DNA of 63,766 nucleotides, counting the filler, from Stramenopiles sp. TOSAG23-6 (Eukaryota): assembly GCA_900128565.1 (NCBI GenBank). It is 13 parts of 13 records of this genome, joined end to end, with 100 filler letters (N's around TTAATTAATTAA, not from the genome) between each part and the next. Parts side by side here need not be neighbours in the genome. Positions count along the whole stretch, not along the records: positions 1 to 4,840 come from LT637043.1; positions 4,941 to 9,779 come from LT637044.1; positions 9,880 to 14,706 come from LT637045.1; positions 14,807 to 19,633 come from LT637046.1; positions 19,734 to 24,555 come from LT637047.1; positions 24,656 to 29,468 come from LT637049.1; positions 29,569 to 34,377 come from LT637050.1; positions 34,478 to 39,286 come from LT637051.1; 5 more parts are not named here. One strand, 5' to 3'. The notes under the pieces were generated by a model that was not told the origin of the DNA, did not search any database, and was given only the letters and a program-made list of their open reading frames with translations. Both the position numbers and the translations under genes were made by a program. Shown piece after piece: positions 1 to 63,766 of this stretch; position 1 is the stretch's first letter; every line of letters begins with the position of its first letter.

Positions 1-26
1 ACATAAATATTTACAATTTCCTAACA

Positions 27-1325
27 ATGATTCCAGTAAAAATTGCTACAAAAGAAATGATAAAAGAAGATGATGGCCTTGTGTCAGCAATGTGGACTTC
101 GGTGGGAGATGCCGGTCATAAGGCTCACTACAATTTGAAGAAAAAAAGACAACTGATTAGGAAAACATCACCAGTCCACCAAATAAAAAGGGTAGTAAAA
201 ACCCATTCTAAAAAGACCTGGTTGTATAAAACGCTTCATCCAGAATCAAGCAGATTCTCCTCTCGTTTGTTTAGAGTGTTCATCACCGTTGTAATTCTGA
301 TGAGTGTTATTTCTTTTATTATGAGTACAGATGAAGTACAATCAACACATATGATATTGACTTTTATTGAATGGTTTACTACAGTTGTATTTACTATTGA
401 ATATTTGTTCCGTTTATTTACTTGCACTGAGAGTAAAAGTTGCAATAGTCGTTGGAAGTTTATTTTATCTTGTGAGGCCATGATTGATCTTATCTCAGTG
501 CTTCCATTCTATGCTGAACTATGCATCTACGCAGTTTCAGATGTACACACGACTTATTCTACAAAATGGATCAGTGCGGTTAGAATATTTCGGTTATTTC
601 GTATCCTCAAAAGTGAAAGTTTTATGGCTGTCTTTAAAAGCCTATTTCGTGTCATTTGGTACAACCGTACCATGTTATTAATGGCCCTCGTATTAGATAT
701 GTTTTTTGTTTTAATTAGCGCAAGCTGTCTGTATTACAGTCGTAATAGAGACCTACCTCCGGATGAGCAAGCATTTAATAGCATACCCGGGGCTTTTTAT
801 ATTTCTTTGCTCATGTTAACTGGCCAAGGTCTGCCAGATGGCAAAGGGAGAAGCTTTGAGGGACTGGTGGCGCAGTTTATACTTGGAACTACAGCATGCT
901 TCGCCATTGTGGTGTTTGCAATACCAGCTGGTATGCTTACCTGTGGGTTTCAGGCTGAGAGTGAACGACTACTTGTCGAAAAAAGAGAAAAACGGGAAAG
1001 AAGAAGAAGGAGAATATATTTGGAAAATGAAGATTTGGAAAATGAAGACGATATTGCATCAACTAGTGATGAAGAAATCAGAAAAGATGGTCTACGTACT
1101 CTTGCTAGTGTTGAATCAAAAGAAAATATAGATGATGAACTTTCTGATCTTGACAGACATGATCGTGAAAAAAGGGCTTCAAAAACTATTGATTATGAGG
1201 GTAACGTAGCATTTAAATTTACCTTTAAAGACCATTTGGAAAATTTGCGTACAATAAATTCTCTTCGAACAGACATTCGTGAATTGACGATGCAAGTACA
1301 ACATTTAATAACATTACAGGGATAG
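27..1325 (+). CDS. Voltage-gated K+-channel-like ion transport protein
   Basis: Hydrophobic S1-S6 pattern, IDLISVLPFY (S3), Arg-periodic S4 AVRIFRLFRILK, pore-like LMLTGQG, S6 FAIPAGML. Confidence 0.8.
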   Translation: MIPVKIATKEMIKEDDGLVSAMWTSVGDAGHKAHYNLKKKRQLIRKTSPVHQIKRVVKTHSKKTWLYKTLHPESSRFSSRLFRVFITVVILMSVISFIMSTDEVQSTHMILTFIEWFTTVVFTIEYLFRLFTCTESKSCNSRWKFILSCEAMIDLISVLPFYAELCIYAVSDVHTTYSTKWISAVRIFRLFRILKSESFMAVFKSLFRVIWYNRTMLLMALVLDMFFVLISASCLYYSRNRDLPPDEQAFNSIPGAFYISLLMLTGQGLPDGKGRSFEGLVAQFILGTTACFAIVVFAIPAGMLTCGFQAESERLLVEKREKRERRRRRIYLENEDLENEDDIASTSDEEIRKDGLRTLASVESKENIDDELSDLDRHDREKRASKTIDYEGNVAFKFTFKDHLENLRTINSLRTDIRELTMQVQHLITLQG

Positions 1326-1462
1326 AAACAATAAATATTTAAGTTTATATATAGTGTAGTATCCAATCTTGGTTATATAAAAACCTTGGTTATCCAAGTC
1401 GAATAGACAATTTATTTATTTGTTGAAAAATCCTTTTTCACCTTTTTTTTTGAACAAACAAT

Positions 1463-3578
1463 TCATTTATTTCTTTGAAAAGTTCTTATTCTCCTTTTTT
1501 TTTTTTTCGTATCAGATTCTCTTTGAAGAGGCTGTCTTTCTCGAACTTTCTGAATTTCATTTGCTGTGTTTAACTCAAGGGTTGTTTTTCTTCGATCTCC
1601 TTTTAAGTGTATCATGGAACAAATATGCTCCATAATAGTATTTGTTGTCACCCAATTGGACCATTTATCTGCTTGTAAATGTGCACGAAATGCTGAATTT
1701 GCTGCATGTTTGGCAAACTGTGCAGAGGCAGCCAGACACTGGCCTATTGTATGATGACCAACATGCCAGCCATGAACAATATCATTGTATTTTGGTACGC
1801 TTGGAATTATCCGTTCCAGTACGAAAACTTTATACTCTCCCACTGAAAGTTTTGCACCATCCTTTGTGGTTGGCATAATTGTTGGCACACCTGGTGGCCA
1901 TCTTGGGTCAACTACACTCAATATTTCGATTAGTCGTGATCTTGAAACAACTTTTTTGAAGAATCTATACGATTTATCACGTGCTCTGAGTACTATTCCA
2001 TTTTCTCTTTTGTTGTGATACTCCATTGAAACATTATTTGCTAACTCTTTTGTATTTTTTTTATATAGCTGTTTTGTTCTGGAAACTGAGATAAATAAAG
2101 CAGAGTCATCACTAGCACTAATCATAGTCTTTCGCTTTTGAATTTCACTAGGAGAAATGCCCATAACAGACCCCGTGCTGGTACCAGATTCATTCGTGTC
2201 CTGCAAAGAAATGACAGTTCTAAAAAACTCTTTTTCATGGATATTATTTTGAAATGAATTCTTAACTTCCTCAAGTGAAAAATACAATGGCAAAATCATA
2301 TCTATATCTAATGCTGATCTCACAGGCATTGACTTTGTTGTTGCGTGACTACTATTTGATAATCCTATATTTGTAAGTTTGTTTACATCCTGTATTTCTG
2401 TATCAATTTTTCTATTGTTTTTATCATTATCGTCACATTTTACCTCTTTTTCCTCAACTTCAATAGTTTTGTTTTCATCATCAGTATAGCTCAATAAATT
2501 TGTATTAAAATCAGACCATGCAACTGGTGGTTTGTATATACTTGGTACAGGAAAATGTTGAAAAGCAGCGTATTTTCGTCGTCTATTTTTTGGTGGTGTA
2601 TATAGCGTTATTATATCCGCTAGGTAATGCAATAATTCCCATGTAGCATGTGTACTATTTGAATTTAATAACTCTGGCATCCACCTACGGTCTCTTGCAA
2701 CAGCTGGATTTTTAGATGTTTCACTAAATAAATTTATGATTTCATTTCGTGTTATACTAACACAATATGACTTTAAAGTAGTATCATCAACTAGTCTAAA
2801 GTTGAGTACTGTATTAGAACTATCGGCGTCGTGTCCAATTACTTTAATATGGATACTATAAAAATTTCCAGCGATGATTCTTTTCGTGTCTAGTAAATCT
2901 AATTCCCAAGAAGATTCTATATCACGTTGTTTGTCATCAACATTTTTTTTACTTTTATTATTCGTGTTTACCAATTTACTACGAGGTATTGCATCTCCTC
3001 CAAGCAATGATAATCGTCCACTTGCCTCAGCTTCTTTTTTCAAGCGTATTCGAGTATCTTCTATTTCCGGATTTGGAGCCCCAAAATTCGTTTTTTTAAT
3101 TGACCATTTTGCTTGAGCAGATTCATCGTCATGAATGACCATTGGATGAGGATCCCGCTTTACTTTTCCTGTTTGAAATAATTGATTATTGGCAACTTTA
3201 TCAGATTTAAATCGCATGGAGAATGCAGAGTCTTTGAGAATATTTGGTACATTTCTTCTTTTACGTTTTGGTTTCAATATATTACTTGATTTGCCTGATA
3301 ACTCTTTTGGAACAACATTATTTGAAGATTCTTTTGGAACAACATCATTTGAAGATTCTCTTAATGATAATTCTCGATTTTCCCTTAATTTACTGAAATA
3401 AGAAATTTCAAATTTGTTCGGCTCAGCTGCATACAATTGTTTCACTATAATATCATTTGCTTGGAGACAAGGCCTACCATCAACTTTAAGCATTGCATCA
3501 TACAGTAAGGATAATTCAGTAGTTGATGGTTCCTTGCCCTTAGTATTATTTTTTGAACTCTCAGAATCATCAAGATAT
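1463..3578 (-). CDS. Unknown protein, terminal exon
   Basis: 676-aa ORF open upstream to a family-intron acceptor at 3579. Confidence 0.6.
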
Positions 3579-3681
3579 ATATATTGTGAAAAAGTATTTT
3601 TGTAGTAAAAAAATCGTTAAGTACGAAATTTTCTATCAAAAAATAACAAAGTAGGTAAAAAATTCAATTTTGAAAACGTAC
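3579..3681 (-). mobile_element. Introner-like intron GT..AT (103 nt)
   Basis: AT|GTACGTTTTC...CACAATATAT on minus strand. Confidence 0.75.
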
Positions 3682-3749
3682 ATACCCAGTAAGCATTCGG
3701 TAAATTAGAACTCCAAAAGCCCACCAGTCCAATGGTCTCGCACTCCAAC
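3682..3749 (-). CDS. Protein-kinase subdomain IX micro-exon
   Basis: Translates WSARPLDWWAFGVLIYRMLTGY between two family introns. Confidence 0.7.
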
Positions 3750-3847
3750 ATATATTGTGAAAAATATTTTTTTTTAATAAAAAATTGTTAGCTGTACAAT
3801 TTTCTACCAAAAAAAAAAAAATGTAAAAATGTAGGATGAAAACGTAT
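3750..3847 (-). mobile_element. Introner-like intron AT..AT (98 nt)
   Basis: AT|ATACGTTTTC...GCTAAC...CACAATATAT. Confidence 0.7.
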
Positions 3848-4628
3848 ATTGTTTTGGTAACAATTTATGATTATTCACAAATGTTGCTTTCGATTGGCGA
3901 TCAAAACAAACGTATATCTTTCCACCATTATCATTTATATCTGATGTAGTAGCCTCTTTCCGATGTCCAGTAGCTGTCCGAACAATCCAATGTCGTGCAA
4001 ACCGATCCCTTGAAATTACCTCCAAAATAAATTGTAAACTACCATTTAACCTTAGCGAGTAACGCCAAGTCGTTGCAAAACGTTTTGTTTCAATCTCTTC
4101 ACATTCTATTATTATATATGTATTTAAAACTCTAAACTCGGCCCTATCCTTATACTCACAGGAATATTTCTTGTGGAAGACGGGGTTTCGTGCATCTCCG
4201 TCTAAAGTTACTAAAAGTTGACCTGTGCTGATATCATGAGAAAGTTTTAACTCGTGTTTTGTATCAGAATGATTCACAAATATTGGAAATAAAAGACCAA
4301 TGATACGGAAACGTAATGGTGAAAGTAAACTATTCACGTCTTCGTGTATTTGCTTGGCTGTCTCGTCAAGTGTCGCACCTACAAATCGATAGCCAATACC
4401 TTTGTCTGAGACATTTTTTAGATTTGCGTTGGTTTTTCGAATTTTGTTTCCTGTAGTATTTATACTCTTTAATTTACTTTGAAAAGATGATTCTAATGAT
4501 CCAATGGAACCAGTTTGAGGCAGATTGGGTGTTTCAGTATTCGTAACTTTTTTTGTATTCATAGATAGAGTTTCACTGAGATCGGTCTGCAGTAACTCTA
4601 AAAGAATTTCATGTGGTTTACTCGACAT
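3848..4628 (-). CDS. Unknown protein, first exon
   Basis: ATG at 4628, ORF runs into family intron at 3847. Confidence 0.55.
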
Positions 4629-4840
4629 GACTCTTCGAAAGTTAGTCGACTATAAAAAGATTCCTTATATTGCAAATTTGTAAACTTTTATGAAAATATC
4701 AGCATCACGTTCAATATATATACATCTTCTCGACACATGTTGGCCTCGTGATATAACAAAAGAATCACACAAATGAAGATTATTTCGATATACTATACCA
4801 TATTAAACTTACAATATATAGTAGTCAAAACAAAACGGAG

Positions 4841-4940
4841 NNNNNNNNNNNNNNNNNNNNNNNNNNNNNNNNNNNNNNNNNNNNTTAATTAATTAANNNN
4901 NNNNNNNNNNNNNNNNNNNNNNNNNNNNNNNNNNNNNNNN
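4841..4940. other. Artificial contig spacer (first of 12)
   Basis: N44-TTAATTAATTAA-N44, also at 9780, 14707, 19634, 24556, 29469, 34378, 39287, 44192, 49095, 53994, 58881. Confidence 0.97.
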
Positions 4941-4986
4941 CAAATTTAAGTTTTTTTTTTTTTTGAAATATTTTTCCAAAATACAT

Positions 4987-5379
4987 AGCAAAATTTGGAA
5001 TTTCCTTCGAAAATTTTCTTTACCCTATCATGTACGTTTTCATCATTTATTTCATTTTGTTTTTATAAAAATTTTGTACCTAACATTTTTTTTTTTAAAT
5101 ATTTTTTCAAGATACATGAGATGTATGATAGAGGATATACATCTCTTGGTAATGTAAAAAATACAAGTCCAAATCCAGCCCTTGTATGTTTTATATGAAT
5201 TTCTAATTTAATTTATTTTTTTTTTGAAATATTTTTTCACAATACTTTTAAGGAGTAGAAACAAAATAAGTGTTGGTACACTAGAAGGCTCAGATCCAGA
5301 TTATTTGCCTGCATATTTTTTACCTCAGGAAGACCATGGATTGGAAAGGTCAGGTAGGAAATCAAAAAGTAATAAATAA
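4987..5379 (+). CDS. FAD1: FAD synthase (PAPS-reductase family), last 3 exons 4987-5031, 5118-5183, 5248-5379
   Basis: Spliced: IWNFLRKFSLPYH|EMYDRGYTSLGNVKNTSPNPAL|LRS...YLPAYFL...LERSGR, the FAD1 C-terminal motifs. Confidence 0.85.
5032..5117 (+). mobile_element. Introner-like intron GT..AT (86 nt)
   Basis: Removal restores LPYH|EMYDRGYTSLG. Confidence 0.85.
5184..5247 (+). mobile_element. Short introner-like intron GT..TT (64 nt)
   Basis: TT|GTATGTTTT...CACAATACTT; removal restores frame to FAD1 C-terminus. Confidence 0.7.
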
Positions 5380-5613
5380 TTAGTACATGTGTTTTGTTTG
5401 TATAATATATTATTATGAAAATTGATGAATATTTGCTTTTTTTTTTTGGCGAAGTTGATTTCAAAAGTTGAAACGAAAGTGTAACTGTAGACGTCAAAGT
5501 TACTACGTTAAAACGATTGTAATAAAAAAAACATTTATTATTATTGTAAGCTGCTACTACGGCTACTTCAAGCGTCGCTTGCACTATCTCCACAAAAGTG
5601 CATCTTTCTTTTA

Positions 5614-8600
5614 ATGACAATGCCTCATCAGAAGGCATACATCAATCATAATTCTAATTCTTTTAACTCACAAGAATCTACTTCAGCAAAGAATAATCGG
5701 AAGCTGACTTTATATCGTCGCAAAGTGATTTCGTGTACAACAAAGTCAAATTCTCCTTTCAACTTTATTTATGACAAGACATTCACTCCTGGAAATGATT
5801 TTTTTCAATTACTTTGCGTGCCACCAAATAGTGCGAAAGAATCGATAAAGCCATTAAAAATTTGGATTCCAGATACATTAGTGTATCACCAAACAAGTGA
5901 TGACTCTGGGAATTTAGATGTTGAACCAACTTGGTATTATACCGATAGAAATGGGAACTTACTTTGTACGCATCAGTTTAATCAAGATAATGTACAACGA
6001 AAAATTGGAAATCAAAATCATCCAAGTGTTGGTGTTGCATTTATTAAAACAACAAAAACAATGCGCTGTGGTGCCGCAGTGTCATACGAGGGTAATACAT
6101 TAAAACTGGTCAATACAAAGGAATTAGGAGAATTTCACTCAAAGTCGAAAAACCAAAGTAATAATATCGGCGAAACGTGCGCAGTACAACGCTTCATACT
6201 CAGCAAAAGTAAGTATGCATCAATCACTAGATGTACTTGGGAAAAGGACAAATGTACAATAGCGCATATTATTACTAATAATGAATCTCGTTTAAATGGC
6301 AGCCCTAACCCTACTTACAAGGGAAAAATAGAAACCAAAAATTATCAACGCTTCTGTACACAATTACAAACTGATTTTTCGTGTACTGTGCAAAAAGTCA
6401 GTGGTGTTGTTGTAAAAGTTATGGACAAAATTCTTAAAAATATTGTGCTTTTTATTCGAAATGTTCATAAAATATTTCTGACAAAAATAGTTGCAGATTT
6501 TATATTTGATCATGAACGAACTCCCTGGCTTCTCGAAGTGAAAGCATTCCAAATTCAAAGCAGCACTTTACAAAAGCCTATACTTCTTGCAATGCGGGAA
6601 CGTGAAGGAAATACTCAGATTGGAAAGATTCATTTAGTTACAGCAAAAAAATCGTTTGTATCACAAAATGGAAAAATATATCCGGTTGAGGTAAAACCCT
6701 TTAAAGGAAATGTTCATACGAATAGACCCCGATCCAATATAGAAGGAAAATTAACAAGACGGTGTGGTCTCTGTGGGCAAAGATTACGCATAAATAAGTT
6801 AAAGTATTCACTAACACTGCAAATGATAAACTCAATAAAACGTCATATTATTGGTAGGAAAGAATCTTCTGTTATTGAAATGCCATGGTTGTACGTTTTC
6901 ATCATGAATTTGAAATTTTGCTTTTTTTCATACGAAATTTTGTATCTAACTTTTTTTTTGAAAGATTTTTTCACAATACATGTTACCAAACTGGGGAAAA
7001 TTAGGCCCAAATAGTCACGGAGTTGGTATTATCAAGAATGGTAAATCGAATGGTTTAGCTGGGCGAGCAGGTAGATTTAAAAGTAGTTCTAGTAAGGATA
7101 AATATAGTACAAATTATCAACTTTCTAATGAATACAGACATTGGCCAATCTGTGAAATGTGTAATGAACTTTATCACTCGGAATCAAGTCTNTCAAGCAT
7201 CGAGAAGATATATTCTTTAAAAACTGGGTTAGTTGTAATGGATAATAATGAAACAACAGATGGAGTTGGGAATACATACGATGAAAAACAGATTGAAAAA
7301 CTACATACTTCTAGAGATGATATTAACTATATACCAATGATGGCAAATCATCGTCTTCCTAGTTTAACAATTTGTCGATTTATGATTGCTTTTCATTCTT
7401 TACTTTTTCCACCCAAAAGACTTTATGCTTATGCTGATGCATTGTATAAAAAATACAATGAAAACATTCCCAGCTGGATGAAGCCAAGACTCGAATGTAC
7501 ATTTCTAGGTAGTACGACATCGGTTGCCATCCCAATTTCAATGCAAGACATGTCAAAAGAGTATAATAAGACAAAAAATAAAACATTTGGTTCAGTTCAT
7601 CGTGAGCGTACACCGACGATTAAATTAAATCGTCTTCAAATTCGTGAATTTTTGGTTTCGGGGACACCTTTCACAAATACTCCAGACACTGTAATACCCT
7701 CTGAAACAAACAATATTGCAGCAAGAAATTGCAAAGGCGGTGGACTTGAAAAGTTTCTTTTAAATCAAAAGTTATTACATGTTGAACTATGGATTCCATC
7801 TGTAGGTGAATTAGACAATGATGTGCAATACGCTGGTAAAAATATTCAACCTTCTGCACATGAAATAGTATGGGAGCAGTGTGGTACTGCTGATTTTCGA
7901 TTATCGGCATTTACTAATCCTTATCTTACTGAACAGCAACAGTTTTGTCCCATTCGATTATCAGAGTCTACTTTATCTCAACATGTAAGATATAAAAAAG
8001 ATAAACATGATGAAAACAAAATCAAATCTGGCGGCGAAAAAATAGACAGCGAAAGAAAAAAACAAAAAGAACCACTTCTATATGCAACATTGGGACTTGA
8101 AAGAATGCGAGTGTTGCCGAAAGAATACTTAGATACTGATGGACTTGTATGTCGTGTGAAATCCATAGATGAAGTATGTGGTGGTGCTGGGGTATATTTA
8201 CCTGCCAAGGGTGTCCATATGACTTCTACGTCTCCTTTACCGGAAAAGTGGATGAATATTCTCACTGGTAAAGCATCGCATACTTCATCAAATACATTTG
8301 CATTTAATCCGGGGTCACAAAAAAAACAGAAAAATGTACAAAAGAAAGAAGTGGGTTCTCAAGTTAAGAAAGAATGGAAAGAATCTATTTGGTGTCTACA
8401 AATTAACTTTAACTCTGCTAACAATTTACACTGTCTATTTCCTTNTAAAGTTGCATCAGACTCTGATAAGATAGACGCAGNTAATTCAACCTCCAACGGG
8501 AAGAATGATTCACCGAATATTTCACAGTCTGGTGGACAAATAGCATTTTCATTTTCATTATTTGGAAATCACTGTGAAACTGAACTGTTGAAATTTCAAG

Positions 8601-9403
8601 AAGTGAGTCCAGGATTGAAAAATGTCGGATTTGTCGATATGAGCAGCACCTTTTTAGTATATTTGCGAGGCCCTTTGAGTAAAATTCGCAGTGTTTTTAG
8701 TCAGCAAAATGGATTTGTAATTAAGGCTAACATTTCTCGGTATCCAAATACTGTTGAAAAATCTACAAATAAAGTACNAAATGTAAAAGATGGAGCTAGA
8801 AAAGATGAAAGNACTGCAGGTGAAAATACAAATTCGCATATAGTANCATCGGAGTTGTTATCCGCATCTTGTACAGTTGATTGGCCTAACTTAGCTATCA
8901 CTGGCCACGTTGAAAACACATTTAACATAAAGTGTATCAGCAAGACTGGTGAATCAGAATATTCATCTGCAACACAAAGGGAAAAAATAAATACACCGCA
9001 GGCAGTTGCCACTCTTAGTAGTAGCGACTATTTCCCTGCCTATCTTGACTTATCATTGCAATTATTTAGAGTCGGTCCTACTAATTTAGGTGAGACCATG
9101 GACACACAACAGCTTTTGAAGCAAATGAATTTTCACGCAAATCTTAGATCTACTGTAAATTCTGGATATTTCAACCTAGAAAAATGTGACAAACATAGTG
9201 CAGCAAAAATAATCCAAACTGCTTACAGAAAACGAAAATCACACCAGAAAGTAGACAATGAGAAAAATCAAAAGTACATTACAAATGTTGCTATATTTAA
9301 ACATGTAAATATCAATTCCTCAAGCAAACATGAAGAGGAAGAGCTCTTAGAAGTGCTGGTCAGTAAAGACACAGGAATTCTATACCAGTTATCCAGAAAG
9401 TGA
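5614..9403 (+). CDS. Large unknown protein with C-terminal IQ motif; exons 5614-6890, 6982-9403
   Basis: Two long ORFs joined in frame by removing 6891-6981; AAKIIQTAYRK. Confidence 0.75.
6891..6981 (+). mobile_element. Introner-like intron GT..AT (91 nt)
   Basis: Resolves frameshift between 466-aa and 807-aa ORFs; first downstream AG is out of frame. Confidence 0.85.
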
Positions 9404-9552
9404 TCAGAAATTATTGTTATTTTAGATTTCTATTTGAAGAATAAAAAATTCAATACAAAAAACACAAAAAATACCTAAGTCTTTAATTTTTATTGTCCAA
9501 TATATCAATATATAATTATTACAACGTAAAATAAAGTTGATTACCTTTAACA

Positions 9553-9689
9553 CTAAACTTTAGCATCACAAGTTACATCATACTGATTTTCACATTTTAC
9601 GTTATCTTGATCACATCCATCAAGTGCTTCTGCCCAAAGTCGCCAGCGGGGTTCTGCCCCATTGCCTTGTGTCCGAATTGTTTCAATAA
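9553..9689 (-). CDS. Terminal exon of unknown gene
   Basis: Open frame after family intron 9690-9779. Confidence 0.45.
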
Positions 9690-9779
9690 ATGTATTTTGG
9701 AAAAATATTTCAAAAAAAAANGGTNGGNAACAAANTTNGTACGAAAATAAATTCGAAATTGAAAAAAAATAAAACATAC
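9690..9779 (-). mobile_element. Introner-like intron GT..AT (90 nt)
   Basis: Matches family consensus, some Ns. Confidence 0.75.
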
Positions 9780-9895
9780 NNNNNNNNNNNNNNNNNNNNN
9801 NNNNNNNNNNNNNNNNNNNNNNNTTAATTAATTAANNNNNNNNNNNNNNNNNNNNNNNNNNNNNNNNNNNNNNNNNNNNGATGAAGAAAACGTAC

Positions 9896-10569
9896 TTTTT
9901 TCCTATCCAAAATGACGCCCAACTAAGAACCAATATATATACTGGATCACGGTTATAAATGGACATATAAGAAAAAAAACAGAACAACAAAAATATTAAT
10001 CCTATTGCTATATCATCACCATAATTAGGAGAGTGAAAACCAGAAGCAACAAATGAAATCGTGAAATTCAAAAACGTGGCAACCGTCACCCAAGCTGTAT
10101 ATATACTAAATACTACATCAACAACGATTATCTCAGTATATGAAACTCGTGGTGAATGCCATAATCCTGCTTTTTGATAAATAGTAAACAATGCTGCCAG
10201 GAGGGACATCAAAAGTATTGAACTGAGCCATACAGCGAGAGGTTTCTCCAACGTAAAGACGATTATCCAGAAAGCGTTTAAGAAGCAAGAAAGACAAAAG
10301 AGACCTCCAATTTTATCAAGAGCACCAATCCTTTTTCGATTTGCCGGTAATGCTTGAAATACAACAAAACAAGCCAATCCAGAATATATCACTCCCCAGA
10401 TCGAAAAAGCTGAGCCAGCAGGAGTAAGAAAGTTCTCGTACAACTTTGAGACGGCACCTATGCTAGCTTGACCCTTGTATAATTTCCCCGCACCACCAAG
10501 AGCATTAATTACTATGCAAAATATAAATGAAAGAATATTGAGAACCCATAAAGGAAGAACGCCCATCAC
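9896..10569 (-). CDS. TspO/MBR-like multi-pass membrane protein, first exon
   Basis: TPAGSAFSIWGVIY and YTAWVTVATFLN motifs; runs into GTACGTTTT at 9895. Confidence 0.7.
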
Positions 10570-10831
10570 TGAAGATCAAAAAGAGCAATATCTCGAAGGA
10601 TGTGTTCCCGAGTCTGACCGTGTTTTTGAAAAAAATCGAATTGAAAAAATCGAAAAAAAAAATTATAGCTAAAATAATAGCAAATTCAAAAATTGAGTCA
10701 GCAAAAATCTCAAATCATCGAAAACAAAGGTCCACTCCTAACTCTACAACTTCCCAGAGCTATTAATATAGGTAATATTGGAAACATTAAGAGGAAACAC
10801 ACACCACATTTAACACACTAGTACGTGTATA

Positions 10832-11101
10832 ATGATAAGAATAGCATCTCATTGCGCTTTCAGGCAAATATGTAAGCCGCGCCAAACTTCTATAGCATCC
10901 TTTTGTACGTCTACTTCCCCCACTTCCAATTCTAGTTCTGAGTCATCTTCCAGCAGTAATAGCCAAAATGGTTCAACGACTTCTCAGACTGATTCTCGTG
11001 GTCGCGATATTGCATTTAAGCCCAACGATAGTGGTTGGGGATATAATGACCAATATGCTAATAAGTTCGATAGTATTTTTGGCGGTAAGTCAAAAAAGTA
11101 G
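10832..11101 (+). CDS. Small protein with probable mitochondrial presequence
   Basis: Arg/Ser-rich N-terminus, C-terminal GWGYNDQYANKFDSIFGGK. Confidence 0.55.
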   Translation: MIRIASHCAFRQICKPRQTSIASFCTSTSPTSNSSSESSSSSNSQNGSTTSQTDSRGRDIAFKPNDSGWGYNDQYANKFDSIFGGKSKK

Positions 11102-11183
11102 TGCCCTTTATCTGAACGTATCAAAAATGGACTTCATAACATAATGCTAACACAATAAACATCTTTTTATATTTGCGAGTCAC

Positions 11184-14100
11184 TTAAAATTTCATTATTT
11201 TTTCCTTCTTCATTCTACCATCTATCCCAAGAACCATACGTCGTTCTTGACTATCTGCTGATCCTGGTCTATTTCGAGAAGTTCTAAGTACAGGAAGTTC
11301 TGTTTCTTTTTCAAATTCTCCGGAGAGTAGTTTTTTTCTAAAGTCATCAACGATAGGAACATTAGCAGCCTCCAGTTCTCTTTGTAATCGCGCCAGTCGC
11401 ATTGCTTTCTCTCTTTGCATGGTCTTTTTCCAATATGCTTTTGTTTTCAAAGCTTTGCGGCGTGCATTATCACGCTGTTTTTTAAAGTTTGCTAGCGCTT
11501 TTTGCTTTGGTGTAAGTTCGTCAGTTGAAACTACGTCGGCACCAGAAACTAATCTCGGCTGCATTTTTATTAAGTCTATTTTAGCTTTTTGTAAAAGTTT
11601 TGATACACTTTTACTTTTTGCTAATTCATATGCATATCTATTTCGATTATTTTTTGTATTTAACATACGGAATAATCCTAAAATACGGAATTTTTTAAGC
11701 TTCCATGTATTTTGGAAAAATATTTCAAAATTGTTTTTGTTAGGTACAAAATTTCGTACGAAAAACAAATTGAAACTTGAAAAAAAATAAAACATACATT
11801 CGCCCTTACTGCACTCATATATTGTAGGAGCCGTCAAAGCCGTACACGTAGACAAGTGATTACGACGCGCGGCCCAGTGAAGTGCCGTATCACCATTCCC
11901 ATCTTGAATATCCATATCAGCTCCGTGATATATTAAATAATTTACAATGTCAGTACTTCCTGCTCTAGCAGCAACATGAAGTGGTGTCATTGCAGTTAAA
12001 ATATCAGTTTCTCTATTTGTATCTGCATTTTTCTTCTCAACTAAGTATTTAACAAGATTCAAGTGACCAGCCCAGCAAGCATTATGTAACAATAAATCAC
12101 CTGTATCAGACTCAGGATCATTCACTGAAAATATCCGATGTTCTTGATGCTTCTGACGTTTCGTTTCATCTTCTATAAGCTCCCCCAGTCTTTTTGTGGA
12201 GACTCCAACACGTGCACCAGTCCAAGGATTATGTACAGATGCATCTACTTGATTTTGATGTTCAATAGCTGAAATTTCTGCCATTTTTTTTTCTAATTCT
12301 TTACGGGCAGCATTCTCAACATTGCGTTTTTCAATACCTTTTCTCCACCATACATGACATAACTGAATGAATTTTCTGTGATTGCTTTCAATACGATGTT
12401 GAGATAATTTAGCTTTTGCAAAATGCCTCTGATTGAGCTCTTCAGAACGCATTTTAATACAATTTCGTTCCTCCTCTTCTCGCTCTTTTGCATTTCTAAT
12501 AAGCCTTTCAGAATGATTTGCAGCATTAATGGCTCCTTGGGTCAATTGTAAACATTCGTTAACTCTCGGATGAAAAGAAAAAAACGCCCGCTTTGCTGAT
12601 TTGATACCTTTAGAAAAGTCCAAAGGTGTTTCATCATCTCTATCATAATCGTCAGAATTTACATTAGCACAATATAACATACTAGCCTCAGCTTTTTCCA
12701 CTGACTTTTTAAAGCGATCTATTTGGCCAACTTGTTGTAAAGGTTTCGAAACCTTGTACCGAAATATATCTCGCGACATCAAGGCAGTCAAATCTGCCCA
12801 TCCTTGATATAACCTACGTACATCTGCTTCTAATGCAATGATAGGTAACTGACTGGCATCTAACATTGCTTCTTCCACTAAATTGCGATAATTTTCAGTA
12901 ACATCTGACACACGTTTTTCGAATAAGTTCAATTTGTTTTTCATTTCTTCTTTTCCACCACAATAAGCTTCGTCGGATTCAACTTCTGCTTTCAAAGATA
13001 CAACTTTAGCAAGTTTTTTCTGTGCTTTTTTCATTAGTTTCTTTGTAGCGCGGATCGCCTTCCAGACTTTGACAAACTTTTCTAATCCTGTGATACCTTC
13101 AAACTTGTCTAACGTAAATTGAACACGCTCAACACTATGAGATAACCCTTCAGTCTCTTGATTCAAAGTTTTAGAAAGTTTCTTAAGCTCTGCTTTCATT
13201 TGATCCTTTGCTTTTTTTCTTGAAGCTGCTTCTTCTCTCGCTTGTTTTTGACGCCATGCACACTGAGTCTTCAATGCAGCATCTTTTTGACGCTGAATGA
13301 CGTCACCAACATCCTCTAGAAAATACTCGAATGCAACTTTATCTTTATGTTCAGGATGTTTGTATCTACGAGCAACTAGCGTAACGTCTTTTTTATCCAA
13401 TCGAAATGAATATTTCTTTTTGACAAGAAAATAAAAACTTTGTTGGTTCAAATAATCATTATTTTCATCATCAAGTTGACGAAATGCACGAGCGAATGCA
13501 TCATAAATTCCTCTATTTTTTACTTGATCAACAATTGACCACATTATTCGGTCCAACTTTTCTTCCTCTGCCATTGAAAATGCTTGGCCAGAAGGATTTG
13601 AAAAACCAAGTGTGTCTCTCTTCTTCTTTGCTTTGGCAGCTTTTTCTGCTTCTTCTTTTTGTATTGCTTGTTGTTTCTTGATGTCAGTTTTATGCTGGTT
13701 TTCATATATTTTTCGAATATCTTGAACAAATAAATGGTAGTCAACGGCATTATGCTTTTGAGAATGGTGGTAACGACGGACAACTAACTTCATATTAGGT
13801 TCTATTATTCGTAATCGAAACTTGACTTGAAATATTGACATGAAAGATTTTGCATCTAAATAATGCCTATAGTTGATATCTGCATCTCCAAATGCCTGAA
13901 GAAATTCTTCTGTTGTACCATGGTGTTTCAATTGGGCAACTATATGCCACAGTGTTGCGTCTAAATCTTCTTCTTCTTCAAGCGTAAATTTATCACCAGA
14001 ACTATTTGAAAAACCAAAATGTTGTGACTTTTTCCGCCGCGCAGCAGCTGCTTCGTCTGCTTGTTGTTTTTGTATTCTTAGTTGTTTCAATTTCGCTGAT

Positions 14101-14706
14101 TTTAGCTGCTTTTCATGTATTTTACTAATATCGCTTACTAAGATAGGATAGTCCACAGACGTTAAAGTTTCATCAGTAGAATTATGACGATAACGACGTA
14201 TGACTAACTTCATATTTGCATTGTTTATTCTCAACCTAAACCTTTCCTGAAAGATCGACTGAAATATATGAAAATCTAAATGAGATTGCTTCTGGACATC
14301 TGAGTCACTAAATGATTTCACAAAGTCTTCGAAAATACCATAGTGATGTAATTGGGCAACTATATGCCACAGTGTTGAGTCTAAATCTTCTTCTTCTTCG
14401 AGTGTAAATTTCTCACCAGAATTATTTGAAAACCCAAAATGAGCCTTCTTTGCTAGATCAGCTTGATTCAAAAGTTCTTTTTGAGCTCGTGCTTCAATAC
14501 GCAAACGCTCAGCCTCCGCTTTTGCAGCAGCTTCAAGACGCAATGCTTCAGCTTTTGCTTTTGCCTCTGCTTCTGCTTCTGCTTTTGCCTCTGCTTCTGC
14601 TTTTGCTTTTGCCTCTGCTTCTGCTTTTGCTTTTGCCTCGGCTTCTGCTTTTGCTTTTGCCTCTGCTTCTGCTTTTGCTTTTGCCTCTGCTTCTGCTTTT
14701 GCTTTT
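11184..14706 (-). CDS. Large protein: AEAK repeats, three EF-hand-like repeats, IQ motif, ankyrin repeats (5' truncated; intron 11705-11797)
   Basis: Three FGFSN.SG..FT.EEE repeats; TPLHVAARAG, GDTALHWAA. Confidence 0.8.
11705..11797 (-). mobile_element. Introner-like intron GT..AT (93 nt, stop-free, in frame)
   Basis: Consensus copy; removal gives KGE|WKL. Confidence 0.85.
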
Positions 14707-14806
14707 NNNNNNNNNNNNNNNNNNNNNNNNNNNNNNNNNNNNNNNNNNNNTTAATTAATTAANNNNNNNNNNNNNNNNNNNNNNNNNNNNNNNNNNNNNN
14801 NNNNNN

Positions 14807-14982
14807 TTCATTTTTTATTTTTTTTTCATAAGAAAATTTGTAGGTAAAAATATTTCAAATTATTTTTGTCTTAAAATTAACCCTAATGGAACATTTTTAT
14901 TTAATTTGAAGACAAAAATAATTTGAAATATTTTTACCTACAAATTTTCTTATGAAAAAAAACAAAAAATGAAATTACATAC
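14807..14982. mobile_element. Foldback/MITE-like inverted repeat related to the intron family
   Basis: Arms 14807-14880 and 14901-14973 are near-perfect reverse complements; minus strand starts GTATGTAATTTC. Confidence 0.75.
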
Positions 14983-15013
14983 AAAATTTGCTATGAAATT
15001 TCATCAAAATCTG

Positions 15014-15226
15014 TCAAAAGCGTGGCACAACACGAAAAATGACGAAAAAGTTAGTAATTACACCAGATAGTTGGTTACTTGATAAATGCAACATTTTGAA
15101 CGTTGTTAATTGCCCAATTTGATCTGGAATTGAGCCAGTTAGTTGGTTTCTTGACAAGTTCAAATATTCGAGCATTCTTTGTTGACCAATTTCACTAGCT
15201 AGTAGGGTCGCAATTTCTCGGCGCAT
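15014..15226 (-). pseudogene. Leucine-rich repeat fragment
   Basis: LEYLNLSRNQLTGSIPDQIGQLT, only about two repeats. Confidence 0.55.
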
Positions 15227-15589
15227 AGGATTAGTAATAGTATATAGTAGGGTTAGGGTTAGATAGGAGCGCTATCAAAACTCAAAAAATTTTAGAAATT
15301 TTTTTCAGTTTTGTTTTCGTTTTTTGTATAGGTTCTTTCCATTTCTAATTCTATAAAAAGAAAACCTATTTTGGAATGCCGGAAGCTGCTGAGAAAGCAG
15401 TGCAGCAGTAGCAGCCATTAGTAAGCTATCTGTTGAATTCGATTTATATAATGAGTCTAAAATTAGAAGAATAGAGTATTTTTGTTTACTCCAGTATTAT
15501 TTGTTGCGTATTCATGATTTAAAATTGTCCCGATAAGCTGTGTAAAAGAAGAATAACGCCAACTCTTGAAAAACCAAGTGATTGATATA

Positions 15590-18500
15590 ATGGGACAAAA
15601 AGTATCTCGACGTCAACGCTCTCAGCAGTATTCCTTATCTAGTAGTCCAAGCCGTCATAGCACTCGTACCAAACATAAATTTAGATCAAATATATCCAAT
15701 CCGCCAGAAAGATGTTACGGAGTTTCTTTGCGTTTTCTCCTTGAATTCCTTAAAGAGAACTTAATTGAAGAAAGTGACTCTCAAAGTACGAGAGATATTT
15801 ATGATTCAATAATATCAAAAAAGTGTTTAGAAGAAAGTACTGGAAAATGTGTATCATACACGGAAATATTGTATAATCGCGGAGCATCTGCTGAAATTGT
15901 TGGTGTAGCTACTCACGTTGTCTGTCACTCATGGACTACTTCATTTCGGGATACTGTCGTAGCACTTCAAGATTTCTCCGGTAGTCGTAATTCTAATAAT
16001 AGTCATACTAAAATTTATCCTGCTGGTAGTGATGTAAAATCTACCAAATCTCAAAATGATTCCGATCCACCGTATAGCTTAAACCGCCTCGTAAGTCGTT
16101 CTGTGCACGATTTAAACTATATTGAGTCGAAAGATCCGACACTTCTTGAAAAGACCCTTCAAGCTTCAGCAGCTCGCGAATTCTTTTGGTTAGATATTTT
16201 TTCTCTTGGCATAAATCTAATTAAAAACAAAAATAACAATCAAGATAATAATAGTAACTTTCACAGATATTGGTATAAAAAAGGGATACGTGACATAATT
16301 GAATACACAGGTGAAGTTTTAGTAGTATCAAATGATTGCTATTCCTTTTCAACTCTTTATGATCCATTTTCTCTATTATGTATAGCTTATGCACTAGCAA
16401 TGAAAGGACATAAACATGAAAGTCAATCGCAAAGTCAATTAAATCTGAAAAATGAAATGTCAAATTCAAAAAAAATACAAAGTTCAGCGGAAAATGACTT
16501 TCGTGATTTTTCAAGTCCCACGGAAGGAAATTCACTACAAAATAAGAATAGAAAAGATAGTAATATTTTCTTTACATATTCAATGTATGAAAAGCATAGA
16601 GTGACTATTGTAATTACCAAAAGTCAAAGAAACATCCTTCTTGATGAAGCAAATAGGAACTTTTTACTCCCGAAACTGTTACAAATACTACATTCGATTT
16701 CTATAGAAAATCAAATAGAAAAAGTGTCGACGCCACCTGGTAGTCACGTAAATGACGCAAAGAAATTAATATTAGAAGCTTGTGAAGAATTTGGTGGGTG
16801 TGAAGTGATAAATAGTATCAATAAACACTGGTTTATTGCATGGCTTGCAGAATTATCTGCATCAAATCTAATACATATTTCATCAGTTGATACAAAGTAC
16901 AGAAATACAAAAAAAAAGGAAAATTTGAAATCTTTTTATTCATCTCGTCTGCAATGGGCACTTAGATGCAAAACTGCTGTACTTATACTACGCTCTTTTC
17001 AGTATTCAACACAAATGGAAACACAAATTGACTTCGATTTTCATGTTGATTCACAAAAATTAAAAAATGAAGGTTGTTTCTGCTTGTACTACAACAAATG
17101 GTTTGACATTATTCAAAATTTGCTTGTTAGCGGTGGGGGATTACCATATAATGTAGAGAAAACGATTCGGACAAAACTTTCAAAAGGATTCACTCATTTG
17201 ATATTATTATATGCGTGTGAAGTTTGTATTCGGCAAGCTCTTTTGTTAGTACAAATTGCGGCTGAAAATAACTTGTGGTATGAAGAAAAGCGTAAAGGAG
17301 AAAAACACAAAAAACAATGTGTATACAAACGTGTTGATTATCGTAATTACCTAGTACCGAAAAAAAAGGTTGAGCAATCGGTTTTAGGTGTCACAGCAGA
17401 AACAAAGTACAAAATGAAGCTCAAGTCTGATGTTGTTGAAGATTCAAAAGAGAGAAATCTTCTGGGTTATATAACATGTGTAAATGATGAAGAAGAAGCT
17501 AAAAGAGAATTAGAAAAAATGCCATTGGGTCTTACACTTGATTTACTGGAAACCTTAAATTCTCTTGGTGACATTTTAGTGAAAAGTGTTTTAATAAGCG
17601 CCAATACAAATCACAGTCTGAAACTGTCAGTCGAGCATTTAGAAATATTACAAAATATAGAACAAATTCAGTTAAGAGAAGCTGCTTCTTTCTATATACG
17701 TGCCGTAACAATAAGTATGTCAATTGGTAGGTATGAACAAGCTGCAATTATAGAAGTGAAAGCAGCCCACGCATTATGGGACTCCTGTGATTTAAAGTAT
17801 ATGAGTCATAAGTGTAAGACTACAACGACTGATATTGATGGTTCAAATAATGGCCCTAATGTACTGAGGGATCGGGATATAAAAGCATTATATAGTAGGA
17901 GAGATGTGCTAAATACAGCAATGAATCATTTGTATAATGCGTTAGATATTCGTACATCACATTTTGGAGAGGAGCACGCTTCAACAGTTGCAGTTTTGTC
18001 TGACATTGGCTTATTAAATGAGGATATGAAAGAATATCAAAATGCCATAGAAATAGCAAAAATGATCCTAAAAATAGAGTCAAAAGTATACGGAAAATAC
18101 CACTTACAAACTTTAGCAACGGCACAAAAATTAGGTAATTTGTTGTGTGATTATGGTGAAATCCAAGAAGCCCAGAAGTTTTTGAGATGGTCATTTCATT
18201 CCCCAGCTCAAGGAGTGATATTTACTGAGCTAAATAGTTCCGTTAGAGGAAATACTACAACTTATAAGATTGATAAAAATGATTCATTGTTGGAGCTTTC
18301 TTCAGGTATTTTGTGTGACATTTGGAAGGCTTCTAGAGGACGTTGGTCTACAGCTATAATACTTGAAGGAGGAAAACCATTACCTACAAATCAAGAAACC
18401 TTGAAAACACATGCTTCAAAAACAGAAACTCGAAAAACAGAAACAAAACTAGAGAAATTGAAAAAGGCAGTGAAAAAAAAGAGAGATAAAGATCATGCAA

Positions 18501-18703
18501 TAGACCTATTTTTAAAATCCTCATTGAAATCGAAAAATAAGGAGAATAAAGATAATCTCAAACGATCAATTTTGCCTCATATTCTTGAAGAATCAAAAAA
18601 ATATAGTGTAGATACTAAATTAAAAATTAATGAAGATAAAAAAAGAAATAGTGAAAGTGATGAAAGTGATTCATCTGTAGTAGATTCTGAATATAGTGTA
18701 TAA
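15590..18703 (+). CDS. TPR (kinesin-light-chain-type) protein with N-terminal HSW/FWLD domain
   Basis: ATHVVCHSW, FFWLDIFSL, ALDIRTSHFGEEHAST, KVYGKYHLQT; intronless. Confidence 0.7.
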   Translation: MGQKVSRRQRSQQYSLSSSPSRHSTRTKHKFRSNISNPPERCYGVSLRFLLEFLKENLIEESDSQSTRDIYDSIISKKCLEESTGKCVSYTEILYNRGASAEIVGVATHVVCHSWTTSFRDTVVALQDFSGSRNSNNSHTKIYPAGSDVKSTKSQNDSDPPYSLNRLVSRSVHDLNYIESKDPTLLEKTLQASAAREFFWLDIFSLGINLIKNKNNNQDNNSNFHRYWYKKGIRDIIEYTGEVLVVSNDCYSFSTLYDPFSLLCIAYALAMKGHKHESQSQSQLNLKNEMSNSKKIQSSAENDFRDFSSPTEGNSLQNKNRKDSNIFFTYSMYEKHRVTIVITKSQRNILLDEANRNFLLPKLLQILHSISIENQIEKVSTPPGSHVNDAKKLILEACEEFGGCEVINSINKHWFIAWLAELSASNLIHISSVDTKYRNTKKKENLKSFYSSRLQWALRCKTAVLILRSFQYSTQMETQIDFDFHVDSQKLKNEGCFCLYYNKWFDIIQNLLVSGGGLPYNVEKTIRTKLSKGFTHLILLYACEVCIRQALLLVQIAAENNLWYEEKRKGEKHKKQCVYKRVDYRNYLVPKKKVEQSVLGVTAETKYKMKLKSDVVEDSKERNLLGYITCVNDEEEAKRELEKMPLGLTLDLLETLNSLGDILVKSVLISANTNHSLKLSVEHLEILQNIEQIQLREAASFYIRAVTISMSIGRYEQAAIIEVKAAHALWDSCDLKYMSHKCKTTTTDIDGSNNGPNVLRDRDIKALYSRRDVLNTAMNHLYNALDIRTSHFGEEHASTVAVLSDIGLLNEDMKEYQNAIEIAKMILKIESKVYGKYHLQTLATAQKLGNLLCDYGEIQEAQKFLRWSFHSPAQGVIFTELNSSVRGNTTTYKIDKNDSLLELSSGILCDIWKASRGRWSTAIILEGGKPLPTNQETLKTHASKTETRKTETKLEKLKKAVKKKRDKDHAIDLFLKSSLKSKNKENKDNLKRSILPHILEESKKYSVDTKLKINEDKKRNSESDESDSSVVDSEYSV

Positions 18704-18734
18704 TACAAAATAATAATAAATTAGAAATTGAACG

Positions 18735-19560
18735 TCACCATTTTCCAGCAGTATTCGACTGCCACTTTGCAGTTGATATTTCCGTATTTGTTACAAAATT
18801 ATTTTTTCCATCGTCATTTAATGAATCTACAGAGTCATTCTCTTGTACATAAGTTAGATCGTCACCGGGCTGACTTTTAATGATTGATGTTTTTTCTGTA
18901 CTTAATCTTGCACTACTAAAGGGATGCGGTTCAAATTCATGTCTATCTGTACTTAATTTCGTACTTAATACTTGATGGGCACAAATAACCCATAGTGTCT
19001 GTAAAGTTTTACCTAATCCCATTTCATCTGCAAGTAAACCATGTAATCCACAATTCCTCAAAAACCACAACCAACGAATACCTTTTTTTTGGTATTCTCT
19101 GAGAATAATGGATGGATTACATTTGATTATATCTAAAATGTTTTCAGTATTTGTAGTATTTGAAATATTTGTAGTATTTGAAATATTTGTAGTATTATTT
19201 ACTATCGTTAATTTTGTATTTGGTTGTACGCTCAAAGAAGTAGTAGTAGTAGTAGTAGTTGTTGTTGTTGTTACGTTTCCTAATAATTGTGTTAAAAATG
19301 ATGCTTCTTCAAAACGTTTTTTCTCAAGTCGTTTTTTTGCGGCAATGTCTTTTATACATGCAAATTTTGATTGAGTAGGGTTAACCCTAGGGTTAGGGTT
19401 AGTATACAAAGGTAACAACTCAAGAAGTAAGGCAAAACATCGACTTGACGCTTCACGTGCAGCTTTTATTTCTATTTCAGGACCAACATACCCAATTTCT
19501 AAATTTAATAAAGTATGATGACCTCGCCTAGAATCATTACAACTACGTAAAATTGGACGA
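18735..19560 (-). CDS. BTAF1: Mot1/BTAF1-like SNF2 ATPase exon, ending after motif I
   Basis: [11 protein letters not shown] then [12 protein letters not shown]...[16 protein letters not shown]. Confidence 0.65.
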
Positions 19561-19816
19561 ATGTATTGGGAAAAATATATATTTTTTTTTTTACCGAAAA
19601 TAAAAAAAAAATTGTTAGGTACGAAATTTTCTANNNNNNNNNNNNNNNNNNNNNNNNNNNNNNNNNNNNNNNNNNNNTTAATTAATTAANNNNNNNNNNN
19701 NNNNNNNNNNNNNNNNNNNNNNNNNNNNNNNNNTTGAAAAAAAAATCTAAAAAAATTTGTTAGGTACAAAATTTCGTACGAAAAAAAATTCAAATTTTCA
19801 AAAAAATAAGACATAC

Positions 19817-20575
19817 ATCTAGTTCACCTAACAACTCGTCCTCATCAAAACCTTCTCCCATTTGCCGACCTAGAGCTTCATTAATTTCATTTTGCATTTC
19901 CATGCCCTCTTCAAGTTCTGCCTGTAAGTCCTCTACTGCGTCAACATCCATGTATTTTGGAAAAATATTTGAAAAAAAAAACCGTTAGGTACAAAATTTC
20001 GTACGAAAAAAAAATCGAATTTGAAAAAAAATAAAACATCCATATTTGCGCTAATAGCCTGTTGAGCCCTTCTGCTTTCTTTCATCGCACCAACCACAAC
20101 CATATTTGAAGAAGCTTGTTGAAGGTTCATGACCTGGGATTCCAAATTCATAATTTGGTTGTATAGACTCGTTACCTGTTTTTCGTACATTTTTTTCTTT
20201 TTTAGATGTTGTAAAGCGCGCCGTTTATCCTTCTTTTTCATGCAAGCCTTAGCTTTAGCAACTTCACCGTCCATCTTCTTCTCCAAAAATTCAGTTCTAC
20301 ATATATAAGAAAATAACAAAAGATAAAACTATTAGATTTTAAATCCACCAATGAAATAATAAAGAAACATAAATGACACAATCAATAATACTATAAATAA
20401 AAAGTCAAAAAGTAAACCGAGAAGAATGTAGAAGATTCAAAAGAGAATGTATGACTTACCGCTTCTCTAAAGATACTTTAGACTTCTCAATATCAGAAAT
20501 AGCTTTCATTGTACCACCTGCAGTACTTACAGGTGCACGCTGTGGTGCCTGTTTTTTTCCACCCCCATTTCCCAT
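19817..20575 (-). CDS. SNF7: ESCRT-III Snf7/Vps32; exons 20575-20460, 20296-20042, 19949-19817 (3' truncated)
   Basis: KRRALQHLKKKKMYEKQ...NMDVDAVEDLQ...NEINEALG...FDEDELLGELD. Confidence 0.85.
19950..20041 (-). mobile_element. Introner-like intron GG..AT (92 nt)
   Basis: Removal restores MDVDAVEDL; 9-nt direct repeat ATGGATGTT at the junctions. Confidence 0.85.
20297..20459 (-). other. Canonical GT-AG intron (163 nt)
   Basis: CG|GTAAGT...TATGTAG|A; restores KR|TEFLEKK; no family motifs. Confidence 0.85.
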
Positions 20576-20872
20576 TGTAATTAATAGGAGACTATTACTT
20601 CCTTTACTCAAATTTCAACCTCCTGTACCTATCTTCGAAGCCTGTGCGAGCAAATGAAATGAAATCCATGACTGGCTTCGTCTCATCTTGCACCGTGATT
20701 TTTGTTTAGGTACACAAAGTTGGTACGGAATATTACCACTACTAAATTCGACGGATTTCGTGTCAGTCAGTTTTGGAAGTCATCGTGGACCTTGTTCTTC
20801 AAAACCTCCAAAAAAGTTGTAAATCTTAAAAAAACAGTTCGTTTCTCTAGCTGCGATGTCCTATTCGCCAAG

Positions 20873-21853
20873 ATGACATCAACAAACTCAAATGTATTTT
20901 CCTCTTCTCAATTGTCAAATATGCTTGCAGGATCGAGTGCAACTATGCTTGCGCGAACCTTTTGTCATCCGCTTGACACTTGCAAAGCCCGTTTACAGGT
21001 CCGAGTTCGTTTGTTGAACAGTCCAAATCATTTGAATATTGCTAAAAGCACAATACGTGGAGAATTGAGAAGTTTATTCAAAGCTGAGGGATTTCGAGGT
21101 CTATATAGTGGGTTTGGTACAACCTTTTTTGGTTCTTGCCCTGCGGGGTGTCTTTATTTTGCCGGTTATGAATCTAGCAAAACGGTAATTAGTAGCGTTA
21201 CTGGATTCCCCGAAAGTAATGCGTTGACACATCTGACTGCCGGTGTACTTGCTGAAATTGGTAGCTGTGTTTTATGGGTACCAATTGATGTAATAAAGGA
21301 AAGACTACAAACTCAAACTGCATTGTATGGGCATGCAAACTTGCCATATCGTGGGAACTTACACGCTATTCAAACTATAACTAGACGAGAAGGTTTCAAA
21401 AATTTATACAAAGGTTATGGTGCTACAGTTTTATCATTTGGTCCTTTCTCTGGTCTTTATTTTATGTTTTATGAAAAATTCAAAGCTTTAGCGTTTAAAA
21501 TTACGGGTGTTCATCCTAATTCACCTGAAAATCTTCCTATATTTCCTATGCTGTGGTTTGGTTCTTGTGGTGCATTAGCTGGTTCAATTGCTGGTTTTAT
21601 AACAAACCCTCTAGATTTGGCAAAACTTCGTATTCAGGTTCAAAGAGGGAATAAAAATACATCTATTGGGACGTCTTTTAATTACAAAAATATTTTTGAT
21701 GCAATTCGCCAGATATGTATCAAAGAAGGATACACGGCTCTTTGGAAGGGTTCTGCGGCAAGAATAGCTTTTCAAGCACCAACTACAGCAATAGGTATAG
21801 CATCATTCGAACAATTTCGTGTGTTATATAGTCGCTATATTTTCACTAATTGA
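20873..21853 (+). CDS. Mitochondrial carrier (SLC25) protein
   Basis: Three PxDxxKxR signatures: PLDTCKAR, PIDVIKER, PLDLAKLR. Confidence 0.92.
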   Translation: MTSTNSNVFSSSQLSNMLAGSSATMLARTFCHPLDTCKARLQVRVRLLNSPNHLNIAKSTIRGELRSLFKAEGFRGLYSGFGTTFFGSCPAGCLYFAGYESSKTVISSVTGFPESNALTHLTAGVLAEIGSCVLWVPIDVIKERLQTQTALYGHANLPYRGNLHAIQTITRREGFKNLYKGYGATVLSFGPFSGLYFMFYEKFKALAFKITGVHPNSPENLPIFPMLWFGSCGALAGSIAGFITNPLDLAKLRIQVQRGNKNTSIGTSFNYKNIFDAIRQICIKEGYTALWKGSAARIAFQAPTTAIGIASFEQFRVLYSRYIFTN

Positions 21854-21938
21854 TTTTTAAATAAATACCTTATGTAAAGAAAAATAATCCAGAGTTTATT
21901 TTATAGAATGCTCTCGATTGCAAACTAGTAAAAAAATA

Positions 21939-23735
21939 TTAAGAAATAATACATCCACATCCTTTAGCAGTCTTATCTCTCCTTTGTGGAATATTTCTCT
22001 TCTGTGGACAAAGATCATCCACTGGCTCTGTTTCTTTATTTCCCTTCTGTGGACAAAGATCATCCACTGGATCTGTTTCTTTTTCTTTCAACTGCTCTGC
22101 TGCAGAAATTTCAGCAGAGTTTGAAGTATCTTCTTTTGTTGTTTCGACTTCACAATAGGTTAGGGTTAGGGGTTCTTTCGTTGTTTCAACTTCACAATCA
22201 GGTGTTGAAAGAGTAGAACTAACTTTCTTTTTCATTTCAACACTGTCAGAAATTTCAGTTTTCTTTGATTCTAGAGTTCTGATATTTTGCTCATCTTTTT
22301 GAACTTTTAATGCCTCACTTTTAGTCTTAATATTTCTTTTTTTGGAATTTGTCTTTGATGAATTTTTAGTATTACGCGACGTAGTTCGGGTAATGGATAT
22401 GCCGTTTTGTACCATAATTTGACATAATTCATCATTTACACAAACCTGCTGTTTTTCATCTAAAGAAAGTTGCATCGGAGAAAACATTTGTCTTGGTTTA
22501 GACGCAACAATATAATTTTTTTTTTCATGCTTTTGGTGTATTAATATATCAACCGCATTACGAGACACGTTGTTCAGGGTAATCAATGGAGTAACATTTG
22601 GAGCAACAGACGAAAATTTATGACCACCAGAGGTATGAGTGCTTGTAGTATCGGAATTTTTCTCTGTACAAACAGCTCGTCTCTCTTCGGTAGCTTTCAA
22701 TGCAGCAGCTTCTTCAGCAGCAGCTTTCTCTTCAGCAGCTTTCAATGCAGCAGCTTCTTCAGCAGCAGCTTTCAATGCAGCAGCTTCTTCGGCGGCTTTC
22801 AATGCAGCAGCTTCTTTAGCAGCTTTCAATGCAGCAGCTTTCAATGCAGCAGCTTCTTCAGCAGCAGCTTTCAATGTAGCAGCTTCTTCGGCAGCTTTCA
22901 ATGCAGCAGCTTCTTCAGCAGCAGCTTTCTCTTCGGCAGCTTTCAATGCAGCAGCTTTCTCTTCGGCAGCTTTCAATGCAGCAGCTTCTTCAGCAGCTTT
23001 CTCTTCAGCAGCTTTCAATGCAGCAGCTTCTTCGGCAGCTTTCAATGCAGCAGCTTCTTCAGCAGCTTTCAATGTAGCAACTTTCAGTGCTACCTCAGAG
23101 GCTTTCTCTATAGCAAACATTGACAATCCACTCGCAACATCTGCGGCTTGAATAGAAATATCTGCAGCAATGGCAGTGACACATTTTATATTTTGATTTC
23201 TCACATTTTCCAGCATAATTTTAGTCTTACGACGACAAATATATCCACGAGAGACAGACTGTAATTTCACTATACACTCAACTAAAACGTTGTAGTTGCA
23301 TGACTGGTGTTTTTTACTTTTGACTCTTTTCTTGTACCCGAAAGAAATTCGACGCCTTGAGTGTTTCTCTATTTTGACTAGAGTATCTGCCTGGCCTAGA
23401 GTTGGAAAGTCATCGTCATTGAAAGTTTTTATTTCTTTTTTAATAGGTACTTGCCTTTTTACATGAGATTGCTTCTTGATAGGCATTTGCCTTTGAATAG
23501 GCCTAGAATATTGGTCACTGGAAGAACTCCAGCGGTTACTTCCAGTATTTCTAGAACTATACGGATGTGAAGAGTATCCAGGTCTATCGATACGGTCTGA
23601 CGAATGTTTCTTTAACTGACCACCAATAGCACGTTCATGCGTTAGCTCTTTTGAGGAACCGACGATAGACTGTGCCCTTCTCACATCTGCCGCTGACTGA
23701 GCACGAAGCAAAGAATGCTCATAATCTACTGGCAT
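21939..23735 (-). CDS. Ala/Glu/Lys repeat protein with IQ motif and C-terminal CaaX
   Basis: LQSVSRGYICRR, (AAEEAAALK)n, ends GCGCIIS. Confidence 0.7.
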   Translation of the reverse strand: MPVDYEHSLLRAQSAADVRRAQSIVGSSKELTHERAIGGQLKKHSSDRIDRPGYSSHPYSSRNTGSNRWSSSSDQYSRPIQRQMPIKKQSHVKRQVPIKKEIKTFNDDDFPTLGQADTLVKIEKHSRRRISFGYKKRVKSKKHQSCNYNVLVECIVKLQSVSRGYICRRKTKIMLENVRNQNIKCVTAIAADISIQAADVASGLSMFAIEKASEVALKVATLKAAEEAAALKAAEEAAALKAAEEKAAEEAAALKAAEEKAAALKAAEEKAAAEEAAALKAAEEAATLKAAAEEAAALKAAALKAAKEAAALKAAEEAAALKAAAEEAAALKAAEEKAAAEEAAALKATEERRAVCTEKNSDTTSTHTSGGHKFSSVAPNVTPLITLNNVSRNAVDILIHQKHEKKNYIVASKPRQMFSPMQLSLDEKQQVCVNDELCQIMVQNGISITRTTSRNTKNSSKTNSKKRNIKTKSEALKVQKDEQNIRTLESKKTEISDSVEMKKKVSSTLSTPDCEVETTKEPLTLTYCEVETTKEDTSNSAEISAAEQLKEKETDPVDDLCPQKGNKETEPVDDLCPQKRNIPQRRDKTAKGCGCIIS

Positions 23736-23927
23736 TATTATTACTTCAACAATAAGGGATCTTGAAATATCTTCCTAAATACAATTTTTTAGAAGCTGCT
23801 CCGTAAAACGCAAGAAAATTGTACCTTGAAAACGACACTATGATTGTAAGCCTTTCCGAGAGGGTACGTGCCTGTAAATTGTATTGAGTATGTTCAATAC
23901 TATACGTAGAATTACGTAGCCTACGTG

Positions 23928-23997
23928 TAGTACTACCTCAAAAAATGATACCGAATTCGCGATAGTACTACCTCAAAAAATGATACCGAATTCGCGA
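23928..23997. repeat. 35-bp perfect tandem duplication
   Basis: TAGTACTACCTCAAAAAATGATACCGAATTCGCGA x2. Confidence 0.9.
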
Positions 23998-24089
23998 TGT
24001 CAAAAAAAAAGAAAAAAAAAAGGTTCGCGGGAAATGCATAATTATAAGATTTCGTGTAAAAACAAACAGAATAAAGTTAAATGAAACAA

Positions 24090-24472
24090 TCAATGTTTAT
24101 TTTTATCAGTAAAATCTCTATCAGGCATAACAATTGGAGCAACTATAGTCCATAAATACAAACCAAAGGTCAACCACACACATACAAGCTGTACCCACAT
24201 ACTTGTTCGGCTGACTCCATATTTTACTTTTTCTACCTCATTCACAGTAGAATTTTCTGGTATTTCAGCCCAATTTGTCAATATCATAGCCATATAAAAA
24301 GATGCCATCAAGAGAGTCATATGGAAAATAAAAGTTTTGGGTGATTCTGGACCGCAGCCAGTTTGCGATTGTTTTTCTTCTCCCTTTTCGTCTTCGTTTT
24401 TTTTTTCTTCTGTGTTTTTGTTTGATTTTGCCTTACCGACTTCTACCATTTCAGTTTCACCCGCAACAATAC
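24090..24472 (-). CDS. SERINC: Serine incorporator (Serinc/TMS1), last exon
   Basis: ASFYMAMILTNW...SMWVQ...LYLWTIVAPIVMPDRDF. Confidence 0.88.
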
Positions 24473-24818
24473 ATACATTGTAAAAAAAATATTTTTTTAG
24501 TTTTTTTTTTTTGTTAGGTACAAAATTTCGTATTAAAAAAAAATTATTTGAAAAANNNNNNNNNNNNNNNNNNNNNNNNNNNNNNNNNNNNNNNNNNNNT
24601 TAATTAATTAANNNNNNNNNNNNNNNNNNNNNNNNNNNNNNNNNNNNNNNNNNNNAACCTAACCTTTTACCCTAACCCTAACAACAAAACTAATGTAGTA
24701 TTTCGTGTTTTTATGGCAACTTCCGGGAACTTACGAATTCAAACAAAATATTATTATTATTATCGAAATTGAAAATTAAGAAACTTCACATCGATATTCT
24801 CACCCAATTACTTCGACT

Positions 24819-26975
24819 ATGTTTGATAGCGATGAAGAGCTTCGACATTATGCTTTCAATCCTAAAAGAACTCTTCGACACACGCCAACAAAGAAGTTTT
24901 CGTTATCAAATCCATATTTAGCAGAAAGTGTTCAAGACGCAGTGGAGGTGCTAAAGGTTGTTGATTCGAAGCCTGTTACACAAGAGGAGTATAGTATGTA
25001 TCAAAAGGCCCAAACAGACTTTGAACAATTTGTAAGACATAATGTACATCAAGGACTAGTTATGGAAGAATTAGAAAAGTCTTGGTGTGACAAAGAGGAT
25101 GAAGAGAATATACATACATATGCAGAGAGTGAAAAGTTGGCTTTCGTAGAGAAATTTCCGAGTAAGAGTAGCGACCGTGTCGTACTGAGTCATGTAAGTA
25201 ACAACGAATTACAATATCAGCATAGATATGAATATTACTCTCAACGAGATAAAGTGAATCCTACGACACCAAAAAGTCGCTCTATTCAACAATCAGCTAC
25301 TCTAGACAAGTCAAAAGAGACACCTTCGCGTCATTCTTACAAGGATTGTGAAGCTTATTTTCAGCAACAAAAGACAACAATAAAGAAAAAAAAGACATTT
25401 GAGGAAATCAATAGTGATGCAAAATATGCTTTCAATCCAACAATGCAGTTACAAAGAACACCTACAAAAAAAGAAATCAGTCCAACAAGACAGTTACAAA
25501 GAACACCTATGGTAAAAGAAATTCAGAGACCATCATCGAGTGGACATGGTGTTCATATAAAAAAAGACGAAAATAACATATTCATTAATATTTCTGGGAA
25601 ATATTCCGGATCTTTGCGCGTTTTAGAAGATACACAAAACATGAATGACCATAAACACAATACACGTGGGAGAAATAGAAAACAAAAAAAACGTAAACAA
25701 AAGAAAAAACACAAAAAACAAACTAGAGAATTTCCAACAGCCGATAGTGATCTAAAGTTGGAAATTGTAGGTATGAAAATGAAGCTTCAACCTCCTCCAA
25801 TGGTTAATTCGCCCATGATAGTACACATTGATAGACATAGACCTGATAAAACAAAGTATAAAAGAAATAATTGTAATGTGGATGTATCATCGAATGATGA
25901 TGGAGAAATCCAAAAGAATTGTAATGCACCTGAATCATCGATTGATGATGAAGAATTCCAAAGTACTCAAAATAAGAACTTGGTTCAAAGTTTTGATGAT
26001 ACTATTGATAGTATTGATAGTAGTACAGATTTTCATGCTGATTTTAGTATAGAAAGAAATTTGGATAATTTTACTGATACTTTCCAAGACAAAGATTCAT
26101 CGTTAAGTTCAAATTTAAGTACAAATATATTCCGGTATAATGATTCATTTGGAGATATTTCTGATGATGACTATTTAGATTTAAAAAAAATGGGAGAATT
26201 CCAACAACAAAATAAATATAAGAGATGTCCTAGTGTTAGTCCAACGAGTGCTTTGCGTAATTTGGAATTTGTTGAAGAGACGAAATTGAAAGTCGATGCA
26301 AATGTCGATTTTCTTTATCGAAAGAATAATAAAAGAAATACGTGTAAACATGACGATATAAGTGTGTCTACCGCGAATCTTGTACTGCAGAATTCACCTG
26401 GGCAAATACCGAAAAAAGATTCAAATGAAATTAAAAATCAACCTAGTAGTAATAAACATTTGGATAAAATGACAATATTAGATTCGAACAACACAAAAAG
26501 TGTTAGTGTGCAAACAGAACAATCAAACAAAACAAACAAAACAAACAAAACCAATGATATGATACAAAAAACCAACGATATGATACAAAAAACTGCAATT
26601 TTTCTTGCGGTAGAAAATGATGTATTATTTAATGAAGTTATTCGACTTCGTTATTTATTAGGTAAGAAACATCCTGTTGAACCAACTCAGTCAAGTCGTG
26701 CTAAGAATATTCCACTCTCAAGAGATTTAGTCAAACGAGAAAAAATAAGCTATGATAATATGCCAAATGAAAAACGGCGCCATGTGGTTACACCTGAATC
26801 GTGTATATATTTAGTAGAGGTTTTTGAAGTCGTGACTCCACAATGGGGAATTTTTGTCCAATATTATCAACCGCATTCTCATCGGACTTGGCGTACGGGA
26901 GTCATTCCGTGTGATGGTAATGACGTACGTTTTCATCATCTCATTTTTGTTTTCATAGAAAATTCTGTACCTAAC

Positions 26976-27008
<33 letters not shown>

Positions 27009-27749
27009 CCCCCAAAATGGATTGCCTCAGTACATCATCAAAAACGGAATCAAAAGCGGTTCAAGATTCTCATAGAAAAAAAATATCAAATTTTGGTAAA
27101 AATATATCACTAGAGTTGTTGTTACCATATGAGCAACCAATGGTTCATCACCATGATCACTCTACTACAAATGTAACTTCAGAAACTTCAATGAATTACT
27201 ACAAATCACACAACCCTAACACATTAAATACTACATCAAATACTACATCAAAAAGTCGGATTCATGAAAATGAGAGAGATGATAATATTTTTGTTCCGTC
27301 TTTTTCAGTTTCTTCTATATATCCCAAAGGTAAAAGAATGAATGTTTTATTTTTTTTCAAATTCCAATTTTTTTTTCGTACGAAATTTTGTACCTAACAT
27401 TTTGTTTTGAAATATTTTTCCAAAATACATAGATAGATCGTGGTTGTTTGAGCGACCATTAATCGTACAGTTTTTATTTATCATGGCAAATGTACAAAAT
27501 ACACAGAAATTTCAAGTTGAAATTAGTGTATTTGAAATTAAAACTCCAAGAGGAATTGAAATAATTGCGAAACACACACACACTGGGGAAATTGAAATGT
27601 GGATCGCTCTTGCTGAAAATAGTAATATGATTGATTCAATTTTTAACTTTAAAAATACGTCAAATAATAACCCCTTTTTAAACGCAATGTGGCAAAAACT
27701 CTGTAAATTATTGCGTTGGGGCACTGGTTCGAGGTTACCTATTCATTAG
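24819..27749 (+). CDS. Unknown low-complexity protein; exons 24819-26924, 27023-27339, 27431-27749
   Basis: Three ORFs joined in frame by removing family introns 26925-27022 and 27340-27430. Confidence 0.65.
27340..27430 (+). mobile_element. Introner-like intron GA..AT (91 nt)
   Basis: AT|GAATGTTTT...AAAATACAT; an in-frame GT-AG alternative (27330-27432) also exists. Confidence 0.7.
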
Positions 27750-28018
27750 ACGGATTTGTAAAGAAGTTTTTAACATAATTGTAAACTTGTTTTACATGTG
27801 ACAAATGTGGCAAGATAGATTAAGTACATATATGTACATAAATAGCATAAAAAATAGTACAAATAAATAGTTTATTACAAAAAATTTTGAAAACATTCTG
27901 ACATGATAAGAGTATACATAGTAATCCTCTTATGTATCACATGGATACAGTACACGTGTAATAATTTCATACGATAATTTCATAATATACCATAGTATGG
28001 AAATATCATCTAGTTTTT

Positions 28019-29323
28019 CTAATTCCCAACTTCAAATACAGTGTTTCTAGTGACACTGGTTAGTTCAGCAGATTCTTTTTCCATGCTATCGGTGCGTTTT
28101 CTTTTGCGTTGACTTGCTGCTTTACTATTTTTTTTCCATAAATAGCTAAGCATATGCATACAAGCTTCATTATCTTCAATCCATATAATAAATCGTGTTA
28201 ATTGATCTGGGCGCATCACATTCATAATATCTTCAAGTTTTCGGCGGTTATACGAAGCAAAAACTCGCGCATCAAGTTGTTCTATGAGAGCTACGAGAGC
28301 TGGAATATCTTCTCTCTGCTCCTTTACTCGGTCTCGTTTGGCTAAAATAGTTTTCTGCTGAAGTTCAGATAAATCCATTTGCTTGCAAAGCATATCCCAT
28401 AAACCAAGATATGGTGCTGAAGACGATCTGGGCGTTGGAGTATCAGTTGTTTCTGGGGATGTACTTTCAACAGAACTTTCCCCAGTGTAAAAATCATCTT
28501 CTTTGTCTAAAGTCCACACACACATCTTTGTCACCATTGATGGAAGAAGGAGCCTCTTTAATTGGTCGATATGAAATCGAACATCTGCTTTGCGAGAGTT
28601 GCCAAAGTCTGCAAATTGAGCAGTATGTTGGGCTAAAATGGAACGCATCCGGCAATTCCATTGTTCTTCACGCGCCTTTCGACGTTGCTTGCAAGAGGCA
28701 GAATCACTTTCTGATGGCTTTGGAAACTTTTTCATATCATGCAGTATTCTTCTCAGTTCCTGCAATTGTGACAACCTATTCTCTTCATTTTTATTCAGAA
28801 GTTTTTTTTCGCTAGCAAGACTACTGGCTGTATCTGGATTCTGTAAAAACTTAATTTGCTTCTGTAATTGTGCGTTTTGATTTTGAAGGGACGCAACTTG
28901 GTCCTCCAACTCGGAAAGTCGTTCCTTCTTACGTTTCCTAAAGTTTCGAGCAATTAGTTTCTGCTTTTCACGACGAACTTGTAATTTCTCCTCTCCAGAA
29001 AGCTTCTGCGTTGAAACAGTAAGCTTCACATCTGGAGCGGAAGTTTCAGCCTTCACACAACGCTGCTTCACTGGAGGATGTTTAGGGCTCACGGGACCAT
29101 TCGAAAATCCCATCAATGAATCAGACGATTGTAATCGGTTAAGGGCTTGGGGGGATACTGAAGACGCCCCAGGAAATAACTCGTTTCCGTTTAGCATCAT
29201 CCAGCTAAATATATCATTATCTACAGCACTCATTACTCCGGTATCATTATTTTTTGCCGGAGTGTCTCCGACAAACTCTAACGCCTGATGAAATATTTCC
29301 TGGTCATCTTCGTGTTTCATCAC
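28019..29323 (-). CDS. bZIP transcription factor
   Basis: RREKQKLIARNFRKRKK plus leucine heptads. Confidence 0.85.
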   Translation of the reverse strand: MMKHEDDQEIFHQALEFVGDTPAKNNDTGVMSAVDNDIFSWMMLNGNELFPGASSVSPQALNRLQSSDSLMGFSNGPVSPKHPPVKQRCVKAETSAPDVKLTVSTQKLSGEEKLQVRREKQKLIARNFRKRKKERLSELEDQVASLQNQNAQLQKQIKFLQNPDTASSLASEKKLLNKNEENRLSQLQELRRILHDMKKFPKPSESDSASCKQRRKAREEQWNCRMRSILAQHTAQFADFGNSRKADVRFHIDQLKRLLLPSMVTKMCVWTLDKEDDFYTGESSVESTSPETTDTPTPRSSSAPYLGLWDMLCKQMDLSELQQKTILAKRDRVKEQREDIPALVALIEQLDARVFASYNRRKLEDIMNVMRPDQLTRFIIWIEDNEACMHMLSYLWKKNSKAASQRKRKRTDSMEKESAELTSVTRNTVFEVGN

Positions 29324-29649
29324 AGGGTTTAGATCTGTCTCAACTATCAGAGCTTATCGAAATGAACTAATTATCAGCAGCTGACGACAACAACTAGAGT
29401 CTTTGACTGGGAGTGGAATTCGAGACTGTGTTTCGAGAAATTGCAAAGAAAAGAACAGCGCTGAAATANNNNNNNNNNNNNNNNNNNNNNNNNNNNNNNN
29501 NNNNNNNNNNNNTTAATTAATTAANNNNNNNNNNNNNNNNNNNNNNNNNNNNNNNNNNNNNNNNNNNNTTTTTTTTCAATTTCCAATTTATTTTTCGTAC
29601 GAAATTTTGTACCTAACGATTTTTTTTGAGATATTTTTCCAAAATACAT

Positions 29650-32600
29650 GTGCCTGATGAAAAAGAAGCAAAGGCTTCAGTTCTGCGGCGACTAGAAAAA
29701 CGATATGAACCCAAGCGTGTGAAGAAAAGGAAACAAAAACAAAAAGAAGGACGTGGTACAAAAGAAAGCGTGAAGAGGAAAAGAATGCGTCGAAAAAGAA
29801 AACATTTAAAACGACTTTTTAATTTAGCTAAACCCCGACCAACAATTGTAAAAGGCGATATTACGACGTATCCGAAAAGTCTCCGACCGCCGACTGCAAT
29901 ACTGAAAGAAAAACAAGAACAAATTCTTTCAGAAAAAGCTCGGCTGGGTAAGGTGCCGACAAAACTTCCGGCAGCTATTAAAATATGGGAACGGAACCCA
30001 GAATGGAAGTTCAAAAGATCAAGAAACGATGAAATGGGGATTTTGCGTGATAAAGATGGTAAAGAAATACCGAAAGAAATTGCTGTAGATGCGGTAGTGA
30101 TTAGTTATAATGGCCTTCGACATTTAGTAGTCTATAATGGGGCATGGTTGGGACCTACAATATGGAAACCAAATTCTCGCGGGCGATGGAAATGGGAACA
30201 TTTAGCTGATTTGCGTTGGGAATTTTCAAAAGATTCCCCAAATAAAGGCATGCCATTCACTGTACAACATGTACCTAGACTGGACTTTAAGGATCCTGTA
30301 AATCCTGAGTACCCAAGTAGCGATGACGATATTTTAATTCGTCGAGCGCGACGAAAGAGAGCAGCAATGAAGAAACGTGACATTAATAGGAAACATAAAC
30401 AATCTGAACATTTTGATTTTCCACCCCGTCAAAGTAATCAAAGTGCCGAAGATCCAGAAGATGAATATAATGATGATAGCGATATGGAAATCTCGGTGAT
30501 TGAAAAGCAAAGGATCCGACGAAAAAAACATGCAGAAGCTCGATTGGAAGTAATAAACGGTGATAGACCTGATTTCAATGAAGGAGACAAAGCAAGTTGT
30601 GGCCCATTTGCAGATGAAAAATATTTATCAGCTACGGAGAAACAAAAGAGAGAAAAACTTTGGGCGAAATATCCATTTCTTGAAACTGAATACAAAAAGG
30701 TACAGCGGGAACGCAACTTAAAGGCAAAAGATGAAGCACTGAAAGAGCTTTTATATAAAGCACTTCAACTGAAAAATTCAAAATCGACAAAAGACGTAGT
30801 GTCTAGTAAAGTCGAAGCAAAAATAGTTCTTGAAATTTTCAAATTCTTTCCACACAGACGTTCTCGAGATATCGCAAAGGCTGTTAAAACAGCAAAGCAT
30901 AAAATCCTACATTTAAAAGATAATATTTCACAGCAGCGTTTACTTGGTGTGAGAACATTTTTGGAAACTTTGCAGGAAAGTATGCCTTCTCGCGTACTTG
31001 AAAATAATACATCTATAGGTGACTCTAGCTTAGATCCTGATTGGCTCAAATGGAAAAAGAAACGGTTAAAGGCAGCAAAAAAAAGAATTTCAAAGCAAGG
31101 GGGTCCAACAGATCTTAGTCAGGAAAGTTTTCAGATGCGAATGAAAGCGAAAGATGAAGAAAAACTAAAACAAAAAACATTGGATGAAGATGGGTTAAAT
31201 AATACAGGAGCCTTTAAATGGGAAAAGGGGGGGGGTGATGGAGGAAGTAGTGATGATGATGATGATAAAAAACAAAAGAATCCGAAAGCACCCAAAACAC
31301 TTACAGCAGCTAAGGATGATGCAAATGACGATGATTTAGATTTAATAGAAAAACGTTCAGCTGCAAGATTATTGAAAGCATTACCGCCAAAAAAACGAAG
31401 AGCATTACAAAACTTTGTGGCTACTATTTACACCGAAACTAAAGACTTGGTCAGATATGTATGTTTTATTTTTTTTCAATTTCGAATTTATTTTTTTATA
31501 GGAAATTTTGTACCTAACGATTTTTTTTTGAAATATTTTTCCAAAATACATGATCAAGCAATTGCTATACGACGGCATACAGTGCGTATATACCATGAAG
31601 CCGTTCAATTGGGCAAAATGCAAGAAATGACATTTCCCCCTAACTTATCTACTGTCGAAAGAAAAATAGTTCATAAAATGGCGGACATTCTAGGCATGAC
31701 CAGTGATTCCAAGGGTAAAGGTAATGATAGAACAGTCACAGTGTGTTGTGAACCTAATGAAAAGGAAATTTCATCTGCAGTTGAAGCTGCAAGAACTTCC
31801 GTTGAGGCAAAAAAGACGACAGTAGCAATGTCACAACTTCCAAAGTCAATTTTTGAGACACTGAGTCAGTTCATAAAGAAGTACCACGCGAAGCCACGAT
31901 ACACTGCACAGGCATACTCCATATGTGGGAAATTGATCAAATTTCGTGAAAATGTTGTGAGAATCGGAAAAGCAGGTTTTGAAAGCACATGTCAACTGCC
32001 TTGTTCATATGATACAGAAAGGAGGTATATGGTACACAAAATGGCTAAAATGCTTGGGATGTCAAGTGATACTATACGCGACAGTTCTGGAGCACGTCGC
32101 GTAGAAATTCACTTTACCCTTCGAGAGTCTGAATTGATTGCATCTAGGGAAATGTTGGCAAGTATTGAGAAGAAAAGGAAAGAAAAGATCCAGAAGCGAT
32201 TTGACGAACTTTCAACTCCATTACAACACAAGCAACTGCCACGTATTCATCGAAGAAATCCAAGGAAAATCCGAGAAAAAATACGACAGGCAAACATTGC
32301 TAGGTGCCAGGCAATGCGTTGGGAACAGGCACGCAAAGTTGATAATACTTGGGGTGGGCCAAGATTGTCAGGTCCTGAGCGATGGCGCGACGAGGTAGCT
32401 GGTTTCGCGAATAATGTATTCAATTACAAGTTGGATGAACTAAAAAAGGAAGTTGAAAAGTCAACACGATTAGAAAAGACAGGTATGGATAAACTTCAAA
32501 GTATATGTGAAACTAAACAGCAAAAGTGGGGGAAACAGCGCCGAGTATTGAAAGCGAATAAGGTATACAAGGGAGATCCTTCAAATAAGCAAAGTGTATT

Positions 32601-33837
32601 TGGAAAAGCAGCGAAAAAGAATAGAAAAAGAAGGGCGATGAATAATAAAAAAGTAAAACAATTCCGCGAACGTGCTCTTAGACTTAAGCAAGAACAAGCG
32701 ATAATAGATCGTGAAGTAGAACTACAAGGTAAAGCTGCGTTTGCTTATTTTGAAGCAAAGTCTAATGCACCTCTGCAAACGACGAAACCGATGAAACAAC
32801 AAAATTTTATGCAATTTACAGAATGTAATACTAATCATAATAAACCAGAAAAGAAAATGTACATGGGGATACCCGAAGAGCGTATCATTGCTCGCTCTAA
32901 AGCAAAATTGAAAGCAACGCGGCCTATTGAAAAACAACATTATATGTGTACGACACAATCTCAGAAGAAGCGGTTGGAAACTGAAAAAATGTCTTATATG
33001 GGCAGAATAGTTAAGGGAAAACGCAAGGCTTCTTCGGAAGAAAATACAAAAGCTTCTAAAACACTCAAGGATATGCGAGCGCAGAAGACTTTGAAGAATT
33101 CATCATTAGTGAAAAAGAATCAAACACAGCAAAACGAGAAAATAAAAAAAACTGCAGTGGAGAAAGAGTCGAAAAAGACTGAGGCGGAGAAAGACACAAA
33201 GAAAACAGAAAGAATTGAGGGCGGAAAAGTATCAAACGAAGCAAATGCATATGATGATGATACAGATGAATTTGAAGATTCTTCTGATGTGTTAGTTCAG
33301 GTAAACAAAAAGACTACGGATCAAGAGTTACGCCCTATGCACATTATTCCAGAATTTCAAATGCATGTTCGTGTTACTTCTTCGCGACTTGCAACACCAA
33401 TCAGAGCTTCAAGTCGTCGTGTTGTATCATCTCATGGTCAATCAACACCAACTCGTGCTGTCAGTAGTCATTTAAAATCTAGTGTATCACCGCGTCCGTT
33501 TTCAAATAGAAATTCACTCATCATCAAAGAGGAAGATACAAAGGAAGAAGATGTAAATGCTGAATCTAATAATGAAGATATCACTACAACAAATATAGAG
33601 ACCCCAGTGAAAAATATTGGATACGCAATTGCATTATTTGACCATGCTGCAGAGGAGGACACCGAACTAAATTTCCCTGAGGGTGCTAGGATCATTGTTC
33701 TAGAAAAACGTGGCGAGTGGTATATTGGTAAATACAATGGAATGACTGGAGAATTTCCAGGTAATTATACAAATCTCTTCCTAAATAATGATGCTTCATT
33801 TGTATCCAGAATTACTAAAGAAATCGACAAATTGTAA
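29650..33837 (+). CDS. Large basic protein with two R3H domains and C-terminal SH3 (5' truncated; intron 31459-31551)
   Basis: FPPNLSTVERKIVHKMA, ERRYMVHKMA, AIALFDHAA...ELNF...EWYIG...GEFPGNY. Confidence 0.8.
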   Translation: MPDEKEAKASVLRRLEKRYEPKRVKKRKQKQKEGRGTKESVKRKRMRRKRKHLKRLFNLAKPRPTIVKGDITTYPKSLRPPTAILKEKQEQILSEKARLGKVPTKLPAAIKIWERNPEWKFKRSRNDEMGILRDKDGKEIPKEIAVDAVVISYNGLRHLVVYNGAWLGPTIWKPNSRGRWKWEHLADLRWEFSKDSPNKGMPFTVQHVPRLDFKDPVNPEYPSSDDDILIRRARRKRAAMKKRDINRKHKQSEHFDFPPRQSNQSAEDPEDEYNDDSDMEISVIEKQRIRRKKHAEARLEVINGDRPDFNEGDKASCGPFADEKYLSATEKQKREKLWAKYPFLETEYKKVQRERNLKAKDEALKELLYKALQLKNSKSTKDVVSSKVEAKIVLEIFKFFPHRRSRDIAKAVKTAKHKILHLKDNISQQRLLGVRTFLETLQESMPSRVLENNTSIGDSSLDPDWLKWKKKRLKAAKKRISKQGGPTDLSQESFQMRMKAKDEEKLKQKTLDEDGLNNTGAFKWEKGGGDGGSSDDDDDKKQKNPKAPKTLTAAKDDANDDDLDLIEKRSAARLLKALPPKKRRALQNFVATIYTETKDLVRYVCFIFFQFRIYFFIGNFVPNDFFLKYFSKIHDQAIAIRRHTVRIYHEAVQLGKMQEMTFPPNLSTVERKIVHKMADILGMTSDSKGKGNDRTVTVCCEPNEKEISSAVEAARTSVEAKKTTVAMSQLPKSIFETLSQFIKKYHAKPRYTAQAYSICGKLIKFRENVVRIGKAGFESTCQLPCSYDTERRYMVHKMAKMLGMSSDTIRDSSGARRVEIHFTLRESELIASREMLASIEKKRKEKIQKRFDELSTPLQHKQLPRIHRRNPRKIREKIRQANIARCQAMRWEQARKVDNTWGGPRLSGPERWRDEVAGFANNVFNYKLDELKKEVEKSTRLEKTGMDKLQSICETKQQKWGKQRRVLKANKVYKGDPSNKQSVFGKAAKKNRKRRAMNNKKVKQFRERALRLKQEQAIIDREVELQGKAAFAYFEAKSNAPLQTTKPMKQQNFMQFTECNTNHNKPEKKMYMGIPEERIIARSKAKLKATRPIEKQHYMCTTQSQKKRLETEKMSYMGRIVKGKRKASSEENTKASKTLKDMRAQKTLKNSSLVKKNQTQQNEKIKKTAVEKESKKTEAEKDTKKTERIEGGKVSNEANAYDDDTDEFEDSSDVLVQVNKKTTDQELRPMHIIPEFQMHVRVTSSRLATPIRASSRRVVSSHGQSTPTRAVSSHLKSSVSPRPFSNRNSLIIKEEDTKEEDVNAESNNEDITTTNIETPVKNIGYAIALFDHAAEEDTELNFPEGARIIVLEKRGEWYIGKYNGMTGEFPGNYTNLFLNNDASFVSRITKEIDKL
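31459..31551 (+). mobile_element. Introner-like intron GT..AT (93 nt)
   Basis: Near-consensus copy; first two downstream AGs are out of frame. Confidence 0.85.
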
Positions 33838-34077
33838 CTTTTGTATCCAGAATTACTAAAGAAATCGACAAACTGTAAATGTTGTAACTGTTCTAAAAAT
33901 TGAACACAAAAAAAATATTCATATAAATAAACATAACAATCAAAATAACCTTACCACACAAAAATTCCTTTATTTCTTTTATCATATTAAATATCAAAAA
34001 AAAAAAAAAGGTATTGATGATGCGCAATCAAAATTTGCTACAAACTGTAATTAACACTGAAAAACATTGTAACCCTC

Positions 34078-34176
34078 ATGTGTTGTAAAAAAAAAAAAAT
34101 CTAAAAAAAATTGTTAGGTACAAAATTTCGTACGAAAACTAAAAAAAAAAAATTAAAATTCATAATGAACACGAAC
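34078..34176 (-). mobile_element. Introner-like copy in 3' UTR
   Basis: GTTCGTGTTC...CGTACGAAATTTTGTACCTAAC...CAACACAT, 30 nt after stop. Confidence 0.7.
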
Positions 34177-34206
34177 GCTACACACGAAAAAGTACACCCC
34201 TGGAGG

Positions 34207-34308
34207 TTAGTGATCATCATTTTTCCAGTGATTTCCACAATCTAGACAGGAAACAAAAGTTGTCATTGGCTCATCAGCACCACGAGTTTGAGCTTGGGTA
34301 TATGAACA
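34207..34308 (-). CDS. TFIIS-type C-terminal zinc ribbon, last coding exon
   Basis: [29 protein letters not shown]; preceding intron ends AATACAC. Confidence 0.85.
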
Positions 34309-34554
34309 GTGTATTTTGGAAAAATATTTCAAAAAAAAAACCTAAAATTTGTTAGGTACAAAATTTCGTACGAAAAANNNNNNNNNNNNNNNNNNNNNNN
34401 NNNNNNNNNNNNNNNNNNNNNTTAATTAATTAANNNNNNNNNNNNNNNNNNNNNNNNNNNNNNNNNNNNNNNNNNNNAACTGTTTTTCCAAAATATTTTT
34501 TTATAGGAAATTTTGTACGTAAAATTTTTTTTTTTTTTTTCTCCAAAACCCAAA

Positions 34555-34586
<32 letters not shown>

Positions 34587-34596
34587 CACAATGTAG

Positions 34597-35904
34597 TATC
34601 AAATAAAGAAAAACCCTACAACATCTACAACATCTACAACATCTACAACATCTACAACATCTTCAAATGCTTTACTAAACGAACGAGAATGGATCAAAAC
34701 TGCAATCTCTTCAAACGATGCAGTCGGTACAAAAGTAGGTACAAACATTAATTTCATTGAGAATGCAGCACAAAATACAAAGCATACAAACATTAATTTC
34801 ATTGAGAATGCAGCACAAAATAGTGATTATAAAGATGCGTGGATTTCGTGTTCACAAATACGTAAATTGGTTTTAGTTTGGGACAGTTTGCATGTTCGAA
34901 CTCAATGGAGATATAATTTTGAATATGTGTTAAACATATTACCAAAAGATGATTTTACATTTAATGACTTTTTCTCCACAATTCGACTTCTCGCGTCACG
35001 AAATCAAAGTAATTTTGTCCTTCAGAAGGATTTCGTGCAGTTTTTATTTGACACTCATTTGAATAAAAATCATTCTGGTGTTGCAGACGCGGAAACATTT
35101 AAATCCTGTTGGTCAATCATTCAATTGCAAATCAATAGGTACTATGTATGTTTTATTTTTTTTTTTTTTTTAGTAAATATTTTTTTTTTTTTTTTTACGG
35201 AAATTTTTTTTTCGTAGTAAATTTTGTACCTAAACCTAAAAGATTTTTTTTTTCAAATATTTTTCCAAGATACATGAAGAGGCTACTATATCAAAAAACA
35301 AATTTATTGGTACAACATCATCATCATCAATGCTGAAAGATCAATCGACACATATGTTTAATTTCTTTTTTTTTTTTTTTTTTCGGTTAAAAAAAAAAAA
35401 TCGATTTTTTTTTTTGGTTTTTTTTCGTAAAAAAATTTTGTACCTAACAAATTTTCAAAATTTTTTTGAAATATTTTTCCAACATACACTAAAACAAATG
35501 ACTTTGAACGAACGAGAACGAAAATATTTAAAATTTTTAGTGATTGTTTTTTTTCTTTTTTTTGCTTCTTTAATTTTTTCTTGTTTAATAAATACCAGGA
35601 CAGATGCATTCTCCATTTTAAACTCGGATAATAATCTAAATATTGTAAAATTGGATGTACGTTTTCAAAATTAATTTTTTTTTTTTTAATTTTTTTTTTT
35701 TTCATACGAAATTTTGTACCTAACAAAAAAAAAAAAAAATATTTTTCCACAATGAATGACATTTGGACTTGGATAGAGAATGATTTGTACACTGAAATCA
35801 CAGGTGGAGATGATTCAAACATTAATTACACTAACAATGAGGGATTATTTAAACGACTGCAAGAAATGAATGGCTCAGCAGCACAATTTTTTCATCAGGA
35901 ATAT
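34597..35904 (+). CDS. Multi-exon membrane protein fragment, possibly polycystin-like (introns 35146-35275, 35352-35489, 35657-35757)
   Basis: Exons join in frame; TM segment followed by DIWTWIENDLY. Confidence 0.45.
35352..35489 (+). mobile_element. Introner-like intron AT..AC
   Basis: AC|ATATGTTT...CATACAC; in-frame join. Confidence 0.6.
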
Positions 35905-35929
35905 GAATGTTTTATTTTTTATTTTTTTT

Positions 35930-35975
<46 letters not shown>

Positions 35976-35983
35976 ATTTTTCC

Positions 35984-36017
<34 letters not shown>

Positions 36018-36031
36018 GTTCCACAATATAT

Positions 36032-36598
36032 GCTGAAGATCCTCTAAGAGGATTTTTACCATCAATTGGTCGTCTTTTACAATATAATGAACCAAATGCA
36101 GATGATTTGGATATATCACCGGGTGAAATCGTTCGCGTTGATAGTGGTGTTACTGTAGGAAGTAATATTTCAATGTTTTATGACCCAATGATTAGTAAGT
36201 TAGTTACATATTCACCAGAAGGGAGAGAAGCCGCTACGGATTTAATGGTAAAAGCGTTAGATTCATACGTAATTCAAGGTTTGAATCATAACGGTCATTT
36301 CTGTCGAGCTCTTTGTGAACATCCTCGATTTCGTGCAGGTAACTTATCAACTGAATTTATAAGCGAAGAATACACTGATGGATTTGAACCAGATGGGTTT
36401 TCATTGCCTAGAGACGATCAAAATATTGTATATGCTATCGCTGCACTAATTCATTCCCGTGATGAAATAAATCGTATTCCTGATTTAGATAAGAATAGAC
36501 ATCAAAAGAATCATCATATTGATTTATCACTTGGTATTGGTAGTAATCTTTCGGAAACTCATGTCAAAACAAAGTGTATTCTTCCTCCTGAACTAGAT
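36032..36598 (+). CDS. PCCA: Biotin carboxylase C-terminal exon (propionyl-CoA carboxylase alpha-like)
   Basis: AEDPLRGFLPSIGRL...VRVDSGV...ISMFYDPMISKLVT. Confidence 0.8.
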
Positions 36599-36693
36599 GT
36601 ATGTTTTATTTTTTTTTTAACAAAAAAATCGAATTTTTTTTTTATAAAAATTTTGTACCTAACGTTTTTTTCAAATATTTTTCCAAAATACAT

Positions 36694-39239
36694 GCGGCTA
36701 AATAATACCGGCAGAGTATTTTTACCAAGTGAGTTGCTCGATTTAGTTGAGCTTGTTGTAACAGCAGAGAGAGCTAATAAGTGGTTCAAAGAATCCGGAA
36801 AAAATGCCGAGGCTGCAAATTCAAGTGAAAACTCATATGTATCATCTCCAGAAAATAAATTCGCTTTAGCTTTGCCCGTTTCAGAGCAAACGCCGCTCAA
36901 ATTAGTACTGCATGTATTAGAAATTCTTGATTGTATACAACATGGCAAGGCTCTTTCGGAATCTCTTATGAATACTATATGGTGGAACTCGTCTGGACAA
37001 TTACGAATTGTTGAGACTTTTCATCCTCAATGTATGCGCATCATGGGTACAAGTAGTGGAGGATCCAATCTACCAACTCTAATTATGGGTAGAAAGGGTT
37101 ATCAAACGTCCATGGATATAGATGATAAAGTCCAGAAAGTTTCATTTTCTGGCGCAAACACTTTAACAATTAAATTTGATAAGCGTTGTGAACTTCTTCC
37201 TGGTTCATTTTTTGTTATTGAATTTGACACATCCAAAAAAGGCGAACTTTCAAAACACATAAAATTAGAATTTCGAGGAGGCAAAACTAATGAGTTTTTT
37301 ACTCCTACAACAAAGTACCAAAATACAATTGATTTGACATCTTGGGATATTCCTGCATCTGAATTTTCGTTTTATTTTGGTTATTTTGACAAAGAAGAAT
37401 ATAAAAAAGATTCAGTGGAAGAGACTAAAGAATATAAAAAAGATTCAGTGGAAGAGACTAAAGAATATAAAAAAGATGGAACAACTGTAGCGAATGAATT
37501 GTCCAAGAAAAGCAAATTTTGTATCAGCGAAAGCTCCAAAAAATCGAAAAAATCGGTAGATTATTGGGGCGTTGCATTTGTTGTGATACCTGACACAAGA
37601 ATTCCTTACCATGATATCGCCACGCATATTTACAAAGCTACCCCTGGTGATTCTCATGGTACTGAATTGGAAAATGCTCGGTGTAAGGTTAAGGAATTAG
37701 AAATGAAGAAGATATCCACCGTTGTGAAATTAGCTAGAGAAAGTCATCAAATATCAAAAGCAGTTGAAAGTTTTAGTACGTGGACTCCAAAATTAGATGC
37801 ATTATTGGTTGATTGGATTAATTCATGGATTTCAAAGCACGGTAGTAAGTCCTGGATGGAGTTACTACCAGATTTTGTTAGATTAACAAAGAATGAATGT
37901 GGTTATTACTATCAGCTATTATCAACGGTGCCGTTAGAGTCGCTATATATTCGCGTTGCTCTCTTCCGACAATTTAACCTTTATTTGTCCGAAATACTTC
38001 CACTAATAAATCTTGGTAGTATAGATCTCGCTAGTGTCGGTGCTCGTTTGCGTGCTTCAAGCCACTGTATATTCCGCGACCTTAAATTGCCAATACTCAA
38101 ACGAGCATTAGAAGTCACTCGCGGACCTGAAAGAAACAGCGAACCGATCTATATGTACGTTTTCATTATGGATTTCAGATTTTTTTTTTTTTTTTTTTTT
38201 GGTATGAAATTTAGTACCTAACAAATTTTAGTTTTTTTTTTGAAATATTGTTTCACAATACAGAACTCTCGATAATTTTGAAGTTATATTGTTTAGAGAT
38301 AAAGGAATAATTGATGCATTGACTAGTAAGAATATTTTCACTCAGGCGTTTGACCAATTGCATAAATTACCACCAAAAATTCTCCGGTCTAAATTTACTC
38401 ATGGTAGNNNNNNNNNNNNNNNNNNNNNNNNNNNNNNNNNNNNNNNNNNNNNNNNNNNNNNNNNNNNNNNNNNNNNNNNNNNNNNNNNNNNNNNNNNNNN
38501 NNNNNNNNNNNNNNNNNNNNNNNNNNNNNNNNNNNNNNNNNNNNNNNNNNNNNNNNNNNNNNNNNNNTGTTTTATTTTTTTTTTTTTTCCGGTAAAAAAA
38601 AAATTGAATTTATTTTTTTCAAAAAATTTTGTACCTAACAAATTAAAATTTTTTTTTTTGAAATATTTTTACAAAATACATCGGTCGCCTCGTGCTATTG
38701 AATATTTTGAATTTCTTGGTAAATTAATGGGGCTATCACTGCGAGCTACACTTTGTCTTCCATTTTCATTCCCTTCTCTTGTATGGAAGCAACTTGTTGG
38801 AGCCGAAGTGGATTCATCTGATCTTCATGCAATGGATTATCTGACAATGCAACAAATCGATATCATTCGTGGTTGTGATGTTGACGAAGGAATCACAGAT
38901 GAAGAATCATTTAAGAATGAATATGGAAATTTAAAATGGTCTTATATTTCAGCTGACGGAGAAGAACGACGATTTGAACGAATAGAAGATATAAAAAAAT
39001 ATAGTGATCAATGGAATGCTGAAACCGATAAAAGTCAAAATAAATCAAAGTATAATTTCACAGAAATATCATCCAAATCACCAGTTACTTTCAAGGAAAA
39101 AGATATTTATTGCGATGCTCTAATATATGCACGTTTACATGAGTTTGACACACAGATAGCAGCAATATCTCGGGGCATGCAAACCGTTGTACCCAAAAGA
39201 TCTACTCGATTATTTACTTGGCAGGAGTTAGAAATGTTA
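36694..39239 (+). CDS. HECT E3 ubiquitin ligase fragment (several exons, internal gap)
   Basis: FTQAFDQLH, YFEFLGKLMGLSLR, PSLVWKQLVG, RLHEFDTQIAAI, LFTWQELEML. Confidence 0.85.
38155..38263 (+). mobile_element. Introner-like intron GT..AG (109 nt)
   Basis: Ends CACAATACAG at the position where other copies have CAT; gives YITLDNF. Confidence 0.8.
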
Positions 39240-39987
39240 GTGTGTTTTATTTTTTTTTTTTTTTTTTACAAAAAAATCGAATTTTTNNNNNNNNNNNNNN
39301 NNNNNNNNNNNNNNNNNNNNNNNNNNNNNNTTAATTAATTAANNNNNNNNNNNNNNNNNNNNNNNNNNNNNNNNNNNNNNNNNNNNCCAATTGTACCAAC
39401 CTGCCCAAGAATAATCCTATATTGTGAAGGGAAAAAAAAAATTGAAAATAAATAATCTGGATAAAATTGTCAACCCAAAAAAAAATGTAAAAAAGAAATG
39501 TAAAAAAAACAAAANAAAAAAAAAAAAATGTAAAAAAAAAATGTAAAAAAATCAAATGTAAAAAAAAAATGTAAAAAAATTGTACAATTGTTTTGTTAGG
39601 TACAAAATTTCGTATGAAAAAAAAAATGAAAAAAACGTACATCCTTCAAGGGAGTCTTTTTTTGTAGTACATTTTTTGCATTTTTTGCATTTTTTACATT
39701 GTTATTACAAAAATTTGCAATTTTTCGTTTTGCCAACATTCGTAATAAAATAATGAAATGTTGAAAAATATTTTAANCTTTGAAAGTACAAGTAAGTTTT
39801 CAAGAAAAACAAAAACACAAATTTAAAAAAAAAAAAAAATTAAATTGTTAGGTACACCTTTTCGTATGAAAAAAAAAAAATTCAATTTAAAAATTTAAAA
39901 AAAAAAAATTAAATTTTAAATTGTTAGGTACAACTTTTCGTATGNAAAAAAAAAANAAANTTTNAAATGAATGATGAAAAAACTCAC

Positions 39988-40400
39988 ATTGTATCTAAAG
40001 AAAAAATTGACTCCAAATTTGTCATTCGTTCCAATTCTTTATGACTTAATTTCTTGAAATATTGTGTTTGAAGCAGTTTTGTCGGTGTAGTATTATCTTG
40101 TACCATTTTTTCATACTTGAACTCATTATTTTCATCTATATCGTTTGGTATTTTTGGTATTTTTGATACAACATCGTTAGGGTTAGGGTTTTCTGTAGGA
40201 CAATTATCTACTTGATCTAATGCTTTAATAGCATGTATTGTGAAAAATATTTTTTTTTTTTGATTTTTTTTGTTAGGTACAAAATTTCGTACGAAAAAAA
40301 ATTAAATTCAAAATTGAAAAAAAATAAAACGTATATCTTCCCTAGACACTTTAGCATTTGCCATTACGGCTTCGATTTCTTTGTTACTATGCTTAGTTTC
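39988..40400 (-). CDS. Exons with UBA/NAC-alpha-like motif (40400-40335, 40232-39988)
   Basis: KEIEAVMANAKVSRED|AIKALD across AT..AT intron 40233-40334. Confidence 0.6.
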
Positions 40401-40511
40401 ATGCATTTTGGAAAAATATTTCAAAAAAAAAAAAATCTAAATTTTTTTGTTTGGTACAAAATTTCATACGAAACCAAAAAAAAAAAAAAATGATAAAAAT
40501 TGAAAACGTAC

Positions 40512-40774
40512 ATGTAATTCATACTTGCATAATATAGCTGATGGGCGTAATCTATATCGCCGATCATCATTATTATCATTATTATCATTATTATTTGTAT
40601 TCTTTGTTAATTTATAATGAGAATGATTTTTGTACGATCGGAGACATAATAAAACACTTTCGGAGATATTAAAACATTTTATCTCCCTATCACAAAGAAA
40701 CTTTTGTATTTTGTTTTCTTTTTGTATTGAACAATTATTATTATTATTTGTACTATTATTATTATTATTTGTAC

Positions 40775-40812
<38 letters not shown>

Positions 40813-41870
40813 GCAGTAGTAGTAGTAGTAGTATCATTATGATCAAAAAGTGAATGATCAGATGACGTTTTCATCACGGAACACATCCAATGAAAAAAAA
40901 ATGGAGAATTTCTAAAAGTGATCAATTCTAACATGTCTAGTTTATCTTCATATTCACTTATTTTTGTACTAAAACTTGAATTTTGTTTAGGAATATTTCT
41001 AACGTTTTGATCATTATTACTATTATTATTATTATCAGAAATATCATCATCAGAAATATCATTATCAGAAATATCATTATCAACATCAACAACATTATCA
41101 ACATCAACAACATTATCATAAACAACATCATTATCAACATCAACAACAACATTATCATCAACAACATCATTATCAACATCAACAACATCACTATCAACAT
41201 CAACATCATCATCATCAGAAATATCATCATCAACAACAATATCAAAATTATCAATCTGGGTATTATTTAAAAGCATATTTAAATGTTGTATTAAAACACC
41301 AACCAAATGCCTACTGATTTTGCCTGACAAAATACCAGCATGTAATTGAGAAATAGAAGGGAAATTGTGACGCCCTACACAATGCGAACCACATACGTCA
41401 TGATAACTCACAGCGTAACCATTGCGTATCGGACCTTTTAATATATTTTGTACAAAAGAATATGCTTTGCGTATTTGAAATATTGGAAAATGCAAACGCT
41501 CATTAGTTTGGATAGTTCGTTTTTTCTGTACGTCTTTTCGAAGTTTCGTCACAAATGAACCAAAGTTATCTAATTCGTTTTTTGTACACTCAAATTCCTT
41601 CAATGTGTATGATCTATTATCAGACAATGGAGAAACAACTGTTGCATCGGTATACTGTAAACAACCTTTTAACCGTTTTATTTCTATTGCAATTGTTTCC
41701 AATTTTTCTTTTTTACTCAAAAGGCGTTGACGTTTTAATTCTATGGATTTAGATAATGATTCAATAGCATTACGTCTACGAGTAATCATAGGTATATACT
41801 GTGAATCAATAAGAGATTTGGTTGACTTGTCTCTCTGTTTCGAGTTATTGCTCAAGTCTTTTTTAGACAT
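40512..41870 (-). CDS. Low-complexity protein, first exon ending in the start of a zf-C3H1-like motif
   Basis: Asp/Asn tracts; ends ILCKYELH at family intron 40401-40511. Confidence 0.55.
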
Positions 41871-42557
41871 GACACAAAAAGTATAGAAATAATAATGACT
41901 ATTAAAATATGCTTGTATTCCTATTTATAGCTCACGAAAAAATATACTCAATCTAACAACATATTGGGAGTACAATGATGCAAAATATATTTAACATATA
42001 CATTTCCCCCAATAACGACGTATAATACATAAGTTATACTTCTATTTTTTGTTTCTGGTTTGTTGAATAATCACACGCACTCACTTCCCTCACTTCACTT
42101 CGACTTCTTTGTACGTTTTTTTAACAGAACACGAAATCGAAATCCCAAATTCCCAATGAACAGAAAAAAAAGCATTTTTAAATTATGAATACTACAACAT
42201 TAATTATGTAACAACAAATCTAAATCTCAGAAAGCATAGAAATATATATTGAACACTACTCGCCTTACTACAGAACATGCTTGAAAGCAGAATAATATGT
42301 ATTTGACGTTTAAAAAAAGTAGCCGACACAGTTTTCGAATTTAAATTTGATTTTCGAAATTGTTTTGGAGAAATTTCAAAGAAGTTTGCATAAAAACCCG
42401 TAGTTTGGTTAGTCAATCAATTTGTTGCACACTCATAAATATGCAAATTCCTAGGATAATGCTTTTGTTAAGAAGGCATTCGGTAGAGTATTCATAGACC
42501 ATGTAAGAAAAAAGGACAAACTATAATCTATAATTAAGTCTATAATATAAGTAGTAG

Positions 42558-42592
<35 letters not shown>

Positions 42593-42691
42593 TTTTTTTT
42601 TTTTTTGAAATTTTTTTTTTTTGTTAGGTACAAATTTTCCTAAAAAAAAAAAAAAAAAATATTTTCAAAAAAAATAATGAAAAAAACGTAC

Positions 42692-44157
42692 ACACTTATA
42701 TCCAATAATTGAGTATGAATTCTACACGAAAAACCATGTTTTTCTTTTTCTTCATGTTTTGACTTGTTTTGACAAAAACCAGAATCTTCTTGTACATGGT
42801 TAGGGTTAGGGTTTTTATTCTGTATTATATTTTGACTTTTGTATGAAATTACATTTTTTTTTTCTCTACCAAATTTCGTACCGAATGAATTTCGAATTTG
42901 TTGATTAGGGTTAGGGTTATCTTTTGATTCGGAAGAACTCGAAACGTCTTCAGATTCTTCTGCGGTAGCAAACTCTCCATCAGATGATGAAGTAGATGAT
43001 ACACTATTTATGTTTGGCGGAAAATTGGATGATGACAAAATATTTTCATTTTTTTCAAAATTTTCAAAATTTTTTACATTTTTTGAATTTTCAAAATTTT
43101 CAAAATTATCTATTTTTTTTATTTTTGGCCAGAGAAATCGTTTTATATCAAACCAGGCATCTGCATTCCATTCAAAATGTATTTGTTATACGTAGTCAAA
43201 AAATATTTATACAGTTTCATTTTTTTTGGTTAGGTACGGAAAAAATATACAATTCAATTAAGAGTGGGAACACCTCTTACGTACAATATTTCGTACGAAA
43301 ACCAAAAAAAAAAAAATACATTTGAAATTAAAATTAAAATTAAAATTAAAAATAAAATTAAAAATGAATGTTAAAAACATACTCGCATCTATGTCTATAT
43401 TAGGAATATCATTTGATTCNGAATATGTAATTTTTATACATTTCTGTTTTGTTTTATCTACAGTATTTATAAATGTTTCTTGAGAAAAATCATTATTTGA
43501 AGAGTGTATTGAATGTATTGAATTTTGAGAAAAATCATTATTTGAAGAATGTATTGAATTTGATGAATTTTGAGAAAAATCATTATTTGAAGAATGTATT
43601 GAATTTGTTGAATGTTTTTTACATTGTATTAAATACTTGAAATCATTCATAGCTAAATTATTTTTTAATGAAATATTTGAAACCTCAAGCAATATATTCA
43701 ATTTTTTTGATGGATCTTTTCTACATTCAATTATTGTTTTTTTCAAATTCAAAGATATATTTACTTTTATATTCGATGTAGGGTTAGGGTTAGGGTGAAT
43801 ATCCGATAAAAATAAGATATCGATTGATTCTACACTTCCTCGTATTTTTGTTCCTATATGTAATGAAATACTATTTTTTGAATGTTTTAAATTTTTTGAA
43901 TTTTTTGAATTTTTTAAATTTTTTGAATCAAATTCAATATTTTGTCTTCTTGTTTGATTTGATGTTTTGATCCAATTTTGAAGAATTTGATACTCATTTT
44001 CATATAATTTCATACAAATCGTAGAAACACGAAATCCTACTTCAATGTCTGAAAGTGTACGCATTTTTTTTTGTATTGTTGATTTCACATTTAATTGTAA
44101 TGAAAAAGGCTGAACAAATGATGGTATACTACTATCTCTCTTTTCCTCAAATCCTAT
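42692..44157 (-). CDS. Multi-exon fragment, possibly VPS13-like
   Basis: FVQPFSLQLNV, beta-rich alternation, IHFEWN; bounded by family introns. Confidence 0.4.
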
Positions 44158-44546
44158 ATGTATTTTGAGAAAATATTTCAAAAAAAAAATTNNNNNNNNN
44201 NNNNNNNNNNNNNNNNNNNNNNNNNNNNNNNNNNNTTAATTAATTAANNNNNNNNNNNNNNNNNNNNNNNNNNNNNNNNNNNNNNNNNNNNCACTCAAAG
44301 TCGAGCGAGAAGATTGTTATTGTACTGGCTATTAATTTTGAGGAACCCAACCCTAGCTATTATTGCAACCCGCGCGAGGCGGCTTTAAGTACAAAATTTT
44401 GTATGAAAACCGGACTCCACGTCCATCATTGATCATTGATCTACCTTTTCATTTTGTTCGACGAACAAACTAAGAATCTCAAATCAAATCTCTCAAATCT
44501 GAATAACTGGGCTATTACTACCTTTTGGAGGTGTTAGAAGTTAATC

Positions 44547-46499
44547 ATGGGAGGGGGCATGCATTTTTTGAATAAGAAGTCCTGGCATGTCTCAAATTTG
44601 AGCAATGTCGAGGAAGTATGGAAAGCTGAACAAAAGAAAGCTGCTGAAGCGAAGAAACTTAAAGAATTGCAGCGTGAGTTAGACGAGGAGCGGCGAGAGG
44701 AGATGCTTCAAAAGGAAGCTGAAGACGCTGGTATTGTTAGAAAACCTAAACAAGTTCGTTTGAATTGGATGTATCAGGGTAAGGGTGTTGCAGGAAATAG
44801 CGAAGAATCTTCAAAAGGGGCAGATGAAGCCGCTCAAGAAGCCAAGCGTCGTCGTGATGAGTATTTGCTAGGAAAAGAATTTGACCCAACAAAGAAGGAA
44901 GTTAGTCATGTCAAACAGTTGGAAGAAAATACTAGATCAACTCCGGGGTCGTTGTGGTTAAGCAAGGCATCAACAAAGACAGAACTGTTTCATAAGATGC
45001 ATGATGATCCGCTCATAAAGATTCAAGCTGCAGAGTCCCGTTTAAGTGGAGTGAGTAATGAACAGTATAAAGCTGCAGTCTCTAGAAAGCGCAGTTCGAC
45101 TTCAATTGATGCAAAAACAGTGAAAAGAGCACGGAAAAGGCTGAAAAAGTTAGCAAAAAAAGAAAAGAAGGCAAAGAAAAAGTTACGTAAGAAGTTGAAA
45201 AAGAGATCAAAAAAGAAGAAAAAAGTGTCCAGTTCAGATGAAGACTCTGATGAGAATGGTAAGAGTTCTCTTGAAGATAATACGCATAAATCTCCAAAGT
45301 CTCTGGAGAAAAAGCAGCCATCTGATGATGGTGGTCATAAACAAAAAGAATTAGCTTCATCAAAAGATATCACAATAGACACGGCACCTGGTACGGTAAA
45401 TTCTGTGGCTAATTCTACTGATGATAAAATAGAAACCACAATAACCTCAATAACCACAAAAAACAATGAAAGCTCAGTATCTCAAAAAGTTCAACCCAAA
45501 GTCAATCTACATAAAATTCCCGAGGAAACTTTCATTATGACCACAGAAAAGGCCAAAAAAATATTATCTGGAGAAATTGCACCTCCAGACAATTGGACCC
45601 CAGCCGAAGTATTAAAAGCAAATATGGCTGCTAAAATATTAGAGGGTAAACTGAAGGCGCCTGCTGGATGGACGCCTTCTTTAGTACTTCGTGCTGCTCA
45701 AGGTAAGTCTGTGCCAGAATTTTCATCAGATCCTTCTAGAAGTAATGAACGTCCAACTACAAATCAATATTATAGGGGCAATAATGCTTATTCTGAATAT
45801 GAAAAAAATAGGTGGAGACGTAAACAACGTCGTAGAAGTTATTCTCGAGGACGTGGGCGTGATCGAATTCGCAGTAGATCAAGGTCACGTAGACGTAGTC
45901 GTAGTCGAAGACATAACAGATCAAGGTCATACAGTCATGATAGTAGATCAAGGTCGCGTGGACGTAGTCGAAGACATAAAAGATCAAGGTCGCGTGGACG
46001 TAGTCGAAGACATAAAAGATCAAGGTCGTACAGTAGTGATAGTAGATCAAGGTCACGTAAACGAAAAGGTAGTCGAAGACATAAAAGATCAAGGTCGTAC
46101 AGTCGTGGTAGTAGATCAAGGTCGCGCAGTCGCTCTCATTCCCTCAGTGTGAAAGAAAAAGTTTTAAGGCAAAAGTTAGAGGCTTCAAAGTCATCAAAAG
46201 AAGAACAGACAAAGGCTGAGAAACTTTCACAAATGATTGCGGATGCCCAAAAACATCAAATGGGTCGTAAACAACGTATTGATGACGCAAATCAACGTTC
46301 TATGGAAGCTCTGGGTAAAGAAACTGATGAAGCGACAAAAAAATCAAGTGTTCCTCTATTTCTCGAAAGTGCAAAACGAAAAATATATTCAACCAATAAA
46401 TTGAATGAAACTGAAAAATTGGATAAAAGTAAATTACTGAGACAGAGATCTCATTACAATCAAAGGTCACTAACGAGTGAAAGTTTTATGCAACGTTGA
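44547..46499 (+). CDS. CWC25: Pre-mRNA splicing factor CWC25 with RS domain
   Basis: FLNKKSWH...NVEEVWKAEQ, RLNWMY, DEYLLGK, DDPLIKI, RS repeats. Confidence 0.88.
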   Translation: MGGGMHFLNKKSWHVSNLSNVEEVWKAEQKKAAEAKKLKELQRELDEERREEMLQKEAEDAGIVRKPKQVRLNWMYQGKGVAGNSEESSKGADEAAQEAKRRRDEYLLGKEFDPTKKEVSHVKQLEENTRSTPGSLWLSKASTKTELFHKMHDDPLIKIQAAESRLSGVSNEQYKAAVSRKRSSTSIDAKTVKRARKRLKKLAKKEKKAKKKLRKKLKKRSKKKKKVSSSDEDSDENGKSSLEDNTHKSPKSLEKKQPSDDGGHKQKELASSKDITIDTAPGTVNSVANSTDDKIETTITSITTKNNESSVSQKVQPKVNLHKIPEETFIMTTEKAKKILSGEIAPPDNWTPAEVLKANMAAKILEGKLKAPAGWTPSLVLRAAQGKSVPEFSSDPSRSNERPTTNQYYRGNNAYSEYEKNRWRRKQRRRSYSRGRGRDRIRSRSRSRRRSRSRRHNRSRSYSHDSRSRSRGRSRRHKRSRSRGRSRRHKRSRSYSSDSRSRSRKRKGSRRHKRSRSYSRGSRSRSRSRSHSLSVKEKVLRQKLEASKSSKEEQTKAEKLSQMIADAQKHQMGRKQRIDDANQRSMEALGKETDEATKKSSVPLFLESAKRKIYSTNKLNETEKLDKSKLLRQRSHYNQRSLTSESFMQR

Positions 46500-46737
46500 G
46501 TATGCATCATTAGTAAATAGAAAGTATCCTTTGTATTCTTTGTTTATTACCAAGTCTAATACCTTGTAGCTAACTAGCTAGTATAACAAATTCAAAAATA
46601 AATACACAAAAAGTTCTTTGCATTGATTATTCTATACTTTTATTTCTAGATATCAAATCACGTAACTATGAATACGGAAAATTTGTAAAAGATCATTCAA
46701 CTCTGAATTAATTTTATATATTTCAAAATCTTCTACA

Positions 46738-49094
46738 TTACACTGCTGGACCTTCATCGGCTCCATCCATGGGTGGAAGCAGACCTTTGTTTGCATTTTG
46801 TGCCATCGGAGGTAGTTGATTTCCTCTTTCTCCATTTTTAGTCTTCGTGCGAGATCCCGGTCGTTCACGTTGTAACTCCTTTTCCTTTTCTATTATTTGT
46901 TTCTTCATGCGCCCAATCTCTGATCTTTGATGTTCCATCAGATTAAGCGTTTCAACGGATGCTGAATTAGGACTATTTTTCACTGTGTTATCATTTTTGT
47001 ATATTTTTTCTCGTTCAATCTTTATACATTTTCTTAATTCAGCAATTTCATCAATTAAACTCTGATTATTTGTCATCAATGAATGATTTTGATTCTCGTG
47101 TGTAGCTGTGTCATGAACAAGTTGACGTTTAAGCAATTCAACACTTTTCTCCAAATATTGCTTTTGTCTGTTATATTCCATCGATATTTCACTATCTAAA
47201 TCATTGCTATTAATGTCAGTACTCGAAACAAACTTATCATAGACATTTATTACAGCTTTATCCAACGATTTCGCATGTTGTAAATGTTCGCCAAGTGAAT
47301 AAATAGAATTACAAAACCTCTGTTTAAAGGCCTTCTGATCTTGAATTTTACTACGATTCTTCATAATGCATTTTTGTGTGTAGTCTAAATCATTCCTCAA
47401 GTCTCCAATCTTTGAATCAAGCTTTGAATTAGATTTATGATATTTTTCTAATTCAGAATCGATATTCTTAATACCATTTTTCATATTTTTAATCTCAACT
47501 TCACGAGGCTCTATTTGTAATTTAAGTTCCTTGATTTTGTAGTCTAAAACAAACTTAAACTTTTCAAGTTCCTGATTTTTCTTCTTTAAAACTTGAATAT
47601 CTTTTTCTTTATCACCAATGTTATCATCTCTCTCTCGTATAATACGCTTTAGAGTTTGAATTTCTTTGCCTAAAACATTAATACGCTGAAATAATTTCTT
47701 CTCCTTATCCAGAAATACACGAATGTCATCTTTCTGGTGCTCAATATCTTGTGTCAAAGTCCCGAATTTTTTCTTCATAATTCCATTTTCACCCTTGTAT
47801 CGTAACGCCGCTTCTCGTTCAGCATCAAGCTTCGTTATATACTTTTCTTTAACACCTTCGATTTCAGTATCAATGTCTTCTAATAGCTGTCTTGCCTCTT
47901 CATTGCCTGTTCTCTCAGCTCGTAGTTTTGCATCCTCTGCCTTTTTACGTAATCGCTTTTCATTTTCCCATTTTTGTTCAAAATCTGTAGTAATTTGCTG
48001 AACATATGCTTCTTGTGCTTGAATCAACTTTTTTTGTCGCTCCTCGCACCGAAGTTTTGATTGAGCTGCTTCATGTTTTAGATCTTGGAAAGCTTCGACC
48101 TCACCCATAATGATATGTTGATAATCTTCCTCTAGCTTCTGTAATTCTTGCCTGCGCGTTTGGTGTAATTTTTCTTTGCTGGCTATGTTGGCATCTTCTC
48201 TTTTGCCTTTCTTTGCCAGTAATTCACTAAATCTTTCTTTTTCACGACGTATTAAAATTTGATATTCGTCGCTTAATTCCTTTATTTGTTCTGCATATGT
48301 CATGTCTTTCAATCGTAATTGGTACTCATTATGCATTTCTAGTTCCTTTACTTTTTCTTTTAACTCTGATATTAAAACCTTTTTCTCATCTAAATCAGAT
48401 TTTTGAATAAGAACATTTTGTTGGAATTTATGTTTTCCCTCCGAAGATACAACTGCATTTTTATTGCCCCGTTCTACGCCAATCACTAATAATGTACCAT
48501 CATCACCTGCAACAAATAATGTAGAATCATCAGCCGATAAACAAAGACGATTAATAGAACTTGAACAGCATGAAAAGTCACCAACAACAGACATGTCTAA
48601 ACTTCTTAAAACATGTACTGAACCCGGTTTTGAACATACTTTTGTTTTGGTCTTTGTATTTTTTAACATTTTCAATTTGNNNNNNNNNNNNNNNNNNNNN
48701 NNNNNNNNNNNNNNNNNNNNNNNNNNNNNNNNNNNGACATAATGCGTGGAGCCATTTTATCGGAAACAACATTTCCATCAGGAAAAGAAAATTTACGGAT
48801 TTTACCATCTTGGCCGACAGCAAGGGTTACAGTACTATCGGAAGAGCATGTAGCACTTGTAAATTTGACAGATTTCTGTACATATTCAACAGCACGCTTT
48901 TTTTCTTTGAGATCCCATTGATAAAGTGAGCCCCCTAACCCAACACTCAGCAGTTTTGTGTCGTCATCATTCCACCAAAGCGATTGAACTTTTCCATTGT
49001 GTCCACGTAGGGTTGTCAATAGTTTACATGTGAAGGTATCATATATTTGAATGGAGTTATTATAGACGCACGCAAACTGTTGACCACCACGTGA
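46738..49094 (-). CDS. CFAP57: Cilia/flagella-associated protein 57 (WDR65), C-terminal part
   Basis: WD40 LRGHNGKVQSLWW plus coiled coil NQELEKFKFVLDYKIKELK. Confidence 0.88.
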
Positions 49095-49194
49095 NNNNNN
49101 NNNNNNNNNNNNNNNNNNNNNNNNNNNNNNNNNNNNNNTTAATTAATTAANNNNNNNNNNNNNNNNNNNNNNNNNNNNNNNNNNNNNNNNNNNN

Positions 49195-50452
49195 TAGTGA
49201 TTTAGATCATAGTGATGATATTTTTTCAAATACAAATAGTGATTTAGATAATAATGATGATATTATTTCAAATACAAATAGTGATTTAGATCATAATGAT
49301 GATATTATTTCAAATAAGAGTTGTTATGAAGAGGAAATTGCAGATCAAACTTGTCACAAAAAACATAAAAAACAATCTGAAGTCAATGAAATTGTTCCTG
49401 AACAAATGTCAACGTCACCAAAACCTCCCCACACACCATGTATGTTTTATTTTTTTTCAAATTCTAATTTTTTGTTTCGTACGAAATTTGATACCTAACA
49501 AAAAACTTTTTTTTTTTTGAAATTCTAATTTTTTTTCGTACGAAATTTTGTACCTAACAAAAAACTTTTTTTTTTTTTAAATATTTTTCCGAAATACATG
49601 CCCTGCTTATGCTGAAATGCAAATACCTGCTCTCCAGTATGCAATGGCAAATTATGGAATGAGAAAAGCTTCAAAGAAAGTAATGGTACAAAAACTAACT
49701 GAGTTTTGGCACTTTTTGAGAAAGGATAAACTCATTCAAAAGACTAAAGAAAAAAAAAAAAGAAAGAAAAAGAAGAAGACTAATTTGATTTGTCGACAGA
49801 ATTGTAATGTAGTTGCTCTTCCTGTACCTGATGAAAATGGTCATATAGATGCGGTACTTGCACCTGTACGTTTTCAGTATGAATTTCAAATTTTTTTTTC
49901 GTACGAAATTTCGTACCTAACAAATTTCGAATTTAATTTTTTTTACAATACATGTACTTGATGACAATTTGCTTCCCAATAGTGCCAATTGTATGGTACC
50001 AAATTTTGTACCTAAAGCGAACGAAATGTTCTTTGTGCAACATTCTCCTTCGGACAACCCTAACCCTAGTCTTTCTCTTGGAATTCAATCTGTATCGAAT
50101 GGTAAAAAATATAGTAAAAATCACGAAACATTGATAAATCTTATTCGAAACAATAACAGTCCAAAGATGGCTACATTACATGTATGTTTTATTTTTTTTC
50201 AATTTCAAATTTATTTATTTTTTTTTATAAAAATTTTGTACCTAACGATTTTTTTTTTTTTTTTTGAAATATTTTTCCAAAATACATGAAAAAATGATTC
50301 TTCTGGACGCTGTAAATGTCAATGATGTGTATGATGCTTTTCAGAGAGCGGCAAAACGAAGCAATAAAGTAGAATGTGGAGATATCACTAAAAATCTTAT
50401 TGTAGAATTTCTTGAGGCGCAAAACATTACCATGGAAAACAATGTTAAATAA
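49195..50452 (+). CDS. SLX4: SLX4-like nuclease scaffold, C-terminal exons (introns 49440-49599, 49866-49953, 50182-50287)
   Basis: TP|CPAYAEMQIPALQYAMANYGMR (SAP-like) and LH|EKMILL...LIVEFLEAQNIT (SLX1-binding-like). Confidence 0.7.
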
Positions 50453-50682
50453 TCGTATCCAATTTATGATTTTTTTTTATATTTTATATTATATAATAAT
50501 AAAAAAATAAAATTTGAGTTTTTTAGGGTTAGGGTTAGGGTTATATTTTGACCACTCTTGAGATCAAAACAATGTCCACAAAACAATCGAAAAAATAAAA
50601 TTTATGTAATTTTTTTCTTCACATTGTATGATAATAGTCTTCTATCAAATGCATTGAAACATTATGAGTGCTCGAGTGTAGG

Positions 50683-53600
50683 ATGTCATACAAGTTCGAA
50701 AGACTTTCAGAAAAAACGCATCATTTCTTTCGTGGTAGTGCTGTTCTATCAGCTCTAAATGGATATGTTGACTTCCCGGGACAGGAATCAGACTCAGAAA
50801 TGTCTCGGGTTGTTAGCTCCACAACAGAAACTATACTGGTAGCTATGGCGGCAGCTCCTGGTCATATCGTTTGCTGTTTTAAGTTGAAAGACATAGGTAC
50901 TTTATTGGTATCTCTTGATGCTGTCCTTCCACATGAATTGATGGATGATGACTTATTGAAAGGTCTTTTGGCGTTAGTTTTAAATACTACAAAAACGTCG
51001 CCTCTTTTATCTTTTCCATCATCTGAAATTCGACCCAAGATTTTATTATCTCTCCATCGGAAGGAAATCGTTACTATAAAGTATATTCCAGGTAATATCC
51101 TTCGATTAATAGCAGTGTATAGAAATGGGGAAATGTACGTTTGGGAATGGGACGGAAATCATTCGAAATGGGTGTATTTAAATTGCGTTATTTTAGGCAA
51201 TATCGATAGTGTAATTGAAGTAATAGAATGTGTTTTCTGTGAGTGTAATAATACAATTGTTTGGCAAGAGAAACATTTAAATATGACATGTCGCACATGT
51301 ATGCGTACAATTCACTTTAGCTGCGAATCAATGGTAATGAATGATTCAAAAAGTGATTCAAAAAGAAATGTCAAACCAAAACTATGCCAAAACAATATTT
51401 TGAAAAGAACTTTGATTTACATTGGTCAACTATCTGTGATTTCAACAACAAAAGTAGACCAAATTTTTGTTTCAAAAATAGGCATTTGGACATTTGATTC
51501 ATCAGCTATACATAAAACAAACTCAACAAAGTCTTCGACAGCATTTTCTGATTCAATTGAGTCAACCTCATCAACTCAAATAAAATTATATTTATGGAAA
51601 TTTTCATCACAGGTGCAGGTACCTTTTGTGTATAACTCACCAAATGATCAAAATAATCAATTGCGTCGTATTGCTGGTACAGTTCATACTACATCTGGAA
51701 TTATTTTTATTCTGTGTTGTGCAACAGGCGTATGTTTTCAAAATTGAATTTTTATCTACATTTTTTTTATACGAAATTCTGTACCTAACGGTTTTTTTTT
51801 TTTAGTAAAAAAAAAAAAAAAAAAATTAAAAATTTCACAATACATATTGTATACATAAGAAATTCCAATACTAGCCGTAACTCTACAAGAACCCTAACCC
51901 TAAAACCATTATGTACATTATATCCATATGATATAAATAGTGAAAATATAAATGATTCTATTTCAATACAAGCAAAAAGAACATTTTTATATGTTCTCAC
52001 AAAGCGTAAAGTTATTGTACATGTATGTTTTATTTTTTTGAATTTCGAATTTATTTTTTTTTTTTTTTGGTAAAAAAATTAAAATTTTGTACCTAACGAT
52101 TTTTTTTACTAAAAACACAAAATTAAAAATTTCACATTTTTTTTGTACTACAAAAGGATTTTCTTTTAGTATGAAAATTCCGTACATAACAATTTTTTTT
52201 TACTGAAAACAAATTCACAGCATATGATTTAATTAGTGGGTTACAAATGGCAGAGATTGTGATAAACGCAAACTACTCAGGTACAAAATTTGGTACAAAT
52301 TATGATAGTAAGAATATTTTTGACAGTGACATTTTATATAAAAAAAATTTTTGGACTGAAGCAACACCTGGGGTAGGGTTAGGGTTGTGGGATTATTCGG
52401 GGATGTGGTCCTTGAAGCATCCTAGTGTAGCAAATGAAGCCGCTATGTATGTTTTCATCTCTTTTGTTTTTGTTTTTACCTACGAATATTGTATACAAAA
52501 AAAAATTTCATGTAAATTTTTTTTTTTTACTATGAAAATTGTATACCTAAAACAAATTTCAAATATTTGAAATATTTTTTTATTTGATTTTTTTTTTTAT
52601 AAAAATTTTGTACCTAACAAATTTTGACATTTTTTTTTTTTTGACAACACAGACTCACAGCATCAGTAGAACAATTTGGTTTAGACTCGATATTTCATTC
52701 AAAGACTTTATTATCACGGAATTGGATGTATGTTTCATTTTTTTTCAAATTCGATTTTTTTTTCGTACGAAATTTTGTACCTAACGATTTGTTTTTGAAA
52801 TATTTTTCCAAAATACATGTCCGGAGAAAATTCAAAATTTATTTCTTCTAAAATGATTCCGTGCAATTTTTTTACAAAATATTTCTCAAGTAATGACACG
52901 TGTACGTTTTTCATTTTAACCTTTACATTTCATTTTTTTTTTTTTTGGTTTTAGTACGAAATTTACAATGAAAAAAAAAAAAATTATACAAAAATATATA
53001 TATATTTCACAATATATTTGTTCAGCGAAATTTTATTACACGAATGTTTAAACAATTTCTAAAATATCGCAATTTTTTTGATGATAATAGTGTTGAATGT
53101 TTACTAACATCTATGAATATTATATTACGTCATTTGCAATCTCCTGCAATGTTGCTTGCACTTCTACCAACGAGCCACGTACGTTTTAACCATTAATTTC
53201 AAAAAACAATTTCATACGAAATTTTGTACCTAAGAAAAAAACATTTTTTTTAAAGTAGTTATGTTTTCATCATTTATTTCAAATGTGTAAAGTAACATAA
53301 AAACAATCAAATTTGGTATATTTTGTACAATATATATTCATAAAAGTTTTGTATCAGAAATTTTAGATTCTTTCACATCTGATATCAAGGAGAGAGTTGA
53401 CACTCAGCAAATTCGAAATTCGTTAGGTACAAATTTTGGTACAAAAAAAAAAAAAAAAAAAATGAAGGAATTGTTTTTACTCAAATCATTGACTCCACTT
53501 GCATTACAATTAAAACCTCGACTACACGAAATGCTCAATATTTCAAAAAAATTATCGATTCATCGAAAATCTCATATAGTCGTAAAGAAGAGAGTTGATT

Positions 53601-53858
53601 TGACTGAGGAAATTCGAAATTCGTTAGGTACAAATTTTGGTACAAAAAAAAAAAAAAAAAAAAAATGTAAAGGAATCGAATACAGTTTCAGTTGTACGTA
53701 AAACAATGACACAAAAAGATGAAAGACGAAATATATCAATACTGAACAATACTTTTGGAAAATTACTCAAACAAAATTTATTTACTGAAAATAAGAAAAA
53801 GATAACATGGCTTGAATTTCATTTTCTTACATTTGCACCAACATGGGATACATTGTAT
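50683..53858 (+). CDS. Unknown intron-rich gene (introns 51730-51845, 52023-52225, 52447-52652, 52728-52818, 52902-53017, 53179-53335, 53859-)
   Basis: Successive exons join in one frame when family introns are removed; frame uncertain across poly-A runs. Confidence 0.6.
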
Positions 53859-54154
53859 GTATGTTTTTATCATGAATTTTTAAATATTTTTTTTCATACA
53901 AAATTTTGTACCTAACCAAAAAAAAAAAAAATCAAAAAAAAAAAAATTATATTTTTTCATAAAAAATTTTGTACCTAAAAAAAAATATTTTAANNNNNNN
54001 NNNNNNNNNNNNNNNNNNNNNNNNNNNNNNNNNNNNNTTAATTAATTAANNNNNNNNNNNNNNNNNNNNNNNNNNNNNNNNNNNNNNNNNNNNATTTCAA
54101 AATTAGTACAAAAAAAAAAAAAAAAAGTTTTGCTTAGGTACAAAATTTCGTACG

Positions 54155-54186
<32 letters not shown>

Positions 54187-54233
54187 TTGGGAAAAAAATT
54201 TCGAACAAAAAAAAAAAAAAAAAAAAAACATAC

Positions 54234-54669
54234 ACGAACCAAGACTGATTTTAGAAAAGAAAACGTCTTTGATGGGAAATCCTGGTGCATTGGCTTTCAA
54301 CTTTGGCTCCACACTTCGTCGCACCATTAGTTCTATTGCATCATTTAAATGAGGCCAAATGCTTTTGATGGTATTATTCAACCAATCTAATTTCTCTACG
54401 TCAGGATTACGCACCCATTTTGGATAGGTTGTAATATTATCCTTTGAAGCTTGTCGTGATTTGATAATAGCGTGATAATCTACAATATTCAGTGCACTTA
54501 TAAGAGGACTCCATTCCATTATTAATTGACCTCCAAAGAACCAAAACAGTATCGGAGGTAATAAATATAAGAGTGGAAGGTTATAGACACCAACTCCATA
54601 TAGCAACGTTGCTGATACACANGTTATCAACACGAAAAGACATCGTGCTGGTAGTAAACCTAAACCCAT
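54234..54669 (-). CDS. Synaptotagmin-like SMP-domain protein, first exon
   Basis: TM then YPKWVRNPDVEKLDWLNNTIKSIWP...ISLG. Confidence 0.8.
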
Positions 54670-55138
54670 TTTGATTAAATATTATACAATTAGCACCAGC
54701 TCATATACGCTACTGAAGTANAGATGTATGGTTAGTAGTATTTCACTTGCTCTACTCTAAACCCTTTGAACGAAAAATCCAATATTAAAATAATATCTAT
54801 ATTGTATACAGCTACCTCTTTGAGAGAGGAGAAGAAAAACGACGACGGTTGTTTTTTTAGCTGGCTGAGCAGGTTTGTGATTTGTGATTTTATTATAGAT
54901 ACTTTCAGTTTACCGTCTAGCATTTGTATCTCTCTCTCTCTCCAGTCTCCACTCCACTACAACAAGCCCAAAAAACACACCAGTAAAATTCGGTGTTTTA
55001 ATCAATAGCCAAAGAGAGGTAAAAAAAGGACACTTTAAGTTCTCATTGTAAGAGTAGTAATACTCACTACACGTGTAGTGTAAAANACGATATANTACGA
55101 AAAGAGTACAATACACAACTACAAAACACACAGATATA

Positions 55139-56817
55139 ATGTCACGACGAGCAAAGGGTACTGCATTGACTGTACGAAATAACAGAACACCAGCTCGTAA
55201 AGCTGTTGTTCCAGCGAGAAAAGTTGCAGCTTTTGTAGACAAATTATATAAAATATTAGAGACGGCTTCTCCAGATATCATTCGTTGGACGAATGGNGGC
55301 TCAGCTTTTGAAGTCAACGATACCGACAGACTTTCAAAGGAAGTATTATCTGTGTATTATCGAAGCGGAAATTTCCAAAGTTTTATTCGCCAACTACATT
55401 TTTATATGTTTCGACGTATTGAAGATACAAAGAAAAAACAAACGAAAAAGACACATTGGGAATTCACACATGAATATTTTATTCGAGGTCGTCCCCATTT
55501 AATGTCAAAAATACAGAGAAAGACAAATGTATGTTTTATTTTTTTTTTTAAACCGAAAAAAAAAAAAATCCAATTTTTTTTTCGTAGGAAATTTTGTACC
55601 TAACAAATGTTTTAGAATTTTTTTCAAATATTTTTCCAAAATGCATGGTGACCTACAAACGAAAGCTGAGGTCAATGTTCTCAAGGAAGAAGTAGCAATG
55701 CTGCGTCATACCATGACCAATTTATATTCCAAGATGAACCAAATGTCACAGGTAATGCTTGCTCTTGTAAATGAAAGACCAGATTTACACTCAACAATTA
55801 AAAACATGTATGTTTTTTTTTTTTCGGTAAAAAAAAAATCGAATTTTTTTTTTTTTTGGTTTCGTACGAAATTTTGTACCTAACAAGTTTTTTTTTAGAT
55901 TTTTTTGAAATATTGTTCCAAAATACATAATTTTAAGTCGAAGTCCACAAAGTACTGGACAGTCACCAAATTTGAACCAAATCTCTTCGTCAATGGTTCC
56001 CTCCATGGCTACTCCTCTACCCATGCCTATAATACCAGTCAATACGAATAACATCAACACATTTTCCAGCGATTTTTCTACTGATTCAAAAAAAAGAAAA
56101 TTAGGTCAAAGTACAACTGAGAAAAATAGTGATGATTTTTTACAGTTTAATTTTCCTCATGGAACAAGTACACAGCCACATATTAATTCAAACACAATAC
56201 CCAAAAATTCTCTTTCTCCAAATGAGGATGAAACATTTGCCATTGAATATTTAGGTGATTTGGAACGTGTACCATCACCAGATTACACTTTAATTTCTAC
56301 CGATCGGAATAATGCGAATAGCCCTAACCCTAGTGGTTCTAATGGGAATGGGGTCAATACTAGTACTATGGACCCATCATGGAAGAAGTTTCCTGGTGAT
56401 GGTAATATTACAAGTTCATATGGACGTAGAAGGCATATTCCTAATTCATCACTAGATTTAACAAATGAAAAGAATGATTTTATAACNAACAATAATAACA
56501 ATCATGGTAGTGANAATTTAGAAATGCCGAAATTTGATAGATTAGCTTCNTATGACAAAATTCCATATAGTGAGTTNAATAGATTATCAAGTATAAATAG
56601 TATTGGTAGTATAGATTTGACTGATTTAGGTATGGCCATTGATGACGCCGATAACCCTAATAGTAATAATCGTAATAACCCTAACCCTACAAATAAAAAA
56701 AATCAATTTGGGGCACAAAAAAATGACGATGATATTTTAAATGTTTTAACCGATTCTCTATGGGATACACAAGACTGGGATGCTAATTTAAAACCAAAGG
56801 AGAATAATGATTTATAG
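55139..56817 (+). CDS. HSF: Heat shock transcription factor; exons 55139-55528, 55647-55807, 55929-56817
   Basis: FVDKLYKIL, IIRW, NFQSFIRQLHFYMF, WEFTHEYFIRGRP; two GT..AT introns restore frame. Confidence 0.88.
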
Positions 56818-56939
56818 TCATTTTTAAAGATGTGTGTTGTATTATAATGTATATATTTTCAAAAAATAAAAAAAAATCGAAAATTTTGAATANTTTTGAA
56901 TATTTTTGGGTACCTGCCCCATTGACACCATTATTTGAT

Positions 56940-58724
56940 TTACATAATATCTCTAATATCTGACGTCGTTTCAACGGATTCCAATAATTTCTGCTGCAAT
57001 TCCACCCTTTGTTGTGACTGTTCCTCCTCAGGCTCAAGCATATTCGATTCATGTGCATTTTCCCTCATTTGAAGCTCGATTCTTCTCGTTTCAAGCTGCA
57101 ATTGTTGTAAACGCAGAGCGTGCTCCATTTTTTCCCTTTCAAACTGCATTTGTTGTAAACGCAGAGCGTGCTCCATTTCTTCCCTTTCAAACTGCATTTT
57201 TTCAAGCTCCATATTCCATTCAAGCTCCATTTGTTCCATTAATTCATCTCTTTTTCTTTCTTGATCTTCTGCATAACTTCTTTTTGATACTTGTTCACCC
57301 CAGCTGTAAAACATTTTCAATTTTCTCATCAAAGACCAAAATATAGTTGATTTAGATAATTGTAAATACGGATTATCCACTTTTCTGATGACGGCATTGG
57401 ATGATTTTGCTTCTTGTTCTGGTTCTTGTTCTGGTTCTGGATGAATGCTTTCTTGTTCTGGTTCTTGTTCTGGTTCTTGTTCTGGTCGATATTTTTTAGA
57501 AATTTCTTTTACAGCAACAACAAATCGATTTTCTTGTGAAATGCGACAGTTATCTTCTTCTGTAAAATTAGACGGAAATATATCAAAACCGCTCAGACTG
57601 ACATGATGAGTTTCACCAGTTTGAAATACAAGCGCCTGTCCAAGTTTATCCATATCAGTAGGAAACCAAAAGTTTGCAAAGGATTCGTCTTTGGTGGGCT
57701 CAGATGGCGGAGGACATGTATGTTTGAATTCTGAGTCACTGATACTTTCTCCTTCATTGTTGACCCGAATTGCAAGTGGATGAACACGTAGTGGAAGTTT
57801 CAAAGGAAACCATACATTATACATTTGTTTCACATATAATGAAGGCTGCTCTTTTTCGTAAGATTTTTCTTCTTTATATGAAGGAATATTGTTCAGTGGG
57901 CGAATAACACGATCTTCTGGCTCCCCGGATAATACAGTCTCATAATAATGTTCGATTGCTTCATTGAGTGTGTCAACATGAGCATACTTTACAGCAGAAT
58001 TTCCTTCATTTTCGTCATTTCCAACTGCGACAGGACACTGATCTCTTCCTTGTGTTGGCTTATTATCATCTTGTGTTACTCTGACAGCTGTCGATAATCT
58101 CCTGACCAAATCAAGAAAATGAAAGTCTTTAGAATCAGTTTCAACCTTTTCCTGAATAAAGTCATTTTCTTTTTGTAAAATTTTTTCTCGAACTGGGACA
58201 ATTTCGTCAAGTCTGTACAAAAATATTTCCTCGTGAAACTGACACCGTTCGTCTTTTTCACACTCAAGTTCTTCTTTAATTGTTCCACAATCATGTGGTC
58301 CTTTGTAATCATGAACAGGCCAACAATGCGGAAGTTGCTCTGTCAGCTCTCTCTTTATACTCCCCCAGGCGTCATATTGGAGATGTTCAAAACGTTTATA
58401 ATCCTGCGGTTCCGCCTTTACATCTTGCAAGTCAAGTTCAAAACCAGAAACACCATGATGATATAAACTAAGATTAGTGAAATCTTTAAATGATTTTGGC
58501 ACGAATGTAACTTTTGCAGTCGTATGACAATTTCCAGAACCAATATTGGTTACTTCACTTGCTTCATATTTGTCGTGACCATAACCACTTTTGAATGTTA
58601 CATTTCTCTCAAAAAAAACACTTGCGCTTGCGCTTGCCTTCTTCTCTTCTACCACTTCCATTGCTTGATTTATCTCACACGATAAAAATAATGTAAGAAT
58701 GGACCATAGATAATTTAAATGCAT
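56940..58724 (-). CDS. Secreted protein with possible CmcJ/NvfI-like oxidoreductase domain and coiled-coil tail
   Basis: Signal peptide; YAHVD, NVWFPL..P...HPLA, ALVF, RISQENR. Confidence 0.5.
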   Translation of the reverse strand: MHLNYLWSILTLFLSCEINQAMEVVEEKKASASASVFFERNVTFKSGYGHDKYEASEVTNIGSGNCHTTAKVTFVPKSFKDFTNLSLYHHGVSGFELDLQDVKAEPQDYKRFEHLQYDAWGSIKRELTEQLPHCWPVHDYKGPHDCGTIKEELECEKDERCQFHEEIFLYRLDEIVPVREKILQKENDFIQEKVETDSKDFHFLDLVRRLSTAVRVTQDDNKPTQGRDQCPVAVGNDENEGNSAVKYAHVDTLNEAIEHYYETVLSGEPEDRVIRPLNNIPSYKEEKSYEKEQPSLYVKQMYNVWFPLKLPLRVHPLAIRVNNEGESISDSEFKHTCPPPSEPTKDESFANFWFPTDMDKLGQALVFQTGETHHVSLSGFDIFPSNFTEEDNCRISQENRFVVAVKEISKKYRPEQEPEQEPEQESIHPEPEQEPEQEAKSSNAVIRKVDNPYLQLSKSTIFWSLMRKLKMFYSWGEQVSKRSYAEDQERKRDELMEQMELEWNMELEKMQFEREEMEHALRLQQMQFEREKMEHALRLQQLQLETRRIELQMRENAHESNMLEPEEEQSQQRVELQQKLLESVETTSDIRDIM

Positions 58725-58980
58725 TCTTGTTGCTCTCTCTCTTTTTAGTGATACCGGTACCTGAATCCCAAAACAAAAGTATTTTCTTTTAATTTCAATG
58801 TTTTTTTCATACGGTACTGTACTGCGCTGAACACTGTATACTTTTTACATTTATTTTGGTTTTGGTTTTTCGTGTGTGGANNNNNNNNNNNNNNNNNNNN
58901 NNNNNNNNNNNNNNNNNNNNNNNNTTAATTAATTAANNNNNNNNNNNNNNNNNNNNNNNNNNNNNNNNNNNNNNNNNNNN

Positions 58981-60368
58981 CCAATTGTACCAACCTGCCC
59001 AAGAATAATCCTATATTGTGAAGGGAAAAAAAAAATTGAAAATAAATAATCTGGATAAAATTGTCAACCCAAAAAAAAATGTAAAAAAGAAATGTAAAAA
59101 AAACAAAANAAAAAAAAAAAAATGTAAAAAAAAAATGTAAAAAAATCAAATGTAAAAAAAAAATGTAAAAAAATTGTACAATTGTTTTGTTAGGTACAAA
59201 ATTTCGTATGAAAAAAAAAATGAAAAAAACGTACATCCTTCAAGGGAGTCTTTTTTTGTAGTACATTTTTTGCATTTTTTGCATTTTTTACATTGTTATT
59301 ACAAAAATTTGCAATTTTTCGTTTTGCCAACATTCGTAATAAAATAATGAAATGTTGAAAAATATTTTAANCTTTGAAAGTACAAGTAAGTTTTCAAGAA
59401 AAACAAAAACACAAATTTAAAAAAAAAAAAAAATTAAATTGTTAGGTACACCTTTTCGTATGAAAAAAAAAAAATTCAATTTAAAAATTTAAAAAAAAAA
59501 AATTAAATTTTAAATTGTTAGGTACAACTTTTCGTATGNAAAAAAAAAANAAANTTTNAAATNAATGATGAAAAAACTCACATTGTATCTAAAGAAAAAA
59601 TTGACTCCAAATTTGTCATTCGTTCCAATTCTTTATGACTTAATTTCTTGAAATATTGTGTTTGAAGCAGTTTTGTCGGTGTAGTATTATCTTGTACCAT
59701 TTTTTCATACTTGAACTCATTATTTTCATCTATATCGTTTGGTATTTTTGGTATTTTTGATACAACATCGTTAGGGTTAGGGTTTTCTGTAGGACAATTA
59801 TCTACTTGATCTAATGCTTTAATAGCATGTATTGTGAAAAATATTTTTTTTTTTTGATTTTTTTTGTTAGGTACAAAATTTCGTACGAAAAAAAATTAAA
59901 TTCAAAATTGAAAAAAAATAAAACGTATATCTTCCCTAGACACTTTAGCATTTGCCATTACGGCTTCGATTTCTTTGTTACTATGCTTAGTTTCATGCAT
60001 TTTGGAAAAATATTTCAAAAAAAAAAAAATCTAAATTTTTTTGTTTGGTACAAAATTTCATACGAAACCAAAAAAAAAAAAAAATGATAAAAATTGAAAA
60101 CGTACATGTAATTCATACTTGCATAATATAGCTGATGGGCGTAATCTATATCGCCGATCATCATTATTATCATTATTATCATTATTATTTGTATTCTTTG
60201 TTAATTTATAATGAGAATGATTTTTGTACGATCGGAGACATAATAAAACACTTTCGGAGATATTAAAACATTTTATCTCCCTATCACAAAGAAACTTTTG
60301 TATTTTGTTTTCTTTTTGTATTGAACAATTATTATTATTATTTGTACTATTATTATTATTATTTGTAC

Positions 60369-60406
<38 letters not shown>

Positions 60407-62151
60407 GCAGTAGTAGTAGTAGTAGTATCATTATGATCAAAAAGTGAATGATCAGATGACGTTTTCATCACGGAACACATCCAATGAAAAAAAAATGGAG
60501 AATTTCTAAAAGTGATCAATTCTAACATGTCTAGTTTATCTTCATATTCACTTATTTTTGTACTAAAACTTGAATTTTGTTTAGGAATATTTCTAACGTT
60601 TTGATCATTATTACTATTATTATTATTATCAGAAATATCATCATCAGAAATATCATTATCAGAAATATCATTATCAACATCAACAACATTATCAACATCA
60701 ACAACATTATCATAAACAACATCATTATCAACATCAACAACAACATTATCATCAACAACATCATTATCAACATCAACAACATCACTATCAACATCAACAT
60801 CATCATCATCAGAAATATCATCATCAACAACAATATCAAAATTATCAATCTGGGTATTATTTAAAAGCATATTTAAATGTTGTATTAAAACACCAACCAA
60901 ATGCCTACTGATTTTGCCTGACAAAATACCAGCATGTAATTGAGAAATAGAAGGGAAATTGTGACGCCCTACACAATGCGAACCACATACGTCATGATAA
61001 CTCACAGCGTAACCATTGCGTATCGGACCTTTTAATATATTTTGTACAAAAGAATATGCTTTGCGTATTTGAAATATTGGAAAATGCAAACGCTCATTAG
61101 TTTGGATAGTTCGTTTTTTCTGTACGTCTTTTCGAAGTTTCGTCACAAATGAACCAAAGTTATCTAATTCGTTTTTTGTACACTCAAATTCCTTCAATGT
61201 GTATGATCTATTATCAGACAATGGAGAAACAACTGTTGCATCGGTATACTGTAAACAACCTTTTAACCGTTTTATTTCTATTGCAATTGTTTCCAATTTT
61301 TCTTTTTTACTCAAAAGGCGTTGACGTTTTAATTCTATGGATTTAGATAATGATTCAATAGCATTACGTCTACGAGTAATCATAGGTATATACTGTGAAT
61401 CAATAAGAGATTTGGTTGACTTGTCTCTCTGTTTCGAGTTATTGCTCAAGTCTTTTTTAGACATGACACAAAAAGTATAGAAATAATAATGACTATTAAA
61501 ATATGCTTGTATTCCTATTTATAGCTCACGAAAAAATATACTCAATCTAACAACATATTGGGAGTACAATGATGCAAAATATATTTAACATATACATTTC
61601 CCCCAATAACGACGTATAATACATAAGTTATACTTCTATTTTTTGTTTCTGGTTTGTTGAATAATCACACGCACTCACTTCCCTCACTTCACTTCGACTT
61701 CTTTGTACGTTTTTTTAACAGAACACGAAATCGAAATCCCAAATTCCCAATGAACAGAAAAAAAAGCATTTTTAAATTATGAATACTACAACATTAATTA
61801 TGTAACAACAAATCTAAATCTCAGAAAGCATAGAAATATATATTGAACACTACTCGCCTTACTACAGAACATGCTTGAAAGCAGAATAATATGTATTTGA
61901 CGTTTAAAAAAAGTAGCCGACACAGTTTTCGAATTTAAATTTGATTTTCGAAATTGTTTTGGAGAAATTTCAAAGAAGTTTGCATAAAAACCCGTAGTTT
62001 GGTTAGTCAATCAATTTGTTGCACACTCATAAATATGCAAATTCCTAGGATAATGCTTTTGTTAAGAAGGCATTCGGTAGAGTATTCATAGACCATGTAA
62101 GAAAAAAGGACAAACTATAATCTATAATTAAGTCTATAATATAAGTAGTAG

Positions 62152-62186
<35 letters not shown>

Positions 62187-63766
62187 TTTTTTTTTTTTTT
62201 GAAATTTTTTTTTTTTGTTAGGTACAAATTTTCCTAAAAAAAAAAAAAAAAAATATTTTCAAAAAAAATAATGAAAAAAACGTACACACTTATATCCAAT
62301 AATTGAGTATGAATTCTACACGAAAAACCATGTTTTTCTTTTTCTTCATGTTTTGACTTGTTTTGACAAAAACCAGAATCTTCTTGTACATGGTTAGGGT
62401 TAGGGTTTTTATTCTGTATTATATTTTGACTTTTGTATGAAATTACATTTTTTTTTTCTCTACCAAATTTCGTACCGAATGAATTTCGAATTTGTTGATT
62501 AGGGTTAGGGTTATCTTTTGATTCGGAAGAACTCGAAACGTCTTCAGATTCTTCTGCGGTAGCAAACTCTCCATCAGATGATGAAGTAGATGATACACTA
62601 TTTATGTTTGGCGGAAAATTGGATGATGACAAAATATTTTCATTTTTTTCAAAATTTTCAAAATTTTTTACATTTTTTGAATTTTCAAAATTTTCAAAAT
62701 TATCTATTTTTTTTATTTTTGGCCAGAGAAATCGTTTTATATCAAACCAGGCATCTGCATTCCATTCAAAATGTATTTGTTATACGTAGTCAAAACATAT
62801 TTATACAGTTTCATTTTTTTTGGTTAGGTACGGAAAAAACATACAATTCAATTAAGAGTGGGAACACTTTTGGTACAATATTTCGTACGAAACAAAATTT
62901 TTTTTCATTTGAAATTAAAATTAAAAATAAAATTAAAAATGAATGTTAAAAACATACTCACATCTATGTCTATATTAGGAATATCATTTGATTCNGAATA
63001 TGTAATTTTTATACATTTCTGTTTTGTTTTATCTACAGTATTTATAAATGTTTCTTGAGAAAAATCATTATTTGAAGAGTGTATTGAATGTATTGAATTT
63101 TGAGAAAAATCATTATTTGAAGAATGTATTGAATTTGATGAATTTTGAGAAAAATCATTATTTGAAGAATGTATTGAATTTGTTGAATGTTTTTTACATT
63201 GTATTAAATACTTGAAATCATTCATAGCTAAATTATTTTTTAATGAAATATTTGAAACCTCAAGCAATATATTCAATTTTTTTGATGGATCTTTTCTACA
63301 TTCAATTATTGTTTTTTTCAAATTCAAAGATATATTTACTTTTATATTCGATGTAGGGTTAGGGTTAGGGTGAATATCCGATAAAAATAAGATATCGATT
63401 GATTCTACACTTCCTCGTATTTTTGTTCCTATATGTAATGAAATACTATTTTTTGAATGTTTTAAATTTTTTGAATTTTTTGAATTTTTTAAATTTTTTG
63501 AATCAAATTCAATATTTTGTCTTCTTGTTTGATTTGATGTTTTGATCCAATTTTGAAGAATTTGATACTCATTTTCATATAATTTCATACAAATCGTAGA
63601 AACACGAAATCCTACTTCAATGTCTGAAAGTGTACGCATTTTTTTTTGTATTGTTGATTTCACATTTAATTGTAATGAAAAAGGCTGAACAAATGATGGT
63701 ATACTACTATCTCTCTTTTCCTCAAATCCTATATGTATTTTGAGAAAATATTTCAAAAAAAAAATT
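58981..63766. repeat. Near-identical duplicate of contig 39387-44191
   Basis: Same ends and shared Ns; visible differences cluster at about 62796-62960. Confidence 0.95.

What the first reader, a model, noticed from the sequence alone, without database searches (positions are those of the whole stretch)
3579..55928. Widespread family of non-canonical GT-AT introner-like introns
Seen: 31 complete and many contig-end partial copies of one ~90-100 nt element, sense-oriented in unrelated genes. In 27 of 31 the 3' end is AT (typically AAATACAT); only 2 end in AG. Exact removal restores FAD1, Snf7, HSF and SLX4-like motifs and fixes frameshifts. In several cases (6891, 31459, 55529) the first downstream AG is out of frame. 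Known: introners exist in Micromonas and Aureococcus, and transposon-derived non-canonical introns in Fritillaria, but those differ in termini. Inference: in this lineage the dominant intron class uses an AT acceptor, implying relaxed or altered 3' splice-site recognition. I cannot confirm it is undescribed.
Basis: partly seen in the sequence, partly recalled or inferred. Interest (0 to 1): 0.95.

Follow-up and report, generated by a model that had tools for sequence, protein, structure and literature searches.

The report
Mobile introns that end in AT
An uncultured marine protist carries a repeated ~90-200 base element inside many unrelated genes that looks like an ordinary intron except that it ends in AT instead of the near-universal AG, and cutting it out exactly restores the proteins.

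Summary
The window is 13 short contigs of an AT-rich eukaryote, by protein similarity a MAST-3-like stramenopile. It carries one repeat family: 51 nhmmer hits, 33 complete copies on unique contigs, 6.9% of the bases. All copies with flanking reading frames lie sense-oriented in genes. Copies start with GTAYGTTTT, hold a conserved TACCTAAC box and a T-rich tail, and 29 of 33 end in AT; 3 end in AG. Removing exactly GT..AT keeps the frame in 14 of 15 independently testable copies. It joins the Snf7 profile at positions 101|102. In another gene it matches to the residue a 31-aa gap against a 42%-identical homologue. Eleven copies have no in-frame AG nearby, and 12 of 28 pass over an AG inside the element. 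An AT-AC reading fits only part of the family, and U12-type, euglenid-type and IES-type memberships fail on defining features. Direct RNA proof is missing: one poly(A) RNA contig leaves the genome exactly at a copy's 5' end, and nothing more could be seen. Best reading: introner-like spliceosomal introns with GT-AT termini, a new variant of a known kind. My literature searches found no description of it.

The parts
3581..3681 (-). complete copy, GT-AT; (AT)n at the 3' end, so 101 or 107 nt both end in AT and are in frame
3750..3847 (-). complete copy starting ATACG and ending TATAT (AT-AT); followed by a 68-nt kinase-like micro-exon
4941..4986 (+). 3' part of a copy at a contig start, ends ACAT; an exon of the FAD synthase gene follows
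5032..5117 (+). complete copy, GT-AT, in the FAD synthase gene; the next exon matches FAD synthase chains
5184..5247 (+). short copy without the CTAAC box; the in-frame end at the homologous position is TT; the three AGs just downstream are out of frame
6891..6981 (+). complete copy, GT-AT, exon ends TT so no AT-AC reading is possible; flanks open for 459 and 59 codons
9690..9779 (-). complete copy at a contig end, GT-AT
9880..9895 (-). 5' stub of a copy at a contig end
11705..11797 (-). complete copy, 93 nt, in frame; a homologue (P0122) has a 31-aa gap exactly here, with GE|W conserved on both sides
19561..19633 (-). 3' part of a copy at a contig end, ends ACAT; SNF2-like gene
19734..19816 (-). 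5' part of a copy at a contig end; second intron of the Snf7 gene
19950..20041 (-). complete copy starting GGATG and ending ACAT, in the Snf7 gene; 9-nt repeat ATGGATGTT at both borders; the Snf7 profile runs 16-101 then 102-147 across it
24473..24555 (-). 3' part of a copy at a contig end, ends GTAT
26925..27022 (+). copy with a degenerate A-rich 3' half; the in-frame end is GGAT; exon ends AC
27340..27430 (+). complete copy starting GAATG (GA-AT, or AT-AC after a shift of 2)
29569..29649 (+). 3' part of a copy at a contig start, ends ACAT
31459..31551 (+). complete copy, 93 nt, GT-AT, in the R3H/SH3 gene; no in-frame AG nearby
34078..34195 (-). complete copy, GT-AT, without ORF support on its flanks
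34309..34377 (-). 3' part of a copy at a contig end, ends ACAC
35146..35275 (+). complete copy, GT-AT; an A-to-G change gives an in-frame AAG 6 nt before the end
35657..35757 (+). complete copy, GT-AT (ends GAAT)
35905..36031 (+). copy starting GAATG and ending TATAT; only GA-AT, AT-AT and similar registers are possible; the next exon opens the Biotin_carb_C domain at profile position 6
36599..36693 (+). complete copy; the one clear exception, since the frame needs 93 nt (GT-AC) or 96 nt
38155..38263 (+). complete copy, GT-AG at the homologous position
38568..38681 (+). 3' part of a copy after an N gap, ends ACAT; a HECT-domain exon follows
39417..39640 (-). long copy ending ATAG (GT-AG)
40233..40334 (-). 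complete copy starting ATACG (AT-AT, or AT-AC after a shift of 2)
40401..40511 (-). complete copy, GT-AT, ends GCAT
42501..42691 (-). long copy; 3' end set by frame
43177..43382 (-). long copy, GT-AT; differs by indels from its twin on the duplicate contig
49440..49599 (+). complete copy with an internal duplication of the core (two CTAAC boxes), GT-AT
49866..49953 (+). complete copy, GT-AT, exon ends CT so no AT-AC reading is possible
50182..50287 (+). complete copy, GT-AT; no AG at all from -12 to +45
51730..51845 (+). complete copy, GT-AT with unambiguous register (exon ends GC)
52023..52225 (+). long copy; the in-frame end is CATAT, 5 nt after an out-of-frame CACAG
52447..52652 (+). long copy, GT-AG, in frame
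52728..52818 (+). complete copy, GT-AT
52902..53017 (+). copy, GT-AT (ends TATAT), exon ends GT
53179..53335 (+). copy, GT-AT (ends TATAT), exon ends AC; register unambiguous
53859..53993 (+).
54094..54233 (-). 5' part of a copy at a contig start
55529..55646 (+). complete copy, GT-AT (ends GCAT), directly after the HSF DNA-binding domain
55808..55928 (+). complete copy, GT-AT, second intron of the HSF gene
58981..63766 (-). near-identical duplicate of contig 39387-44191, with the same five copies at 59011-59234, 59827-59928, 59995-60105, 62095-62285 and 62771-62957; not counted again

Best explanation
The elements are introner-like spliceosomal introns of a MAST-3-like marine stramenopile. 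One sequence family has multiplied into many unrelated genes, always in the sense orientation. Each copy brings its own strong 5' splice site (GTAYGT), a branch-like box (TACCTAAC), a T-rich tract and a conserved 3' block. The copies are removed from the pre-mRNA precisely between G+1 and a terminal AT. The acceptor is therefore YAT| instead of YAG|. It seems to be fixed by the conserved 3' block, or by its distance from the box, and not by taking the first AG. Shown here: the family, its orientation, the conserved blocks, the exact-length requirement, and the lack of usable AGs. Inferred: that removal is by the major (U2-type) spliceosome, and that the last intron base is U in the RNA junction. 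How the family spread is open. I found no variable target-site duplication. The exon context NAT|G is constant. Both a transposon with a fixed AT target and reverse splicing into AT|G sites would fit.
For: Family and orientation are established. All 16 copies with strong flanks have their ORFs on the element's own strand. In 28 copies +3A, +5G and +6 to +8 T are invariant, +1G occurs in 26 and +2T in 25. At the 3' end -2A occurs in 26 and -1T in 25 of the 28 columns as printed; one row was entered one base short, and with that corrected the counts are 27 and 26. In a 20-copy alignment three blocks are 90% or more conserved: the 5' end, the core with the CTAAC box, and the 3' end. Exact GT..AT removal is in frame in 15 of 16 copies (binomial p=7.7e-7 against 1/3), or 14 of 15 without 52023. 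Copy lengths fall in all three classes modulo 3. The Snf7 profile runs 16-101 in the upstream exon and 102-147 in the downstream exon of copy 20041. The homologue P0122 (42% identity over 822 residues) has a single 31-residue gap that equals the read-through of copy 11797, with GE|W kept on both sides. The exon after copy 5032 matches FAD synthase chains from its first residues. The exon after copy 35905 starts the Biotin_carb_C profile at position 6. Of 31 copies examined, 11 have no in-frame AG from -12 to +45, and one (50182) has no AG there at all. Of 28 copies with a box, 12 hold an AG between the box and the inferred end that must be passed over. Five of five evaluable copies without upstream AT (6891, 49866, 51730, 52902, 53179) are in frame only as GT..AT among the shared registers. 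Loose-end consensus sequences in other runs show the same borders in other copies, namely CAT then GTACG, and ATACAT then GG. The AT end is therefore not an artefact of this assembly.
Against: No read or contig was seen to join two exons across a copy. RNA libraries X4 and X5 hold contigs that run from exon into a copy, for example 53744-53896 and 49303-49457. These may be pre-mRNA or DNA carry-over, but they are what retention would also give. Five of 33 copies lack GT (GA twice, GG once, AT twice). This is odd for a U2-type donor. Copy 36599 is out of frame as GT..AT. Copies 31459 and 11797 are 93 nt long and open in frame, so frame alone cannot exclude retention there. A U at the last intron position is not known to be used routinely by any major spliceosome; this is my recall and comes from no call. 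No snRNA or splicing-factor gene that could explain the tolerance could be examined, because no genome is held and Rfam found nothing in the window.
Confidence: 0.6

Rival explanations
1. These are the same introns, but the chemical boundaries lie two bases to the left. In this reading most copies are U2-type AT-AC introns (ATGTAYG...ATAC), and the GT..AT look is an artefact of the AT that flanks both sides.
For: The exon ends in AT in 22 of 32 copies, and in every B-type copy I tabulated apart from the atypical 5184. All 5 copies that lack GT keep the upstream AT, and three of them (20041, 27340, 40334) then read AT-AC. A+1 with C-1 is a known workable pair; this is my recall.
Against: Ten copies have no upstream AT, and five of them have strong in-frame support as GT..AT. 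The AC is replaced by GC, AT, GA or GT in at least 8 copies, while the final AT is kept. In the AT register the donor would read ATGTAT, with A at +5. In the GT register +3A, +5G and +6T are invariant in 28 of 28 copies. Copies 35905 and 3847 allow neither GT-AT nor AT-AC.
Confidence: 0.12
2. The family is spliced by a divergent minor (U12-type) spliceosome. That machinery is known to tolerate RT-AN termini, including GT-AT and AT-AT, and it has expanded massively in at least one protist.
For: The termini seen here (GT-AT, GT-AG, AT-AT and possibly AT-AC) are the set reported for U12-type introns (passages of PMC1557818). In Physarum, GT-AT makes up 17% and AT-AT 8% of non-canonical introns, most of which are U12-type (passages of bioRxiv 10.1101/2020.10.12.336362). 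The 5' end GTATGTTTT differs by one base from the Physarum consensus RTATCTTT. G or A occurs at +1.
Against: +5 is G in 28 of 28 copies, where every described U12 donor has C (and the consensus quoted). The only branch-like box lies 31-57 nt from the 3' end in the short copies. That is well beyond the 9-12 nt reported for Physarum. GTAYGT plus CTAAC is the classic major-type pair; this is my recall. No minor snRNAs could be sought.
Confidence: 0.08
3. The element is removed without the spliceosome. One route is RNA-level excision, as for the nonconventional introns of euglenids and diplonemids, whose ends pair. The other is precise elimination from somatic DNA, as for ciliate IESs.
For: The 3' end ATACAT is the reverse complement of the 5' junction AT|GTAT, and the TTTT and AAAA runs extend it. 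The terminal helix appears in the minimum-energy folds of 31459 and 50182. Short direct repeats (AT, CAT, TACAT, and 9 nt at copy 20041) overlap the borders. This recalls the Amoebophrya and euglenid descriptions (passages).
Against: Fold energies are no better than shuffles in 4 of 6 copies, with z from 0.99 to -0.21. Type-A copies lack the terminal helix. The direct repeats are no more frequent within introns than between introns. GT, +3A, +5G, the CTAAC box and the T tract are conserved, which those intron classes lack. The ORFs use the standard code. DNA contigs of run X3 cross exon-element borders, and no DNA joint lacking a copy was listed.
Confidence: 0.08
4. The copies are not removed at all. 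They are recent insertions that disrupt genes, or are translated through, or the pattern is an assembly artefact of a single-cell genome.
For: Copies 31459, 11797 and 36599 are open in the exon frame. RNA-library contigs cross the exon-element borders. Contigs break at copies, so local misassembly is possible.
Against: Fourteen of 15 copies have exactly the length class that restores the frame, including lengths not divisible by 3. The conserved Snf7, FAD synthase and biotin-carboxylase domains are split exactly at copies. The same border motifs occur in independent metagenome and metatranscriptome runs. Sense orientation is universal.
Confidence: 0.04

Closest known systems
Introners (introner elements) of Micromonas, Aureococcus, dinoflagellates and others
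   Same: One sequence family makes up many introns in unrelated genes. Copy boundaries coincide with intron boundaries. The copies are short and AT-rich, and the host is a marine protist. These features are described in passages of PMC9860276 and PMC12130899.
   Different: Described families use GY donors and AG acceptors. The 2025 survey lists only AG and AC as acceptable 3' sites and discarded unfamiliar families that lacked RNA support (methods passage). Here 29 of 33 copies end in AT. No variable TSD is detectable, and the terminal inverted repeat is only about 6 nt long.
Non-canonical introns of the larvacean Fritillaria borealis
   Same: The genome is dominated by non-GT/AG introns thought to come from mobile elements and processed by a U2-type spliceosome. 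AT is among the common 3' ends (AG-AC and AG-AT). Sources are passages of PMC11282704 and PMC13326754.
   Different: There the 5' end is non-canonical (AG) and splice sites are diverse. Here the donor is a strict GTAYGT and only the acceptor departs. The host is a stramenopile, not an animal.
U12-type intron expansion in Physarum polycephalum
   Same: Introns were gained on a massive scale, possibly driven by a transposon, with a T-rich extended donor. GT-AT and AT-AT occur among the tolerated termini (passages).
   Different: The Physarum donor is RTATCTTT and its branch motif lies 9-12 nt from the 3' end. Here +5 is G and the box lies 31 nt or more away. GT-AT is a minority there and the rule here.
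Introner elements of Amoebophrya; nonconventional introns of euglenids and hemistasiid diplonemids
   Same: These are repeated non-canonical introns with an inverted repeat between the intron ends and short direct repeats across the borders (passages).
   Different: Those lack conserved terminal dinucleotides, a branch box and a pyrimidine tract, and they rely on extensive end pairing. Here GT, the CTAAC box and the T tract are conserved and end pairing is at most 6-10 bp.
Isolated GT-AT introns of animals (U2-type DGCR2; U12-type DEADC1 and SLC24A6)
   Same: [quoted passage not shown]
   Different: Those are single rare introns, not a mobile family that makes up nearly all introns of a genome region.

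Membership tests
Introner / introner-like element | Many sequence-similar copies in unrelated genes | tested here: met
   There are 51 nhmmer hits and 33 complete copies, in genes for FAD synthase, Snf7, HSF, ankyrin, R3H/SH3, biotin carboxylase, HECT and others.
Introner / introner-like element | Similarity extends to, and stops at, the intron boundaries | tested here: met
   The conserved 5' and 3' blocks end where the ORFs resume. Exact removal is in frame in 14 of 15 copies. There is also the Snf7 profile join and the P0122 gap.
Introner / introner-like element | Removed from transcripts (RNA evidence) | tested here: inconclusive
   One poly(A) contig departs from the genome at 53859. No contig bridges a copy. 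Only Logan contigs were available, at low cover.
Introner / introner-like element | Signs of transposition (TSD and/or TIR) | tested here: not met
   Flank matches within introns equal those between introns at every position. The inverted repeat is limited to ATGTAT/ATACAT. Described families do not all have these signs.
Canonical U2-type GT-AG intron | GT donor with an extended consensus | tested here: met
   GTAYGT is present: +1G in 26 of 28 copies, +2T in 25 of 28, and +3A, +5G and +6T in 28 of 28.
Canonical U2-type GT-AG intron | Branch sequence and pyrimidine tract upstream of the acceptor | tested here: met
   A CTAAC-like box is present in 28 of 33 copies, 31-57 nt from the end in short copies, followed by T runs. 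The branch itself was not mapped.
Canonical U2-type GT-AG intron | AG as the last two intron bases | tested here: not met
   AG occurs in 3 of 33 copies and AT in 29 of 33. Nearby AGs are out of frame or absent in 11 copies.
U2-type AT-AC intron | AT at the first and AC at the last two intron bases in all members | tested here: not met
   Upstream AT is missing in 10 of 32 copies, and AC is replaced in at least 8.
U12-type intron | Donor RTATCCTT (or RTATCTTT) | tested here: not met
   +5 is G in 28 of 28 copies.
U12-type intron | Branch motif within about 10-20 nt of the 3' end | tested here: not met
   The box lies 31 nt or more from the end. No TCCTTAAC-like motif is closer; this I judged by inspecting the 3' block.
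U12-type intron | Minor snRNAs and minor-specific proteins present in the genome | not testable with these tools
   No genome is held. Rfam found nothing in the window.
Euglenid/diplonemid nonconventional intron | No conserved termini, no pyrimidine tract, stable pairing of the intron ends | tested here: not met
   The termini and T tract are conserved. Fold z-scores lie between 0.99 and -0.21 in 4 of 6 copies.
Ciliate-type IES (DNA elimination) | TA-bounded, removed from somatic DNA, host with a ciliate-type genome | tested here: not met
   The borders are AT|GT and AT|G. The standard code gives ORFs of up to 1,406 codons. The best protein matches are stramenopile. DNA-level absence could not be tested.

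The most novel reading that the evidence does not exclude
In this MAST-3-like lineage the major spliceosome may routinely ligate exons after a terminal U (GU...AU introns). It may find the acceptor not by AG recognition but through the intron's own conserved 3' block. The last six bases of that block (AUACAU) are complementary to the 5' junction (AU|GUAU). The intron would then hold the 5' exon end next to its own 3' end, an internal guide reminiscent of exon-binding sites in group II introns. Such a self-contained signal set would explain how one mobile intron could colonise a large number of sites, all ending NAT|G, and why AGs inside the element are ignored.
Probability: 0.15. Interest if true: 0.92.

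Novelty: new variant of a known kind. Interest (0 to 1): 0.78.

Why it matters
The AG at the end of introns is among the most constant signals in eukaryotic genes. Gene finders, splice-aware aligners and the published introner surveys all assume it. If a whole intron family, here nearly every intron in 58 kb, ends in AT, three things follow. First, gene models for this abundant but uncultured group of ocean grazers are systematically broken. The one public model I could compare uses a spurious 27-nt GT-AG mini-intron instead. Second, annotation-based screens for mobile introns are blind to such families. Third, there would be a natural system in which the second step of splicing accepts U for G at scale. 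That bears on how the 3' site is chosen and on how far a spliceosome can drift when a mobile intron floods a genome.

Tried and rejected
Rfam found no family in the window.

More copies elsewhere. A 17-mer of the core found 64 metagenome loci, but nhmmer with the family model hit only one of them weakly (L015, 28 nt, E=3.5e-4), so these are chance matches. A 22-mer found nothing in genome contigs or viral contigs.

Read laying. One contig was then laid. The listed joints link different repeat copies and say nothing about splicing. Parts without cover are not evidence. Depths are summed over contigs and organisms, so I make no copy-number or expression claim from them. Small-share runs are not used for habitat.

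Spliced orthologues. Word-based protein searches with the Snf7 exon and with the R3H segment returned nothing. The third search served taxonomy. The Atlas search gave no taxonomy.

Other checks. The third FAD synthase exon has no PDB match. SLX4 was not found by Pfam. A hairpin in the core (GTACGA/TTGTAC) is not maintained, because the 5' arm varies without compensation except in copy 6891 (inspection). Variable TSDs were rejected. The AT-AC register was rejected as a general reading.

Translational bypassing was considered, because short direct repeats could serve as take-off and landing codons. I rejected it because the repeats are at chance level and the elements carry splice signals. Use of the first downstream AG was rejected, as was use of an AG inside the element.

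Full report
WHAT THE WINDOW IS. The 63,766 bases are 13 contigs of 4,786-4,840 nt joined by N44-TTAATTAATTAA-N44 linkers and sorted by length. GC content is 24-40%. Stop-to-stop ORFs under the standard code reach 1,406 codons. They encode eukaryotic domains: Ion_trans, ankyrin, TPR, R3H/SH3, FAIM1, Biotin_carb_C, HECT, CWC25, bZIP, Mito_carr, SNF2, TspO, Snf7, HSF and SMP. Contig 58981-63766 duplicates 39387-44191, with 8 mismatches and 4 indels, all inside one intron; I did not count it twice. A mitochondrial-carrier ORF is identical, apart from a 9-residue gap, to a EukProt CDS whose source name carries a MAST-3-type label. The next best hits are stramenopiles: oomycetes, an Incisomonas-labelled transcript and Cafeteria. 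I therefore treat the organism as a MAST-3-like marine stramenopile. No whole genome is held.

THE FAMILY. GTACGTTTTCATC with up to 2 mismatches occurs 22 times, against 2.07 expected. Three rounds of nhmmer from copy 6891-6981 give 51 hits at E<=1e-4, 6 of them on the duplicate contig. Their envelopes cover 6.9% of the non-N bases. Ten partial copies lie at contig ends or N gaps, as expected if assembly breaks in a high-copy repeat.

There are two subtypes. Type A begins GTACGTTTTCATC and ends with TTCACAATACAT. Type B begins GTATGTTTTATTTTTTTT and ends with TTCCAAAATACAT. They share the core with the TACCTAAC box, and some copies combine the 5' end of one subtype with the 3' end of the other. 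Median pairwise identity is 0.76 within 10 B copies, 0.68 within 7 A copies, and 0.69 between the types. In a 20-copy alignment three blocks reach a 90% majority: the first 9 bases, the core ending in CTAAC, and the last ~22 bases. The parts between are looser and full of T-run length changes.

BOUNDARIES. Thirty-three complete copies on unique contigs read as follows:
- GT-AT: 24
- GT-AG: 3 (38155, 39640, 52447)
- GA-AT: 2 (27340, 35905)
- AT-AT: 2 (3847, 40334)
- GG-AT: 1 (20041)
- GT-TT: 1 (5184)

For four copies (26925, 42691, 52023, 3681) the 3' end was fixed with the help of the frame or of weak homology. In the 28 best copies +3A, +5G and +6 to +8 T never vary. The columns as printed give -2A in 26 and -1T in 25 of 28. 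Copy 9779 was entered one base short in that script, and's correction the counts are 27 and 26. The exon before the copy ends in AT in 22 of 32 cases. The exon after it starts with G in 18 of 28.

IS EXACT REMOVAL REQUIRED? I took the reading frames from the flanks alone. The conditions were at least 50 open codons upstream, at least 40 downstream measured from 30 nt inside the exon, and each at least twice the next-best frame. Sixteen copies qualify. In 15 of them removal of exactly GT..AT joins the frames (p=7.7e-7 against 1/3). Dropping 52023, whose end I had chosen by frame, leaves 14 of 15. Copy lengths fall in all three classes modulo 3.

The exception is 36599, which needs 93 nt (GT..AC) or 96 nt. 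Several copies failed the automatic test only because the next exon is short. Copies 5032, 5184, 40511 and 52728 are in frame on inspection and, where testable, by homology. Copy 3681 ends in an (AT)n run, and both in-frame ends, at 101 and 107 nt, are AT.

HOMOLOGY ACROSS JUNCTIONS.
- Snf7: the exon before copy 20041 matches Pfam Snf7 positions 16-101 and the exon after it matches positions 102-147.
- Ankyrin-repeat gene: copy 11797 is 93 nt long and open in frame, so frame says nothing. The homologue P0122 (825 aa, 42% identity over 822 residues) aligns with one 31-residue gap that is exactly the read-through of the copy, with GE before it and W after it conserved.
- FAD synthase: the 22-residue exon between copies 5032 and 5184 matches human FAD synthase residues 434-454 and a yeast FMN adenylyltransferase at 218-239 from its first residues.
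- Biotin carboxylase: the exon after copy 35905 starts the Biotin_carb_C profile at position 6 with AEDP. This copy allows no GT-AG, GT-AT or AT-AC register at all, only GA-AT, AT-AT and the like.
- HSF: the DNA-binding domain (profile 1-100) ends two residues before copy 55529.

NOT A NEARBY AG. Of 31 copies examined, 11 have no in-frame AG from -12 to +45 around the end: 31459, 35905, 49440, 49866, 50182, 51730, 52902, 53179, 40334, 20041 and 26925. Copy 50182 has no AG there at all. At 5184 three AGs lie 5-11 nt downstream and all are out of frame, whereas the position homologous to the usual end is in frame. At 52023 a CACAG lies 5 nt before the in-frame CATAT end and is out of frame. Twelve of the 28 copies with a CTAAC-like box hold an AG between the box and the end. 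In six of them (6891, 38155, 51730, 55529, 55808, 34195) it lies 10-17 nt from the putative branch A, and using it would leave a frame-breaking tail. The acceptor is therefore not 'the first AG after the branch'.

There is some drift towards AG. Three copies have G at the last position. Copies 5032 and 35146 share an A-to-G change that creates an in-frame AAG 6 nt upstream of the end.

GT-AT OR AT-AC? Where the exon ends in AT, the two registers give the same mRNA. I prefer GT-AT for three reasons. First, ten copies lack the upstream AT, and five of five that can be evaluated (6891, 49866, 51730, 52902, 53179) are in frame as GT..AT, the only register they share. Second, the AC is replaced by GC, AT, GA or GT in at least eight copies, while the final AT stays. 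Third, the invariant +3A, +5G and +6T fit a GTAYGT donor. In the other register +5 would be A. Against this, all five copies without GT keep the upstream AT, and three of them then read AT-AC. A mixed use of the two registers cannot be excluded.

HOW DID IT SPREAD? Matches between the exon end and the intron end, and between the intron start and the next exon, are as frequent between different introns as within one. At -3, for example, 9 matches were observed and 9.1 expected. So there is no variable target-site duplication. The AT is a constant feature, either a fixed target or part of the element. Phase 0 is favoured (17 of 27), giving NAT codons before the intron. The inverted repeat ATGTAT/ATACAT is short. 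Sense orientation is universal where it can be judged, but inside genes this could be selection. I leave the choice between a transposon and reverse splicing open.

RNA AND OTHER DATA SETS. Two small DNA runs, X1 and X2, hold 0.93 and 0.92 of the sampled words of contig 49195-53993. A seawater DNA run (X3) holds 0.26, and three metatranscriptome runs hold 0.05-0.11. I laid X4, X5, X10 and X3 on that contig. Unique exon pieces are covered by contigs with 0-3 differences, so the organism or a close relative is present in those runs. No contig bridges a copy.

Contigs of X4 (53744-53896) and X5 (49303-49457) and of the DNA run (53752-53906) run from exon into a copy. This is what a spliced mRNA would give, but the letters were not shown and the next exon lies outside the window. 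Loose-end consensus sequences from other copies in these runs repeat the border motifs, so the AT end is not peculiar to this assembly.

STRUCTURE. Six copies folded with flanks give z-scores of 0.20, 0.02, 0.99, -1.65, -0.21 and -2.77. A terminal helix between the 5' junction and the 3' end appears in two B-type copies. This is compatible with the complementarity AU|GUAU / AUACAU| but is no evidence for a structure-driven mechanism.

COMPARISON WITH WHAT IS KNOWN.
- Introners are well described, but with GY-AG boundaries. The 2025 survey names only AG and AC as acceptable 3' sites and dropped unfamiliar families without RNA support (passages).
- Fritillaria has mostly AG-AC and AG-AT introns (passage) processed by a conserved U2-type spliceosome (passages).
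- Amoebophrya introners and the introns of hemistasiid diplonemids lack conserved termini and rely on pairing of the ends.
- Physarum gained many U12-type introns. GT-AT accounts for 17% of its non-canonical introns, most of which are U12-type.
- GT-AT occurs as isolated conserved U2-type and U12-type introns in mammals, and U12 splicing tolerates AT-AN and GT-AT.
- None of these combines a strict major-type donor and branch box with an AT acceptor in a mobile family.

Searches for 'GT-AT' with 'introner' gave 0 papers. 'GU-AU' with 'intron' and 'splice' gave 2 unrelated papers. 'GT-AT' with non-canonical introns, protist and spliceosome gave none describing such a family. The library lacks most subscription journals, so 'not in print' holds only for these searches.

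From recall, not from any call: the first-last base interaction (G-G, or A-C) in the second step of splicing; pairing of the 3' AG with the 5' G and the branch A in spliceosome structures; and the fused branch and acceptor motif of Trichomonas and Giardia.

VERDICT. The reading as introner-like introns with an AT acceptor is the best supported one (0.6), but it rests on indirect evidence. It is a new variant of a known kind. It would interest specialists, and it matters for annotating this abundant uncultured lineage.

Noticed in passing
window 6303, 15248, 19388, 22161, 24670, 40178, 42801, 42906, 43779-43795, 50058, 50524-50540, 51892, 52374, 56322, 56679 (and twins on 58981-63766): The telomere-like motif (CCCTAA)2-3 occurs 22 times against 0 expected. 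The 15 unique sites lie mostly inside long ORFs, with CCCTAA on the coding strand, and are read in frame as NPNP or LTLT. One site (52374-52384) is antisense. They look like in-frame interstitial telomere-repeat insertions in exons.
   Followed up: partly
window 21074-21103, in ORF 20699-21850 (+): The public gene model P0001 is identical to this mitochondrial-carrier ORF but lacks the 9 conserved residues FKAEGFRGL. That corresponds to a 27-nt GT..AG mini-intron and is probably an annotation artefact of a GT-AG-only gene finder.
   Followed up: partly
window 53400-53660 (+): Two antisense fragments of the element core, each followed by A20-22, are read through in the gene's frame as ...IRNSLGTNFGTKKKKKK within a ~200-nt tandem repeat. 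The frame changes after the second A run. They may be exonised antisense copies, small introns or a homopolymer error.
   Followed up: no
window 3682-3749 (-): A 68-nt micro-exon between two copies encodes WSARPLDWWAFGVLIYRMLTGY. It matches Pkinase profile positions 176-193 (E=0.0076, below the cut-off). The neighbouring exons show no kinase similarity, and the upstream ORF matches FAIM1.
   Followed up: partly
window 39387-44191 and 58981-63766: The two contigs are identical except for 8 mismatches and 4 indels, all inside the long intron 43177-43382 / 62771-62957. They are alleles, or different cells, that differ only within a copy.
   Followed up: partly
window 44538-46496 (+): An intron-less 653-codon ORF carries the Cir_N and CWC25 (first-step splicing factor) domains. 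It is the only splicing factor in the window, and I did not compare it with orthologues.
   Followed up: no
window 49987-50018 (+): A core-like stretch (GGTACC AAATTTT GTACCTAAA) lies inside an exon and is read as VPNFVPK. It may be a remnant of a copy taken up into coding sequence.
   Followed up: no
window 5111-5117 and 35269-35275: Copies 5032 (type A) and 35146 (type B) share the change CAAAATACAT to CAAGATACAT. It creates an in-frame AAG acceptor 6 nt before the AT end, possibly a step towards a canonical acceptor.
   Followed up: partly

What the first reader, a model, noticed from the sequence alone, without database searches (positions are those of the whole stretch)
19950..20041. GG-AT intron in Snf7 with a 9-nt junction repeat
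Seen: the donor position reads GGATGTTTT and ATGGATGTT is repeated at both junctions. The conserved Snf7 segment MDVDAVEDL requires removal of exactly 92 nt. No sliding register gives GT-AG; GT-AT is possible at +4 and AT-AC at -2. This is the strongest single-locus case for non-canonical splicing.
Basis: partly seen in the sequence, partly recalled or inferred. Interest (0 to 1): 0.75.

Follow-up and report, generated by a model that had tools for sequence, protein, structure and literature searches.

The report
Repeat-family intron lacking AG in Snf7
The 92-base interruption of this Snf7 gene is one copy of a short repeated intron-like element that fills the genes of an uncultured marine eukaryote and ends in AT instead of the near-universal AG, so its removal must break the usual splicing rule.

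Summary
On the minus strand a 92-nt insert (20041..19950) splits a Snf7/CHMP4 gene. It starts GGATGTTTT, ends ACAT, contains no AG, and ATGGATGTT stands at both junctions. Ten equivalent registers exist and none is GT-AG. Pfam, PDB and a 58%-identical homologue all read straight across NMDV|DAVEDL, so exactly 92 nt must go.

It is not an isolated oddity. It is 90-93% identical to inserts in unrelated genes and belongs to a family of about 36 sense-oriented, 86-130-nt elements in this window. Family members have a GTAYGT start, a GTACCTAAC box, a T-rich tract and an ACAT end. AT is the 3' end in 24 of 27 copies, and removing exactly that span restores the frame in most copies. GG here is a +2 variant of the family's GT. 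Three of the nine repeated bases (ATG) are family-wide.

Best reading: an introner-like, transposon-derived spliceosomal intron with a non-AG 3' end. No RNA covers the Snf7 junction. One RNA contig leaves another copy exactly at its AT|G boundary. The cutting register and the spliceosome type remain open.

The parts
20460..20575 (-). Snf7 exon 1 (coding part, ATG at 20575..20573)
   Evidence: Reading. It aligns to the N-terminus of homologue P0001. RNA contig X6 record 21 fits 20460-20602 and leaves exactly at 20460.
20297..20459 (-). Snf7 intron 1, an ordinary GTAAGT...TAG intron that is not a family member
   Evidence: exon 1 and exon 2 join without a gap against P0001. This shows that AG-ended introns coexist with the family in the same gene.
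20042..20296 (-). Snf7 exon 2
   Evidence: Pfam PF03357 positions 18-102, E 2e-17. PDB Shrub, CHMP4B and Snf7 matches.
19950..20041 (-). The 92-nt insert of the finding: a family copy starting GGATGT and ending ACAT, with no AG inside
   Evidence: nhmmer E 1e-20 over the full model. It is 93, 92 and 90% identical to the copies at 52728, 27340 and 31459.
20035..20043 (-). Left copy of the 9-nt junction repeat ATGGATGTT
19943..19951 (-). Right copy of the 9-nt junction repeat ATGGATGTT
19984..20005 (-). Conserved family core CGTACGAAATTTTGTACCTAAC. Its last bases (GTACCTAAC) are the putative branch site, about 35 nt before the 3' end.
   Evidence: 36 matches at <=3 mismatches against 0 in 100 shuffles. 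The branch-site role is inferred from resemblance to the yeast UACUAAC box (recalled).
19817..19949 (-). Snf7 exon 3
   Evidence: Pfam PF03357 positions 101-147, E 6e-10. CHMP4B chain 3um3_B residues 3-49.
19734..19816 (-). Start of Snf7 intron 3, a second family copy (GTATGTCTT...core...) cut off by the contig linker at 19634-19733
   Evidence: nhmmer E 4e-11, model positions 2-81.
24473..24555 (-). 3' part of another family copy (ends ...ACAATGTAT) in a Serinc-like gene. Its AT|G boundary is where an RNA contig departs.
   Evidence: In one search, X7 record 31 (1134 letters) fits 24402-24472 with 0 differences and then runs on unlike the intron. DNA contig X2 record 7 continues to 24510. The Serinc-like name is my recollection from the translation.
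52728..52818 (+). Closest sister copy (93% identical), GTATGT...ACAT, in an unrelated gene
35352..35489 (+). Family copy whose ends read ATATGT...ATACAC (AT-AC in the same register). The 138-nt length fits the frame.
   Evidence: manual frame reading.

Best explanation
The 92-nt insert is a young copy of an introner-like element. This is a short (86-130 nt), T-rich, non-coding repeat that has spread into many protein-coding genes of this organism, always in the sense orientation.

The element carries its own splicing signals. It has a yeast-like 5' site (GTAYGT), a conserved GTACCTAAC box about 35 nt from the 3' end that probably serves as the branch site, and a T-rich tract. It ends in ACAT rather than YAG. 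The pre-mRNA is most likely cut by a U2-like spliceosome just before the G of GTAYGT and just after ACAT (GT...AT). This leaves the AT|G exon junction that most copies share.

In the Snf7 copy, position +2 has changed from T to G. The ends therefore read GG-AT, or AT-AC or GT-AT in equivalent registers. The same 92 nt still have to be removed to give the conserved NMDVDAVEDL.

Shown: the sequence facts, the family, its sense orientation, the frame-restoring length, and the homology across the Snf7 junction. Inferred: removal at the RNA level, the spliceosome as the agent, the exact register, and origin by transposition with a short (about 3 nt, ATG) target duplication.
For: Family:
- The core motif has 36 hits against 0 in 100 shuffles.
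- nhmmer gives 40 hits at E<=1e-5. 37 remain outside the duplicated contig, making about 36 introns in about 62 kb.
- The Snf7 copy is 93, 92 and 90% identical to copies in unrelated genes.

Ends:
- 5' ends: GT in 23 of 27, AT in 2, GG in 1, GA in 1.
- Positions +3 A, +5 G and +6 T hold in 27 of 27.
- 3' ends: AT in 24 of 27, AC in 2, AG in 1.
- The next exon base is G in 18 of 27.

Frame:
- Among 21 complete copies, removing exactly GT..AT leaves a sense reading frame open for >=50 codons on both sides in 14, and for >=26 codons in 20.
- The sense frame beats the antisense frame in 20 of 21.
- Removing L+1 or L+2 instead is worse in 14 of the 20 copies with both ends.
- Four copies (31459, 49440, 49866, 51730) have no in-frame AG within 60 nt downstream.

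Snf7 junction: Pfam positions are contiguous, PDB relatives agree, and the alignment to P0001 is gap-free.

RNA hints:
- polyA metatranscriptome contig X7 record 31 matches 24402-24472 perfectly and leaves exactly after ...TGTAT| of a family copy, while a DNA contig runs on into it.
- X6 record 21 leaves Snf7 exon 1 exactly at its GT-AG donor.

Register 0 gives only end pairs already known from other systems (GT-AT, AT-AT, AT-AC, GT-AG, G[GA]-AT). The -2 register would need TT-AC, CT-AC, GC-AC, AT-GC and AT-GA. GT-AT and AT-AT are documented productive pairs (PMC1557818 and 10.1101/2020.10.12.336362, passages read).
Against: - No RNA covers the exon 2/exon 3 junction of Snf7, so removal of this copy is inferred from protein conservation only.
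- A 3' end in U is not a known efficient U2-type acceptor. GG at the donor would normally block splicing.
- Two of 21 copies need a removed length of L-2 or L+1, not L. For 3681-3579 an AT two bases upstream in an (AT)n run fits. Copy 36599-36693 is unexplained, and the ORF 35933-38218 reads straight through it.
- Family sequence is abundant in two of the three RNA libraries laid. This could mean poor removal or DNA carry-over.
- The RNA hint at 24472 is one contig whose other side is not on the stretch, so it does not count as a bridging record.
- The genome is a fragmented single-cell-like assembly, and a single-base error at +2 cannot be excluded.
Confidence: 0.6

Rival explanations
1. The family is spliced by a minor (U12-type) spliceosome, which is known to tolerate non-AG 3' ends. 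The Snf7 copy would be a U12-like intron with a +2 variant.
For: GT-AT, AT-AT, AT-AC and GT-AG, the end pairs seen in this family, are the pairs reported as productive or recurrent for U12-type introns (PMC1557818 passages). [quoted passage not shown] The 5' end GTATGTTTT shares 7 of 9 positions with RTATCCTTT (my comparison).
Against: G at +5 is invariant (27 of 27), which is a U2-type hallmark where U12-type introns have C. The conserved CTAAC box lies about 31-36 nt from the 3' end, outside the 10-26 nt that I recall for U12 branch sites. A T-rich tract is present, whereas U12 introns lack one (PMC11282704 passage). No U11, U12, U4atac or U6atac gene was found in the window (0 Rfam hits), but 64 kb is far too little to judge.
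Confidence: 0.12
2. The family is spliced, but this copy is not what it seems. Either the G at +2 is an amplification or assembly error and the real copy is an ordinary GT...AT member, or this allele is splicing-defective and the gene is decaying.
For: The assembly is fragmentary, with many single N and contigs of about 4.8 kb. GG is seen in only 1 of 27 5' ends. No independent DNA contig unique to this insert was recovered.
Against: All three exons are intact, conserved and in frame. A second copy has GA at the same place (27340), and three have AT, with open frames on both sides. Non-GT starts therefore recur.
Confidence: 0.12
3. Removal is at the RNA level but not spliceosomal. The terminal inverted repeat (AUGUAU...AUACAU) pairs the two ends and another activity cuts and joins them, as proposed for Amoebophrya introner elements and euglenid non-conventional introns.
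For: The ends form a 6-7 bp closing stem in 6 of 10 predicted folds. Short direct repeats overlap the junctions, as in Amoebophrya (PMC7789003 passages: direct repeats of 3-5 nt plus inverted repeats of 8-20 nt). The consensus is weakly palindromic (21 of 500 shuffles reach its score).
Against: Fold energies are no better than shuffles (z from -2.1 to +1.15, and +1.15 for the Snf7 copy, whose T>G change breaks the stem). The strict sense orientation and the invariant GTAYGT and CTAAC positions are what a spliceosome needs, not a hairpin.
Confidence: 0.08
4. Canonical splicing after all. The donor is the GT at +4 (GTTTTA) and the acceptor is the third downstream AG (+19). This removes 107 nt and deletes VDAVE.
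For: It is the only in-frame GT-AG pair available (with my frame arithmetic).
Against: It creates a 5-residue gap against P0001 (159 against 172 bits). It removes residues matched by Pfam positions 101 onward and by CHMP4B MDIDKVDEL. GTTTTA lacks the family's invariant +3 A and +5 G. Sister copies have no such in-frame AG.
Confidence: 0.04
5. The elements are cut out of the DNA, like the internal eliminated sequences (IES) of ciliates, with one copy of the ATG repeat retained. The assembly would then represent an unprocessed genome.
For: Short direct repeats bound the elements and one copy is retained. The termini are TG...CA in the -1 register.
Against: 20 of 21 copies are sense-oriented with splice-like signals. 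Environmental DNA contigs contain intron sequence (X2 records 2 and 7). No transposase or excisase was seen among 18 long ORFs.
Confidence: 0.03

Closest known systems
Introner elements of Micromonas pusilla and Aureococcus anophagefferens (transposon-derived introns; known to me through passages of the review PMC11282704 and of PMC7789003; primary paper recalled, not read)
   Same: They are high-copy, short, near-identical intronic repeats inserted in coding genes. Part of the splice signal is carried by the element and part is made at a short duplicated target. Short inverted ends and direct repeats are present.
   Different: Those families have canonical GT-AG ends. Here the 3' end is AT in 24 of 27 copies, and RNA proof is lacking.
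Amoebophrya introner elements / non-canonical introns (PMC7789003, passages read)
   Same: They are non-canonical ends in a marine protist, with 3-5 nt direct repeats overlapping the exon/intron borders plus terminal inverted repeats, and they spread like transposable elements.
   Different: Amoebophrya shows no conserved terminal dinucleotides, has 8-20 nt hairpin-forming repeats, and U1 was not detected. Here the 5' site and the branch-like box are strongly conserved, the hairpin is weak, and one end pair dominates.
Physarum polycephalum expanded U12-type introns with transposon-like ends (10.1101/2020.10.12.336362, passages read)
   Same: There was mass gain of introns whose ends look like inverted repeats flanked by a 2-nt direct repeat. 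GT-AT, AT-AT and similar pairs occur.
   Different: Physarum introns have RTATCYTT 5' sites and a TTTGA branch motif 10-12 nt from the end. Here +5 is G, and the conserved box is about 35 nt from the end.
MITE-derived non-canonical introns of fritillarid tunicates (seen only as search-listing abstracts: PMC13326754, 10.1101/2025.08.15.670264; details recalled)
   Same: A genome in which most introns escape GT/AG yet are removed by an adapted major spliceosome.
   Different: The lineage and the end pairs are different. No snRNA or U2AF data are available for this organism.
Isolated U2-type GT-AT introns (for example DGCR2, conserved between human and mouse; PMC1557818 passage)
   Same: An optimal U2-type 5' site and pyrimidine tract with an AT 3' end.
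   Different: Those are single rare introns. Here it is the rule for a whole repeat family.

Membership tests
Snf7/CHMP4 (ESCRT-III) for the host gene | Match to the Pfam Snf7 profile above the curated cut-off, contiguous across the exons | tested here: met
   exon 2 scores 63.8 bits (cut-off 27.3, positions 18-102) and exon 3 scores 39.4 bits (positions 101-147). Searches give PDB relatives. One search gives 56% identity over 168 residues to P0001.
Introner / introner-like element | Many near-identical copies of one sequence lying in introns of unrelated genes | tested here: met
   Host genes include Snf7, ankyrin-repeat, R3H/SH3, HSF, biotin carboxylase and Serinc-like genes.
Introner / introner-like element | Sense orientation, and removal of the element restores the reading frame | tested here: met
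   the sense frame beats the antisense frame in 20 of 21 copies, and 14 of 21 are open for >=50 codons on both sides. Two copies need L-2 or L+1.
Introner / introner-like element | Shown to be spliced out of mRNA | tested here: inconclusive
   no RNA cover of the Snf7 junction. One RNA contig departs at the predicted AT|G boundary of copy 24473-24555, but its other side is not on the stretch.
Introner / introner-like element | Transposon hallmarks: terminal inverted repeats and a target-site duplication | tested here: inconclusive
   The inverted ends ATGTAT/ATACAT are only 6-7 nt long. The junction repeats are 0-5 nt, mostly ATG (9 nt in Snf7). No empty site or autonomous element was found.
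Canonical U2-type GT-AG intron | GT at the 5' end and AG at the 3' end | tested here: not met
   GG...AT, and no register gives GT-AG. In the family, AG is the 3' end in 1 of 27 copies.
Canonical U2-type GT-AG intron | Extended 5' site, branch box and pyrimidine tract | tested here: met
   GTAYGT with +3, +5 and +6 invariant. The GTACCTAAC box is conserved. The sense strand is 51% T. The functional role of these features is inferred.
U12-type (minor) intron | 5' site RTATCCTT | tested here: not met
   GTA[TC]GTTTT, with G at +5 in 27 of 27 copies.
U12-type (minor) intron | Branch motif TCCTTAAC-like, 10-26 nt from the 3' end | tested here: not met
   The CTAAC box lies about 31-36 nt upstream. 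The 10-26 nt range is recalled.
U12-type (minor) intron | Minor-spliceosome snRNAs present in the genome | not testable with these tools
   No whole genome is held. Rfam on the 64-kb window gave 0 hits.
Ciliate-type internal eliminated sequence | Precise excision from somatic DNA | not tested
   Only one read-laying run was available. The DNA contigs seen contain intron sequence.

The most novel reading that the evidence does not exclude
An uncultured marine eukaryote has had its genes colonised by thousands of copies of a roughly 90-nt transposon-like introner. Its major spliceosome routinely removes these at GU...AU boundaries, which amounts to a systematic, lineage-wide non-AG 3' splice site coexisting with ordinary AG introns in the same gene. 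The pairing between the first and last intron bases is relaxed or altered: G..U is the norm, an A..C variant occurs at 35352-35489, and GG and GA starts are tolerated.
Probability: 0.4. Interest if true: 0.8.

Novelty: new variant of a known kind. Interest (0 to 1): 0.62.

Why it matters
Transposon-born introns (introners) are the leading explanation for bursts of intron gain. Published surveys start from annotated, mostly GT-AG introns and discard or re-check families with unfamiliar ends (PMC12130899, methods passage). A family whose normal 3' end is AT would be invisible to standard gene finders. Gene models for this organism, and for metagenome bins of it, would then be truncated wherever a copy sits, roughly once per 1.6 kb here.

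If RNA data confirm the GT...AT boundary, the system offers a natural series of end variants (GT-AT, GG-AT, GA-AT, AT-AT, AT-AC, GT-AG) on one otherwise constant intron. That series could be used to ask how the second catalytic step recognises the 3' end.

Tried and rejected
- RNA test of the junction. One read-laying run was available. The junction is therefore neither confirmed nor refuted.
- Depth. The bins holding family copies are thousands-fold deeper than unique sequence in both DNA and RNA runs. The tool warns that this is no copy number, so I draw no number from it.
- Protein look-ups for transcript-derived products. The Snf7 exon 2 search among longer proteins found only P0001 at 58% identity. 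The search among proteins of similar length found none. The Serinc-like exon after the 24472 boundary found none.
- More family copies elsewhere. The 19-nt core gave 3 matches in metagenome contigs, all unrelated sequence by eye. It gave 0 in viral contigs and 1 unrelated bacterial hit in genome contigs.
- No whole genome is held.
- Rfam on the window gave 0 hits.
- The protein atlas on the neighbouring mitochondrial carrier gave only 'Eukaryota', so the lineage is undetermined.
- Earlier findings of the scan: nothing.
- Literature. Searches found no description of this family or of its motifs. The library lacks most subscription papers, and supplements were not opened.
- Hairpin-driven excision: the folds are not better than shuffles.
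- A 9-nt target duplication as a family rule: rejected, since the other copies share 0-5 nt.
- Pfam continuity at other copies: no other junction lies inside a recognised domain.

Full report
**1. What is in the sequence**

The gene lies on the minus strand.
- Exon 1 runs from the ATG at 20575 to 20460.
- Intron 1 (20459..20297) is an ordinary GTAAGT...TAG intron.
- Exon 2 is 20296..20042.
- The insert of the finding is 20041..19950 (92 nt).
- Exon 3 is 19949..19817.
- A further intron starts GTATGT at 19816 and runs into an N/TTAATTAATTAA/N linker.

The insert begins GGATGTTTT and ends AAATACAT. ATGGATGTT stands at 20043..20035 and at 19951..19943. Ten registers (-2 to +7) give the same mRNA. 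These include AT-AC (-2), GG-AT (0) and GT-AT (+4). None is GT-AG, and the insert holds no AG.

**2. Exactly 92 nt must go**

- Exon 2 matches Pfam Snf7 at positions 18-102 (E 2e-17), and exon 3 matches positions 101-147 (E 6e-10).
- Fly Shrub aligns up to ...NMDV, and human CHMP4B starts MDIDKVDEL.
- The only database relative found, P0001 (224 aa, 58% identity to exon 2), reads ...KVDIDEVEDLQDD....
- Joined by coordinates in a script, the 92-nt-spliced product aligns to P0001 without a gap over the junction (172 bits).
- The only in-frame GT-AG alternative is GT at +4 to the AG ending at +19 (107 nt). It makes a five-residue gap and scores 159 bits.
- The unspliced reading runs into a stop.

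**3. It is a repeat family**

- The central 22-mer of the insert occurs 36 times in the window at <=3 mismatches, against 0 in 100 shuffles.
- A profile built from 14 complete copies finds 40 hits at E<=1e-5. Three lie in a contig that is present twice. The remaining 37 hits amount to about 36 introns in about 62 kb.
- Copies are 86-130 nt long and 51% T on the sense strand. Mean pairwise identity is 71%.
- The Snf7 copy is 93, 92 and 90% identical to the copies at 52728, 27340 and 31459, which sit in unrelated genes.
- Host genes include ankyrin-repeat, R3H/SH3, HSF, biotin-carboxylase and Serinc-like genes. The Serinc name is recalled from the look of the translation.
- The window is 13 contigs of about 4.8 kb, sorted by length and joined by linkers. 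At least 6 of the 12 linkers abut a family copy, as expected if a high-copy repeat breaks the assembly.

**4. Anatomy of the family**

The usual layout is: exon ...AT | GTAYGTTTT, then a T-rich arm, then (CGTACGAAATTTT)GTACCTAAC, then a T-rich tract, then ...C[AC]AAATACAT | G... exon.
- 5' ends (n=27): GT 23, AT 2, GG 1 (Snf7), GA 1. Positions +3 A, +5 G and +6 T hold in 27 of 27.
- 3' ends (n=27): AT 24, AC 2, AG 1. A further copy ends ACAG at 52652.
- The next exon base is G in 18 of 27. The two bases before the intron are AT in 21 of 26.
- Most copies are therefore flanked by a 3-nt ATG repeat. Junction repeats are 0-5 nt long in the other copies and 9 nt only in Snf7.
- The ends are a short inverted repeat (ATGTAT/ATACAT). 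The consensus as a whole is only weakly palindromic, with 21 of 500 shuffles reaching its score.

**5. Are they removed, and where?**

Frame and orientation:
- All 21 complete unique copies lie in the sense orientation of an open frame. The sense frame beats the antisense frame in 20 of 21.
- Removing exactly GT..AT (length L) leaves a frame open for >=50 codons on both sides in 14 of 21, and for >=26 codons in 20 of 21.
- Among the 20 copies with both ends, L is better than L+1 or L+2 in 14 and ties in 2. It is not best in 4 copies: 3683, 3847, 36597 and 52726.
- By hand, 52726 and 3847 do fit L; short neighbouring exons confuse the automatic test.
- Copy 3681-3579 needs L-2. That is an AT two bases upstream in an (AT)n run.
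- Copy 36599-36693 needs L-2 or L+1 and stays unexplained. The ORF 35933-38218 reads straight through it.
- Four copies have no in-frame AG within 60 nt downstream, so a hidden AG acceptor cannot rescue the family.

RNA evidence:
- The single read-laying run gave no cover of the Snf7 exon 2/3 junction.
- A 1134-letter polyA metatranscriptome contig (X7 record 31) matches 24402-24472 without a difference. It leaves the window exactly at the first exon base after ...ACAATGTAT| of the family copy at 24473-24555. A DNA contig (X2 record 7) runs on into that intron.
- Because the match does not extend over the two intron bases AT, the -1 and -2 registers are unlikely for that copy.
- This is one contig, and its other side is not on the stretch. 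It is a hint, not proof.
- X6 record 21 leaves Snf7 exon 1 exactly at the GT-AG donor of intron 1. X5 record 10 runs unspliced into that intron.

**6. Which register and which machinery?**

The mRNA cannot tell the registers apart. Comparison across copies favours register 0.
- Register 0 gives GT-AT in most copies, plus AT-AT (3847, 40334), AT-AC (35352-35489), GT-AG (38155), GG-AT (Snf7) and GA-AT (27340).
- The -2 register would need TT-AC, CT-AC, GC-AC, AT-GC and AT-GA.

GTAYGT with an invariant +5 G, the CTAAC box about 31-36 nt upstream, and the T-rich tract are U2-type features. The resemblance to the yeast GUAUGU and UACUAAC boxes is recalled, not tested.

The tolerated 3' ends match what is documented for U12-type introns. 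[quoted passage not shown] However, the 5' site and the branch distance do not fit U12.

A hairpin-guided, non-spliceosomal route, as discussed for Amoebophrya (PMC7789003 passages), is weakly supported. The terminal stem appears in 6 of 10 predicted folds, but the energies are no better than shuffles (z from -2.1 to +1.15). The Snf7 T>G change breaks that stem.

**7. The Snf7 copy itself**

Against its closest sisters it differs at the donor by T>G at +2. This turns ATG|TATGTT into ATG|GATGTT and so extends the family's ATG repeat to nine bases, because exon 3 happens to begin GATGTT (codons for D and V).

By my own arithmetic, the chance is about 3e-4 per copy, or about 1% for this window. 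It is expected somewhere in a genome with thousands of copies. I therefore treat the 9-mer as a coincidence plus one substitution, not as a 9-nt target duplication.

A consequence is that three non-GT-AG readings (AT-AC, GG-AT, GT-AT at +4) are chemically distinct yet give the same mRNA.

**8. Comparison and novelty**

The thing works like an introner and meets the tests of copy number, orientation and frame restoration. It fails the GT-AG test. Proof of splicing and the transposon hallmarks (empty site, autonomous partner) are missing.

The closest precedents are:
- canonical introners of Micromonas and Aureococcus;
- non-canonical introner elements of Amoebophrya;
- the transposon-like U12-type introns of Physarum;
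- fritillarid tunicates.

Four literature searches found no description of this family or of its motifs. The library is incomplete, and supplements were not read. I rate it a new variant of a known kind.

**9. Verdict**

The locus is a good witness for non-AG intron removal, but the phenomenon is family-wide, and the GG is a secondary change.
- Confidence that it is a spliceosomal, introner-like intron removed at a non-AG boundary: 0.6.

Noticed in passing
window 1-63766; linkers at 4841-4940, 9780-9879... 58881-58980: The window is not one stretch of genome. It is 13 contigs of 4840 down to 4786 nt, sorted by length and joined by N44-TTAATTAATTAA-N44 linkers, so neighbouring pieces are not genomic neighbours. 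GC is 32%.
   Followed up: yes
39387-44191 and 58981-63766: The same contig appears twice. Family hits recur at a constant offset of 19594, and ungapped identity is 88% over 4786 nt, with the shortfall probably due to small indels and N. This could be redundant assembly or two alleles.
   Followed up: partly
e.g. 6303, 15248, 19388, 22161, 40178, 43779, 50058, 50524, 56322, 56679: Interstitial telomere-like repeats: TAGGGTTAGGG occurs 22 times (17 outside the duplicated contig) against 0.01 expected from shuffles. Several lie inside open reading frames, where they read NPNP or similar, for example in the SNF2-like ORF at 19388.
   Followed up: partly
36599-36693 (+), inside ORF 35933-38218: This family copy in a biotin-carboxylase gene is 95 nt long, which does not restore the frame. 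L-2 (GT...AC) or L+1 would. The frame also stays open straight through the copy. It may be retained, spliced differently, or affected by an indel error.
   Followed up: partly
35352-35489 (+): This family copy has ends reading ATATGT...ATACAC, that is AT-AC in the register where the family has GT-AT. It carries a 4-nt ACAC junction repeat, and its 138-nt length fits the frame. It is a single case of first and last base changing together. Two other A-starting copies keep T at the end.
   Followed up: partly
55808-55928 (+); also 40401-40511 (-), 34076-34169 (-), 19734-19816 (-): A sub-group carries a T-run followed by AG (TTTTTTTAGA) between the CTAAC box and the ACAT end. In 55808-55928 that AG lies 30 nt before the end and is in frame, so a canonical GT-AG form adding 10 residues is possible there. 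In 55529-55646 the internal AG lies 31 nt before the end and is out of frame (my count output).
   Followed up: no
49440-49599 (+): A composite intron of 160 nt holds two family cores in tandem (49478 and 49537). This is either a nested or a dimeric insertion, and the frame is restored by removing the whole.
   Followed up: no
44538-46496 (+): An ORF with CIR_N and CWC25 (pre-mRNA splicing factor) domains is present, so at least this part of an ordinary spliceosome is encoded.
   Followed up: no
19734-20055 and 24403-24555: In the environmental runs laid, words of the family are thousands-fold deeper than unique sequence, in DNA (X2) and in two RNA libraries (X5, X7). They are much less so in the third RNA library (X6). 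The tool warns that such depths are not copy numbers.
   Followed up: no

What the first reader, a model, noticed from the sequence alone, without database searches (positions are those of the whole stretch)
31457..31551. Terminal inverted repeats and AT target site: three equivalent registers
Seen: the ends ATGTATGTTTT and AAAATACAT are inverted repeats, with an inner TTTCAA/TTGAAA pair. In 21 of 30 scorable copies the upstream exon ends in AT, so the same mRNA results from GT..AT, TG..CA (inserted at A^T) or AT..AC. Copies with non-AT upstream flanks (6891, 26925, 49866, 51730, 52902, 53179) still end in AT, and 2 copies put AG at that position, which favours GT..AN. Inference: a GTAT..ATAC MITE whose 2-bp AT target duplication was co-opted as the acceptor, or a TG..CA element inserted without duplication.
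Basis: partly seen in the sequence, partly recalled or inferred. Interest (0 to 1): 0.85.

Follow-up and report, generated by a model that had tools for sequence, protein, structure and literature searches.

The report
Repeated introns ending in AT
This is one copy of a short repeated intron that riddles the genes of an uncultured marine protist and ends in AT instead of the near-universal AG; published gene models translate straight through at least one such copy.

Summary
Window 31459-31551 is a 93-nt copy of a very abundant element with a GTATGT start, a TACCTAAC branch site about 34 nt from its end, a T-rich tract and an AATACAT end. A distant homologue lacks exactly the 31 residues it would encode.

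- Among 27 complete unique copies, 22 start GT, 24 end AT (2 AG, 1 AC), 20 have AT just upstream and 17 have G just downstream.
- Cutting at GT..AT length restores the reading frame in 18 of 23 copies automatically. Four of the five misses resolve by hand, two of them only with a shifted acceptor. Two multi-intron gene models become fully open.
- A protein 100% identical apart from a 9-residue modelled gap carries a MAST-3 (marine stramenopile) single-cell assembly label.

- The inverted ends are short and no rarer than other inverted repeats in this AT-rich DNA.
- No copy-specific target duplication can be shown.
- I found no transposase or empty site.

I obtained no spliced read, so the exact cut register is inferred, not shown. 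Closest known cases are introner elements and the AT-ending introns of Fritillaria tunicates. I found no report for MAST-3.

The parts
31457..31458 (+). Last two bases (AT) of the upstream exon. They are either a target-duplication copy or part of the exon-side donor context.
   Evidence: AT lies upstream in 20 of 27 complete copies.
31459..31551 (+). The 93-nt intron copy named in the finding. It lies in frame inside the R3H/SH3 ORF 29617-33837.
   Evidence: Homologue P0241 has a gap of exactly the 31 residues this stretch encodes.
31459..31464 (+). Donor motif GTATGT.
   Evidence: Columns 3 and 5-10 of alignment A1 (the G and ATGTTT of ATGTATGTTT) are invariant. 22 of 27 copies start GT.
31478..31489 (+). 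Internal palindrome AATTTCGAATTT. Most other copies also carry TTTCGTACGAAA.
   Evidence: pair I4.
31511..31518 (+). Branch-site-like TACCTAAC. The presumed branch A is at 31517, 34 nt from the intron end.
   Evidence: GTACCTAA is invariant in A1. The distance is 31-45 nt in 21 of the 25 copies with a recognisable motif.
31519..31540 (+). T-rich tract that includes the inner TTGAAA arm.
31541..31551 (+). Acceptor motif CCAAAATACAT, ending in AT.
   Evidence: 24 of 27 copies end AT.
49440..49599 (+). Copy of 160 nt with an internal duplication. First of three AT-ending introns in gene 49196-50455.
49866..49953 (+). Copy of the GTACGT subfamily, with flank CT and an AT end.
50182..50287 (+). Copy of 106 nt.
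51730..51845 (+). Copy with flank GC and an AT end. It is the most informative copy for fixing the cut register once RNA data exist.
52023..52225 (+). Copy whose AG at 52219-52220 breaks the frame. The AT at 52224-52225 keeps it.
52447..52652 (+). Copy that ends ACAG (canonical AG at the family register).
52728..52818 (+). Copy of 91 nt.
52902..53017 (+). GTACGT copy with flank GT and an ATATAT end.
53179..53335 (+). GTACGT copy with flank AC and an ATATAT end.
19950..20041 (-). Copy in a Snf7/CHMP4-like gene. It starts GGATGT at the family register.
   Evidence: The upstream exon ends at Snf7 profile position 101 and the downstream exon starts at 102.
11705..11797 (-). Copy of 93 nt in the ankyrin-repeat ORF.
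35352..35489 (+). Copy with flank AC that starts ATATGT and ends ACAC (AT..AC at the family register).
38155..38263 (+). GTACGT copy that ends ACAG.
40233..40334 (-). Copy that starts ATACGT and ends ACAT, with consistent frames. The duplicate contig carries the same letters.
34309..34378 (-). Copy cut by the contig end. It ends ACAC, and the next exon aligns from its first residue to positions 11-39 of the TFIIS zinc-ribbon profile.

Best explanation
The interval is one copy of a highly repeated, introner-like spliceosomal intron family in a MAST-3 marine stramenopile. Each copy carries:
- a yeast-like donor (GTATGT or GTACGT);
- a TACCTAAC branch site 31-45 nt from its end;
- a T-rich tract;
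- a conserved acceptor motif AATACAT, in which AT stands where other eukaryotes have AG.

**Shown.** The family exists. Its copies sit in the sense orientation in unrelated genes. Removing a segment of exactly GT..AT length restores reading frames, and in two cases it restores the residue-for-residue match to homologues.

**Inferred.**
- Removal is by the major spliceosome, at RNA level.
- The chemical cuts lie before G of GTATGT and after T of ACAT.
- The family spread by insertion at (or preference for) AT|G sites, so that the exon ends in the same AT as the intron.

Whether that AT is a 2-bp target duplication of a DNA transposon or a protosplice-type preference is open.
For: **Family and signals.**

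**Counts on 27 complete unique copies.**
- 22 start GT.
- 24 end AT.
- 20 have AT upstream.
- 17 have G downstream (p = 4e-7 against a G frequency of 0.185).

**Frames.**
- 18 of 23 copies restore the best upstream and downstream ORFs (one third expected by chance).
- Gene 49196-50455 becomes one ORF of about 300 residues running to a stop once its three AT introns are removed.
- Gene 50668-53700 becomes 714 residues open once six introns are removed, five ending AT and one ending AG.

**Homology.**
- P0241 aligns over 626 columns with a single 31-residue gap exactly at the intron.
- In the Snf7-like gene the exons abut at profile positions 101 and 102.
- The TFIIS zinc-ribbon exon starts right after an element end.

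**Register.**
- The donor motif is fixed at the family register.
- AG variants have G in place of T.
- Non-AT flanks are incompatible with AT..AC.
- AG-based alternatives fail the frame in 2 of the 3 introns of gene 49196-50455 (my reading).

**Abundance.**
- At least 10 of 24 contig ends inside the window fall within copies (my reading).
- Summed contig depth at element positions in a seawater metagenome is 1e3 to 8e4, against 0-5 in most unique-exon bins (up to about 150 in bins that hold partial copies). The tool warns that this is not a copy number.

**Orientation.** 29 copies are sense and 8 antisense by an automatic rule. Of the antisense calls, two (34102-34138 and 34310-34378) proved on reading to be sense copies of a minus-strand gene, and others pair a copy with an ORF on the neighbouring contig.
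Against: - I obtained no spliced read or contig. In the one run set laid, the listed joints connect different repeat copies, and one RNA-library contig (record 25 of X5, 49303-49457) runs unspliced across a donor.
- An acceptor with U at the last position is disfavoured in the model spliceosomes. This rests on established knowledge, not on a test here.
- 5 of 27 copies lack GT at the family register yet sit in frame-consistent genes.
- 9 of 27 copies have an AG between the branch site and the AT end, and that AG would have to be skipped.
- In two copies (ends 5117 and 35275) an AG 6 nt upstream of the AT end would also keep the frame.
- Copy 36599-36693 gives a stop when removed.
- Copy 3681-3579 fits only with an acceptor shifted within an (AT)n run.
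- The assembly comes from amplified single cells, so chimeric contigs are possible.
Confidence: 0.6

Rival explanations
1. The splicing is the same, but the family spreads as a miniature DNA transposon (GTAT...ATAC) that duplicates a 2-bp AT target. The right-hand duplicate serves as the acceptor.
For: - AT lies upstream in 20 of 27 copies, and in 15 of 17 copies of the more uniform GTATGT-type subfamily by my hand tally of the 32 scored 5' ends.
- The mRNA is restored with no residue gained or lost.
- One copy has both flank AC and end AC.
- In the metagenome, 30 and 32 contigs begin to match exactly 2 nt upstream of two copies, that is, they include the AT (table 7).
- Known introners do co-opt one splice site from the duplication (review PMC11282704, passages read; PMC9860276, passages).
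Against: - Within-copy matching does not exceed that of shuffled pairs.
- 6 of 7 complete copies with a non-AT flank still end AT.
- The inverted ends are 4 nt inside the element proper, and such repeats are common here.
- The GTACGT subfamily breaks even that pairing.
- The downstream G enrichment is left unexplained.
- There is no transposase domain in any long ORF of the window.
- I saw no empty site, and the two near-identical contigs show no presence/absence difference.
Confidence: 0.35
2. The splicing is the same, but the family spreads without a DNA transposase. Candidates are reverse splicing of the excised intron into AT|G sites of other transcripts, followed by reverse transcription and recombination, or another form of direct insertion.
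For: - Consensus on both sides of the insertion point: AT upstream in 20 of 27 copies and G downstream in 17 of 27.
- Only sense copies were seen, all in transcribed regions, including one after a stop codon in a 3' untranslated region.
- There is no copy-specific duplication, and excision is exact.
- Introner families without transposon hallmarks are on record (PMC9860276, legend of Fig. 2A).
Against: - The mechanism has never been shown to operate at this scale; this rests on established knowledge.
- It does not explain why the intron's last two bases equal the exon's last two.
- Selection alone would also give a sense-only distribution in a gene-dense genome.
Confidence: 0.25
3. The true register is AT..AC. 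The flanking AT would be the first two bases of the intron and ATAC its end, as in AT-AC introns.
For: - It gives the same mRNA wherever the flank is AT.
- A first base A paired with a last base C is a known workable combination (established knowledge).
- Copies with GG, GA or AT at the family register (20041, 27340, 40334) would keep AT..AC in this register.
Against: - Seven complete copies have other flanks (TT, CT, GC, GT, GA and AC twice).
- The bases that would be the terminal AC vary (AT, GC, GA), whereas the A before the last base never varies.
- The donor would read ATGTAT rather than the invariant GTATGT/GTACGT.
- The branch site lies 31-45 nt from the end. This does not match my recalled description of U12-type introns.
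Confidence: 0.08
4. A TG..CA element inserted between A and T without any duplication.
For: - TG..CA ends are common among transposons and retroelements (established knowledge).
- The mRNA is the same wherever the flank ends in T. The base before the donor equals the last intron base in 22 of 27 copies.
Against: - Transposases that use TG..CA ends make target duplications (established knowledge).
- Four complete copies with flanks ending in C or A still end in T (51730, 53179, 43382), and AG-ending copies have flank AT.
- There is no splice-like motif in that register.
Confidence: 0.04
5. The elements are not removed at all, or they are artefacts. They could be translated low-complexity inserts, pseudogene debris, or assembly or amplification chimeras.
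For: - Some copies are in frame and open, such as 31459. The public model P0252 translates through one.
- Copy 36599 sits where the propionyl-CoA carboxylase homology stops.
Against: - Most copies have lengths that are not multiples of three or carry in-frame stops. Even so, the flanking ORFs line up after removal.
- The homologue lacks the segment exactly.
- The same element appears in independent seawater runs.
Confidence: 0.03

Closest known systems
Introner elements of Micromonas pusilla, Aureococcus anophagefferens and many other, mostly aquatic, eukaryotes (Huff 2016, recalled; Gozashti 2022, PMC9860276, passages read; review PMC11282704, passages read)
   Same: - Hundreds to thousands of near-identical short introns lie at unrelated positions.
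- They are sense-oriented.
- The element supplies one splice site and the same dinucleotide stands at the exon end.
- Splicing restores the original message.
   Different: - Here the acceptor is AT, not AG.
- No copy-specific target duplication and no convincing terminal inverted repeat can be shown.
- The host lineage (MAST-3) appears in none of the texts I could search.
Non-canonical introns of the larvacean tunicates Fritillaria borealis and F. pellucida (Soo et al., bioRxiv 2025 sections 3 and 5 read; NAR 2026, PMC13326754, passages read; Henriet 2019 not held)
   Same: - AT is the most frequent acceptor (34% and 44% of introns) and is preceded by a uridine-rich tract.
- The introns derive from introner transposons.
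- They are removed by the U2-type spliceosome.
   Different: - In F. borealis the common classes start with AG (AG/AC, AG/AT) and termini are very diverse.
- Here the donor is a canonical GTATGT and a strong branch-site motif is kept.
- The host is a unicellular stramenopile, not an animal.
Introner elements with non-canonical ends in Amoebophrya (Farhat 2021, PMC7789003, passages read)
   Same: A marine protist with repeated introns, direct repeats that overlap the exon/intron borders so the cut register is ambiguous, and inverted ends.
   Different: Amoebophrya shows no dominant terminal dinucleotides, has 8-20 nt inverted repeats that form hairpins, and lacks a detectable U1. Here the ends are uniform (GT..AT) and the folds are not better than shuffles.
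AT-AC introns (U12-type and rare U2-type)
   Same: The acceptor is not AG, and one copy here (35352-35489) is AT..AC at the family register.
   Different: The donor and branch-site motifs and the spacing do not fit. The majority class is GT..AT, which is not a recognised class. My search for 'GT-AT intron' phrases found only 7 papers, all with single passing mentions (listing only).

Membership tests
Introner elements (transposon-derived spliceosomal introns) | Many sequence-similar introns at unrelated gene positions in one genome | tested here: met
   56 profile hits at E<0.01 and 27 complete unique copies in different genes.
Introner elements (transposon-derived spliceosomal introns) | Copies are removed so that the host reading frame is restored | tested here: met
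   18 of 23 copies automatically, plus 4 by hand. Two gene models become open. There is an exact gap in a homologue and abutting profile positions. No RNA evidence was obtained.
Introner elements (transposon-derived spliceosomal introns) | Target-site duplication flanking the element | tested here: inconclusive
   A constant AT stands at both sites (20 of 27 upstream, 24 of 27 at the end), but within-copy matching does not exceed that of shuffled pairs.
Introner elements (transposon-derived spliceosomal introns) | Terminal inverted repeats | tested here: inconclusive
   The terminal pair is 9 nt at 89% when the exon AT is included. It is one of 12 comparable pairs in 121 bases and is not kept in the GTACGT subfamily.
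Introner elements (transposon-derived spliceosomal introns) | A cognate autonomous element with the same ends | not testable with these tools
   No whole genome is held. No transposase domain appears in the window's long ORFs.
U12-type (minor) introns | Donor of the ATATCC type, with the branch site close to the acceptor (motif and spacing recalled, not from a call) | tested here: not met
   The donor is GTATGT/GTACGT and the branch A lies 31-45 nt from the end.
Structure-guided non-conventional introns (euglenid or Amoebophrya type) | Stable pairing of the intron ends, and no conserved GT or branch-site signals | tested here: not met
   Seven folds give z from -1.9 to +1.3 against shuffles. 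The donor and branch motifs are conserved.
Fritillaria-type non-canonical introns | AT acceptor after a uridine-rich tract | tested here: met
   The donor class (AG in F. borealis) is not met, and the lineage differs.

The most novel reading that the evidence does not exclude
In this free-living marine stramenopile the major spliceosome would routinely use AU as the 3' splice site. It would do so with an otherwise textbook GUAUGU donor and UACCUAAC branch site, on a single introner family present about once per kilobase. Most introns of the genome would then be GT-AT. This would be a natural system in which the last intron base is U rather than G. One copy even shows the paired change A...C at the first and last intron positions.
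Probability: 0.45. Interest if true: 0.85.

Novelty: new variant of a known kind. Interest (0 to 1): 0.68.

Why it matters
- **Splicing mechanism.** The AG acceptor is almost universal, and genomes that break the rule wholesale are few (larvacean tunicates, Amoebophrya, euglenids). A stramenopile with canonical donors and branch sites but AT acceptors would isolate the acceptor-recognition step. It would let one ask which spliceosome parts changed (U2AF, second-step factors, snRNAs).
- **Annotation of marine protists.** One public gene model of this assembly translates through a copy. If that is general, protein sets and intron statistics for such uncultured marine protists, and surveys that depend on annotated GT-AG introns, are biased.
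- **Intron gain.** The family adds a case to the debate on how introns are gained in bursts in marine organisms.

Tried and rejected
- **RNA evidence.** One run search found only seawater metagenomes and metatranscriptomes with small shares.
  - I then laid X3, X4, X5 and X10 on the N-free contig 49195-53993. Exon cover was sparse (depth 0-5) and the 15 listed joints connect repeat copies. 318 joints were not shown, so this gives no verdict on splicing.
- **More copies from public metagenome contigs.**
  - A two-ended pattern found nothing.
  - A 19-nt acceptor motif returned 113 loci from gut, soil and other samples. None matched the element profile at E<1e-3, so I treat them as chance matches.
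- **Whole genome.** None is held.
- **Rfam.** No match in the window, so no snRNA was available to inspect.
- **Protein searches.**
  - The carboxylase fragment gave no organism.
  - The Snf7 ORF gave no hits.
  - The carrier gave the lineage.
- **Earlier hypotheses dropped.**
  - Foraminiferan: a guess from contig statistics, tested by the literature search, which gave no support.
  - Larvacean tunicate: suggested by animal-like top hits among solved structures and a FAIM1 domain.
  - Both were dropped.
- **Also rejected.** Ciliate-type DNA elimination with TA borders (the register breaks the frame) and an AG acceptor further downstream (fails the frame in 2 of 3 introns tested).
- **Earlier scan notes.** Nothing relevant.
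- **Not seen.** Supplements of the introner surveys could list MAST genomes. I could not see them. Henriet 2019 is not held.
Full report
**What the window is.** The 63.8-kb window is not one molecule. It is 13 contigs of about 4.83 kb, joined by spacers of N44, a 12-base stop-codon linker and N44.
- The DNA is AT-rich, with GC 0.24-0.40.
- The contigs at 39387-44191 and 58981-63766 are 99.4% identical. I counted them once.
- No whole genome is held.
- The ORF at 20699-21850 is 100% identical, apart from a 9-residue modelled gap, to a protein whose source label marks a MAST-3 single-cell assembly. The next hits are oomycetes, Cafeteria and Incisomonas.
- The host is therefore an uncultured marine stramenopile of the MAST-3 group.
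- A run search agrees with a marine origin. Besides two small DNA runs that hold 0.92-0.93 of the sampled words, only seawater and plankton metagenomes and metatranscriptomes hold parts of the stretch.

**The observation.** At 31457-31551 the sequence is AT|GTATGTTTTATTTTTTTTCAATTTCGAATTT...GTACCTAACGATTTTTTTTTGAAATATTTTTCCAAAATACAT|G. It lies in frame in a 1406-codon ORF with R3H and SH3 domains.
- The same element recurs throughout the window. The 5' octamer occurs 20 times against 4.3 expected, and the 3' octamer 25 times against 8.7.
- A profile built from five copies gives 56 hits at E<0.01.
- An alignment of ten copies shows three near-invariant blocks: the start ATG.ATGTTTTATTTTTTTT, the core AAATTTTGTACCTAA, and the end AAATATTTTTCCAAAATACAT.
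- A second, more diverged subfamily starts GTACGTTTTCATCAT and ends CACAATA(C/T)AT.
- At least 10 of the 24 internal contig ends fall inside copies (my reading). This is expected if a high-copy repeat breaks the assembly.

**These are introns.**
- For 23 copies I asked whether the longest open frames on the two sides are joined by removing exactly the GT..AT (or AG) segment. 18 pass, where one third would pass by chance.
- Of the five misses:
  - 52728 passes once the short neighbouring exon is read in its proper frame.
  - 52023 passes if its acceptor is the AT at 52225 rather than the AG at 52220.
  - 3847 passes in the frame that carries a protein-kinase motif.
  - 3681 passes only if the acceptor is moved within an (AT)n run.
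  - 36599 fails. Removal gives a stop, and homology to propionyl-CoA carboxylase ends before it. That contig may be chimeric or the gene dead.
- Removing three AT-ending copies turns 49196-50455 into one ORF of about 300 residues ending at a stop.
- Removing six copies (five ending AT, one ending AG) turns 50668-53700 into 714 open codons.
- A 1743-residue homologue found in the representative library aligns to the R3H gene over 626 columns. It has a single gap of exactly the 31 residues encoded by 31459-31551, and the residues on both sides align.
- In the Snf7/CHMP4-like gene, the exon before copy 20041-19950 ends at Pfam profile position 101 and the exon after it starts at 102. That second exon also aligns from its first residue to a solved CHMP4B fragment.
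- An exon that starts right after another copy's end aligns from its first residue to positions 11-39 of the TFIIS zinc-ribbon profile.
- So the elements are excised precisely, without gain or loss of codons. I have no direct RNA evidence.

**Signals.** Counts are on 27 complete unique copies. I left out the duplicate contig, copies cut by contig ends or N runs, and degenerate copies whose ends I could not place, such as 26925, 42691, 39640 and 34150.

| Feature | Count |
|---|---|
| First two bases | GT 22, AT 3, GG 1, GA 1 |
| Last two bases | AT 24, AG 2, AC 1 |
| Two bases upstream | AT 20, AC 2, and TT, CT, GC, GT, GA once each (p = 8e-15 against 0.103) |
| Next base downstream | G 17, A 7, T 3 (p = 4e-7 against 0.185) |

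- A CTAAC-type motif lies 31-45 nt from the end in most copies.
- In 9 of 27 copies an AG lies between that motif and the AT end, so there is no strict AG-free zone.
- In two copies (ends 5117 and 35275) an AG 6 nt upstream would also keep the frame.
- The base before the last is always A.

**Register.** I favour GT..A(T/G) for four reasons:
- The donor hexamer (GTATGT or GTACGT, with G at +5 and T at +6 in all 27 copies) sits there.
- The copies with a canonical end have G exactly where the others have T (38263, 52652).
- Seven complete copies have non-AT flanks.
- The bases that would be the AC of an AT..AC intron vary, while the final A-T hardly does.

Points against a simple picture:
- Five copies lack GT at this register yet lie in frame-consistent genes.
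- For two of them (20041 GG, 27340 GA), a cut shifted four bases to the right would again be GT..AT (my reading).
- One copy (35352-35489) has flank AC, first base A and last base C.
- The other two copies with first base A end in T.

**Transposon hallmarks.**
- The inverted ends are real but weak. The terminal pair is 9 nt at 89% only if the exon's AT is included.
- It is one of 12 inverted pairs of 6 nt or more in 121 bases, and the same 3' arm pairs as well with an internal stretch.
- Seven copies folded as RNA do pair the ends in the minimum-energy structure. Their energies are not better than shuffles, with z from -1.9 to +1.3.
- The inner pair flips between G and C on one side without the other side following.
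- I compared each base around the donor with the base at the same distance from the acceptor, within copies and between randomly re-paired copies. This shows no excess matching: at -2, 22 against 22.0; at -1, 22 against 20.6, with 706 of 5000 shuffles at least as high.
- The direct repeat is therefore always the same AT. A duplication of a fixed AT target cannot be separated from a consensus that stands at both sites.
- No long ORF of the window has a transposase domain.
- The two near-identical contigs differ by no copy.
- By the automatic rule 29 copies are sense, 8 antisense and 11 unassigned. On reading, two of the antisense calls (34102-34138 and 34310-34378) are sense copies of a minus-strand gene, and others pair a copy with an ORF on the neighbouring contig, so I saw no full-length antisense copy.

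**Public reads.**
- On contig 49195-53993, summed contig depth at element positions reaches 1e3 to 8e4 in a seawater metagenome and 1e2 to 1e4 in two metatranscriptome runs. Depth is 0-5 over most unique-exon bins, up to about 150 in bins that hold partial copies. The tool warns that such sums mix organisms and are not copy numbers.
- In the metagenome, 30 and 32 contigs begin to match two nucleotides upstream of two copies (table 7).
- No alternative letter reaching the reporting threshold is listed at the final T of copy 52728-52818 (table 3).
- The listed joints connect different copies. None is a clean exon-exon joint, and 318 joints were not shown. This leaves splicing unshown.

**Comparison with what is known.**
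- The framework is that of introner elements. These are repeated, insertion-derived introns in which the element brings one splice site and the duplicated target the other, so that splicing restores the message (PMC11282704 and PMC9860276, passages read).
- AT acceptors as a major class are on record for the larvacean tunicates Fritillaria pellucida (44%) and F. borealis (34%). There they follow a uridine-rich tract and derive from introner transposons, but the common donors in F. borealis are AG (bioRxiv 2025 sections 3 and 5, and passages of PMC13326754).
- Amoebophrya has repeated introns with ambiguous borders but no dominant termini, and it has long hairpins (PMC7789003, passages).
- For MAST-3 I found nothing:
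  - The paper on single-cell genomes of these stramenopiles mentions introns twice, in its methods only (PMC5778133, find mode).
  - Three further MAST papers say nothing on splice signals.
  - No paper in the library holds 'introner' together with MAST-3, MAST-4, Nanomonadea, Incisomonas or Solenicola (listing).
  - The two introner surveys do not mention MAST or stramenopiles in their main text.
  - A phrase search for GT-AT introns gave 7 papers with single passing mentions (listing).
- One public gene model of this very assembly translates through an in-frame copy. Another model removes 27 nt from the carrier gene that homologues keep (the homologue sequence is printed).

**Verdict.**
- The element is best read as a spliceosomal introner family with GT donors and AT acceptors in a marine stramenopile.
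- The cut register and the RNA-level removal are inferred from frames, homology and motif conservation, not from reads.

Noticed in passing
window 4841-4940 and every ~4.93 kb after it: The window is a chain of 13 contigs of about 4.83 kb, joined by N44, TTAATTAATTAA and N44 spacers. Features must not be read across these joins.
   Followed up: yes
window 39387-44191 and 58981-63766: Two contigs are 99.4% identical. Their differences cluster at 43202-43385. They may be alleles, a recent duplication or redundant assembly.
   Followed up: partly
window 24656-24685; 42800-42900; 43755-43790: Telomere-like CCCTAA/TTAGGG repeats stand at one contig start and inside another contig, next to element fragments.
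   Followed up: no
window 20699-21850 (P0121); P0252 (not in the window): Public gene models of the same assembly differ from the ORFs. One drops 9 residues of the mitochondrial carrier. Another translates through an in-frame copy of the element.
   Followed up: partly
contig 49195-53993, joint 52819 to 50180: In the seawater metagenome, 18 contigs (and 1 RNA-library contig) run from an element's end plus G straight into AT plus an element's start. Two copies are thus separated by only three bases. No such junction occurs in the window. The meaning is unknown.
   Followed up: partly
window 36014-36598: A propionyl-CoA carboxylase alpha fragment (Biotin_carb_C only) has no carboxylase sequence on either side of it in the contig, and it is bounded by element copies. 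The contig may be chimeric or the gene a remnant.
   Followed up: partly
window 5108-5117 and 35266-35275: Two copies read CAAGATACAT at the end instead of CAAAATACAT. This creates an AG 6 nt upstream of the AT end that would also keep the frame, so it may be a shift towards a canonical acceptor.
   Followed up: no
window 19950-20041 (-) and 27340-27430 (+): Both copies have a mutated second base (GG, GA). In both, a cut shifted four bases to the right would again start GT and end AT.
   Followed up: no
element interior, e.g. 31478-31489 and 52763-52774: Copies carry perfect 12-nt palindromes (AAATTCGAATTT and TTTCGTACGAAA) of unknown role between the donor and the branch site.
   Followed up: no
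window 34183-34308 (-): A minus-strand gene ends here with a TFIIS-type zinc ribbon (RNA polymerase subunit or TFIIS-like). One element copy lies after its stop codon, in the presumed 3' untranslated region (34078-34150).
   Followed up: partly
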